Below are positions 1-64,000 of a stretch of 64,000 nt of DNA, piece after piece (positions within the stretch are counted from its first letter, which is position 1; each line of letters opens with the position of its first letter). Source of the stretch: Saccostrea echinata (Eukaryota); contig NW_026889805.1 in assembly GCF_033153115.1 (NCBI RefSeq), positions 7,812,001 through 7,876,000 of the forward strand. Reading direction: 5' to 3'. Under the pieces are notes generated by a model. It was not told the origin of the DNA. It was given only the letters and a program-made list of their open reading frames with translations, and ran no database searches. The position numbers and the translations under genes were made by a program.

Positions 1-3000
1 AGTTTTGGCCTTGTCCTCTGAGGGTTTACCACCAAGTCCTGAGAACATCCCACCACTTCCTCCACCACCAAACAGACCGCCAGATGACTGACCACTAGGG
101 GCACTAAAATCAAATTTTACATTGAGTCTGACCATATAAATTTTTTTTTTCGGTAACCTAGAACTGCACTTCAATTTTTTGAAACTTTCATATCAAACAT
201 TACTGGGGATCTCAAATTGATTTCTGAGGTCCAGTGACTCCAGTCTATATTGTGACTGTGATTCTTATCTGTAATACCCCAAAACCCTCCAAGTTTTTTT
301 TTGGTCATAGCCTTCAGTTCAAAATAATGATGTTTAATTGTATATTTGATGTCTTCTCATCACAAAACCTACATTTGTGAAGAGAGGAGCACATCAGTTA
401 CATTTGTAAAAATCTTACCTGCCAAAACCACCACCAAATGGACTTGAAGTGCTTCCTGTAGATTGTCCAAACACTCCTGGATTTGTTTGACCAAATCCTG
501 ACACAGAAGTGGTTGTGGCAGTGCCTCCAAATCCCAGACCACCCCCTGAGGTGCCAAATCCCCCACTAGAGGATGTATTTCCAAACCCTGTCCCAGCTGT
601 AGAGGTTCCAAACAGTGGTGCTGGCTGGCCAAAAGCAGAAGAAGAGGTGCCAGTTGGTGTTCCAAATAAATTCTTTGCTGGACTTCCCTGACCAAATGTG
701 GAACCTGTTGCAGGAGAATCTTCAGTGCCGGACAGGAGTCCTCCAAGCATTGAAGGCTTTGGTCCAGTAGAACTCTGACCAAACCCTCCTGACCCACTTT
801 GACCAAATAAGCCAGTACCAGAACTTGAAGTGATAGACGTTGAGGAAACTTGACCAAACAATCCAGTTCCTGTTGTGGATGCCGTTGTAGCTCCTGCTGT
901 TCCAAATAACCCACCTCCAGATGTGGAAATTGTGACTGACTGTCCAAATAAGCCGGAGCCAGAAGTTGAAGTTGATGTGCTTGGTTGTCCAAAGGATCCT
1001 GACACAGAGGTAGTTTGTTGTCCAAAAAGCCCACCTCCAGACCCTGAAGTTGTTGTTTGTTGTCCAAAAAGTCCAGCACCAGATCCAGAGGTTGTTGTTT
1101 GTTGTCCAAAAAGCCCACCTCCAGACCCTGAAGTTGTTGTTTGTTGTCCAAAAAGTCCAGCTTCAGACCCTTGAGTTGTTGTCTGCTGGCCAAATAATCC
1201 TGATCCAGATCCTGAAGTTGTTGTTTTTTGACCAAATAATCCCAATCCAGATCCTGAAGTTGTTGTTTGTTGGCCAAATAATCCTGATCCAGAGGTTGAT
1301 GTTTGTTGTCCAAACAGTCCTGTTCCAGTAAAGGAAGTAGCTGTAGATGTTTGTTCAAATGCACCACTGCCAGAAGTTAAAGGTCTCCCAAACAACCCAG
1401 ACTCTGAACTGGAGTAGGATGGTGGGGCTACTGTTGTTTGTCCAAACATTCCAGATGTGGCTGTTGTCTGTTGTCCAAATAATCCTTGACCAGCACTAGA
1501 AACTGTAGATGAAGATTGGCCAAACAGTCCTGTTCCAGAAGTTGTTGGCTTTTGTTCAAATAATCCTGATCCTGAATTAGATGATACTGTTGTCACAGCT
1601 TCCCCCTTAAATATCCCTCCTGCTGCACTGGTTGAAGCAGGCATTTTTGAATCTTGACCAGTGGGAGTGGCCTCAGAAGTTGTAGCATTTGAAGTAGTTA
1701 GTTGCCCAAATACACCACCTGCACTGGTTGCAGATGCTTGAGAAGAATTTGCTTTACCAAATAACCCAGTACCATCAGAAGAAGTTGTACTCTGGCCAAA
1801 CAACCCAGTTGCAGCAGTTGTTGCTGGTGCTGATTTTTCTGTTTCTTCCTCCTTTGTAGACTTGTCCAAGAGTCCCCCACTGTGAGCAAAGGGCTGTGCA
1901 AACAGACTTCCCCCAGTTACCAAATTAGTCAATTCATATGGTTTACCAGCTGTTGGTGTAGCTTTGTCAGAAGCATCTGTAACAGATGCTGTGTTGCCTG
2001 TGGGTTGTCCAAATAAACTAGACCCTGTACTCGTGGACTGGCCAAACACCCCTTTAGATGCTGATTTGTCAGTCAATGATTGGCTTGATGGTGATTTTCC
2101 AAATCCAAACAGTCCACTCATGGCTGTCTTGCCTGTGGTGGACTCTGCCTCTGCTGTTGCTGACTTTGACTCTGTTTCTGGTTTCTCAGGTCCCTTATTG
2201 TCTGTGTTGGTCTGGTCTTTTGTGACATCACTTCTTCCAAAGTCTACTTCTTCTTCATCAGATTCAGTTGAGAGTGCTGTAATTTTATGATGAAACTCAA
2301 TATCAAGATATCAGGTAATCAATTCTGCTAAACAAAATTATGTACTTGGAGGTAAGTCATGAAAATCTTCTGAGAGATAGAAACATACATTTCATTACAC
2401 CAAGCAAATCTTTTTTCAGGATCTAGTACCTTTTGCAAGAAGTGGTGAAGAAATGGGTTTTGATTCTTCCATTTTATTTTCCTCAGTCTTGGGCGGCTGG
2501 CCAAACAGATTTTTGCCCCCAAATCCAGAGGAAGCATCACCTCCAAACTTGAAAGCTACAAAGTAATAATTTTATCACTCAGTATTTATAAAAATTAACA
2601 GAAAACTTCCACAAGTGCATTATATGAGGTGCAACATTCTAAACAGAATGTTCAAAGATGCAAAGTATATGCATTTTTAATTTGCATTTCTGTGGTCTGT
2701 TCATTTTTTGTTGAACACAAATTTTCACTGTTTTCATGGATGAGACAAACTACAAATTTATCTGATCAAGCACTACCTATTGATAGAATAGGACGAGGTA
2801 GCATTCCACAAAATTACATCAACAAAAGTGTATTGTTTGCCAATATCACAATCCCCACAAAAATTAATGAAACCACAGGTGCTTGTGATAAACTAGACAC
2901 ATACCAAAATCTTTTCATTGTTTTTGACAAGTTACACTTATTTTAATCATTTGAAAATTAAATAGCACATTTAATATTGAATTTTGGCACAACCCTACCT

Positions 3001-6000
3001 GTTTTGGGGGTTGAGGTGTTTGTTGGAGTTTTGTTATCAGTCTTGAGTCCTTGGAACCCTCCACCAAAGACAGGGGCTGTTTGACTTCCCCCAGAAAAGC
3101 TGGTAAACCCTGACAAACCCTGTCCAAAACCATGTGTAGGGAGCAGTGCTGGCTTTGTAGTCTTCACTGAAAAAGCTGTAGGTAGACCAGTGGCAGGCTT
3201 CCTCTCAGCTACAAGAAAATTTTAAAAAAGAAGTTTATACCCCTGGTACATCTCTATTTCAGTTTTCAGAACAAGTTACTATCTTAAATGAAGATTTTTT
3301 TTTTCCACAAAACCAGTTTATGAACTTTAAATGATTAATTAACTTGGCCCGGTTTCACAATTTAGTTAAGGGACCATATCTCATTGCCACACAATTTATT
3401 TGCTAATGAACTAGAAAATCGATACAGTCAGAGATGGCCCAACTAAGGGCTGTCAAAGGAAAGTGACAACTGTACTTTTAGTACAGACAACTGTACTTTT
3501 AGTACAGTAATGTTAGGAACGAAATACTGTATAAGTGGAAATTTTAGTGAGACGAAAATTTAGCGATGTATCCTAAAAAATTGATATTTATTTTTAGTGA
3601 GAAGTAATTTTAGCAATTTTGAAATGCTAACTAAAGAAGCTATTACAAATAAATTTTTAGCGATATTCGATTTTAGCAATTTCATCACCCTTGCTAATAA
3701 TGCCAAAATTAAATCCTCGCTAAATTTTCTACTTATACAATATAGCACATAAGGAAGGTACCATGGAATCATTCTGATATATGTGTTAAATTATTATGTA
3801 AAGACTGGACATAAATATATAGAAGATATTCAATATGTAGTTGGATAAGGAATTTATTTCACGAGTGGGACAGGATTTTTTTTTATATATTTTTTGTGCA
3901 AAGCACAAGTGAATATATAAAAAAAAAAAATCCTTTCTCAAGAGTATCCAAATATTTTTTCCAGAAGCCTGAAAAGTAATTTGAACTGACCTATTTTCCT
4001 ATTGAGTGGCTCAGAATCGTGTTCACTGTCCGGGTCTTGTTCCTCGTCATAATCGTCCTCCTCCTCATAATCATCGTCATCATCCTCTTCCTCCTCAGTC
4101 ACATCAGAAGATGTTGTAGGTGTAATGTCCTCAAACTGCGGGTACGAATCTGACGGCTTCACTAAAAATGATTGCCAAAGAAAAAGAATTTAAGTCTATA
4201 GTAAAAAATAACCATTGTCAGACTCTGTATATGACCCAAAGAAACATACATTGTACATTTCTTTATGTATTTTACATGTAAATGTATATACTAAACAGCT
4301 CAGCATTAGCAAATATGTACAACAATGTTTGAAATACATGTTTGAAACATAAAACTTACAATTTTGGGGAACCTTTGGCTGGAAACTAATCATGGGGGAT
4401 GAGGTCTTTCCAATGTTGGAAAACTGGAACAATATGGACATTTTCATTAATTATGGACATTTTCATTTTAAAACGACGATGGACCTAATTCATTTCTGTA
4501 ATAGATTTTTTATTCAAATTTTAATATGAGGTAAAGTGACTTTTGGTGAGTTAAAATCAATGAAAAAATCATATAGTCATCGATATAGATTTTTAATGGG
4601 GAGCATTTCGAAAATTGGCGATGGAAATCGATAATTACTAAAAGGAAGTAAATGGAAATTGCCTGCCTGAATTCGGGTATAAGAGTGATCATTGAAAAAA
4701 ATTCTGCAATAGAATTTTTGTTCATATTAAAGGACAATGTTTACTAGACAATTTACCAGCAAATTATGCCCAAAAATAAATGGGTGATCGGCTTAGATTT
4801 TTCAGGGGGGCATGTCAAACGCAGGTGTAGGGCACATTTTGGGGGGAATTTTCAATGAAAATACCTTGGCCAAATAAATGAATTATTTATAAAAGTAACA
4901 AATGAATATAAAATCGAAATATTTACAATATTTTTGAATTGAGAGGAAACGATTGAATATCTTTAAAAGAATTAAAAATGTATAATTTTTATCTTTTGTA
5001 ATAGATAATTAAGTCAATTTGATTCAAAGCATATGCACGGTTTTCTGCGCAGTGGCTCGAAATTTCGAATTAGGTCCGTCGTCCTTAAATGCTAACTGTA
5101 TTTCAACAGTCTTTTGTGTGGTACAAACATTTGCAAGCATAAAAAATTGTGAAATTTTGTAGCCAAGGAGAAACAACAATAGAAAGGACAAAGTTATGTT
5201 AAAAAAAATCAAAATGTGCAAGAAACACATAGTTTGAAAGAAAGAATTGTTTACTCTATTGTGTTTAATGATTTTGAGAACAAATACAATTATCTACATT
5301 TGCAAATTTTTTCCATTATATAACACTATTTGATCGATGTGTATTTATACCTGTATAAAACAGGTTTGTCACTTGACCATAAAGGCATTGTTAATTCGTA
5401 AATGATTGAGGAAATTTCACAGTAACGTCATAAGTGGTCGATGTGTTCAACATATTCAATCTACACCATTGATGTTTGGAAAAATATCATTGCATGGATT
5501 TCACATTATAATATGCAAATATTTGTTATAAATCAGTCACAAATCTAAATATAAGTAATAAGGTATCACTTTAAAACATTCATCGGGATATAAATACGGG
5601 TTGGTACATTACCAAATCTACCATATAACCCTTCTGGCTTTATATATCCATGTATATATCCAAATGAATGTTTAAAAATGATACTTCATTTCTATTTCTT
5701 AAATAATTTGAAATTTTAAAGAAAACTTATTCAAGTACCAGGTACATGTATGAAACCCAGAATACATGTACTGTGATAATTACCATGAGACCTTGCTGGT
5801 AGCTGTTTGGTTTGACCTGTGTGTTGAGCTGATGTTTGATTCCTGTCTCCTTTCCTGGGCTGAGAGGGTGTAAGCCCTGACTGGCAAGCTGGCGGGCTCC
5901 ATTGTGAGAGGTGGCTCGTAAAATCGTCCTTCCTTGTATTGAAGGCTTCAACTCAGTTCTGACCTCTGAAAAATGACCATCAAATTTTACTAGAAACACC

Positions 6001-9000
6001 AAACATTTTTATTTTCCTGAAAAAAAATTTACTTTTTAAAATTTCTACAGAAAATGTTTTCTTTTCAAACTTTTTAATTTCACATGTGTTTATGCCTGTA
6101 TTGAAATGCTGAATTAACAACGTAACAAACCTGCAGGAGGGGGTGCTTTGGTTGGTGAACTTTGCCTGCTAAGGGCCTGACGGATCTTTTCTGTTGAAGC
6201 CAGCCTGGACATTGACAAGTTCTCTAAAATCAGCAAAGAAATCAAATGAAGACAATATAAATATTCATACAAAATGCGCTGCTGTGGGCTTTTATCAAAA
6301 ACTGTGATGCTTAACTTATAGGTAAGGTTGAAGACGAAAGATTTAGACCTGATTAAATAGCCTTCAGCAAGATTTATCTGTTCAAAAACTTGTAAATGGC
6401 TTCTTCACTGTATTCAAGAACTGAATGGACAAAATGAGGGCAAGTACATGTATATTGAGTAGATCATAAAAAAATATGACAAAGTAACACACTGTATTCC
6501 TGTGAAGAAAGCTACTTACCGGGTCTTGTTGACTTGACCTTTGCAACTGTTTTCCGAGACAGGTACTCTCTAAGTTTAGCCTGCTTGTGAGGAATAAGGG
6601 AATAATTTCTGGGTGTATTCTTGTTGTTTCCTGGAGATTTTGGGGGACTTTCCAGTAAGGAATCTGCCAAAGATGACAACTCCGCAGGTCCTCTATGATA
6701 AACACAAAGATAATATGCAATCAAACTAGAAATCTGATGAGTCAGCAAGGGCCCCGTCGAGGGGTAGAAATATAAGGGTGCAGATTAGGGGATGAGAATT
6801 TTACTTGATTACAAAACTTTAAATATATATAAAGAATAAGCAACAGCAACTGCTAAATATCCAATAACCTGTAAATAGTATCCTTGTATTTAAATAAGGC
6901 AGTAAAAAACCTCATATATCTATTATAACTAAATTAAATGTATATTTAAAGAAGAATGAAGCATGTGTTTTATAAAATGCCAGCCTTCAGTGAATGCAAA
7001 TATCACCCAGGCTTGACCTTAACTTCAAAACAAATATCAGTTGCAGACAAAGGTGTTAATTAATCTCAAAGTGACAGAAAGATAACCCTCTAAAATTTTC
7101 TGCAAACCAGCAAGATAATCAATCCCAGGGGATTAATTATGCTGCTCTCTAAATCTTTTCTTCTAAGTTTACAATAAGAACTTTTTCAGCAATGATAGAA
7201 TGAGGTTATTATCTGAATACCTGTTAAAATAAATAGTATTCTTGAATTTACATAAGGCAGAAAAAAATTTTAAAAAATAAAATCGTAATAAAAAAGATAT
7301 CTTTATCTACATGTATATCTTGTTTTTAGAATTTAATAAAATGATAACTCATTGTGTATTTTACCAAAATAAAGTATGAACATTATTTAAATCCACATTT
7401 CAGAGAATGAAAACATCATTCAAAATTGACCTTAACTTCAAAACAAACTTCATTTGCAGACAGAGGTGTTAATTAATCTCAATGTGGCAGATAAAGATAA
7501 ATGCTTTGGATCTTCTTCAAGAAGGAAGTTAATTAATCCCAAGAGACTCACTGCAGCCTTTCATAGTTTACAATAGGAACATTCTCAGCAGTTCTCTCTC
7601 TTTGCCCATTCACTCTTATACAAAGTTAAGAAATCTACCCCACCACCCCAGCTCCAAACCGGATGACATAGAGACCCAAACTTAGCATCAAAATATGTCT
7701 TACTGCCTATTCAACCAACATACCAAATTTGAACTTAATTGGTTGACCCTAAAAAAGTTATTAGAAAAAAAACAGAAAATTTGTGGATGGAAGAATGACA
7801 GACAGACAGACAGACGGACAGACAGATGGACAGACAGACAGACAGAGTGATTATTATAGGGCACCCGCAAATCCTTGCGGGGCCCTAATGAACACTTGAT
7901 TTGTTAGTATATAGTCCACTCTGTTGGTTTCTACAGACCTTGATGAATCTGGATGTTTCCATGTGGAATTCTTGTTGTACAGCTTTAACTGTTTCAGCTG
8001 TGATTCCAAGTCACACAACTGATTCTTCTCTCTAATAATCAAATTTCTGTTGCTCTTTATCACCTGGTATATTCCATCAGTTGTGGGCCTTTTAATTCTG
8101 AAAAAATATACACACTGTTCAAGTTCATAACAAGAGGTCTGAGGGCCTTAATGGAACCCGAGTATAATACAACCCTGTAAAGGATCTATAGAAGTACATG
8201 TATATAATAAAATACAATGATAGATGCCAAAAACGAGATCAACAACATAGTCTAGTATTCAGCAACAACTCAAAACAGATCTAGTTACTTGTCTGTACTT
8301 GCCAGTGCTAATACACTCCTCTTTGTCACTATCAACAGACTAAACAATACAGCAGTGCTTGAGCACATAAAACTGTATACACTTAGTAAACCCAGCAAAA
8401 TCCCTCTTACATTGGCCTCTCTTGGTTTTTGAATAACATTTAATGTACAAATATGAGTTATTTTTGTCTCATTTTTATTTACATATTATATACAAGTCTG
8501 CCTACAAATGAAAAACTATTAGTACTTTCTGTATTATAAATTAAAAAAAAATCTTGTGCACTTCTTTTATATAATTGACTTATCAATTATTTTATTGACA
8601 GTGATTATAGGTGAGTAACAGATAGGAGTAACTTCTAAAGTAGAGTACAAATTTCTCTACAAGATCAATACAGCCCTGCCTAGCACCAGCACTTCCCCCA
8701 ATGGTCAAGAATTTCACAAATCTGGTAAAAACACCCTTACTCATTACAACTTTGTACTCTGTATCCTAGTTCCCAGAAGCAGAGAAGACAGTTTTCAAAG
8801 AACTAGTGCATTTCACTAACATTTTGTAAGACCAGAGCCCCTGACCAGGGGGAACAGGGACCACGAAATTAAAAAAAATTGTTTCCTTTTACCCATATAT
8901 GCCAAAATTGGTTGAAATTGGTCTAGCGGTTCCAGAGTAGAAGCTGAAACTGTTTCAAATTTTATAACTAATGGACAACACATGACAAGGGATAAAAACA

Positions 9001-12000
9001 CAGGCCTTTAGATCGCTTTAATCCAACTTACAAAAATTTTTATTTTAAGTTCCAGCTGTAATTATTTCCACTAAAATCATTCCAATAGGTCACTACTTCT
9101 GCACTCAATCTAATCTCAATTAATCTGTACATGTATATACTTTACTGAGCATGTATTTTGGCATATATTCCAAATTTAGCACAAAAGACCTTAGCACTCT
9201 CACTATTTGTATGTTTTATATTTGAATGAGATATATTTTGGTGATTTTCATGAATTAGAACTACGACACTAGTACATATATTTCTTTGCATTATAATTGA
9301 ATAAAACCATATTTTGACTGTATTATTGAATTAGCATACAAAGGATATGCTTTACACACCTTTGTTTTTTATTATGCTGTTCTATCAGCTTTACACACCC
9401 ATATTTCTTATTATGCTGTTCTATCAGCTTTACACATCCTTGTTTCTTATTATGCTATTCGATCAGCTTTATTGGCAACCTCAGACTAGTAACTTTATTA
9501 CTGCCTCTAGCCCTTGGGCTAGTAGCCAGTATTGGAACTGCATAACCCTGTATTGTGCTATTCTATCAGCTTTACACATTCTATCAGCTTTACACATTCT
9601 ATCAGCTTTACACATTCTATCAGCTTTACACACCCTTGTTTCTTATTATGCTGTACTATCAGCTTTACATACCCTTGTTTCTTATCATGCTATTCTTTCA
9701 ACTTTACACACCCTTGTTTCTTATCATGCTGTTCTATCAGCTTTACATACCCTTGTTTCTTTTATGCTCTTCTATCAGCTTTACACACCCTTGTTTTTTA
9801 TCATTCTATTCTATCAGCCTTACACACCTTTGTTTCTTATTATGCTATTCTATCAGCTTTACACACCCTTGTTTCTTATTATCATATGCTATTCTATCAG
9901 CTTTACACACACTTGTTACTTATTATGCTGTTCTATCGGCTTTATACACCCTTATTTCTTATCAAGCTATTCTATCAGCTTTACACACCCTTGTTTCTTT
10001 TTCTTCCTGCTTTGATAATCCTGCCATTCTTGATCTAATATGGCATCAACATCCCTCAGGCCCTGGTCAAGCAGCTGTTGTTGCTGCTGTAGATCCCTCA
10101 TTGTGCTGAGACTCTTGGGGTCTAGAGCCCTGTTCCTCATCATAAGACCGTACTGAGGGTCGGTGTTTAGCTGCTCCCTCATCTTACAGTCCTCCACCAT
10201 AGCGAAACAATCCAGACATAGGCCCTTCAAGTCCGATATCTCTTTACTCTGTTCCTACAAACAATCAAACTTGATGTATAGTACCCTGTAAAATCAATAG
10301 AAACTGCTTAGATTAGCACTTGAAGTGCAGTTCTCTCCCTTAGTCTATCTCAAAAAAACAATTTTGTCATTAAAGCAGGATTGATGAAAGTAAATCAAAT
10401 AACAAATCATTTGTTTCTTTTCTGAAAAAAAAGTGTGATACAAATCTAGAGTATGTTTTTGCCCACATGGTGAGTACAAATTTTATCAGAACTTTTCTGG
10501 ATTCCGACTGATTTGCTTCTACTGTAAATGGCATTTCAATTTCGCCATTTCCTAACCTATAAAACATTTTCTAGACCTTGAATTGCATCAACATTATTTC
10601 TATGCAAGGTCTCAATGTGTTAAAAGTGGAATTTCATACAAGTCATGTTGAAATCCACAGAAAAATGAGAGACTGTAGATAGCAATCTCAGAGATTTTGA
10701 TATGAAAAGATTGAGATTTTTATTTTAATAAGTGGACAGAAAATCAAAGGCCCAAAAATATCAATGTGGGCTAGTAAAACTTGTAATGTTGGGGGCCCAC
10801 ATGGCCACTAAGGTTTTAAAGGTTATTTGCAACCCTGAAACAGTAATTAAAAAAACGATAAAACCTTGGTATCAATAGCAGAAAATTGAATAAAGATTCT
10901 CTTCACTGTACAACTGAGTTCTGAAGTCTATCTAAAACAAGCAAATTACATTGACTGTATCTATAGAATTTTGCTGGTTACCTTAGTGTTGGCCTTGACC
11001 TCTCCACAGAAATTGCTGACCTCTATTGTGCTGTTACGGAGTCTCTGCATGTCTGCCTTACTGCCGATTGTCTCCCTAACCGCTCCAGCTCGTTGTTTAA
11101 ATTCTCGCAACTCTCTCTCAAAATGAGCAATCTTTATACAAAAAAGCATACATTTTAAAAAACATTACAAAAACTTGCAATATTTTCTCAAATTAAACCC
11201 TTATTTTTCAATTAAAGAATTTGTTTGTGAAAGTTTGTAAGTAAAATAATAACCAATAATTCTGCATTCATAAATGAATGAGTTTTAATTTACCTCCTCA
11301 GCAATAGATGCACTAAAAGTGTCATTCAAGGAATCAGATGTAGCATTAGAAGTCAACGTTTTCTGACTGGAATCTGAAAAAATACGGGGAATGATGTCTT
11401 CAAGTTGAACATACATGTACATGTAGTAACATACTCTAGCAAATCTGTCTCCACTATGTATGTGTACACAGGGACAAACACTGAACCCTTTTAGAGCAAA
11501 TCTTTCAGTACATCAACTAACCTACTACAGATATATTGTGAGTCACTATTGTACATCAACTAACCTACTACAGATATATTGTGAGTCACTATTGTACATC
11601 AACTAACCTACTACAGATATATTGAGTCACTATTGTACATCAACTAACCTACAACAGCTATAGTCTGAGTCACTATTGAATATTAACCTACTACAGCTAT
11701 AATCTGAGTCACTATTGTACATCAAATGACCAGCTAGATATATTCTGAGTCACTTGTACATCAACTAACCTACTACAGATATATTCTGAGTCACTATTGT
11801 ACATCAACTAACCTAAAACAGCTATAGTCTGAGTCACTATTGAATATTAACTGACCTACTACAGCTATAATCTGAGTCACTATTGTACATCAAATGACCA
11901 GCTAGATATATTCTGAGTCACTTGTACATCAACTAACCTACTACAGATATATTCTGAGTCACTATTGTACATCAACTAACCTACTACAGATATATTCTGA

Positions 12001-23508: not shown

Positions 23509-26328
23509 TGTTGAGCGTGTGCAGTATTTGGTCAAAATATGTTCTAAAAAGGCTGAGATACTTCGAACTCTTGAAGAATTTGAATGCTCAATAGTTAGTC
23601 AACTTTTTCCTTCAAATAAAGTATTTAGATTAAAAAAAATAATTGAAATATTTAAATCCGCATTATTAATTTTTATTTAGGAATATTTTTTACATATATT
23701 TACATATACATTTATATTTTTTACATATATCCTATGCAAAGGAGCTCAGTCAATATTTTAATCGAATACACAATCATAAAATTATCGAGGTCATTTTTGA
23801 AATTTTACAATTCAGAAATTCACATGTATGGGATTTATCAAATGTATATATTCTGATAATTTTCATTTGTAAGCGAAAATAATCGTGTAAAATGCATTTT
23901 AATCCCGATTTGATGCTTGGGTGAATAATATTGTCATCCGCTTTCAAAACTTAATTCCGACTGACATTAGGAGAGAATAAATACAATGTAAAATAAATAT
24001 TTTTTTAATAATTATTTTTTTTCATTGTTATTTTTCTTCTCAACTTTGTATTAATATCTGTTACTGCTGTAAAGCTCCTGCATTTATTCTTTAATTATAT
24101 TTCCTGTAAGTTCAACCATATTCTGTTGCTTTTTTTTTTTTCTCTCTCTCTCTCTCATACATACATATTGTACAAATCCATTAGATTTCTTCTGTATAAT
24201 TAGAACGTCATTCATTTGTGTGAATCGACATGATTTCTAATTTAACATGTATGCCAATTTCAAATATTAGTTTTTAAGCAGCTTCAAACTGTGTTTTGTA
24301 ACTATCTGATAAGGATCTGTCATCTTAATCTTAATAATAAGGAAACGGATTAGTACAAGTTTTCAAATTTGTTTCCGAATCCTTTTTGATTTTTTCTACT
24401 ACTTGCCTGTATTTTCTGCTTGTCATTTTCAAATAAAATATGGTTTAAACTAAATTAAATATACGAAGGGTGTCCCAGAAAAACGCAAACTTTTAAAATA
24501 TTTCATAAAATACCTTACCAAAGTTATTTCCAATTTCTAACTACTGTATTATTTAAAAGTTCATTTCAGCTGGTTTATTCCTAAATTCTGTATACCAAAT
24601 TAATTGAAAAAAATAAATGAATTAATAATTAGTAATTAATAATTAGTTACTGGAAGCACAAAACATTATCTGGCTCATTATAACATTTAAAAACATTTTT
24701 AAGATGTTTTCAAAAAAGATTATGGTATTATTTCTAAGACACATTTCATGGAATTGATTTAAAACGTTTTAAATCAAAAATGATACTATAAATATGTCTT
24801 ATTTGCAAATTTTTAATTCATGTTTTGTTTTGAAAATGTTTATAAGACATTCTAGATTTAAAAAAAAAAATGATTCCGTCACTAGGTCAACTTGAATTTC
24901 AAATTCCACTTGGTCACATTAAATAGATATTATGATGAAATTTAAAAGGTTTAAAACATTTTTTTAAGGTATGTCACTCGGGACATTTTGAAAACATGTA
25001 AATTTTTTGTTTTTATGATTGGATATTACTATTATCAATATTATCTGAATTATTTCATTTACCAATAAACAAAAACAATGAGCAATAATATTTTTCCCCA
25101 CATTTTTACATCATTATTTTTAAAAAATAATTTCAAGAGAAACCATGAGACACGCAACCTATTCAGTTCTCATTACCGACACGCCTTCAATTAACACTTC
25201 CCTTTGTGTAGTATCAGTCGGGATATGTGTGTGTGAGAGATCCTAATTGTTGTTTTAACAATTTTATGACAAGTCACATGTTGTTTTAAACATATTGAAC
25301 GGTAGCTGGAGATCACTTGAATAAAAATTATCAATTATCATTTTAAATAAATTTCATCAACATGAGAAATCTTTTCTAAATTATGATTCAATCCCCCCCC
25401 CCCTCCCAAATATAGTATTAAAAGTTTTACTTGCCTTCATCTGTTGTGAATAAAACCTTGAAGTATATTTTTTATGATAATATTAAATATACATGTATAC
25501 AACATACAAATTAATTATATACATGTATAAATAAATTATAATGCAGATTTAGCTTGAAATAATTTTAAATTACGTGCTATGTGTGCTTAGAAAACATACT
25601 ATATCACCATAATACAATAATTTGTTGAAATCCCGAAAAATTTAACCCAAGTCCTGAACCGTTTTTACCCAAGTCCCAAACCGTCTTGTCGCTAGTCCCG
25701 AAACGTCGTATCAGTCAGGTCCCAAAACGTCGGGGTCCCGAAACATGTGCACCCCACCACCTTGTGTACGATGAGGCGTGGATAAGTGTGATTACTTCAC
25801 ATTGTGCTCATGTTAACCAAAACTTGTTTCTTTGTTATTTCACTCAAGAAGTAACTGTTAGGTTACAAATTAACTGTTGTATATAGCTCCAAAACTCTTA
25901 GAACTTTGATTGCAATTGCGCAGAAAAAGACACATCTCCAAGAGTGATTTTTTCATGGTTTGTTTTCAGATGAGTTCAAAGTTGAAAATTATCACTGCAT
26001 CAAGGTGCAATTTTATGCACTTTCTGGGGGAAAATGCTAATTTAAGAAATTAGTTTGATTTAGTAGCTAAATAAAGCTACTTCAGGTAGGTAAATTAAGC
26101 TATTATTTAATTCAAGCGACGTAGCTAAATTTAGTGATTGTACCAGACCTGTGGATAGAGCCATGAATATATAAATGCTATTTTTTGTCTTCTATAGGAA
26201 AAAAAACAAACGTCTGGTATATTTGCTTTTAGACATAATTGTAGTTAATCAAAGACATAAATATTGTAGTTCCTGCTTATAAATAATACCTTAACTTCTC
26301 TTTCTGGGGGATCTTCATTACTCGCCAT
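1..26328 (-). CDS. NUP214: Nuclear pore complex protein Nup214 (CAN); 24 coding exons in window, 3' end beyond the left edge (~2050 aa seen)
   Basis: Exons (minus strand, 5'->3'): 26328-26290, 19746-19620, 18616-18390, 17248-17065, 16859-16725, 16467-16367, 15449-15352, 15067-14998, 14847-14721, 13569-13402, 13305-12067, 11373-11294, 11131-10982, 10254-9989, 8097-7939, 6692-6520, 6223-6131, 5965-5784, 4423-4360, 4161-3991, 3208-2999, 2555-2430, 2276-419, 103-<1. All are GT-AG with matching phases (6150 nt, in frame). The N-terminus MASNEDPPEREVK-DFRFQQLCRIRIFD and the motifs VCWSPKGKQL, WTLDDAARAELP and LLSTDGVL match the Nup214 beta-propeller. A central coiled coil is followed by FG repeats and FSGLGGKPSED. 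Confidence 0.95.
419..2276 (-). CDS. NUP214: NUP214 large FG/GLFG-repeat exon
   Basis: Contains ORF 415..2121. Acceptor ttacag precedes 2276 and donor AG|gtaag follows 419. Many GLFGQ/FG repeats. Confidence 0.93.
3527..3740. mobile_element. MITE with TA target-site duplication (Tc1/mariner-like, CTGTA termini)
   Basis: TA|CTGTATAAGTGGAAATTTTAGTGAG ... CTCGCTAAATTTTCTACTTATACAA|TA; ~25-bp imperfect TIRs. Confidence 0.7.
6723..7889 (+). mobile_element. Helentron-associated non-autonomous element (HINE/pearl-like) with internal ~370-420-bp duplication and GACA microsatellite
   Basis: Starts AAACTAGA...GGGCCCC. Blocks ~6840-7200 and ~7210-7590 are duplicated. (GACA/GACG)n at 7797-7845. 3' hairpin GGGCACCCGCAA...TTGCGGGGCCCTAAT. 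Confidence 0.7.
8129..9020 (+). mobile_element. Degenerate HINE-like element
   Basis: AACAAGAGG...GGGCC 5' end. The 3' block 'gccaaaattggttgaaattggtctagcggttccagagtagaagctgaaac' resembles the 3' blocks of the 20655 and 22097 elements. Confidence 0.45.
9347..9999. repeat. 39-bp minisatellite derived from the NUP214 exon end and splice donor at 9989
   Basis: Unit TTATTATGCTATTCTATCAGCTTTACACACCCTTGTTTC. Interrupted at ~9470-9550 and by an 18-bp sub-repeat. Confidence 0.9.
11508..12092. repeat. 43-bp minisatellite (~13-14 copies) derived from the NUP214 exon end and splice donor at 12067
   Basis: Unit GTACATCAACTAACCTACTACAGATATATTCTGAGTCACTATT. The rightmost copy is the real exon/intron junction. 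Confidence 0.92.
12067..13305 (-). CDS. NUP214: NUP214 S/T/P/A-rich FxF/FG exon
   Basis: Lies within ORF 12005..13312. Acceptor ttgacag, donor ACAG|gtcagt, phases 1/1. Confidence 0.9.
13760..14626. mobile_element. Non-autonomous DNA transposon with TA TSD (CTGTA...TACAG termini)
   Basis: TA|CTGTATAGG ... CTTTACAG|TA, with CGCG/CCGTG-type subterminal motifs at both ends. Confidence 0.55.
15587..16325. mobile_element. TTAA-flanked non-autonomous element (Kolobok-like)
   Basis: TTAA|GGGAGCTGAAAGGGTTTTCTTT ... AAAGAAACCGCAGTCAGCCCCC|TTAA; degenerate TIRs. Confidence 0.45.
18863..19591. mobile_element. Kolobok-like non-autonomous element (TTAA TSD) carrying a nested MITE
   Basis: TTAA|AGGGACCTAGACACAG ... 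CTGTGTCCAGGCCCCT|TTAA. Homologous copy at 55853-56403. Confidence 0.85.
19182..19356. mobile_element. Tc1/mariner(pogo)-type MITE nested in the Kolobok-like element
   Basis: TA|CAGTTGAACTTCGGTATCTCGAA ... TTCGAGATAACGAGGTTTGACTG|TA. The empty site is visible in the 55853 copy, and a related partial copy lies at ~48350-48515. Confidence 0.85.
20215..20654 (-). mobile_element. Truncated HINE-like element in reverse orientation with tandem internal repeats
   Basis: Hairpin and (GTCT/GTCC) microsatellite at its left end. Repeated TTGGTCATAACTTTTGAA blocks; interrupted by the 20655 element. Confidence 0.55.
20655..21792 (+). mobile_element. Helentron-associated element (HINE) with ~166-bp satellite array
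   Basis: 5' AAGAGGCCCAAGGGCC...GCTCACCTG. Tandem units TTGAACAAACTTGAATCTACACTACCTGAGGATGCTTCC.... 3' hairpin GCTCACTTGAGCCTTTGGCTCAGGTGAGCTAAAA. Confidence 0.85.
21886..25754. mobile_element. ~3.9-kb non-autonomous DNA transposon with subterminal tandem repeats and 8-bp TSD CACCACCT
   Basis: Left arm repeats GTTTCGGGAC (21895-21990); right arm repeats the inverse GTCCCGAAAC (25630-25745). CACCACCT at 21878-21885 and 25755-25762. Confidence 0.7.
22097..23508 (+). mobile_element. HINE with ~166-bp satellite array, nested in the 21886-25754 element
   Basis: AACAAGAGACCCATGGGCCACATCGCTCACCTGAG 5' end, ~6-7 satellite units, 3' hairpin GCTCACTTGAGCCTTCGGCTCAGGTGAGC. Confidence 0.88.
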
Positions 26329-26924
26329 TGCGCGCAGAAAAGTAAGAAAACTGAGAATTCTCAACTTTCACTTTGAATATTTCTAAGTCAAAGAAACGTT
26401 TTAAGATTTCATGCTATTTCTCTTTGAGGAAGGCGTTGAAGTGATTGCAATATTTGTTTTTCGGGATCTTTCTAAATTTATTTTCCGGAGTAATGAAAAA
26501 CTTAAAGGAAACCCGAATGGTGTTGTCAGGTACATTAGTCATGCGCACACTCAACTTCCTACCCGAAAGAAACTCTGGATTATTATATTACAGAAGTGAA
26601 CAGAGTTTTGCAATCCCCTATCTTATCCCGTAAGTTTCATTTCTGCTTTTTGATATAAATTATATAATTTCCGATTTAAAAAAAAGAACAAAGGTATTGT
26701 TAATCTTTTATACAAAGGCCTACTTATCTTTCTTTTATAAATCTATAAAATTCAAGGTAAGTGTTTTTAAAAGGAGGTTGATGTACAGTACACAAGGACA
26801 TGTTCATAAAATAATAAAAAAGAAGTACATGTATATCCACGGTAGATAGGGCTGCATGTGGCTCTCAATATGTTGAAAGTACCAAATACCAAATGCATTG
26901 GTAGTGTAAGGAAAGGAGAAAAAT

Positions 26925-27012
26925 GTGACAGACGGTGAGACCAGTCCATGATTGTAACCTGGGCCCCCTGAATCACTAGTCATATACTCTACCAATTGAG
27001 CTATCTGGCACT
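26925..27012 (-). mobile_element. tRNA-derived SINE head (degenerate)
   Basis: Reverse complement contains GATAGCTCAATTGGTAGAG (A-box-like). Similar copies at ~28420-28510 and ~40310-40570. Confidence 0.55.
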
Positions 27013-27525
27013 GGGGTCTTTATTTTTGGGTTACACTGGTTACAACTCTATTCCTTTGGTGACAATCGGTTACAATGGTTACAGATCATCTAAAACCTAA
27101 AGGGATCTTTATTTTTAGGTTACACTGGTTACAACTATATTCCTTTGGTGACAATCGGTTACAATGGTTACAGATCATCTGAAACTGAAAGAGGTCTTTA
27201 TTTTTAGGTTACACTGGTTACAACTATATTCTTTTGGTGACAAATCATATAAAATCCAAGTGGGAACTTGTAGATACAGATGTAACCACTGTAACCATTG
27301 TAACCAGTGTAACCAATTAATAACTGAATAAATGAAAAATGCTGACCTGTTCACCAGAAGCTGTGTTACTGGTTACAAATGAAGATAAGAACTAATCACT
27401 TTGTAACCACTGTAACCAGTGTAACCCTGTAACCTTTGTAACCAGTGTAACCAATGAAAAACTGAATAAGTGCTCCCCAGTGAAAAGGCTATGTAACCTG
27501 TGTTACTGGTTACAATTGAACATAG
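27013..27525. repeat. Foldback element built from GGTTACA/TGTAACC arrays with ~90-bp tandem units
   Basis: Left part repeats GGTTACACTGGTTACAA; right part repeats TGTAACCAGTGTAACC. Confidence 0.7.
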
Positions 27526-29266
27526 GTGAAAGTCAGCACTAAATTCTTGCCATATATGTAAAGGTCTTTGCCCCCAAAGACACTAACCCAGGCTCTTCCA
27601 TGGCAGGTCTTCCATGGCAGGTCATTCACCTGTCACTTCCAGGACACAGTGTTCGATGGTCTGAATCTATCTCAAGTTAAATCGGGCTACACCGATCTGA
27701 ATTGGTATAGACCGAATTGTCTATCCCAATTTCGGCCATGTGTAAATTGAGATTGAATAAAAAATTTCAACATGTAATTTAAAAAACAAAATGATTCTGA
27801 GAAATAGTTTTATATTTTTATATTTTGTGTTAAAAGAATTATTGTTAAATCTCATCATTCAGAACATTGTGTATCTTTCGAAAAATGAACAGTGTACTAT
27901 TTTTATCCAATGCTCGCTTCCTGTTGTGCATCTGTCATGCAGGAAATCCTGACCGCTGGTTGCTGGAAGCATGACATTAAACACAAAGTGAATAAAAAAA
28001 AATAAATTTAAAAAAGTCCAAAAATGGGAAAGCTACAAAGATGATTTTAGAGTTCGTGTCTTTCACAAACATAAACTGGTCTGCTGAATGAAGTTCATAT
28101 ACAACGAATCTTAATGTATACACGGTGCAGATTTTTGTGATAAGCATTAAGCACGGACACTGATTGATTTTATACTTTATTTTCACAAGTTAATTATGAA
28201 AATGTAACAGATACATGTACTTCAATATTATGAATACGAAAAAATATGTATGAATAAAAACAAGTGCACATTTTTCATCTTTACTTTTTCTTGTTTTTGT
28301 GGGCAGTCCTATTTGTCTAAGGTCTATCCCACTTTAAAATGAGATAGTCCAATGGGCTATTTCATTCTCCTGTTTAGTTTCGCACACTGAGGACATGGTA
28401 CAACATGAAATGTAACAGGCAAGGAGATAAATGCGATGGACCACATCAAGATTTGAATTTGGGACCCCTGAATCACAATTAAAGTGCTAAACCAAATGAG
28501 CTATCTTGCCAGGGCTTTCAAAAAGATTAGAAACAGGCAGTTATTTTACAAAAATTGGAGGTACCTTGTGGAAGCAATTTTTATTAAAAGTGTTATTGAA
28601 TTTTTCTCCATCAACATGATCAAACAACTTCACAGAACATGAATTAATTGTTAAGAATGTTGGATCCTGATCCAATTGATTAAACCGCTAAAATAGTGAA
28701 AACGAGACAACTGTTAATATATACTTAGACTTGGATATTACTGCTAGAAAAAGAATGAAAAAATCAATGAATGAATGAATATTAATTAAGAAGCATTTTG
28801 ATGAATATTTACAGAAATTAATGCTATGATACATTATAATGAAAATCAGAAATAAAAAAAAATATAATGGATGATCGATAAGAGGTGCACTTTTTACATT
28901 TTTTTAAGAAAACAAGCTGAAATTTATACCTCTGAGATTTTTTTAAAAATGGAATTTTATTTGGATATTTTGTTGTATCACACCATCATGTTTTCAATGT
29001 TTTTCAAAACCCTTGTTTTCTTTAATAAAAACATGTCTCAAAATCCTAAATTCAATTTTTTTTAACCAAATTTGTGAAATTTTCTTCAACAGAGAGTTCC
29101 AATCATTTCTCTTTCTTGACTTTTGTTTTACATTTAGAAGTTGTCTTGAGAATAAAAAAGTTGCATGCAACAAAAAGAACTAAACTATTTATCAGTAACT
29201 TTTATTTGATAGCATATTCAACATGTTCAAACTTTACACAATAGTTATAAATTATTTCAGTACAAC

Positions 29267-32200
29267 ATGGCTCAGGCTGTGCCAATGGAACCAGCTCTTG
29301 CTCTAGACCCAAATGCAGTTCAACAACAGCAGGAGCAGGGAAGCATGTATGGATGTTTGGCCAATTTTGAAATTGACAAAAGAATTGGAAAAGGACAGTT
29401 TTCTGAGGTTTTTCGTGCAAGATGTAAGATAGACAACAGTGTTGTTGCCTTGAAGAAAGTCCAGGTAAAAAAAACATTATTTTGTAGTTTACTGTTAGTT
29501 CAGGATGGGATAGGAGTAGAGGGTCAAAGTTTATACTTGAAAATATTGGTGAGAAATATATAAAAATCTACTCGAGAACAGCAAGACAACAAGAAGTTAA
29601 CTCAATACATTACAGCACTCAGATGTAGTGTTCATTCAGAATTGTGCAAATTTAAACCCCTCCTTCCTTTTCCCTCCTTATACTAGTATATTAAGACTTT
29701 TTTCAATCTCACAAAAATAAGAAACTCCTGATCGTAAACTCATTATTATTCAAAGTGTACAAGATTAAAAGTGTAAAATTATGTTTTAAGATTTGTGCCA
29801 CCTTAAGGGGTTTCACAGGTTTTAATGAGGAATTCTTGAATGCGGAATATGACTTACGGGCATCTTGTTGAATTCTATTCTTAGATATTTGAAATGATGG
29901 ATGCAAAAGCCAGACAGGACTGCATTAAGGAAATAGGACTACTTCAAGTATGTATTGCTTGGAATGTACCCATAAATTTTGTTAAAAATAGGTATAATAA
30001 TGAAATGTTTTTGAAAATACATTTTATCAGGCTATTTTAAAGAACTAAGTGTACAGGTTTACCTAGTATCATATATAAACATCTACTTAATTTCAAGAAA
30101 CATACTTCTTGAAATTTAGTATACATGGAAATATGGTAGGGCCATCTTTAAAAAAATGTCTGTCAGCTCTCTCCTAAGGGACTGGCTCAAAATGGCCCGA
30201 CTCAGAAACTTTTTTAAACCTCCAGGAAAGGATTTTTTTAAAATTCATTCCAAAGTTTTCTCATCCCCATCAACATCGATTTTATTTTATTGATGCCTTC
30301 ATTTTCAATAATTTATGAAAGTTCAACATTGATGTTGAAAATTTATGGAAAAAAAAATTCCTTACCTACCTACAGACCCAACTTGTTTTTCCCAAGTCTG
30401 GAAAGGGCAAACAAACATAGCCTAATATACCTTTTTTCAGAATTAAAACAAATCTATATTTTTTTAACTACAGCAATTAAATCACTTGAATGTGATTAAG
30501 TATTTGTCATCCTTTATTGAGAACAACGAACTGAATATTGTACTGGAGTTAGCTGATGCGGGAGATCTCTCTAGAATGATCAAGGTTTGTTTTTTTTTTT
30601 CATTATATGACATGGTATACACATGTTTTTCATAATATATGCATTCCAAATTTAAATTTAAAGTTCATTCCATGTTATAGTTCTAGATGTTAAACATCCC
30701 TCCTACACTCTCTGTTAAGAGTAGCAGTAAAAATTGAGTAAATTGTATTTTATACTTTATTTATTTGAAGTTGTAAGACTGTTTTCTGAAATAAGTTTGG
30801 ATTAAATTTTAGATTTGATGTAAATTTTGTGCAAGGCTGTGTGTAGCTCATCAAGTTTGCAGTTAATTGAATTCTAACCAGTTTCACTGCATTATGGCCC
30901 TTATTGACTTAAAATCTTTAAAAAAAAATCTGAATTCATTTTTGGTAACACTTTGTTATGTGTGGTTCCTATTTTGGTAACATTTTGTTATATGTGGTTA
31001 AAATTTAGCCACAGTTGTGTGCAAGAGCTGTAGAACAAGTTTTTTTAAGCCTTGACAGGAATTGTCCTTCCAAATGAGACACACAGAGTATTTGTTCAAA
31101 TTAGGTGCAAATGTTTAGATTTGTTTATAGAGATACATGTACATGTACAAAACCATTTCCATAATAATGAATCATATTATTTTTGCCACAGCATTTCAAG
31201 AAACATAAGAGACTAATCCCTGAAAAGACAATATGGAAGTACTTCATCCAGATATGTAGTGCTCTAGAACATATGCATAGTTGCAGAATTATGCACAGAG
31301 GTTTGTTCCTATGCCATATTGATTTTTTTTTTATTCCAGTTATAAATGTAAATTTAACATGTTAATACATGTACCTATAAGTTTTGAGCCGTATCATGCT
31401 CTTATTCTGGAAGTTTATATTACTGTCCCTGTGTTACAGACATCAAACCAGCTAATGTGTTTATAACAGCAGAGGGAATTGTCAAACTGGGTGATCTAGG
31501 CCTCGGTCGATTCTTCAGCTCCAAAACCACAGCTGCCCACTCTCTAGGTAAAAACAAGCTGACAGATTATGTACAGAACATGTATTTTGAGCTAGTTATA
31601 ATAAAACTCATTTAGTATGAACAGGTGTACATGTATAACGAATTTATGGGTACAGCAAATTTTTTTGAGATTCCCAGTGAAATTCGTAATAATTCCTTGA
31701 AAAATTTTAGAGTTAAAACGAACTCTGATATAACGAATTCATGAATATAGCAAACTGATTTTGTGTCCTGTAGAGGTTAAAAACAATGAAATTTACATTT
31801 TTATAACAAATTTTTAAGATCTCAAAATTTAGAATATTGAACTGACATTATTTTATGTAAGTATATATATTTGAAATTCAGTTCATTATATTTACATTCA
31901 GTGTAATTTTCTTTATGAAATCCATTGGAAATCTACAACATTCAACCCTCTATAACTGTAACACCATGCACAAAACCTTCCCCATTTTGCAAAAGAACTT
32001 TAATATGAATAAGAACTGTAAGAAATTTAGAACTATTTTGTATTTTTAGTCTTAGTTGTAAGTTCTTTTGTAAAAAAAATTCCACAATGTTTTTTTAATA
32101 GCCACTCAGAAAAAAATTAAAATAGATATATGCTTCTTACTCTGTACAGTGCAAATTATGGAGTCAATTTATTTGACACACTCCACCAACAAAGAGGCCT

Positions 32201-33947
32201 CATCATTGTAAATCTGCAATGTCTGGGGCTGTAGATGTGAAGTTTTGTTTTTTGTTGTTGTTTTTTTTTTAAATAGTTCAAATCAAAATCCATTTTAAAA
32301 TACTTATATTTTGTGTTTCTGTGCTCTTTTCATTTGACTCTGTCCCCACATTCAATCAGCTTTGAAAAGGTCGGCCAATGAGCCAGGTGTTGCTTAACTC
32401 CAGTGGTTATTTTCAATTCAATTAAGAGTGAAAAGAAATACCTTCATACAATTTCCAATATTTGTTAACAGTGGGAACACCTTATTATATGTCTCCTGAG
32501 AGGATCCATGAAACAGGGTACAACTTTAAATCAGACATGTGGTCACTGGGCTGTCTATTGTATGAGGTGGGTACAACTTTAAATCAAGCATGTGGTCACT
32601 GGGCTGTCTNNNNNNNNNNNNNNNNNNNNNNNNNNNNNNNNNNNNNNNNNNNNNNNNNNNNNNNNNNNNNNNNNNNNNNNNNNNNNNNNNNNNNNNNNNN
32701 NNNNNNNNNNNNNNNNNNNNNNNNNNNNNNNNNNNNNNNNNNNNNNNNNNNNNNNNCAGACATGTTGGTACTGGGCTGTCTATTGTATGAGGTGGGTATA
32801 TATATACCGGGTATATATAAATCAGACATGTGGGTACTGGGCTGTCTATTGTATGAGGTGGGTACGTACATATATAAATCAGACGTGGTCACTGGCCTGT
32901 CTATTGTATGAGGTGGGTACATACATATATAAATCAGACGTGGTCACTGGCCTGTCTATTGTATGAGGTGGGCACAACTTTAAATCAGACGTGTGTCTGA
33001 GGTGAGTACGTACATATTTTTTCTGTATATTAATCAACTATTTTTCAATCTGTATGGGTCAGTTATATACAACTTCATTGATATCTATTTGCAATAGTGA
33101 ATTTTCATATTTATACAGATGGCTGCTCTTCAATCACCTTTCTATGGAGACAAGATGAATCTATATTCTTTGTGCAAGAAAATTGATCAATGTGATTATC
33201 CCCCTTTACCAGCTGACTGTTACTCAGAAGAGGCAAGTGTTTGATTGAAATGTATACAAGAAACTGTTTTGGATAATAGCTAAAGATTTTGAACATAGCC
33301 ATTTATAAATATTATTTTGCCTTTTTTATAGTTAAGGAACTTGGTAGCCTTGTGTATCAACCCAAACCCAGAGCAACGGCCAGATATAACTTATGTGTAC
33401 AACGTAGCACAGATAATGCATGCCCGACATCAGTCACAACCTAGTATTCAACAACAGGTATATATAACTTATGTGTACAACGTAGCACAGATAATGCATG
33501 CCCGACATCAGTCACAACTTAGTATTCAACAACAGGTATACATTGTTTAAATATATTTTATTCCTTAAACATGAATTGGATCAAACAGCAGGCATTAATG
33601 CCTATAATCGTTCTCGCCACAGGTATACACTAGTCTAAGGATTAATGTAGAAATAATGTTAAAAGTTTGCTAGAAATAATATTTATGTCTTCTTTCATGT
33701 TCTGATATCTGTTATTAAGGTTCAAATGCAGCAGCAACAGCATGCATTTGAGGTACAACAACAACAAATGCTAGCTCAACAACTGCAGGATCCTCACTTG
33801 CAACAACAGATGTTCCTACAACAACAACAGCAGCAACAGCAACAACAAATAATGCAACAGAGCATGCCAGGACAACCAGTCCCCCAACAACAGATGGTGA
33901 ATCCTCAGATGACCCCCCACATCAATACTCAATTTACTGACCAGTAG
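29267..33947 (+). CDS. NEK7: NIMA-related Ser/Thr kinase NEK6/NEK7 orthologue (~383 aa) with a Q-rich C-terminal tail
   Basis: Exons 29267-29464, 29885-29947, 30474-30584, 31192-31300, 31440-31547, 32472-32566, 33119-33232 (GC donor), 33332-33457, 33720-33947. Motifs [78 protein letters not shown] are diagnostic of NEK6/7. Likely co-orthologue of both vertebrate genes. Confidence 0.95.
32516..33006 (+). repeat. ~53-bp tandem array derived from the NEK exon end and donor at 32566; contains an N gap
   Basis: Unit GGGTACAACTTTAAATCAGACATGTGGTCACTGGGCTGTCTATTGTATGAG|GT. Confidence 0.9.
32610..32756. other. Assembly gap (147 N)
   Basis: Run of N inside the tandem array. Confidence 1.
33384..33540 (+). 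repeat. 78-bp in-frame tandem duplication of the NEK exon end including its donor
   Basis: ATATAACTTATGTG...CAACAACAG|GTATA occurs twice; donors follow 33457 and 33535. Confidence 0.93.
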
Positions 33948-34393
33948 GTCAATGGATTATTGGCAGGTGAAGACAACACAAGCTTTAACAAGCTGAACTT
34001 TAATTAAGTGACTCCAGCATTTGAGATGGAGATTTAACCATGACCCGTCAGTTTTGTTCTTCTCTTTCCACTCACTGACCATTTATACAACATATTGTTG
34101 TTATTTTAGACACATAGTTGTAAGATATGCTTTAAATGTCCAGAAAGAAAATGATTACAGGACAAAGTCATTTTAAAATATTATTTACTGTAATTTACTG
34201 CAGGAACAAATGTTAGATTTGATAAACTAATGTTACACATGATCTGATAAGGGTTTGTCAGCTTCAAATGAAACAGACTGTGAATTTAATTAATATAAAT
34301 TATAAATTCTGTGAAGAATTAAGTTAAGCATACAATTCATTCATTCTTTACAGCATGATGATCTGTGACCAAACACTGTACATATTTGGTGTA

Positions 34394-34569
34394 CAGTAAA
34401 ACATGCTTACAGCAAACATGCTTATATCAAATTGACACTTACAGTGAAGTAATTTTATTCATTGTGACTTTGAAACATATTGTAAACTTATTAATGGCTA
34501 TAAGGAATAACACTTATAATGAAGAAATATTGTCCGTCCCTGGCTCTTCAATATAAGCGTGTTTTACTG
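34394..34569. mobile_element. TA-flanked MITE in the probable NEK 3' UTR
   Basis: TA|CAGTAAAACATGCTTA ... TAAGCGTGTTTTACTG|TA (15/16 TIR match). Confidence 0.8.
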
Positions 34570-35279
34570 TACTGTACACTTGAACCATGTTAAATACTTA
34601 TCAGATACAGTATAAAATGAAGTTGTGAAATTTTAAAGTATGCCAGTATTTTTTTTTTTTGTTGACTTTCATCATAACTAGAAAATCCATTTTACAAAAG
34701 AATTGTCAAATCAAGTGGTAGCTTTTCATGTTTATTTCTTAATAGATCTGTGGTTGGAGTTCTGTGTGAAAACTTGTCATAGGGCATTAAATTTACAGAC
34801 TTAACAATCAGTAATTTATCAGTGTCAATTAAGTCTTCACAGAGGCCATAAGTGGAGTGTAAACTGTTAAATTAATATTTATATATATTGATTTTGAATG
34901 ATATTTTGTGATTTACACAGAATCTGAAGTATTTTTTTAAAAAGTGTTCAAGAAAGCTTCAGTTGTTTATTTCAAATTTTAAAGTTGTTGCATTGTGCAA
35001 TGTTTGAGTGTAAGAGAGTGAGTGATGAAATGGTGGCCGGCCATCATCTGATAACAAATAAAGATGTTCTATCAAAGAAATCCTATTTATGTAATACATT
35101 ATATTAAGTGTTTGTTAATTAGTAAAAGAATATGACTAAGTTTTGTGTGTGATATTGTCTTGGTGTTTTGTTTCAATATAATGACTGTGATGTTTGTTTG
35201 GTTGTAATAGAAAATATCAAGAGACACATTTTATCATGGATACATACTGTATTAATGAGAAATGAAATCCTGCATTTTA

Positions 35280-35310
<31 letters not shown>

Positions 35311-36842
35311 TTCTTCTGCACATGTATTATATTTATTTCAAAACACATTAAAAATTGTTTAATCCAGACACCACTGGTTTTATAGAAATTAGCCAAAATT
35401 CAGACAGCATTCTGGATTAGACAACATTTTAAACAGTGTATTTACTGAATTTCATCATAATAAGCAATATTTCAGAATACACAACATTCGAAATTCACAA
35501 CATCTGGATTAAACAAGTTTTACTGTACTATCTCCACCTCAGGCTAGAGTGTAAAGCTTTAATATACATGTGTACTCAATTCCATGTGTGCTTTTTAAAA
35601 AAATCATTGAATGAACATTAAATGTTGATTTATTATTAAGGTCAAGGTACAGGTTGTAAACTCATTATTTCTTAACATTTTGTTTACTGAGAAATTAAGA
35701 TACACCAAGTTAATCCAAATGAATGCCAATCTTGTATGTGCTCTTTCATTATACACCACTCTATTGAAATCTCAGGGCCCACACAAGAATTAGTAATGAA
35801 AAAGAACCTGATTGATTATCCTCCGCTATCTATTACAGACATTACTCACCAGTAATCCTTCATTTCTGCTTTAAACAGAACACTTAGATACTAAGGACAT
35901 CCATTGAGAGCATAATAGACATAAACAATAAGTATTTTATTGCAGTTGTTGATAATTTTTTATTATTCAGATGTGAAACTGCTTGATAAAATTAATATTC
36001 ATTTGTTGCGATACATTATCATGTTTTTAGTAATTATTTCATTTATGTACATGTACATAGTCTGCCGTGTTTTTTGCTTCATGTGCTTTTTATGGGAGAA
36101 TTCCGTCCACGTTGTTTTAGGTCAACCATCACTTCCATTTTCCTTCTGTCTATTTAATTTTAAGGCACAAAATGAAAATTTTCTTGTTTGAGTTGCACAA
36201 TTTGGGGGCCCTTATCTCAAAAAAAAATCTTACGACTAAGATTAAAAATTGATAACTGCGTAATTTTTTGTTCAATAATTTTTTTTTTTTTTTTTGTAAA
36301 ATATTTACAATGTTATATAATTAAATAGAAATATAAGATTTTGGGTGACTTACTACAACTAAGATACTACTTAGAGAAAGGGAAAATATTTATCCTAGTT
36401 CTAAGATTTTTTGTGAAAATGAATTAAAAAGCACAGAAACTGAATAGCAGTTACTTTTACTGTCTCAAGATCTAAACCCATCTCCACAGTCATTTAATAC
36501 CTGTATTACTGAAATCTAACTCTGTACAGTATTGCTATAGAAATTATCCTCTTTTTTTCTTTTTTTTAAGCTTAGTTTCTTATGGCATTTTTGATCTTAG
36601 CTAATCATTTGACAGTATCCTGGTCTTTTGTAGATTTTAGAGACCAGAGAAACATTCCAAACTATATTTTAAATTATGTAAATAGTACTTAATTTATTGA
36701 CAAAATGTGCCACACATTCATCAATGTTGAATAATCATGGTAAATAAACAGTTACCATCCACAAAGCTTTCTTTTGTCATCAGTACACAAATATGCCAAC
36801 TTAGAATAAATTGTTAATACATTGTACTTGTGTGGCAATAAT

Positions 36843-37897
36843 TTGTACCTCATGATCACCTCAACGAAGTTTGGGAAGCTTATGCAATACCCTCAGCGCC
36901 CCAGGTTAAAGTTTCTGAAGCAGACCTCTTTCAAGTACTGCTATGCCCCATATTGATCAGAAATACATGGATGCTGCATTTTCACCAGAGAATGACCGGG
37001 TTGTTTTGGAGCAGGTTAAAGTTTTTGAGTAGGACAACTATAAGCCCTATATATATTGACCAAACTTGCAGAGATGATGTATCTAAGGATGCATACTACC
37101 AGACTTGCTTTGATGCTAGATCTTACCTATATTTTTTGGTCAGATCTAGTTGGATGAGTGAACAATTTTAAGTTTTTGGAGCTGGTTCATTCTAAAGGAA
37201 CTATAATTTAGACCAAACCTTGATGGATGATACATTACCAACTTGCTTCAGATGCTGGATTTGACCTACAATGTACATTTTCCAGACTAGTGACCTGGTT
37301 AAGTTTTTGGAGCAAGTATTGATTCCAGTATAAATTTGATTCATGCCTACCTGGACCAAACCTTGACAGATGATGCATCTTGGGTCGCACACTACCAGAC
37401 TAGCTTCAGATGCTGGATTTGACCTCCATTTTTGGGATAAGTGACAAAATTAACGTTTTCAAGCAGGTTCATTCCAGCTTAATATCAAGCCCTTTATAGA
37501 GCAAACTTGTATTGATGATACTTCTAAGGATGCATGCTACCAGACTTGCTTTGGATGCTGGATCTGACGTACGCTTTCGCAATGAGTGACCAGGTTCAAG
37601 TTTTGGAGCTGATCCATTCCCAAGTAACTTTAGGGCCTACCTAGACCAAACATGTATGGATGATGCATCAAAGGATGCGCACTAACAGACTTGTTTTGTA
37701 TGATAGATATGACCTGCATTTTCTGGATGAGTGACCAGTTAAGAGTTTTTAGAACAAGTCCATTCCCAGGAACTGCAAGTCTTACCTGGACCAAAATTGC
37801 ATAAATGTTGCATCTAGGGATCGATGCACACTACTAGATTATTAGTGTGGGACTTTGCTTTACTTTAAGATAATATTTGTTGAGGTGTGCTCTTGTT
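36843..37897 (-). mobile_element. HINE-like element with ~120-bp tandem units
   Basis: Ends CTCTTGTT (reverse complement of AACAAGAG). Repeated GACCAAACTTG...GATGATGCATC...ACTACCAGACTTGCTT blocks. Confidence 0.65.
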
Positions 37898-39371
37898 AAA
37901 TCTTTACCTGTTTCTCTTACAAATCAAAACTTGGGACTAAAGTGGACAGATCACACGAATATATACATGTACTTTACAGAATTTAATTAGCAGGACTCGG
38001 TATAATTATGCTTTGAGGCAAAATTGCTTGAAATTGGCTCTGTGTTTCCAGAGATGTGGCTATGTTTCCAGTGAAGTTGAAAATGTGAAAGTTTTGTAAG
38101 ATATATGAATATATATACATGTATACAGAGAGAGAGAGATGCCATGAACATTTGTGGAATTAGAATGGACACAAAACCATGGCTTACAATGATGCAATTT
38201 TTCAGACTCATAATATCCAGTCTGGTGATACATAATATCAGGGTGCATCACTTAAGCCTTCTACCTGTATGTGAAATCCAAATTATGAATAACCCTTTCA
38301 AAGTACAGACAAATAAATATGTTCCAGTTTTATATGCTTGTTTCACATACCAGTAGCTATAGATTTCCCAAGTTTAACTCCATCTGCACACATTCTTAAT
38401 GATGATTACTTTCTTGATGACATCTTCCTAGGTGAAGTAAACATTAAGTTACTATGACTGGGTGCAACTATAACTAAACCACAAGTATCAAACTGTTCTT
38501 TTGATGATACTGAAATTAAGTGAAGTAAACTTAACCTGGAAGTGTGATTAGTTGTTTAAATTTACCAAGAACCAGTAGCTGATTTCTTAATTTTTTCTTT
38601 AACAGCAAAAGGTGAACAACACTGCAATCTAATTACACAAGTGTGTAGTGGTGTACTAGCTGATCTAACATGTAAAAGATTGACAACAGTAGAACTTCTG
38701 TAGAGGATCTTGGATTATTATGATAATTATGCTTCAAGTAAAAGGTCTCAACAAACCATATGATCACACACAGAAAAATTTATTGTTTTTCGATTCAATC
38801 AATTTCTCAAAATCATATATACCAACAAAGGCATTGAATATACTATGTAGTATAAGTTAATTATTGTGCCTACTATTATCATATTATACTTCTTGTTGTA
38901 TCTATGTAAGCACATTAATACTTTAAAGTTTAAACCTGGTATTTCAACACATATATCCAACTTTTCAGATTTCATAGCAGAAGCTAGCTGCAAAAAAATA
39001 AGTTGAGAAGTTTGACAACATTTTCATGGTTGATATCAGTCATATATTATTTGTGAAGGACAGCTTGTCAGTCAAGAAAAAAATTATGTTCAAAAATTGA
39101 TCCAAGAGCTCAGTCAATCTCAGCAGTGTATAAACCATAAGTAAAAATATATCACAAATATGAACAATTCATAAATAATCACAATTAGTGCACAAATTAA
39201 GTATCATACATGTATACGACATTTTAAAAACAAATTATTCTATACAGTATATGTGTATTATCTTGCATATTTGAACTAGTTTGTACTACATGTATATCTC
39301 CAAGGTGAAATGTTTACTTCTTTTTTTTCAATCACTAATTCTGACCAACATTAAAAATGGATGATCAGCTT

Positions 39372-41752
39372 TCACAAATGAAAATGTGCAAAAAATGGTT
39401 CTAAAACAAACATGCAGTTCTCTTTTGACAGCCAGTAATAGGCCAGAAGTTTGAACTCCAGGGCTCCCAGGATCATTCCAAACACTACATCGCTGAAATA
39501 ATGTCTACCAAGGAGAAGTCGGGATAAGGAAACCACAAGTGCCCAAAGGACAACCAGTCCAAGTATAGGGGCCTCTAAATTTGCTTTCTCTGAGGAGAAG
39601 TAAGCTAGCATGATAGCCCTGGAACAATGACCTGATGGGAAGGAGTAGTTATCGACTGAGACCGTAGCAAACATATCAGATTTGTTAAGTGCTGGTCGTT
39701 CTCGCTGAACAAGCATCTTCAGTACAGCAATAATAATAAGATCTCCTATCAGTCCTGGAAAAGAATATGTTAGGAATTTATACATGTGTAAATTTTAAAA
39801 ATAAAGTGTGACAATAAAAATAAATAAATTTTGAAGAAATAACAAAATCAAGCACATAGTATTGGGGGGTTGGGGGGGGGGGGATTGGCCCTGCATATTT
39901 TTTTTGAAGAATACTTTTTGCTGTGTCAAATTAAGAAAGGAAATTTTCATTCAAAGGCCTGTTGCCTCTTCCTCCTTTCATTTGGTCAGAAAGAGAGAGA
40001 CCTTCTACCACCCCATCGTCGGAAACCCACGGTCGGTCTCGCTTCTCTTACCTCGAGGTAAGAGAAGCGAGACCCACCGTGGGTTTCCGATGATGCTACC
40101 ACCCCTGTCTAACAGTAATATTTTTTTGTGCAATATATGATAATGAATTTCTGACCATGGCCTTTGACATTTTTACCTCGCAATCAATCAGGTTTTTCTT
40201 CTAGTCAATGGGAGTTCTGATGTAAAATTCTACTGCAAAACTAAAGACCATGCAAATTTTCAATATTTATAATTTAATATGTTTTCTTCATATTTTGTAC
40301 TGTTTTATGGCTGGACCTAGAATCAGGTGCTCTAACCATTGAGCTATCCATGGTCAATATAGCCAAAACGACAATATTCCCTCCTCCTTCAAGAGTCTTT
40401 GCCCTCAAAGACCACAACCCAATCTATATTCTCTAGATTACTTTCATCTGCAAGTTTAGGAGTGGTCAACAGCACCAAATGAAAACAAGGAGGAAAATTT
40501 ATGGCTGGATTGGGAATCAAACATAGAACCCCTGCCTACTAATCAGGTGTTCTAAGCAATGAGTTATCAGTTTATATCTGATCTGGGTTATCATATCCCC
40601 AATAGGCTATTATAGTACATGTAATGCTTATAGCCAAAACTGAATGGGTATATAAACCATTTAAGAAATTAGTCCCATCCTGTTTTGGCTGAGAGTATAT
40701 ATGATTTTTTTTTTAAATGTGGTAACTTTTTTTAACACTCAGTAAGCTAGTTTAACTGTGTCTCTGGACAATTAAGCCCTCACTTCAGTTAGAAATGTCC
40801 CACACAGTTACAATAGAGCAACTAGCAAAATGCATGGAGCGAATCTGCTCCAACACAATTTTGGAGAATGCAAAAGGAGATGCACTGAAAATAACTACCA
40901 AATTAAAAATAACCACCAAATTAGTATATCTTTTTGAGCTTAAACATGTCTTCTACCCCCAAAAATAATCCATATTAAGCAAAAATTCAACATATTATCT
41001 CAATTTTTTTAGTGCTTCAAATTTACACACTATGTTATCATATTTTAGCTTTCTGAGAGCCTAAATAAAAATTATCCGCCTTTGTTTTGTTTTGCTATGC
41101 CAACATACAGAACAAATTCTATTGTTAAACAGTGGGTCCATGGAACAGTATCATTTCAAAGATTATAATGTAATTCTACCTATAGGGAACAAGTCTCAGT
41201 CCTTATGACCAGAAAATGTATATATGTCATTATGTACATGTTTAAAAATATATTTGGAGTGTTTTAGCTTCAAATTTTTGGACTTGGTCGTAGTTTGCAA
41301 GTAATTTTTTGTTGCTGTAAGGGTTCTTTTGCCGAATTAGAAAAAAAAAACAGCTTCAGTCCAAATGAAATGATAGGAGCTATATAACTTTCATGACTCT
41401 GCAGTCTAAAGTCTTCAAGAAATCAAACTGCACAGAGTATTGAATTCTTACCTATTAATAAGTTCATAAGGATTTCTAAATGTTCATGCTTATGAACAGA
41501 CAAAAGCAAACCAACAGTTCCTAATAACCACGGAATCCCGTGACATGAAATTTCCAGGACTTTCATCAGGGGTCTTAAACTTCCCAGTTGAGAGTTTGGT
41601 CGGGCACAAATACTGCATTTCTGAGTCAACTGGTAATCTATTGATGAGATCGATCGACCAAAAGAGTCCATGGATTTCATTATTTTTACATCGGGGGTGT
41701 CTTTCCTATGCCCTCCATTTGGTCGCCTTTTTCTTCGTTGAATGGCTGACAT
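39372..41752 (-). CDS. PLPP6: PAP2-family lipid phosphatase, PLPP6/PLPP7 (PPAPDC2/3) type, ~227 aa
   Basis: Exons 41752-41452 and 39754-39372 with a phase-1 GT-AG intron. LEISCHGIPWL plus PAP2 motifs KMLVQRERP, YSFPSGH and SRLLLGRHYFSDV. Confidence 0.88.
40014..40095. mobile_element. 82-bp spacerless palindromic mini-element with 9-bp TSD CTACCACCC
   Basis: 41-bp arms with 2 mismatches. TSD at 40005-40013 and 40096-40104. Confidence 0.85.
40305..40570 (-). mobile_element. tRNA-derived SINE remnants (tandem)
   Basis: Two CAGGTGYTCTAA-CA-TGAGYTATC heads plus a GTCTTTGCCCTCAAAGAC body shared with ~27560. Confidence 0.5.
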
Positions 41753-42223
41753 CTTGGTTAAATAGGCTGAATAAGTAATTTGAAAAATGAAGTCATTTGC
41801 AGTAATCTATCCTACATTCACCTATAATCAGCGTGCCGCTTTTAAATGCGGAAATGGAAATTGGAATTGTGGGATATGCTACTATTTATACACTTTTGTT
41901 TATATTAGTTACAAAGAGCAAACTTCACTTATGCTGCTATATTCATGATATTACAATAAATACTTCAAAAATAAGAAAATAATGGTATTTTTGCAAAATT
42001 TACAATCTTCTCGGTAGAATATCTAACCAATCCATAACCAACCAATAACATTATCTAACGTCTGTGTCGTCACAATATTGAGCGCAAGGTATTTCGGGAA
42101 GCGGGAAAATACAATCAACAAACGGGCGCAAACATTCTGCGACGGGCTCATTTGTTATTTGCAGCTAGTTCGTTTGAAAGAATTAGCATTGATATATTGA
42201 AAATCTTACAACAAAAGTTTAAA
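41753..42223. promoter_or_regulatory. Probable bidirectional promoter between PLPP6/7 and FAM78
   Basis: Divergent start codons ~470 bp apart. CpG-richer island with GCGGAAAT (ETS-like) and CCAAT motifs. Confidence 0.55.
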
Positions 42224-45118
42224 ATGGAGATGGATCAAGCAATGGGCATAAATACTTCGGAAGCATGGTGTAAACAAACTGCTATAGGCACGGAAAACTC
42301 TAAAGAAGTTCACCAAAAAATTCGAGTTCTCAACTTTCATGCCAAGATAGATAAACAACCAACCTCAATTGACGAAAGCTCAGCATCTGTGCTGAAGTAC
42401 AGAACACCAAATTTTAGGTAACTACGTACAGCTTTATAATACTGTTCTAAAAAAAATATCTATGCTTATATTATTTTAAAATTAACTGTGCTAGAAACTG
42501 AGAAAGATGAAGTAACTAAGCCTATATTACAATAGGGACATACTTCCCAATATGCGATGCAATACATCTAGCTATTCTACTAGAAATTCTGAAAATTATG
42601 ATATTCCAAAATGTAGATTACAGACTTGTAAGTCATCGTTTATTCCTACTGTAGTTAATGAATGGAACTCATTACCACTTGAAAATAGAAACTTACAACT
42701 GTTGTCAAATTTTAAATCTAAAATAAGTATTAAAAAATCTGCCCCACCATTATACTTTGAATATGGTAACAGGCGACTGAATGTTCTCCAGACCAGACTT
42801 CGACATAATTGTGCATTAAATATTGACCTCTACAGATGTAATTTAATCTCAAGTCCTTTATGCTCATGTGGCAAAAAAGAAGATTCGTATCATTATTTTT
42901 TATATGTCCAAAATATAAAGAAGCCAGAAAGGAATTTCTTGATAAATTTTTATTATTTGATAAAATTCACATTTTAGATACACATGTTTTATTATTGGGG
43001 ATAGATTCATTGAGTGCTGTGGAGAATGAACGTCTTTTCTGTATTGTTCAAACTTTTACTAAACATTCTGGCAGATTTACATGTTAGTATTAGTATTATT
43101 ATAAATATATTTATTTATATATACAAATATATACAAAATTATATGTATGATTTTTAAAAATGCATTGATTTGTAAATTTCACTAATATTGAATATTTTGA
43201 ATGTACATATTTAACTGTGACCTAATTTAATTTAATTTAATTTTTGTAATTTACATGTAGGGAGAGGGCGAAATAAGTTTTTAGAACTTGTGCCCAATCC
43301 CTTTGTAATTAGAAACTACAATAAAATATGTTCAAACCATAGGGGCATTACACATGTCATAGACGTACATGTTTATGCACATGATTACTAGGGAAAGGAA
43401 AAGTGAAAGAAGCCCATGCATTTTACAGTGCATGTTATATCGTAGATACTAATAAAAATTTAACAGTAACATAGTACGGTAGTATGCATGGATCCCCTCT
43501 GGGGTTTTCAGATTTGTACGGTAAAGTAAGAAAAAGATGACCTTGGACCCCTAGAAAACATGGAAACACACCCCCAACCCTGAAAACATGGACCCTTGAT
43601 AAAATGTAAGGAGAGTCATTAATATATAGAAGGAAATCAACCTTTCCTAACCCTAACCCCCATCCTGAAAAAAATTTCAAATTCCTGGATCCACGCATGG
43701 GTTTTCAATAATCAGATAATCACGTAATAAAAATATTGTTTCAATTAAAAATCTGTTCACGAATCTCAAATAGTGTACAGCAATCATATATTATTCCATG
43801 AGATTTTTTGAAGTTGATTATAAATCTTCATGTACATTAATGTTTGGAAAAATGTTAAATTATTGTAGAGTCACTGCAACGATAGAGATGTCACCAATGA
43901 ATGACACACAAATGTGGAAAGTAGGCTGGATCCAAGCATGCACAGATATGATGTTTCACAACACTTATGATGAAGGATAGTAAGTATCAGATATACAAGT
44001 CTTTCTGTTTTTATAACTTTACCATGATATATTTAACTTTAACTCCATCAGGCAAAATTAATTTTAGGGCTGGGCAATAATACCGATATTCTGGTATATT
44101 GCGGTATGTTGACAAAAAATATCATATTGCAATACGTTTTTGTAATACCGATATACCGACAAAATGCATGGACTCGGGCATTCTATTATAAAATATAAAG
44201 AAAAGTTGTCAGAAAGGTTTGCGATCATGCCAAACAGTAAGACAAAAGCTGTTGTATTGGTGTATTTAGTTGCATAACTGTAATTCAATCAAGAAGATAT
44301 CTTTTATTGGTTATTTATCATAGTTATGTACATTTCACGTGAAAGGAAGTTAATATAATATTTTTGTTGGAAATATTGCAATGCATATTGCAGTTAAAAA
44401 TATCGCAATATATTGCATTACGAAGTCTCTAGCCAATACCCATCCCTAATTAATTTTCTGTGTAAAATAATTAAGCTCATAACCTCTGTATTGTCCTAAG
44501 ATGTAATATATTTATTCTCTCCTTTCAAGTACAAGTTGGGAGTTTCCAGAACTGACCAGTGGTCAGCAGTCCATGATCAGTGATTGTGATGGCCATCATT
44601 ATCCATGGTATGGCTCTCGTAATGAGACTGTAATTTTTGAGGGGCCATGCAAGATGTACCAGTCAGCCACCATTGCAATGAATGACAACTTTCATCCTCA
44701 TGTAACCTGGAGAAATCCAGCCAATCGCAATCAAGTTGAACCAAATCTAACTCATATCTGCAGAGATCAGTCATTTTATGTCTGGCTGGTAGCCTGGAAC
44801 ATGTCTGACCACAAGGCCTACATTCTGAAAACCGTGCGATGGAATATGAGTCTAGAAATAGCAGTGGATCCCACAAAACCACTGGGTCAAAGAGCCAAGC
44901 TGATCAGTAATCCAATGCCAAAGCAACCAGATGTGTTGGAGAACAAAATCCCTATACCAAGATGTGCCTTGATGCCTCCAAACGCAAATAGTGCACAGTT
45001 GCTGGTCTGGCGACCAAAGAATGGACCTGAAGTTCTCATTATTCCTCCTGTTTGGAAAAAAGATAAACCACTGGAAGATCAAGTCATTCGCTTTGATAGC
45101 AAGCTCTGTAAACTGTAA
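42224..45118 (+). CDS. FAM78: FAM78-family protein (~297 aa; alternative start MGINTS at 42242)
   Basis: Exons 42224-42417, 43869-43979, 44530-45118 with phases 2/2. Motifs IDESSASVLKYRTPNFR, WKVGWIQACTDMMFHN, SWEFPEL, ISDCDGHHYPWYG, MNDNFHPHVTW, RDQSF and PPNANSAQLLVWRP are typical of FAM78A/B. Confidence 0.9.
42480..43337 (+). mobile_element. 5'-truncated CR1-clade LINE 3' end (frameshifted) in FAM78 intron 1
   Basis: ORFs 42552..42977 and 42860..43087 give SSFIPTVVNEWNSLP, TRLRHNCALN, CSCG..ED..H.FF.CP.Y, LLLG and SGRF, the post-RT C-terminal region of CR1-like ORF2. 3' stem-loop plus AATAAA tail at ~43260-43337. Confidence 0.8.
43483..43699. mobile_element. Small MITE with (C)ATGC..GGATCC termini
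   Basis: TATGCATGGATCC ... GGATCCACGCATG imperfect TIRs; TSD unclear. Confidence 0.55.
44065..44448. mobile_element. hAT-type MITE with 8-bp TSD ATTAATTT
   Basis: TAGGGCTGGG ... CCCATCCCTA termini. ATTAATTT at 44057-44064 and 44449-44456. Confidence 0.85.
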
Positions 45119-45449
45119 AGCCAACTTGGGACACTAGTGCAATATTTGGTCTGTGATATTCAAAGTGCCAAAGCAATTTTTTTTCTACAGCATATTTTTT
45201 TTTTACTTATTTTTCACCTTAAAATTTTAATAAAGTAGCAAATAAATAAACTTTTTGTAACAACATGTCAACTGATGTGTTTGTTTTATTACAAAGATAT
45301 ACAGTGTGTTAATCTGCTATTGTTCATGGCAAAAGATCCTCTGAATTGAAAGATATACAGTTGTAACAGAAAAACACTTCTAGTAGGATTCATTTTGGTC
45401 TTTAGAGTTAGTTCATCATAGTTATTCAAAAAAAAGAAGTTGTCCTCTC

Positions 45450-48400
45450 TTAGACAGTTTCCATTGGTTCTGCCGCCTTTACTGTTGTCTTGACAATGTC
45501 AAAAGGAATTTTCTTGACCTCTGTTTTCAGCACTGCAGTTGTTCCTTTCTTGTATCTATAGGATCCTTGCCTGAAGTGAAAAGATATTTCACAAATAGTG
45601 ATGTGCCAAAATAACCTAGAAAAGCATTTGGAATATATCTACAGTAATATCCAGAGTAATCAGGATTACAATGAATTTGTATCTAGAATAATGATTTTAC
45701 CTCTGTCCTTTAAGGTTAGCCTCGTCATAGGGTCGTAAATATTCCACTTTGTCTTTAGTTATAACGCAGACATCCACATTACTTCCTGAGCCCAAATCAT
45801 TAAATATACCAGCTGCTATTGCATCTCTAACAAGCTTTTTGGCTTCCTCTTTCTGTTGAAAATTACATTAACTATTAGCATCGTAATATAAGTATTGTAA
45901 ACTTTAAAAAATGTTATTGTTAAGAACTGTAAGTTCTGTTTCAGGCTTTGTTCCTGGACCCCCTCCACCATCAGGACTGGACCTGTGCTCCTTTTTACAG
46001 TTCTTCAATGTTGGTGTCTGGGTGGGGGGTTGAAAAGGTAATACAGACTCCAGTTCATATATAATTCAGAAAGGGTCAGCTTTACCTGTACAATGCTGAA
46101 AAATCTCATTACCTAGAATTGCTCTTCTGATAAATTGTACAAACCTATGACTTCTGTTCTAAGCCTTTTATTGTAAAGATTTCGATATAGCCTTAAAATT
46201 CCAGAAGTAGGTCACGTAGCCTATTTTTGGGTTGAAAATATCTGTGGACCCAAGTGAGTCAACTAACACGGATGATTCTAAGCCTCTTAATATCAATACC
46301 GAGATACAACTATGAAATTCTAAAAGTACCAGAAGGTTCACTTTTATCCACTTTTTTGAAATTCAACAAGTAGGTCACCATGACTTTTTTTTTTTAAACA
46401 AATTTTGAGAACCATCATTTTAGTTGCATCAACTAGCTAGGGTGGATGATCCTAGGCTTAACAGTGTCCAAGATATGCATTTAATACAATTTAAAAATGA
46501 GTACCTGCAAAATTCAAAAGTAGGTCACTGTGATCTACTATTTCATAAATATGTATCAAGGTCCCATGATGCATCAACTTACAAGGTTTGATGATTCTAA
46601 ACCTCTCAGTATCTGAAATAATGAACTAAAATATTTTGAAAATGATTCTGAAAGTAGGTCATGATGACCTACTTTTTGACACACTTCATGGCCCCTTGAT
46701 GAATAAACTGAAGAGTTTTGATGATCATAGACTTCAAAGTATCCAAGATATGCATCAGAATGAATTTGAAAATGAAAACCTGTGAAATTCAAAAAGTAGG
46801 TTCCTTTGACCTGCTTTTTGAGTCAACAACATGAGGTCCTAATTTTGCATCAACTGCCAAGATTTGATGATCCTAGTCATTGTTGTGGGCAAAATATCAA
46901 AGTTTTACAAAACATCATTTTAGGTTAACTTTAAAGTGACTATGAGATCACATCCTTTGCCCTAGGGTATTGCCTTAAACATTTTTTTCCACAACATATC
47001 CTCATCTTTATGATAAGTTTGGTGAAAAATCTGCCTGGTGGTTCTTGAGAAGAAGATTTTTAGCAACCAATACATTTGTTTTTATTTCCCAATTTATCTC
47101 TTTTGTTTGAGAATCACATCCATTGGTACAAATGAAAGCCCTAGGGCCAAGGATACTCTGATTTGACAAAAATTGGTCAAGGGGTTCTTGAAATATAGTC
47201 CATATTCCAAAAAGTGGACAAGCAAGAGCAAATAATGCTACAGTAAACATTTACCTCCATGTTTGGTTTGAATCCCCTCTCAAAAACTGACATTGCTGCT
47301 AATGATCCTGAACCTATGAATTCAAATAAAAAGAATTTTATCAAAACTGTACACAGTGATATGAAAATTACTTGCTGCCAGTATCTATGCTTTTAGGAAA
47401 GACATACTATGGTGAAAAATGTAATTTACATATTACTCAGTAACTTGGCTAGATAAGCACTGAAAGTGCTGTCAGGAATCTTAGATCAGTATATTGGTAA
47501 AACTTCAGGTAAGTAGGAATGTGCATACCCATTGTTACATAAGGAAGTTTGTCTGTAGACCCATGAGGATACACACTGTACAGATGTGGACCTGTAGAAT
47601 CCACACCTCCCAGAACCAAAGCAGCACTAATATGGCCTTGGTACCTGAAAAGCAGTGCAAAGATTAATATACATATATATGCTCTTTAACATTCTACAAT
47701 GGGTTTCTATCTTAAGCTTCTATCTTTTAGAAATTTTGTTTGATAGTTTAGATGACATTAACTTTAATTTTTATCAATACCTAAATAGCATCTGTTTAAG
47801 GAGTCTGTTAGCTGTACAGACTCGAGGCTTCCGTCCTGTGTTAAGTCGGTGAAGTTCCAGTTGAGATGATATTATCTGAGTGGTCATTTCTGTGTCTGCC
47901 GCTGTCCCAGCTCCACAGCAACTGTAACAATCAAAAACTCTATACAACACCGCTACAGCAGTTTCTGAGTTCTAATTATGATTGAAAATACTCAATCAGA
48001 TATTCACAATCTAACACATATGTACTCCATGTATATGTAGATCCTAAAAAATTGCAATGTTTTTCAAACTGAACATGAAATGTATTAACATTTCATGAAT
48101 TAACTTGGAATATCTAGTAAAAGGCAAATGACAGATTAACCTGAAGTTATGAGTCCTTTAAATATTACACACATATTGAAAATTCTTACTATATATTATC
48201 AGCAATATAGTGAATCTTGCTGCAGTTTTTGTCTGCCACAACAGTGTCTTCTGTGGCTCTCGTGTCAGCTCCAAGCACTACACCATCCTAAATAGATGGG
48301 TAGAAAACTCAGTAATAACATATTAAAAATACATTGTGCTATATATTCAGTATCTCGAACACCAAAATCTCTAATATCATGGACTTTTTGAAGTGATTTC

Positions 48401-50740
48401 ATTTGGAAGTCCCCAACCACTTCTTCTTTTTAAAGTATTTTACCCCTGATATCTCGAATCCTTGGATATCTTTTTTTCTCGGTCTCATCGAGTTCAAGAT
48501 AGTGAGGTGTGACTGTATATATTCACACACATGTATAAAACCCATTATTACAGGGTCGATTATTTTTCAGGTTTCTTTGGTTGAAAAGGATGTTCATCTT
48601 CTAAACTTTGAATGCGATTGTTGGATGAATTCATGACAGGATTTGCTGTAACTGTGTATTTTTATATTACATTAATAACCATCAATGTATCAAATAATAA
48701 CAGATATCTGTCCATATATCAGAATACAGCACAAATACTGATATGCCTGGCTTTCTAAAATAATTCTAATACCCCTCTTTCAAATCTATTATCAAATTTA
48801 GCACAGGCAATCAGTGTAATGTAGTAGATTTTCACAAATTATATCAATATTGTTCTGAAGCATTGTAAATATTGGTGATTTTGATTATGTTGATGTAAAA
48901 TCTATTAATGAAAATCTCACTTATAGTGTAGCAGTTAGAATTCCTGTTTCTTACTTTGAATCTAGATGGTTATTGTTTAATAAGTAATATAACCATTTAC
49001 TCTATCTAAAGTAACCTCATGAAAATAGGATGCTTTATTCTGGAAGGAGAGATTTGTTTGCTTGTCTTTACCTGTTAAACACTGGTATTGGTAAAACATG
49101 AAAATTTAACTCCATAATGCCAATACTAAATAAGGGACCATTTTTTAAAACAAAAATGAAGGGAACTTCAAATTAAGAACAAATAATTTTGATTTACCTT
49201 ATAAATAATGCCAACAATTGTTGTTCCTGTCTTGTAAGCAGTAGGGGCTTTTATTCCCTTTTCTTCAAACATTTGGTTCCTGAAAATAGAACAACAGTGC
49301 CAATAACCTAATAACATAATGCCTGATTGAAGTACAATGTAAATTCACTAATTAAATTTCCGTGCCATTTAATTTTCATTGATTTGTGTTATGAAGATCC
49401 CAAGAATTTATATCAACGAAAATTTGACCACACAAAATTAAGTGATTTTACAGTGTTAGCTAATAACTTCTAAATAAAATGAAAATATCCAAGAGTAATC
49501 TTGAAACTTAAACCATGCCACCTTTGCTAAGTGCATTTATGATTTGAGTGATATTCATGTCAGTTCACATCAAATATTCCAGATTCAGGTTTTCAGGTTT
49601 TACCTTTTCAGGGGAAAATACACTGCATAGTTAGGCCAAAAAAAATAATAGTCTTGTTTCCTGCTACCCGACCTACCCTATTTTTTGCACCCGACCCTTA
49701 AGTTTTTTTTAAGTTTTGGAAGAAAAAAAATCGAGAATTTCCGGAATTTCATCGTTCTGTCACCATAATCAGTTTTCGTGTTAGCACAAAACAAGCATTT
49801 CATGAAATTCTTGTTTTAAATATGGACTTTCATAAAATACCACTTGAGTTGTGCATAAAAAGACATGAAATTCAATTTTAAAAGACAATATTGACCTGTG
49901 ACATGTTTAATTTTATCTTGTATTAGTTCATATCCAAAAAATGCTGTCAGAAAAAAAAATAAAATAAAAATATAAAATAAAATAATTTTCCTACCTACCT
50001 ATCCTATTTTTTGCAGGCTGGTAGCAGGAAACAAGACTATTATTTTTTTTGGCCTTAACTTTCTATAACAATAATATTCTTGGTCTGACACTATTTCTGA
50101 TTTTTAAGTAATATAATCATGATATGATTGTGTAATTATGTACACATCTGATTCAGTTGAGGAGACAGAATTTATAAGAAATGCAATTCACTGACAAAAT
50201 GCTCCAGTACTGGAGAAAAATTATTGATAGAACCCAACAGTGTGTCTTACACATTTTTCTTTTCACAAGAGCTGAATGTATTGATTTTACATAATGCGCA
50301 GTGTAATTCATAAATCTTAGCGTTTAGCGTGCTTAGCTACAAATTCATTGGGTGGTTCGTGTTTTGCATAGAAAATAATATTAGAGAAAATTCGAACTAT
50401 TCTAAAAGGAGAGATATTTCATGTTACCATGCCTTCTAGAGTAGTTTTAAAAATATTTATCTTGAAATAACATTATCTTTGAATAGCACAACTAAAACAT
50501 CAATCCCAGCTGACAATAAAACACTTTTTTCTTTTATAAAATTGCATTGTCATACCCTACCGGCAGTACATCATTATTTAACTTATAAAAGGTGTGATAC
50601 AGATGCTGGACTACAAAAGAAGATCAAACAAACGTTTAACTATAAATTCTGACTTTTATAATAACAATATATGCATACCGACGACAGTTTTCGAATGAAA
50701 AACCACCAGTTGGTGGTTCGGCAAGCAGAGTCGACGCCAT
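45450..50740 (-). CDS. PSMB7: Proteasome subunit beta type-7 (beta2), 276 aa
   Basis: Exons 50740-50679, 49279-49198, 48287-48190, 47921-47781, 47644-47529, 47313-47255, 45852-45701, 45570-45450 (831 nt). Propeptide [11 protein letters not shown], cleavage site KTG|[50 protein letters not shown]. Confidence 0.97.
46130..47230 (+). repeat. Degenerate HINE-like tandem repeats in a PSMB7 intron
   Basis: Recurrent AAGTAGGTCA / TGATTCTAAGCCT blocks; 3' part resembles the HINE 3' blocks (GTTCTTGAGAAGAAGATTTT). Confidence 0.5.
49634..50054. mobile_element. PIF/Harbinger (Tourist-like) MITE with TTA TSD
   Basis: TTA|GGCCAAAAAAAATAATAGTCTTGTTTCCTGCTACC ... GGTAGCAGGAAACAAGACTATTATTTTTTTTGGCC|TTA; ~35-bp TIRs. 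Confidence 0.88.
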
Positions 50741-50961
50741 GATGGATTTCTTAAAGTAGAGCGTTCATTGGATATTCGTACATTTTACCAATAAACTATT
50801 AGTCGCAGCTTTAATGATATAATCTATAATGTTTACATTAATTTACTTAAACATGAACGGAATATATTGTTTACATCAAGCAAATCTTTATATAATCATG
50901 TAATTTTTTTTTTTACATGCAAATATTTTATTGTTATAAATAAAAGTTTGTTGTATGAAAG

Positions 50962-52130
50962 GCCCTAACCTTTGGAGCCTGATTAGTGCCTAATCTTGGA
51001 GCCTAATTAGCGCCCTAATTATGGCGCCTAACAGATGTTCTAAATGTATAAGGTGTCATGACACCTAACGATGGTGCAGCGGCTATAATACTTGGAGCCT
51101 AACGCCCTAACAGGTGCCCTAACCATGGAGTCTAATGCCCTAACCATGGCCGTAAGACCCGGGGTGGGGAACGGGGGGGCTGTGTCCCCCAATAATTTTG
51201 CCGATATATAGATTACTATAGTAAACAAAGATACTATATGCGTGTGTCCCCTCAATAGAAACGCCTTTTTGCCGAGGTTTGTCAAGGAATTTTTGGTAGA
51301 TGATGATGACCTTTTTTCTTTGTTTGTCAGGAAATTTTTGGTGGTGCCCCCTCAACAGTCAACTGAAAAATGTATGGCTGTGCCCCCTCGAACTGAAATT
51401 GTTTCCTACGGGCCTGCTAACAGGTGCCCTACCGATGGAGCCTGATGTCCTAACAGGTGCCCTAACTATGGAGCCTAATGTCCTAACAGGTGCCCTTACG
51501 ATGTAGCTTAATGTCCTAACAGGTGCCCTTACCATGGAGTCTAATGTAGTAACAGGTGCCCTAATGATGGAGCCTAATATCCTAACAGGTGCCCTTACCA
51601 TGGAGCCTAATGCTCTAACAGGTGCCCTAACTATGGAGTCTAACGCTCTAACAGGTGCCCTAATGATGGAGCCTAATTAATGTCCTAACAGGTGCCCTAA
51701 CGATGGAGCCTAATATCCTAACAGGTGCCCTAAGCATGGAGTCTAATGTCCTAACAGGTGCCCTAAGCATGGAGTCTAATGTCCTAACAGGTGCCCTAAC
51801 GATGGAGCCTAATGCCCTAACAGGTGCCCTAACTATAGAGTCTAATCTCCTAACAGGTGTCCTAACAATGGAGCCTAATGTCCTAACAAGTGCTGTAACC
51901 ATGGAGTCTAATGTCCTAACAGGTGCCCTAACGATGGAGCCTAATGCCCTAACAGGTGCCCTAACTATGGAGTCTAATCTCCTAAAAGGTGCTCTAACGA
52001 TGGAGCCAAATGCCCTAGCAGGTGCCTTAACGATGGAGCCTAATGCTCTAACAGGTGCCCTGACTATGGAGTCTTATCTCCTAACAGGTGCCCTAACTAT
52101 GGAGCCTAATGCTCTAACAGGTGCCCTAAT
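50962..52130. repeat. 33-bp minisatellite upstream of PSMB7
   Basis: Unit CTAACAGGTGCCCTAACGATGGAGCCTAATGTC, >20 copies. Confidence 0.92.
51145..51416. mobile_element. MITE inserted in the 33-bp minisatellite, 5-bp TSD CTAAC
   Basis: CTAAC|CATGGCCGTAAGA ... TCCTACGGGCCTG|CTAAC. Removing the element and one TSD restores a repeat unit. Confidence 0.8.
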
Positions 52131-52238
52131 GACGTTAGGTGTCAGATTTTCAGATTTTACTAAAACCAGGAGACATACATCTCATAGGTATAAATATATT
52201 ATACATATAGTACACAATAGAACATTACATGAGCGAGA

Positions 52239-52899
52239 TATAATACACAGTTATGGAATGGGTACGAGGGAAATAGCAAATTTATGGTTCCCCGAGGGAG
52301 GAAACTATTTCCCGAGGCGGCGAAGCCGCCGAGGGAAATAGTTTCCTCCCTCGGGGAACCATAAATTTGCTATTTCCCGAGTTCCCATTCCATAACTGTT
52401 TTATTATACCGAAACAATCATAGACGATTTAATTTTTTCACCAGACATTCCGACATTTAAAAAAAAAAAAAAAAAACCAATGTAGAGGCAAAATCACAAA
52501 TACATGCGGTTTAACACATTGTTATAAGTAATGCATCGTGTCCTAAAACAATTAAATTATTTTTAAAAAGTATTTTCACTGACATTTCGAAGAATTATCG
52601 TTGCCTTCATTTCGCTAGAATCCAAGTATGATTTTGACATCGCATGTCGAAATGTTTTGACGTCATAGTTACATTGCTAATAACATGACGTCACAGACTC
52701 GAGATTTCTTAAACGCTCCGCCCACTGAACACTTTGATTGGTTAAAATTACTAATAAATATTCATGAGGGAGTAGTCCCAGGGAGTAGCTCTGATTTTCC
52801 AGGGAGTAGTCCTCAGATGAGGGAAATAGTCTCTTCTCGTGGAAATAGACAGTTTTATGGTATTAATTTTATACAGAGTAATTGCAGTGGAGGTATAAT
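52239..52899. mobile_element. Foldback/hairpin-bearing non-autonomous element (Crypton-like, tentative)
   Basis: Hairpin 52247-52399 centred on 52323. TATAAT at both ends (52239, 52894). Partial arm copy at ~52820-52848. Confidence 0.55.
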
Positions 52900-52935
52900 A
52901 AAGTATATTATTATATAGTCTATAAATAGCCCCTA

Positions 52936-53464
52936 TATAATCTATACAAACGCAAACGGTTCATAACACTACATATTCACTGGATTTGAAGCCGTATTCA
53001 CCGGAGGGTCAGTGCGCGTGCAGTGGCATTGTGACGTCACAATCAATACCCCAACGTTGAAAACAATATGGTTACAACGACCGGAGCCAGCTGTGTATCT
53101 GAGCAGGAAAAATGTTAGGCAAGCCTATCGCATGATTATTTTCCAAACATTTCGATGTCTTACACACAGCGAAATGAAACGAAGTTATAAGATGTAATCT
53201 GCGGGGTTTTTTTTTTATTTTTTACTTTTCTACGACAGAGGTTCGTTAATGAAAAAAGGTATCGTCATGCAGCCTTCAATTTCTTATTTATTCAAATCCG
53301 TACTATATAATAAAACAATTATGGACTCTTTTACTGGTGAATATGGTTTGTTATTCACCAGAAAAATATCAATATTGACCGAGGCGAAGCCGAGGTCAAT
53401 ATTGATATTTTTCTGATGAATAACAAACCGTATTCACCAGTAAAAGAGTCCATAATTGTATAAT
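52936..53464. mobile_element. Second foldback/hairpin-bearing element (Crypton-like, tentative)
   Basis: Hairpin 53315-53459 centred on 53387. TATAAT at both ends (52936, 53459). TATTCAC motif repeated at the left end. Confidence 0.55.
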
Positions 53465-54550
53465 ATTAAGTATAAATAAATAAAGCATTTATAAATCCAA
53501 CAGTTCATTTGTTAATCTGTTTGCAAAACATATATATTTTCCAAGGTTACACATTTCCTTTGCATTTGAGCTGGTCAACAATTGCATTCGCTTATAAACA
53601 CATGGGCGACAGGAATAATAGATTTTGATGTACTATTTGTGTCAGACGGGTATGATATATACATACGCAGGTAGGTTAAGGCTTCCCGTAGAAAATCGCA
53701 GTGCACTCTGTGCCTTCACTTCGCTGAACTACCAAAATATGACGTCATAATGGAAAATGACGTCAAGTCACTGCCAACTTGAGGTGTCATGACAGGGAGA
53801 GTGTCATGAACTTTACACTTTATTTCAAGCTGCATGTAAAATGCTAGATAGCTATTGCAAAATTCACGGGTCGTTAAAGGTTTTTTAAGTCTTATATGTC
53901 CGAATTTTTTGAAAATACACCGCTTACCTACCCTTGATTGAAATTCAGCATGTTCAAAATGCTTATGAAAAATATACTTTTGAAATGTACTCCGTTTTAT
54001 ACCCGTGGTTGGAGGTAGAAAATATTTTATGTGTATAAAAGAGTCTGGCGCAGGTGATTAATAAGGATTTATCTGAGAAATTTTGTGGAAATCTCTAAGA
54101 AGAGGTTGTTCTCTAACTGAATCTTGCTTGGGAAAAATATGTGTTGGCTTTGTTTTAATACAGATTACGATACTGTGTGAAAAATACCCTCAAATTAGTA
54201 GGTAAGTTGAATTTCTCACGAAATATTTTGTACCCAAGTAATACTATGACTTTTCCCAAGCACATTACGGGTACACAAGGTTACGATGAGTTTATTTATA
54301 TAACAATATGTAAATAATTATTGTGTTAATCAGCTGCGCCAGAGCGATTTATATGAAACGCTTCAAAAAATTATAAATGACCGTCACGTGATCAAGAACG
54401 TCATGTGATATCATAACAAATATGTTGATATATAGCCGAAGAAACCCTATATATAAGTTGGAAGTACTAAAGTTCAATCCTTATAAATTAAAACCAAAAC
54501 CGACCTCGCAATGACATATTATGTTTTGAGCGCATTGAAAAGCTTCGGGA

Positions 54551-54697
54551 NNNNNNNNNNNNNNNNNNNNNNNNNNNNNNNNNNNNNNNNNNNNNNNNNN
54601 NNNNNNNNNNNNNNNNNNNNNNNNNNNNNNNNNNNNNNNNNNNNNNNNNNNNNNNNNNNNNNNNNNNNNNNNNNNNNNNNNNNNNNNNNNNNNNNNN
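54551..54697. other. Assembly gap (147 N)
   Basis: Run of N. Confidence 1.
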
Positions 54698-55852
54698 GGC
54701 GAAAACACACATAGCTTGTACTTGATTTGTAAACTGCGATTGGATATTATTAATATTTATTATACTCGCTGAATCAAAACTCTGCTGTTGTTGTTTTTTA
54801 TTAGATCTATGAAGATCTATAGATCCTAGCTTAAACACAGAATCAACAATATTTTGTGACGCAGGGGCGAGGAGATATTGTTTAACCACTTATCATTGAC
54901 AGGTGCCCGCAAAAGAAGTCACAATTATAACAGGAAATAATCAAGAGTCCTAGCTATAATATTAGTAATATTTATAACTTAATTTTCATTGATTTGTACA
55001 TAATGTAGGCTAGTAGTCAAAAGGATTAGACGCAGTTCTGAAATTTAGATAGTTTCCTCTTATAAAACTTTTTTTTAAAACTATCAGAATATAAATATTA
55101 AATAAACAGAACATATAATTCCTAACAAAAAAAAAAAAATTTAAGAAAAACAACCACATTCATTTAGAAAAGTTCGAATAAGCTTGAAAAGTTCTGCATT
55201 TTGTACACCAGTGAAGGATCCATACCCTATAACATTAAATGTATAACTATTGAATGATACCAGATTATTCATTAGAGAATGCCTTGTTTTTTTTTTAAAT
55301 AATTTTTACAAATGAAAAACAGATGGTATGAATCTTCTTATGGTCCACATGAACAAATCCGACTAGCTATTAAGTTACAACGAAATTTTAAGATACAATC
55401 GTGTCTCAACCTTGAATGAATTATATTCAAAAATCTTTTTCCATATGAAAACTGAATATTTTTGATGTTTTACAATATTGTTGTGCCGAGCATTCTTATA
55501 AGTTTTAATGGAAGTTGCCTCCATTGTTTAAAGACTAAAGGCATCCATCTTCTGACAGTGTCAGGAATATTTTTACCATCAACTTGTTAGTCCAGTCAAT
55601 ATAGCACAAATATGGACCCAACCATAGGGGTTCGGTTTCAGGATGGTGTATTTTTGTTGTTTCTCTATGTCTGTCTAAATATACTGAAAATCAAAAGTAT
55701 GTGTCTGGTTAGAAGTGCTTGTACTAGTACCTACCTGTATTTTATTCTGTGCTGTGTATATTTCCCACCAAATCCTTTGGGAAAAATCTTATGTGATCTA
55801 TAGAAAAAGCTTCTGATATTTCCAGTAAAATAGTTTTAGCTGGAGACCTTAA

Positions 55853-56403
55853 AGGGGCCTGGACACAGTTGCATTGTTTACATTTTAAATGTCTATGCTT
55901 ATTTAAAAAATAAAACCAGTTAAATGAATTGAACGTACATGAATATTATTAGAATTTAATGACAACGACTTTCTTCTTTACATCACGTCAAACATCTGTT
56001 TTTGTAAATAAGGCACGAGCTCTGTTATTGTTAATGTTCACGTTTCACTGGGTGTGTTCAATTTGTCAAACTCTGCACACATCACTGAGCACGGACTGAC
56101 AATACCGGTGAGTTGGTTTTGCTATCTCACATTTTCTGGATTATAGTTTTATATTTTTCATTAATACACAACAAAATTTCTACTTTTCTTAAGTATTAAG
56201 GATAAAGTTTACTTTGTGAAAGTGCAAGGATATGTCAATCAAACGCGTCCCTAAATTCGTAGTTTCGATAATTTCCAGATAAAAAAAGTTTCTGAACACG
56301 CTTTTATTATATTTCCGTGCGAAATGCTACAGCAACATATAAGTCATAATATTATATAGAAAATTTGAGAAAATATTTATTTCAAATCTGTGTCCAGGAC
56401 CCT
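55853..56403. mobile_element. Kolobok-like non-autonomous element (TTAA TSD), same family as 18863-19591
   Basis: TTAA|AGGGGCCTGGACACAG ... CTGTGTCCAGGACCCT|TTAA; colinear with the 18863 copy. Confidence 0.87.
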
Positions 56404-56659
56404 TTAACTTCCCCTGAAGTAGACTAATTAAACTCCATGCGCTTAGCATTCGTCTTGCGAATTTAACTTGCTCGAGTAGAACGTGCGCTAGAGAATGAAT
56501 ACTAGAAATCTCTTTAACCCATTCCAACACATCATTAGCTAAAAAAACATTTCCATTGCCTATTACACAGTACACAGCAGTTATCAACACTTCCGTTTCG
56601 ACTCAAGCAATTTCTTTACTTGTCGTTAGGACAATTATTTCTTCGTAACACGAGAAATT

Positions 56660-58590
56660 GTAAGAACATGTGTGGGTAAGGGAAGGAAACCCCCAACAGA
56701 AAACCACTGGTCCTCCTAGTCCGGGGGGGGGGGGTCTGCATGGCTAATCACCAGAGTAAATCCTGCTTGATTACTGAAATCCAAAATACACTGAGCACAT
56801 AGCGAGAGGTCAGCCTTCTCACTTTGCTAAATATTAACGCAGAGGATAACCAGACACAGGAAGATGAAAGGCGATCGGAAGTCCACATGCCGAAGTAACT
56901 GTGCAAACCAAAATAGAAAGATACCAACTTGATATAATTGGCTTAAGTAAAATTAGATTACCTTTAAATAGAAAAACTATAGTGCAAAGTGGGAAACTAA
57001 TGTTTTACTCACTCAGAAAGAGGGAATAGATTACATTAGTAGGGAGTAGGAGAAAGCCAAGAAGCCCCTGATGGAATGGAAACTTATATTGAGAGATTAA
57101 TATACGAAAGATTCTGACATCAACTCTATTTAAAAATTTATAAGCCTGATCGTAGTTTATTCTACCACAAATGAAAGCCTTTAAAAGAGACAAAGGAAGC
57201 ATTTATGAAGCAATCAGAGAAAGTCATTAATACTCGTAATATTCCAAAATATGACATTTTGCTCAGTATTGGAGATTTCAATGCAAAGACTGGCAGCAAC
57301 AACAAAGGCGATGGAAATGTTATGGGGAAGCATGGGATAGAAAGACAAAATGAAAATGAAGAATGATTATACCGGTATATTATGTACTAGTATGTGTGAG
57401 ATCAACAACTTAGTGATTACATGAACAATATTTCCTCTTAAACTAAGATAAGTCCAAAAACTAAACTACCATGTGCTTATACCAAAATGACACAGAACAT
57501 CCATTTTAGATACATGAGCGATGACCAGAGCTGATGCAGCCAGTGATCAGAGTAAGATCTGCATAAAAGTAAAGAAACAGACACAAAACACAGATATACA
57601 CGTAGAGAGAAATCACAAATCCCCACCAGCTGGAGAAAAAGAGAGCATTCACAGTGGAGCTGAAAAACAGCTTCCAAGTAGTGCTAAAGGAATTGGAAAT
57701 CGTGGAAGATATTTGGAAAAGCTTGGCAAAAGGCTACATCAAACAGCAGGCAACATATTTGGAGTGAAGAAAGAGGAACAAAACCATTGATAAGCAGAGA
57801 TTCGGAATGGAAACAGCTGAAACTCTAACTTATCAACAGCAAATCTGAACGATTGAAAAAAAAAATTAAGAGGCAAATATATCGTCAAAGAGATAAAACG
57901 CGGTGTGAAGAATAACAGGAGAAACTATAGGCTGAGTACATTACCGAAGCAGAAAGAACAGCCAGTAATGGCCACATGAAAACAGTGTACGAGTTAACTA
58001 ATGCGCCAAGTAATGAGAGGAAAGGCATACATGTAGCAACCGCCAAAAAAGGCAAAGAAGGTAAGATCTAAGCAGCAAATATGAAAGAAAGAAAAGATGG
58101 AAGGAGCATGCACTTTCAAGAAATACTAGTATTAAACTGTCCACAACATGAACACCCATTAGAAGTTGAAAGCGAAGGGGATGCAGTAGATGAGGTTGAT
58201 ACTGGAAGGAAGAAACTGTAAAGGCTACAAAGAAATTTAAGAATTGAAAAGCTGGAAGAGCTCAAGAGATAAGAACTGAGATATTAAACAGACACGGAAA
58301 CAACAGCAAGATACTTGGAAAAGCTCTTTGTAACTATTTGGAATTTAACGAACTATACCATCGGTGTGAAATAAAGGCCTGATGTGAAGATTCCAAAGAA
58401 AGGCGATTGATCGGTATGTGATAATTATACAGAGGCATCACATTTTATTTGTGCCAAATACAGCTGTGTTCTCTAGAAAAATTACACAAAGGATTCAAGA
58501 TGGGATGGAAAGGCAACTGCGTGAAGAACAATCTGGTTTAAGTAGAGGGAGGAATACAACAGAACAAATTTATAGCCAATAATGTCGAAA
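56660..58590 (+). pseudogene. Degenerate RTE-clade non-LTR retrotransposon (APE endonuclease + start of RT), many stops and frameshifts
   Basis: Fragments translate to DIIGLS, ALMEWK, IPKYDILLSIGDFNAKTG..GNVMGKHG, VKIPKKGD and LREEQSG..RGRNTTEQI. Confidence 0.8.
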
Positions 58591-58763
58591 GATCATCGAA
58601 CGGCATTTAAATCATGCAATAATAAGGAAAACACTCGAGATGCAATGGGTGCTTTATTTATGATCTAAAAACTGTACATAAACCAAAGAACTTTTACCCA
58701 GCTATAAACAAAGTTCTCTTTAATTACATGTACTATGTGTTCAGTACTTGCTAAATCTATAAA

Positions 58764-61700
58764 TCAGCACGAGTTGTCTTCGTCACTATTTAACCTGGAG
58801 ATCATATATGCCCTATTCTCTCGTTGTCGCACTGATAAATAAACTCTCTGATACGATTTCTGTATTAATTGTCTATTCAAAACAACCAATTTATTCTCTA
58901 TCTGTAATTAAAAAAAAACAGTCATATTTACAATTAAAAAAAAGAATGCAAACCAATGATGGTCGAATTTTCGTGTCACGAACTCACCTGTTGTATAGAG
59001 ATCTTCAGGTCTTCATTCTCACTCTCCAGGCTCTGGTGTAAACTACATTCCTCCCCGTCCTGAGTTTGGTTGTCTTCTAGAAATCTCACATCTCGTGCAG
59101 ATTCTGTAGATCTCATAATGACCAGGATCTTTGTGGAAGGAAATCAGAAAATACAACTGCATGATGAACCAAATACCGAGAAGAGTATACAAGAAAAGTA
59201 CATTTAAATACCCTTGAAATGAATTATATTTTCTTTTGCTTTGTAATACCTTTGGAAGAAAGAGAAAACCCATTGACAGGTAGCAGGAGAGAAGGACACA
59301 CCCGGCCACGAAAGCGTACTTCGCAACGTGCTGCTTGCTGATAATGAAGCATAACGGTAAAGAAATGGAAACAAGTACCTATAATAAACCATATTTACTG
59401 AATTAGTTTGATTAAAATCAACTTCTTTGAGAAGACCACTTTTTTATCCAACATCAATAAATTGTCTCACCATGATATTGTAGATCGCAATGGCAACAGA
59501 TCGGGAGTCTTTATAGTTCTGGAGTTTAACACTCCGGGTTTCAAAGGCCAGAAAAATACCAAACAGTAAAATTACTCCATTGAATCCAAGTGTTACGCCT
59601 GCAATTGAATAATTAATTATCTTTGTTAAGCTTTATTTTACATAAGATACTATTTTCCTTCATAAATTGGCACAGAAAAAAATGCATGAAATACGGTCCA
59701 TCCTGTGACATACGCCGTATGTCTAAACTTGCCTACAGTATGGTCCTCGTACAGGACAACAGGAGGAACAATAAATACACACACACACACACATTAAACA
59801 GTATAAAAATTAAACGTCACCTAGCCAAATGCTCATTTGTTTTGCATCACAAAACTCTAGTTGGGGGCGGAGTTTTATGTCCTCATCAGTGTTGGTGGGA
59901 ACTTCAAGATCAAATATGAGCAACTGTCGAAACAGTGGGTCTTTAATTTGCAGAGATGTCAGAATAATTACATTTATTGTCTGGATAAGGATAAATACCG
60001 CATACAATTCCGATGAATTTATCGTCTACAAAAGATGTAGTTGAATTCTAGAAACAAGAAAAAAAATAGCATATGAGTGTATAAGTTCGAGAGTTTTAAG
60101 ACCCGCATCTACATCCATTTTTATTCATAAGATGCAATTACAAAAAAAAACCCACCTTTACTCCCCAAATAAAATAGATAATAAAATCCAGAAGAACATT
60201 CACGCTAGTATCCTTCATATAAATGTACCTTTCCTTTTGTTTTTGTATTTATTCTGTGAACCATCCAAACTTTTGAAAACAATGCTCCATATCCTACAGA
60301 GAACCCTGCCAGAAGACACCAAGCCCTCAGCTGACAAATGACAGTAAATGTTTCAGGAGAGATATAATTCTGGTCCAGTCCAAAAAGAGGAACTGCCATC
60401 AAGGAAATAATGCAACCCAGTATCACTAAAACGTTCATTACCGGCTGAGAATCTACGATGCACCTACAGAAATTATTGTCCATAAATGTTTGATCTATAT
60501 TTTGTACCAGGCAGTTTTGTGGTCAGAAAATTTCTTAAAACCTAAGTGTCAAAAACCTACATTCGATATCTATTGAGGAAAGTAAAGATGCAGCAAAAGA
60601 TCCCAAAACAGACGCCCCCTCCAGCAAGTAAAGTGAAGGTAAGGAATACGTTTGAAGGAATAACCTTTGGTGACGTAATAATGCGAGTGTGGTCTGGAGG
60701 AGGGTGTCCGCCTGAAAAATAAAAATAGAGTTGAGTGTAAAAAGCTTTGAATCTGAAATACTGGAATTGATATCTGATGGACACACCCATTTATATTTTC
60801 ACTTACCAATCCACCTTTCAACACCAAGCCATGAAAGGTTGTCCGACATTTGATGGTAGCATCCAAGGGTGTTATATGTTCCATCTATGATGCATGCAAA
60901 GTATTCGTATCATTTTACATATTATATAGGTACTCCAATTTTTTATACATATTCTAGTTTCCTTTATTTAATGCTATCTAACTCTAAAAACGACCGCCAT
61001 AAATTTTATTCTAAAAATCGATCTACATACGCACTTGTCATTTGCTCCACCATTGTCCACGCAATGCGATCTCCTTCAGATGAAAACGCTACGATGCCCT
61101 ATTTAGAAATAGGACTTCATATTCTTTCAGCTTTCATTTGATTATATCAAGTAAATAACATTTTTCAAGTTGAGCTGGAACTTACCGACACACCAAGAAA
61201 GTGAGTAGCATTCATTGAGGAGTAAATCTTTTGTGATATATCCTCTCTACTGTACTGGAAGTTCTGAAGACTAGATCCAATATGTATTAGTCTATAATAA
61301 AATGCACCATAAAAGGTTTTCAAAAAGTACACATTAAAACAATTATAGAACATTTCTGAGGCACATACTTTTTCTCCGTCTTGTTCAGCGCTAAAGCCAA
61401 GGCCCAGATGGCATCGAATGCAAGTGGAGCCTCTGGATAACCCGAAACGTCCGTCCTGTAATTCAGCCTTCTATCTAGCTCAGTTTTAAATTCTGCTGAT
61501 GTCTATGGTTGCATAAAAAAATAAGACACGTTACACTTCCTACGGTATTTCTATATTGGAATATGTTTCCAAAACGTCAAAAGAACAAATCCTTGATAAA
61601 TTACCATTCCTGAAACTGTTCTGGCGAGTCTGTCTTGGTGAATAATCTCTGCTTCAGTCGTGAAGTGCCCCTCCAGTGCTAACTTCAACTGAACCGGAAT

Positions 61701-63778
61701 ACAGTCCACTTCTGGGTCAGGCTTTTCATACCATTTATCAGGGTACCAGCCAACAAGGAACCACACGTAACGTTTGCCGTACAGTTTGTTCTTATATGCC
61801 TACTTTCCAAGCATAAAACATCTGTTTCCAAAAGAATAACTTAGGGTAAAAGATACACTGATAAAAAAAAATAAGTACATGTAATTTTTTACCTCACAGA
61901 AAACTTTTCTTGCCAGATTTTCATAAAACATCCCAACAATAATCCTCGCATCCCGTCTCTGTTAAAAAAAACAGGCATACATCACGTACATTATACATAT
62001 ATTACAATATCTGTATAAAATACATATATTGTAAGCATAAAATACATATTCACATTTTTGTATAAAACACAAATATGTAATGTCTATTCGTATTGCACAC
62101 ATTCATTCTAATTTGATTCCTTCGATATATACGTCCCCATCTCTCAATCTGTTCCACTGGCTAATCGCATTCTCGTTCAAGCCGCCCCTGCACCCCCTCC
62201 TACACACACACACACACACACTACGTGCCTTCGAAAACAAGGTTCCTTGACAAATGTATTCATTTACACTAAAAATTCTAATTAATAGTACTTGGATGTT
62301 TTCAAAAGCCCCCGGAAGCTCATGGAATTTAAGGGTTTTTAATCAGGACATTACCTTAGAATATTCTTTTTTTAACCACCGTAGATCTACTAAATATTAT
62401 TTTTTAAAAATTGCCGAGTTTTGACAAAACTTACTGCTCCACAAAAAGCATTTCCTGTTATGAATAAAGCAATTGTCAAATAAACCTACATATTTATATT
62501 CATGACAGTTAATATTGTTTTGAATTTTACTAAACAAAGTGGCCGCTATTATGGACAAAAGGAAAAACCAAAGAAAATGTAATAAACAGAAAATTCAATG
62601 TTTTGGTAGTTGTTTTAGAATTTATTTCACAAGTAAGACAGTTTTTATTATCATAAATGCGAAATAGATTCTATGTACATGTATATCCAACTTCAAAAAT
62701 TGAACATTTTCTATTTAAAATGCTATTACATCTAATTATTGATTCTTTTGAAATTATAGTGCTAGTACGACGCGCTAAATCTGTTTTTTTTTTAAATTAT
62801 TAACTTAAAGGGAATTAATAAATAACATATTTTATGATTTGCTATAGTTTTGAATTGGCAATATTATGAAATTCGCCCTTGAAATTCTAAATCTAGTTTT
62901 TTTTTTAAATTATAAACCCTATCTAATTTTGATCTATTACTGAACTTTCGACATCTTTTCTTTTCCATTTTTTTTTTTTTTTTTTTTTTTTTGTTTATTT
63001 TATTTAATCATTTTTGTGAAAAATCTGTGTATTCATTTGCGCTGTTGCATTGAGGGCGCTACGCTACTTACTTTCAAAACTTTCAGTACTTTGATTTTCT
63101 TTGAGAGAAAAGGGAGCAATAAGGTCTACCCACTCTCTTGTATGAGTACTCAAACGTTTACTTATTTAACATAAAGTATAATGGATGCACCGGGACTTTC
63201 TTATTGTATGGTGATAGTCACCGTGGTCTAACATCTCACCGACTGCACTATCGTCTAACTATTCGGGCTAATGTAATATGTTTCTTTAATAATTTTCTTA
63301 GTGATAAATCTAATTTTGACAAATCTTAAATTGAAACACATTTGTAAGCATACCTTAAGATTTGCCACCGCATTGGAGGGGTTCGATAAGAATTCTTGTC
63401 TCGTTACAATCTCCATACCAGCAGCTTTAATACGCTTTACAAGATCTTCCTCTGTCTGAAAAAAGTATATAATTGCTGCAGTTTACTGTTTCTCCTCACT
63501 CTTCATAAGAAGTTATTTTGGCAGAAAATTTATGGAACAACTTTATGAACGTCTAATGAAAACTTATGAACTAATGAATTCTCGTGCATGGCAATAGAAC
63601 TTCTTACAGACGAAAATACTTCTTCCTTTTGTCGAATCGTGGCTATCCTACTCCACCCAAACTTCTGGAATATTTTGATTCTCGCCGGATTGTGTAGTGT
63701 GGCTGATGGATGTGTCCTGAAGAAACTTGGAAACCGTCGTCTGTCAGAGAGTGAAGGAGAGCTGGATCCGTAACCTAA
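58764..63778 (-). CDS. GABBR1: GABA-B receptor subunit 1-like class C GPCR (3' part, ~680 aa; 5' exons beyond the right edge)
   Basis: Exons 63778-63608, 63455-63354, 61958-61893, 61799-61605, 61502-61369, 61291-61186, 61098-61035, 60884-60807, 60711-60561, 60463-60229, 60025-59821, 59598-59471, 59378-59250, 59128-58988, 58901-58764, phases consistent. Motifs [100 protein letters not shown]-terminal coiled coil. AATAAA on the minus strand at ~58653-58658. Confidence 0.9.
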
Positions 63779-63822
63779 CTGTCAGAGATATATATAGAAT
63801 AGGGAAATTAGGAAACCCGGGA

Positions 63823-63828
<6 letters not shown>

Positions 63829-63901
<73 letters not shown>
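63829..63901. repeat. (TA)n microsatellite within a ~31-bp GAATAGGGAAATTAGGAAA repeat
   Basis: Seen directly in the sequence. Confidence 0.9.
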
Positions 63902-63903
<2 letters not shown>

Positions 63904-64000
63904 TAGAATAGAGAAATAAGGAAACTCGGGAAATATGAATAGGGAAATTAGGAAATCTGGGAAATTATATCCGAGTAAAAGAGAGTTGAACAACGTTATA

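What the first reader, a model, noticed from the sequence alone, without database searches (positions are those of the whole stretch)
1..64000. Ancient microsynteny with human 9q33-34 / MHC paralogon
Seen: gene order NUP214 - NEK6/7 - PLPP6/7 - FAM78 - PSMB7 - GABBR1-like within 64 kb. Established (recalled, should be verified): human NUP214, FAM78A and PLPP7 are neighbours at 9q34 with FAM78A/PLPP7 divergent; NEK6 and PSMB7 are adjacent at 9q33; NEK7 and FAM78B lie on 1q; GABBR1 is in the extended MHC on 6p. Inference: a protostome retains one compact ancestral block of the proto-MHC linkage group that is split in two in humans, implying long-term constraint on these neighbourhoods.
Basis: partly seen in the sequence, partly recalled or inferred. 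Interest (0 to 1): 0.7.

Follow-up and report, generated by a model that had tools for sequence, protein, structure and literature searches.

The report
Ancient gene neighbourhood kept in oyster
An oyster carries six intact genes in a row whose vertebrate counterparts belong to the MHC-related chromosome regions; a three-gene core is likely a neighbourhood older than the split of molluscs and vertebrates, probably held by a shared promoter, but the whole row as one ancestral block is unproven.

Summary
The gene order is real: NUP214(-), NEK6/7(+), PLPP6/7(-), FAM78(+), PSMB7(-), GABBR1(-) in an oyster. Full models for NEK6/7, PLPP6/7, FAM78, PSMB7 and the in-window part of GABBR1 are open with canonical splice sites. 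RNA contigs confirm the listed PLPP, FAM78 and PSMB7 introns. FAM78 and PLPP6/7 have accession numbers within 4 in 12 of 16 mollusc annotation sets. NUP214 lies 4-12 gene ids from PLPP6/7 in 5 of 5 amphioxus, and cattle list NUP214-FAM78A-PLPP7 together, so this core is likely an ancient microsynteny. PLPP and FAM78 are head-to-head 490 bp apart, and FAM78 and PSMB7 3' ends abut. PSMB7 stays near FAM78 in mussels, scallops and abalones. It lies 295-662 ids from PLPP in all five amphioxus, and on other contigs in Ptychodera, Lingula and Octopus. GABBR1 is also distant in amphioxus. NEK position outside this oyster was not tested in invertebrates. Verdict: a new example of a known kind (ancient microsynteny on the proto-MHC linkage group). 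'One compact ancestral block split in humans' is about 30% likely.

The parts
1..26328 (-). NUP214 (runs off the left edge of the window; candidate ATG at 26328; not fully modelled)
   Evidence: FG repeats PF13634; PDB hits only to Nup214, weak; exon pieces; further FG exons in L011
29267..33947 (+). NEK6/7 kinase, 9 exons, glutamine-rich tail
   Evidence: Open model; Pkinase; PDB best hits NEK7
39372..41752 (-). PLPP6/7 lipid phosphate phosphatase, 2 coding exons, three PAP2 motifs intact
   Evidence: intron joined in 4 of 4 runs; one match in own genome
41753..42241 (.). PLPP-FAM78 head-to-head spacer, likely bidirectional promoter; holds a minus-strand 5' UTR intron 41767-42003
   Evidence: 490 bp ATG to ATG; CpG o/e 1.06 versus 0.41 for the window; PLPP contigs reach 41832-41850 and FAM78 contigs start 42104-42172; UTR intron in run X1 only
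42242..45118 (+). FAM78, co-orthologue of vertebrate FAM78A/B, 3 exons
   Evidence: introns joined in RNA contigs; one match in own genome
45119..45449 (.). FAM78-PSMB7 tail-to-tail spacer with opposed poly(A) hexamers
   Evidence: 332 bp stop to stop; AATAAA on + at 45229 and 45241, on - at 45285; contigs run through it in X3 and X4
45450..50740 (-). PSMB7 (proteasome beta-2; a proto-MHC anchor family)
   Evidence: Open model; PDB; homologues; 5 introns listed as joined
58764..64000 (-). GABBR1, 3' 15 exons; 5' end lies right of the window
   Evidence: Open model; PDB GABBR1 far above GABBR2; N-terminal exon in L001

Best explanation
The window holds six real genes in a row, and its NUP214 / PLPP6-7 / FAM78 core is likely an ancient bilaterian microsynteny on the proto-MHC linkage group, probably held at the PLPP-FAM78 junction by a shared promoter, while PSMB7 and GABBR1 likely joined from elsewhere on that linkage group in molluscs. 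Mechanism: genes stay on the ancestral chromosome while inversions shuffle their order. A breakpoint in the roughly 250-490 bp between PLPP and FAM78 would cut a promoter or 5' exon, and one in the 332 bp between FAM78 and PSMB7 would cut abutting 3' ends, so these junctions rarely break. Shown: order, spacing, splicing, continuity of transcript contigs, amphioxus id distances. Inferred: shared promoter, selection, and the timing of the PSMB7 join.
For: FAM78-PLPP6 accession gap of 4 or less in 12 of 16 mollusc annotation sets; same 0.53 Mb scaffold in Mizuhopecten and same 1.57 Mb scaffold in Haliotis rubra; Solemya locus tags 010812 and 010816. Amphioxus: AIF1L-NUP214, then 3-11 unlisted ids, then PLPP6/7, in 5 of 5 species. 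Cattle: NUP214, FAM78A, PLPP7. PSMB7 far from PLPP in 5 of 5 amphioxus; different contigs in Ptychodera (PLPP vs PSMB7), Lingula and Octopus vulgaris (FAM78 vs PSMB7). RNA contigs. Linkage groups persist while order is scrambled (PMC8809688 passages); proto-MHC genes are dispersed along the amphioxus chromosome (PMC13012124 passages).
Against: FAM78 and NEK6/7 are absent from the amphioxus table, so the FAM78-PLPP junction itself is shown outside molluscs only by gene order in cattle. Accession gaps are a proxy: 4 of 16 FAM78-PLPP gaps are larger (10, 302, 662, 1463), and the 16 sets are about three to five independent lineages. NEK6/7 and PSMB7, neighbours in cattle, flank the PLPP-FAM78 pair here, which an old five-gene block would explain. 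FAM78 and PSMB7 share a chromosome-length contig in Tubulanus and Watersipora (accession gap about 115). RNA data are unstranded contigs: they show no start sites and no co-expression. Short spacers may simply be small targets for breakpoints.
Confidence: 0.6

Rival explanations
1. One reading: NUP214, FAM78, PLPP6/7, NEK6/7 and PSMB7 formed one block in the bilaterian ancestor; molluscs kept it with local inversions and it split on the chordate stem.
For: Triple plus pair within 6 genes arose in at most 1.7% of null runs. PSMB7 within 3 accessions of FAM78 in 6 of 15 mollusc sets and 10-48 in 5 more. The two mammalian groups are interleaved in the oyster. One chordate split costs no more steps than one molluscan join. 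Same contig in Tubulanus and Watersipora. Amphioxus places PLPP6/7 beside SCAI and near GAPVD1, which lie in the cattle NEK6-PSMB7 window.
Against: No non-mollusc was seen with PSMB7 next to FAM78 or PLPP: far apart in 5 of 5 amphioxus; different contigs in Ptychodera, Lingula, Petromyzon; 0 of 40 metagenome FAM78 loci, most of them short. SCAI is on another oyster contig. The null assumes full scrambling and ignores that two separately conserved blocks can meet by chance.
Confidence: 0.28
2. Neutral remnant: no constraint; slowly rearranging lineages have not yet broken a few short spacers, and the rest is shared chromosome ancestry plus selection of a striking window.
For: A triple alone arises in up to 30% of null runs on an undiluted linkage group. 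The FAM78 neighbourhood differs in the longer rotifer-like loci L022 and L033 (taxon is my guess). No functional link between these genes was found in the literature searches.
Against: NUP214-PLPP proximity recurs in three deep lineages (oyster, amphioxus, cattle). Transcript contigs abut or overlap at two junctions, and the PLPP-FAM78 spacer is CpG-rich for this genome.
Confidence: 0.12

Closest known systems
Ancient conserved microsyntenic pairs (Irimia et al. 2012, PMC3514665; abstract and outline seen, supplement unavailable)
   Same: Unrelated genes kept adjacent across phyla; co-regulation of neighbours is one of the two causes named in the abstract.
   Different: I could not check whether FAM78-PLPP or NEK6-PSMB7 is among the nearly 600 pairs; no developmental regulator is in this window.
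Proto-MHC region (Abi-Rached 2002 and Vienne 2003, seen only as citations; PMC13012124 passages and Dataset S2 rows; bioRxiv 10.1101/2025.03.16.643586, one passage)
   Same: PSMB7/10 is a listed anchor family; amphioxus has one chromosome matching human 1, 6, 9 and 19, including 9q33.2-q34.3.
   Different: Only one anchor is in the window; PBX, BRD and NOTCH lie on other oyster contigs; PMC13012124 finds proto-MHC genes dispersed, not en bloc; no immune role is implied.
Ancestral linkage groups (Simakov et al. 2022, PMC8809688, passages)
   Same: Chromosome-level linkage kept across bilaterians with rare residual short-range links.
   Different: This is one local instance. That the proto-MHC group is ALG M is recalled, not read in the passages.
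Pan-cephalochordate microsynteny blocks 271 and 25 (PMC13012124 Dataset S2)
   Same: NUP214 ends block 271 and PLPP6/7 starts block 25, 4-12 ids apart.
   Different: Flanks are AIF1L, SCAI, HSD17B8 and DNTTIP2, not PSMB7 or GABBR1.

Membership tests
Ancient conserved microsynteny | Genes are orthologues or co-orthologues of the vertebrate genes | tested here: met
   FAM78 quick tree: the window gene is in the bivalve clade, and the named FAM78A clade is sister to a clade of unnamed rows I read as FAM78B; PLPP quick tree without any PLPP7 row plus the 'PLPP7,PLPP6' orthogroup; best hits for NEK, PSMB7, GABBR1, NUP214. No trees for those four.
Ancient conserved microsynteny | Close linkage in distant phyla: NUP214 / PLPP6-7 / FAM78 core | tested here: met
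   Oyster; 5 of 5 amphioxus for NUP214-PLPP (3-11 ids between); cattle. FAM78 is not in the amphioxus table.
Ancient conserved microsynteny | Close linkage in distant phyla: whole six-gene row | tested here: not met
   PSMB7 295-662 and GABBR1 188-616 ids from PLPP in 5 of 5 amphioxus; about 5 Mb between the groups in cattle.
Ancient conserved microsynteny | NEK6/7 linkage in other invertebrates | not tested
   No NEK homologue search was run; NEK6 and NEK7 are absent from the amphioxus table.
Ancient conserved microsynteny | More than chance given a shared chromosome | tested here: met
   0-1.7% for triple plus pair; single pairs are common. Parameters are my assumptions.
Co-regulated head-to-head pair | Divergent genes with starts under 1 kb apart | tested here: met
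   490 bp between start codons; transcript contigs leave about 250 bp or join.
Co-regulated head-to-head pair | Shared promoter activity and co-expression | not testable with these tools
   Only unstranded contigs were available.
Proto-MHC region | Holds anchor families | tested here: met
   PSMB7/10 is in the anchor list and in the window.
Proto-MHC region | Other anchors on the same chromosome | tested here: inconclusive
   0 of 3 anchors (PBX C4; BET and NOTCH C30) and 0 of 3 amphioxus-neighbour families (SCAI C25, Fcf2 C19/C41, GOST_TM C9) lie on C56; the assembly has 425 contigs, so chromosomes cannot be judged.
Genomic regulatory block | Developmental regulator with enhancers in bystander introns | tested here: not met
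   No developmental transcription factor among the six genes or the ORFs I picked from 100 kb each side; conserved non-coding elements were not tested.

The most novel reading that the evidence does not exclude
Bivalves and abalones preserve a five-gene segment of the bilaterian ancestor's proto-MHC chromosome (NUP214, NEK6/7, PLPP6/7, FAM78, PSMB7) that chordates split into the 9q33 and 9q34 groups. Its PLPP-FAM78 shared promoter has lasted since that ancestor because the uncharacterised FAM78 works with the polyisoprenoid-phosphate phosphatase.
Probability: 0.2. Interest if true: 0.5.

Novelty: new member of a known kind. Interest (0 to 1): 0.3.

Why it matters
It adds a concrete local gene order to reconstructions of the proto-MHC chromosome from the protostome side, where amphioxus shows dispersal. 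The durable PLPP6/7-FAM78 head-to-head pair gives a first guilt-by-association lead for FAM78, which has no Pfam family or solved relative here. The oyster enzyme keeps all three catalytic motifs, whereas the vertebrate gene at the syntenic place, PLPP7, is recalled as inactive. Hundreds of such ancient links are already known, so a specialist would find it useful, not surprising.

Tried and rejected
Metagenome scan for FAM78 loci: 40 loci, 0 of 40 with PLPP, PSMB7 or NEK6/7; 7 reach 10 kb or more; the window control found both profiles. The kinase beside FAM78 in 5 loci is only 22-23% identical to the window NEK. Fused gene models as a sign of adjacency: 0 of 139 FAM78 representatives matched a neighbour gene; 32 scanned in Pfam gave no relevant family. 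'Triangle' idea (oyster, amphioxus and mammal each keeping two of three sub-blocks): SCAI is not on this contig, so no support. The gene after PSMB7 in B. floridae is listed as a TLR, not NEK; the ids between NUP214 and PLPP could not be named. Irimia supplement unavailable; Robert 2022 file 3 holds GO tables (part 1 of 400 seen); the Simakov 2020 supplement was not seen because the paper reader closed; these may list the pairs. No run is on record as RNA; the laid contigs are spliced. NEK joints were not among the rows shown. ABHD16A naming got only generic hydrolase hits. Atlas search with a FAM78 homologue: one low-score FAM78B cluster. Earlier findings: none on this locus. Literature searches for this block listed no title or abstract start that describes it; most listed papers were not opened and subscription papers are not covered. 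The careful FAM78 tree did not finish; quick trees only.
Full report
Observation. The window is oyster DNA by protein similarity at G000:C56:7812001-7876000. It holds NUP214(-), NEK6/7(+), PLPP6/7(-), FAM78(+), PSMB7(-) and GABBR1(-) in that order. Models for NEK6/7, PLPP6/7, FAM78 and PSMB7 are open with canonical splice sites, one a GC donor, as is the in-window part of GABBR1. NUP214 rests on FG repeats, weak but exclusive PDB hits and exon pieces. PDB searches give NEK7, PSMB7 over PSMB10, and GABBR1 over GABBR2. FAM78 and PLPP have one match each in the genome. Contigs of five laid runs from three studies join the PLPP and FAM78 introns and the five listed PSMB7 introns.

Vertebrate side. 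No human genome was available, so human bands and orientations are recalled. Two cattle GWAS tables give the order: LAMC3, NUP214, FAM78A, PLPP7 at BTA11 100.94-101.52 Mb (PMC12171144, one passage), and NEK6, PSMB7 ... SCAI ... GAPVD1 at 95.3-96.5 Mb (PMC10818672, one passage). The assemblies may differ. With recalled orientations, only the FAM78-PLPP head-to-head junction is shared exactly, and the oyster order is 3-4 inversions from any joined mammalian order.

Molluscs. I used accession numbers and contig lengths as a proxy for position. FAM78 and PLPP6 are within 4 accessions in 12 of 16 annotation sets; the others are 10, 302, 662 and 1463. FAM78 and PSMB7 are within 3 in 6 of 15 sets, 10-48 in 5, and over 400 in 4. 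They share short scaffolds in Mizuhopecten (FAM78, PLPP), Ylistrum and Haliotis rubra (all three). Solemya tags for FAM78 and PLPP differ by 4. Large gaps need not mean distance: Mytilus californianus shows 3195 while its congeners show 1-3. The sets are clustered (6 Mytilus, 4 scallops, 4 Haliotis, 2 others). Against: Sinanodonta FAM78 and PSMB7 tags are about 1460 apart on one contig, and Octopus vulgaris has them on different chromosomes. NEK, NUP214 and GABBR1 were not traced in other molluscs.

Outside molluscs. Dataset S2 of PMC13012124 (rows seen) gives serial gene ids for five amphioxus; I read ids as positional. NUP214 follows AIF1L and is 9, 10, 4, 7 and 12 ids from PLPP6/7, which is followed by SCAI. 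PSMB7 is 662, 499, 295, 444 and 363 ids from PLPP, flanked by GPN1 and GPR107/108 with NCS1 nearby in four species; Bfl_015331 is a TLR. GABBR1 is 188-616 ids from PLPP. FAM78, NEK6/7, ABHD16 and CACYBP are not in the table. The paper's text says that one amphioxus chromosome matches human 1, 6, 9 and 19, and that proto-MHC genes are spread along it rather than en bloc. They do not in Lingula (two FAM78 copies) or Petromyzon (one copy seen). PLPP and PSMB7 differ in Ptychodera. None of 40 metagenome FAM78 loci carried a neighbour, but most are short.

Surroundings. In 100 kb on each side I found two ENDOG copies, TFIIB, a zf-HIT/BCD1 gene, an ABHD16A-like hydrolase (name recalled), CACYBP and lipoxygenases. 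From memory the first five map to human 9q34, 1p22, 1p22, 6p21 and 1q25, all MHC-paralogous regions. PBX, BET, NOTCH, SCAI, Fcf2 and GOST_TM matches lie on other contigs, 0 of 6 on C56. The oyster proto-MHC is therefore not compact, and chromosome assignment cannot be judged from 425 contigs.

Chance. In a simulation with genes kept on one linkage group and order scrambled, close pairs arose 2-14 times per group, a triple in 0.9-30% of runs, and a triple plus pair in 0-1.7% (six settings, 2000 runs each, parameters assumed). The pattern is not pure chance, but the model cannot tell one old block from two old blocks that met later.

Mechanism. PLPP and FAM78 start codons are 490 bp apart; FAM78 and PSMB7 stops are 332 bp apart. 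The PLPP-FAM78 spacer has CpG o/e 1.06 against 0.41 overall. PLPP contigs reach 41832-41850 and FAM78 contigs begin at 42104-42172. In run X1 a minus-strand intron at 41767-42003 links PLPP to sequence continuous with FAM78 exon 1. Contigs pass from FAM78 into PSMB7 in X3 and X4, with opposed poly(A) hexamers at 45229/45241 and 45285. A contig across two genes is not one transcript, and strand and start sites are unknown. I infer a shared promoter and abutting 3' ends that make these junctions costly or unlikely to break. NUP214 and NEK are also divergent, 2.9 kb apart. GABBR1 is 8 kb from PSMB7 across repeats, with no sign of constraint.

Comparison and verdict. This works like the co-regulated ancient pairs of Irimia et al. 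2012 (abstract and outline seen; supplement unavailable) on a linkage group whose persistence with scrambled order is established (PMC8809688 passages). PSMB7/10 is a listed proto-MHC anchor. Eight literature searches listed no paper on this block, but unseen supplements may contain the pairs. The core is likely ancient; the five-gene ancestral block is about 0.3 likely; inclusion of GABBR1 is unsupported. New member of a known kind, interest 0.3.

Noticed in passing
window 32566-33000 and 33457-33535: Degenerate tandem copies of the NEK exon 6 end fill intron 6 (with a 147-N stretch inside); the end of exon 8 is also duplicated.
   Followed up: no
window 33720-33947: NEK6/7 ends in a long glutamine-rich exon, unlike the short vertebrate tail (recalled).
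   Followed up: no
window 39372-41752: The PLPP6/7 gene keeps all three PAP2 catalytic motifs; the syntenic vertebrate gene PLPP7 is recalled as inactive and the active PLPP6 as lying elsewhere.
   Followed up: partly
L013-L015 (20-50 kb left of the window): Two tandem ENDOG copies; the exon tested hits ENDOG above EXOG in the PDB.
   Followed up: partly
L001-L007 (right of the window): zf-HIT/BCD1 gene divergent from GABBR1, an ABHD16A-like hydrolase (MHC class III gene in human, recalled) and CACYBP.
   Followed up: partly
L008-L010: Cluster of PLAT-domain and lipoxygenase genes.
   Followed up: no
L016:1870-8843: RING-variant (RING-CH) gene with an EGF-like stretch nearby.
   Followed up: no
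window 51300-52340: Tandem array of roughly 33-bp units between PSMB7 and GABBR1 that gives spurious long ORFs.
   Followed up: no
L022, L033: In compact rotifer-like loci (taxon guessed) FAM78 sits near RPS4 and an AGC-type kinase, with MSH2 in L022.
   Followed up: partly
L045, L046: Mollusc-like FAM78 copies have an extra intron near residue 165-170 of the last exon's match that the oyster lacks.
   Followed up: no
G000 C19:2149185 and C41:1469673: Two Fcf2 (DNTTIP2-type) matches with identical scores on different contigs, perhaps an uncollapsed haplotype.
   Followed up: no

Follow-up and report, generated by a model that had tools for sequence, protein, structure and literature searches.

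Single hairpin ends of two neighbouring Crypton-type elements in Saccostrea echinata point to a probable integron-like exchange of one folded strand

Two long hairpins in a stretch of 64,000 nucleotides from the genome of Saccostrea echinata (contig NW_026889805.1, positions 7,812,001 to 7,876,000; hereafter the window) each make up the only folded end of one non-autonomous Crypton-type element, and the two separate elements are named F1 and F2. Elements of this type likely move, with a probability of roughly 70%, by exchanging a single, folded strand in the manner of integrons, with replication resolving the junction. The superfamily is a known one and the anatomy of these ends was not found in the papers searched; together they make a strong and testable case for an integron-like mechanism.

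The initial annotation had described two hairpins with a GAA apex and GA/GA mismatches, and both their coordinates and their mismatches were verified. They are the longest two inverted repeats of the window with arms at most 1 kb apart, and their arms of 75 and 76 nt are 92–93% complementary and enclose a 3-nt loop. Hairpin 1 (52247..52399, + strand) has a GC-GAA-GC loop at 52322–24 and GA/GA mismatches, embedded in CGAG blocks, at its apex (52314–15/52331–32) and in an outer position (52266–67/52379–80), as well as one T.T mismatch; the F1 family carries a third, middle GA/GA block, which is perfectly paired in the window copy (52294–95/52351–52). Hairpin 2 (53315..53459, + strand), with its GC-GAA-GC loop at 53386–88, has one CGAG block (53381–82/53392–93) and further T.G and C.A mismatches. 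The heptamer GCGAAGC, which starts in the window at 52320 and 53384 only, is ordinary by itself (0.73 per control window). An apex scan that allowed any two-by-two loop recovered hairpins 1 and 2 as the only sites in the window, and 30 first-order Markov controls gave one site in total, none of them with GA/GA. Both hairpins are real and well above chance expectation.

It had also been implied that the two hairpins stand on one strand by design, which did not hold for the second. The GAA strand is directed into the element body in 27 of 30 F2 copies and outward in the window F2; since the apex of hairpin 2 is inverted relative to its element, the reading of both apices on the + strand is an accident of the window copy. 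Elsewhere in the window are a palindrome with 41-bp arms (40014–40095), which has neither a loop nor a GA/GA block and is another kind of element, a MITE-like sequence (49633–50055) whose 36-bp terminal inverted repeats match perfectly and lie 351 nt apart, and open frames on the − strand (415–2121 and 39372–39785) with nucleoporin FG repeats and a PAP2 domain, which are probably host exons.

With exact apices, the 923-Mb genome contains 44 matches to hairpin 1 and 111 to hairpin 2, and reversed controls gave none. Matches in most of 30 loci each identify hairpin 1 as the left end of an element of ~660 bp, F1, and hairpin 2 as the right end of a separate element of ~555–565 bp, F2. In the window, F1 is a non-autonomous CryptonA of 658 bp (52244..52901, + strand), with the hairpin at the 5′ end of the + strand, which is the GA strand, and with ends set by empty sites; F2 is a non-autonomous element of 555 bp on the − strand (52908..53462), with its hairpin end at 53462, its tail at 52908, and an end geometry and target that it shares with F1. 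The far ends of both elements are plain tails, the last 10–11 bases of which are the reverse complement of a motif just inside the hairpin. In F1, this inner boundary motif, TTATTATACC (52401..52410, + strand), is conserved across copies, is predicted to complete the folded site, and is the reverse complement of the tail end, GGTATAATAA (52892..52901, + strand), which terminates in ATAA and resembles the left target half; in F2, the inner motif (53303..53313, + strand) is an inverted copy of the tail motif (52908–52918). The outer spacer of F1 consists of 7 nt (52244..52250, + strand; TATACAG in the family, with one substitution here) and would stand opposite a 5-nt inner spacer (52396–52400) once the strand is folded. 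A single hairpin at one end, with no flanking terminal inverted repeats and no target duplication, is not the anatomy of a DDE-type MITE.

The exact boundaries of the elements come from empty paralogs of about nine insertions (L004, L005, L010, L015, L021, L022, L029, L033/L051, and L050), in which exactly the element is missing, from TATACA to TATAATAA; lower-identity empty-site alignments (L003, L011, L013, L016, L024, L030, L038, L058, and L060) were left uncounted. A junction model with an 8-bp spacer and TA microhomology was rejected, as three additional bases are missing from the empty sites and are part of the element. The target sequence, ATAN^N6-NTAT, is cut at one edge only, and nothing of it is duplicated or lost. 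To the left, ATA is present in 27 of 44 insertions, and TAT is present at the fixed offset in 28 of 44, as against 0–3 at offsets of 1–2. The absence of an obvious target duplication, remarked on at the outset, was borne out by the empty paralogs, and neither terminal inverted repeats with a duplication nor a DDE partner was found. The TATAAT direct repeats proposed for the ends, in turn, proved to be part element end and part target, and are no repeat. The two junctions of an insertion differ. On the hairpin side, 53 unique intact ends were compared, of which 48 have the exact 7-mer and five differ from it by one substitution; six copies in which the hairpin end is not intact and three duplicates of a flank are left out of this count. 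On the tail side, the adjoining 6-mer is target DNA and coincides with the donor sequence in one insertion (L007) among 44, and the target spacer agrees with that of the donor in a mean of 2.4 of 6 positions, a slight excess over the background of 2.0.

In the window, one such target of 14 bases holds both F1 and F2, placed back to back. They split a dispersed host repeat (52142..53620) into halves at 52142–52243 and 53463–53620, for which 24 left-flank paralogs were found, most of them running into the right flank. The left half of the target, ATAA for ATAN (52240..52243, + strand), the 6-bp spacer AGTATA between the two tails (52902..52907), and the right half, ATAT for NTAT (53463..53466, + strand), are all host DNA, and the predicted empty site, ATAA-AGTATA-ATAT, is present exactly in 6 of the 24 paralogs and with one base off in three more. 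Both edges of this site were used, the left edge of the spacer by F1 on the + strand and the right edge by F2 on the − strand, and the hairpins are neighbours because the two elements occupy these opposite edges. As a tail junction remains a target at both edges, such elements pile up. Tail-to-tail and head-to-tail pairs are seen at L017/L018, L043/L044, L091, L038, L058, and L154/L155. Directly to the left of the host repeat lies a 33-bp tandem array of 21.5 copies with 84% matches (51417–52129). Among contigs of four public runs, one joint skips F1 and F2 together (52196 to 53471) with loss of the target as well, and is thus no precise empty site. The same contigs contain no evidence of circles, a result to be read with the fact that a head-to-tail tandem junction (L091; apparently also L038, L058, and L154/155) is identical to a circle junction and cannot be told apart from it in contigs.

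An enzyme accompanies F1-type ends at one place. Out of 150 DUF3504 matches, one adjoins an F1 apex (L091:2400–4600), within an element of ~2.2 kb whose tail is 90% identical to that of F1 over 218 bp and whose hairpin end is 87% identical over 175 bp; the F1-type ends of the recombinase-encoding element at L091/L206 are accordingly 87–90% identical to F1. Its open reading frame matches DUF3504 with 40.8 bits, against a Pfam cut-off of 29.7, and it encodes a tyrosine recombinase and no other enzyme. This is the sole F1-ended recombinase copy found and it is frameshifted ahead of the catalytic Tyr region; no intact F1 partner was found, the next copies being fragments of 64–82% identity, except for two short near-exact pieces. 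Among the loci fetched, there was no recombinase element with F2 ends, and one locus (L236) carries the 21-nt apex of F2 on different arms. The early suggestion of tyrosine-recombinase, Crypton-like elements therefore stands for F1, which has a DUF3504 partner with its own ends, and lacks its partner for F2. Judged by sequence, F1 is almost certainly a Crypton, and F2 is very probably one, assigned by the common target, the 7/5 end and the apex; the label CryptonA rests on the DUF3504 profile match, the ends, the catalytic residues and the absence of terminal inverted repeats and target duplications.

In an intact relative, L093, the residues R173, K206, H306, R309, H332, and Y341 are kept in 83–86 of 86 aligned sequences. 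The protein model of L093 (pLDDT 92.8) has the QRICH1 domain as its best structural match, followed by Cre (TM ~0.6) and then by XerA, XerH, the Tn1549 integrase, and IntI. The closest named homologue of one recombinase of this genome is an oyster protein, with 92% identity. A young recombinase family (L205 and L245–L250), with copies 98–99.7% identical, an AAC loop and several GA blocks, is a candidate for transposition studies.

The same end design recurs in other families of the genome. An apex scan for any two-by-two loop was run around 72 DUF3504 hits, and 34 such loops were found within 2 kb of them, 32 of which are GA/GA or its complement, all in the form C-GA-G against C-GA-G (3′ GA/GA, 23; 5′ TC/TC, 5; 3′ TC/TC, 4; other, 2). 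The four 3′ TC/TC cases (L097, two rows of one family at L107, and L151) are the apparent exceptions in polarity, and those at L097 and L107 are read as separate elements whose bodies are directed away from the gene. By eye, about 19 families with unrelated arms were grouped, some of them related and to that extent non-independent, and 17 of these are linked to a recombinase gene. In 12 of the linked families the hairpin is on the 3′ side of the gene and GA is on the antisense strand, and in the other five it is on the 5′ side and GA is on the sense strand. In all 17, whichever the direction of the gene, the GA strand is the one with the hairpin at its 5′ end. For three of the five GA-sense families (L178/179, L180/181, and L185), paired copies and tail motifs establish that these are true element ends. 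Loci fetched later (L236–L255) follow the same polarity rule, with one nested copy pointing away.

What is conserved in these hairpins is their structure. The loop is GNA in 13 of the 19 families, CTTG or TTT in four, GATA in one, and AAC in one, so that GAA is not the universal loop that it had been taken for. At the base of the hairpin, with spacer lengths read by eye, an outer spacer of 7 nt faces an inner spacer of 5 nt between the half-sites in 17 of the 19 families, with 7/6 in one and one unreadable, and in eight other families with copies compared the tail motif is again the inner pairing partner. CGAG blocks and a 7/5 spacer are thus conserved over unrelated arms, which is conservation of structure over sequence as in attC sites. 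In the strict scan, a gene-linked GA/GA hairpin was present at only 27 of the 72 DUF3504 loci. Long open frames at L100–L106, L163, and L164 belong to multi-copy DUF3504 lineages with frames of ~300–470 aa and have no capped GA/GA hairpin of their own detected within several kb; they may have another type of end or be domesticated genes. Another hairpin family, at L098, L159, and L165, has a CGCTTC/GAAGCG apex and an AT-rich, mismatched neck, and lies near recombinase genes without being tied to them.

Whether the GA/GA mismatches are kept or are random decay was raised at the start, and the counts, made by hand with mismatch and loop positions searched as N, show that the family arms keep GA/GA and are not perfectly complementary. 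Of the 144 sites with an F2 apex, the first 50 were scored, and 42 have intact GA/GA and two are perfected; of the 51 sites with an F1 apex, 50 were listed, and 41 are intact and about four perfected; the others carry point changes. Among 29 F1 copies, the outer block is GA/GA in 18 and perfected in seven, and the middle block is GA/GA in 17 and perfected in two, the window copy being one of these. Inversion of the apex is seen in 2 of 30 F1 and 2 of 30 F2 loci (one more in each set was not callable), in addition to the window F2. L008 and L009, with a flank in common, had their outer blocks corrected in opposite directions, and the apex of L008 is inverted; with L021, L037, and L039, they provide a natural record of quasi-palindrome repair, made up of apex inversions and arm-to-arm corrections that followed insertion. 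Processes after insertion erode the mismatches and families retain them, as far as assemblies, in which errors at hairpins are possible, reflect the genome, and selection at transposition may maintain the GA/GA blocks.

The chemistry of such blocks is documented for DNA: GCGNAGC mini-hairpins (PMC13037366) and CGAG blocks (PMC10085684) are described as stable DNA features, and sheared stacking has been described for GA-AG (PMC8163305). With ViennaRNA DNA parameters, neither hairpin has a strand preference (−86.5 vs −86.4 and −70.7 vs −69.8 kcal/mol), and because these energies do not separate the strands, the preference for the GA strand rests on the published oligonucleotide chemistry.

In the mechanism proposed here, the GA strand would fold either in a replication gap or as an arm of an extruded cruciform, both of which are compatible with the data, and its sheared G.A pairs and capped loop would favour it over the TC/TC complement. 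The flanking ATAN with the outer 7 nt would then pair with the inner motif and its 5 nt into a recombinase site with a bulged spacer. The recombinase would exchange only the GA strand with the double-stranded site at the tail, at the left edge of the spacer, and release a single-stranded circle. This circle would refold and exchange one strand with a new ATAN-N6-NTAT site, and replication would resolve the junction. Tyrosine recombinases act on two inverted half-sites around a spacer of 6–8 bp and normally exchange both strands (PMC4792948), and their cut leaves a 3′-phosphotyrosine and a 5′-OH on the spacer (PMC5871717). From this polarity and the cut at the left edge, it follows that the cut strand reads ATAN^N6, which is the GA strand.

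A single exchange resolved by replication would need no spacer homology and would always place the target spacer on the tail side. Ordinary double exchange is disfavoured, because it needs matching spacers, and these are absent here. The inference of a folded strand is supported by a polarity that is independent of transcription, by a 7-versus-5 spacer that makes sense only with paired arms, and by insertion at one edge without spacer homology; with one exchange of a folded strand, the donor spacer would be expected to stay fixed and the target spacer to be one-sided, and the 7/5 bulge at the cut, the complementarity of tail and inner motif, and the strand-selective blocks would likewise be accounted for. 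Extended to the whole group, it is fairly probable that the CryptonA elements of eukaryotes use a tyrosine recombinase on single strands and have converged on integrons in this respect. In such a system, sheared CGAG blocks and capped loops would select the strand that forms the hairpin, the 7/5 bulged site would be built with the flanking target, the exchange would take place at one edge of any ATAN-N6-NTAT, and replication would finish the reaction.

Among the alternatives, it is unlikely, though the best placed of them, that the hairpin does fold as DNA but serves as a signal for replication, priming, or protection on a single-stranded circle, or as a cruciform by which the end becomes exposed, with recombination proceeding by another geometry. 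Mini-hairpins are known from priming sites of single-stranded DNA phages and resist nucleases and SSB (PMC13037366), bacterial SE elements are circularised with a strand bias by tyrosine recombinases (PMC9345347), and the CGAG blocks lie 20–70 nt from the cut, beyond the reach of the core complex. Against a hairpin that is only a signal, the fold sets the cut exactly at the conserved 7/5 bulge, between target-like half-sites, in 17 of 19 families, and the tail motif matches the inner pairing partner in the eight other families compared. A double-stranded cut-out and paste-in of the Tn916/Tn1549 kind, with a non-homologous crossover of 5–7 nt and the hairpin as an accessory binding array, is improbable too, even with a very similar architecture, in that Tn1549 has the target TTTT-n6-AAAA and a heteroduplex circle (PMC5871717), its integrase is among the fold matches of the L093 model, and its route likewise needs no spacer homology. 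It predicts that some insertions would have the target spacer next to the hairpin, and at the tail a spacer that is foreign or comes from the donor. A foreign spacer was found in none of the 53 intact hairpin ends; the empty sites place the target spacer at the tail, and the in-register CGAG blocks, the polarity, and the 7/5 asymmetry would be left unexplained.

The published model of Goodwin, in which a double-stranded circle recombines through a short donor motif with a near-identical target and leaves terminal direct repeats of 4–6 bp that match the target, fits CryptonF and is very unlikely here, where the mismatches would be neutral founder states. Flank duplications of 4 and 5 nt are found in 0 of 44 insertions and of 6 nt in 1 of 44, the homologous donor and target spacers required are absent, and the same mismatch recurs in unrelated arms despite erosion by arm-to-arm correction, of which the seven perfected F1 outer blocks are examples. 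The least likely reading, an RNA hairpin (miRNA-like or a transcript signal) or an HUH element (Helitron or Replitron), has in its favour that the long hairpins give sub-threshold miRNA-type Rfam matches and that Helitron-type elements are also without target duplications, but no Rfam match reaches the gathering score, GA is antisense in some families and sense in others and so follows the element end and not transcription, which argues against RNA, and the partner found for F1 is a tyrosine recombinase, with no HUH partner seen.

The exchange of one folded strand, which is the preferred reading, places F1 and F2 beside several described systems. They are like CryptonA in having a single DUF3504 tyrosine-recombinase gene, autonomous elements of ~2.2 kb and non-autonomous ones of 0.55–0.66 kb, neither terminal inverted repeats nor target duplications, and an animal host; they differ in that their ends, target, and terminal hairpin are defined, whereas two papers on animal Cryptons give no terminal repeats and a double-stranded circle model (PMC3212892, PMC13465315). 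Kojima and Jurka (2011) describe animal Cryptons without terminal repeats, with 'n.d.' in two rows of the supplement (PMC3212892), and the 2026 Glomhopper paper retains the Goodwin model (PMC13465315); the word 'hairpin' is absent from the main texts of both. Eulor5/6 have been linked to Crypton termini, in a paper whose accessible text uses neither 'hairpin' nor 'palindrome' (PMC5753468). No description of a terminal hairpin or a single-strand route for Cryptons was found in the literature searched; a palindrome may be mentioned in Repbase Reports, Dfam notes, subscription papers, or bioRxiv supplements, which lie outside it.

With the recombination of integron attC and attI sites (PMC4792948), the elements share a tyrosine recombinase, structure over sequence, and an imperfect palindrome with unpaired bases, and presumably also the exchange of one strand and its resolution by replication. 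Unlike integrons, they are eukaryotic, encode their own recombinase within the element, use many dispersed targets instead of one attI, and have arms of ~75 bp, and their strand choice apparently works through CGAG blocks and capped loops. The L093 model is nearer to Cre than to IntI, and no IntI homology is shown for the DUF3504 enzyme. Integron cassettes are marked by IntI, attI, and an AAC crossover, which these elements do not have, and they would work like a cassette without being one. Tn916 and Tn1549 have in common with them a palindromic, AT-rich target whose 6-bp centre varies and no need for homology (PMC5871717), but exchange both strands with a variable crossover, whereas the donor spacer here is fixed (53 of 53 within one substitution) and the target spacer is on the tail side. 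An active CryptonF of Chlamydomonas fits the homology-based model, and its copy number also rose (PMC9977147); its clean excision with a net gain of copies resembles what a replicative step could explain, and its 5-bp match between donor and target (CACCG/CAYCG) has no counterpart in F1 or F2.

How animal Cryptons move has been an open question since their ends were reported without repeats (PMC3212892). The ends are now defined exactly, the target has a consensus, the strand and position of the cut are predicted, and recombinase copies that are intact are available, which makes the proposed mechanism testable with oligonucleotides. If it is true, these animal elements would move as a folded single strand and not as the usually assumed double-stranded circle, and their scarless, homology-free insertion would make them a candidate insertion tool. 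The sheared G.A blocks would be a natural case of selection on non-B DNA structure in animal genomes. Folded single-strand recombination, which has been described for bacterial integrons and the phage CTX, would then also exist in animals, and in the lineage that is ancestral to the ZMYM and QRICH1 genes.
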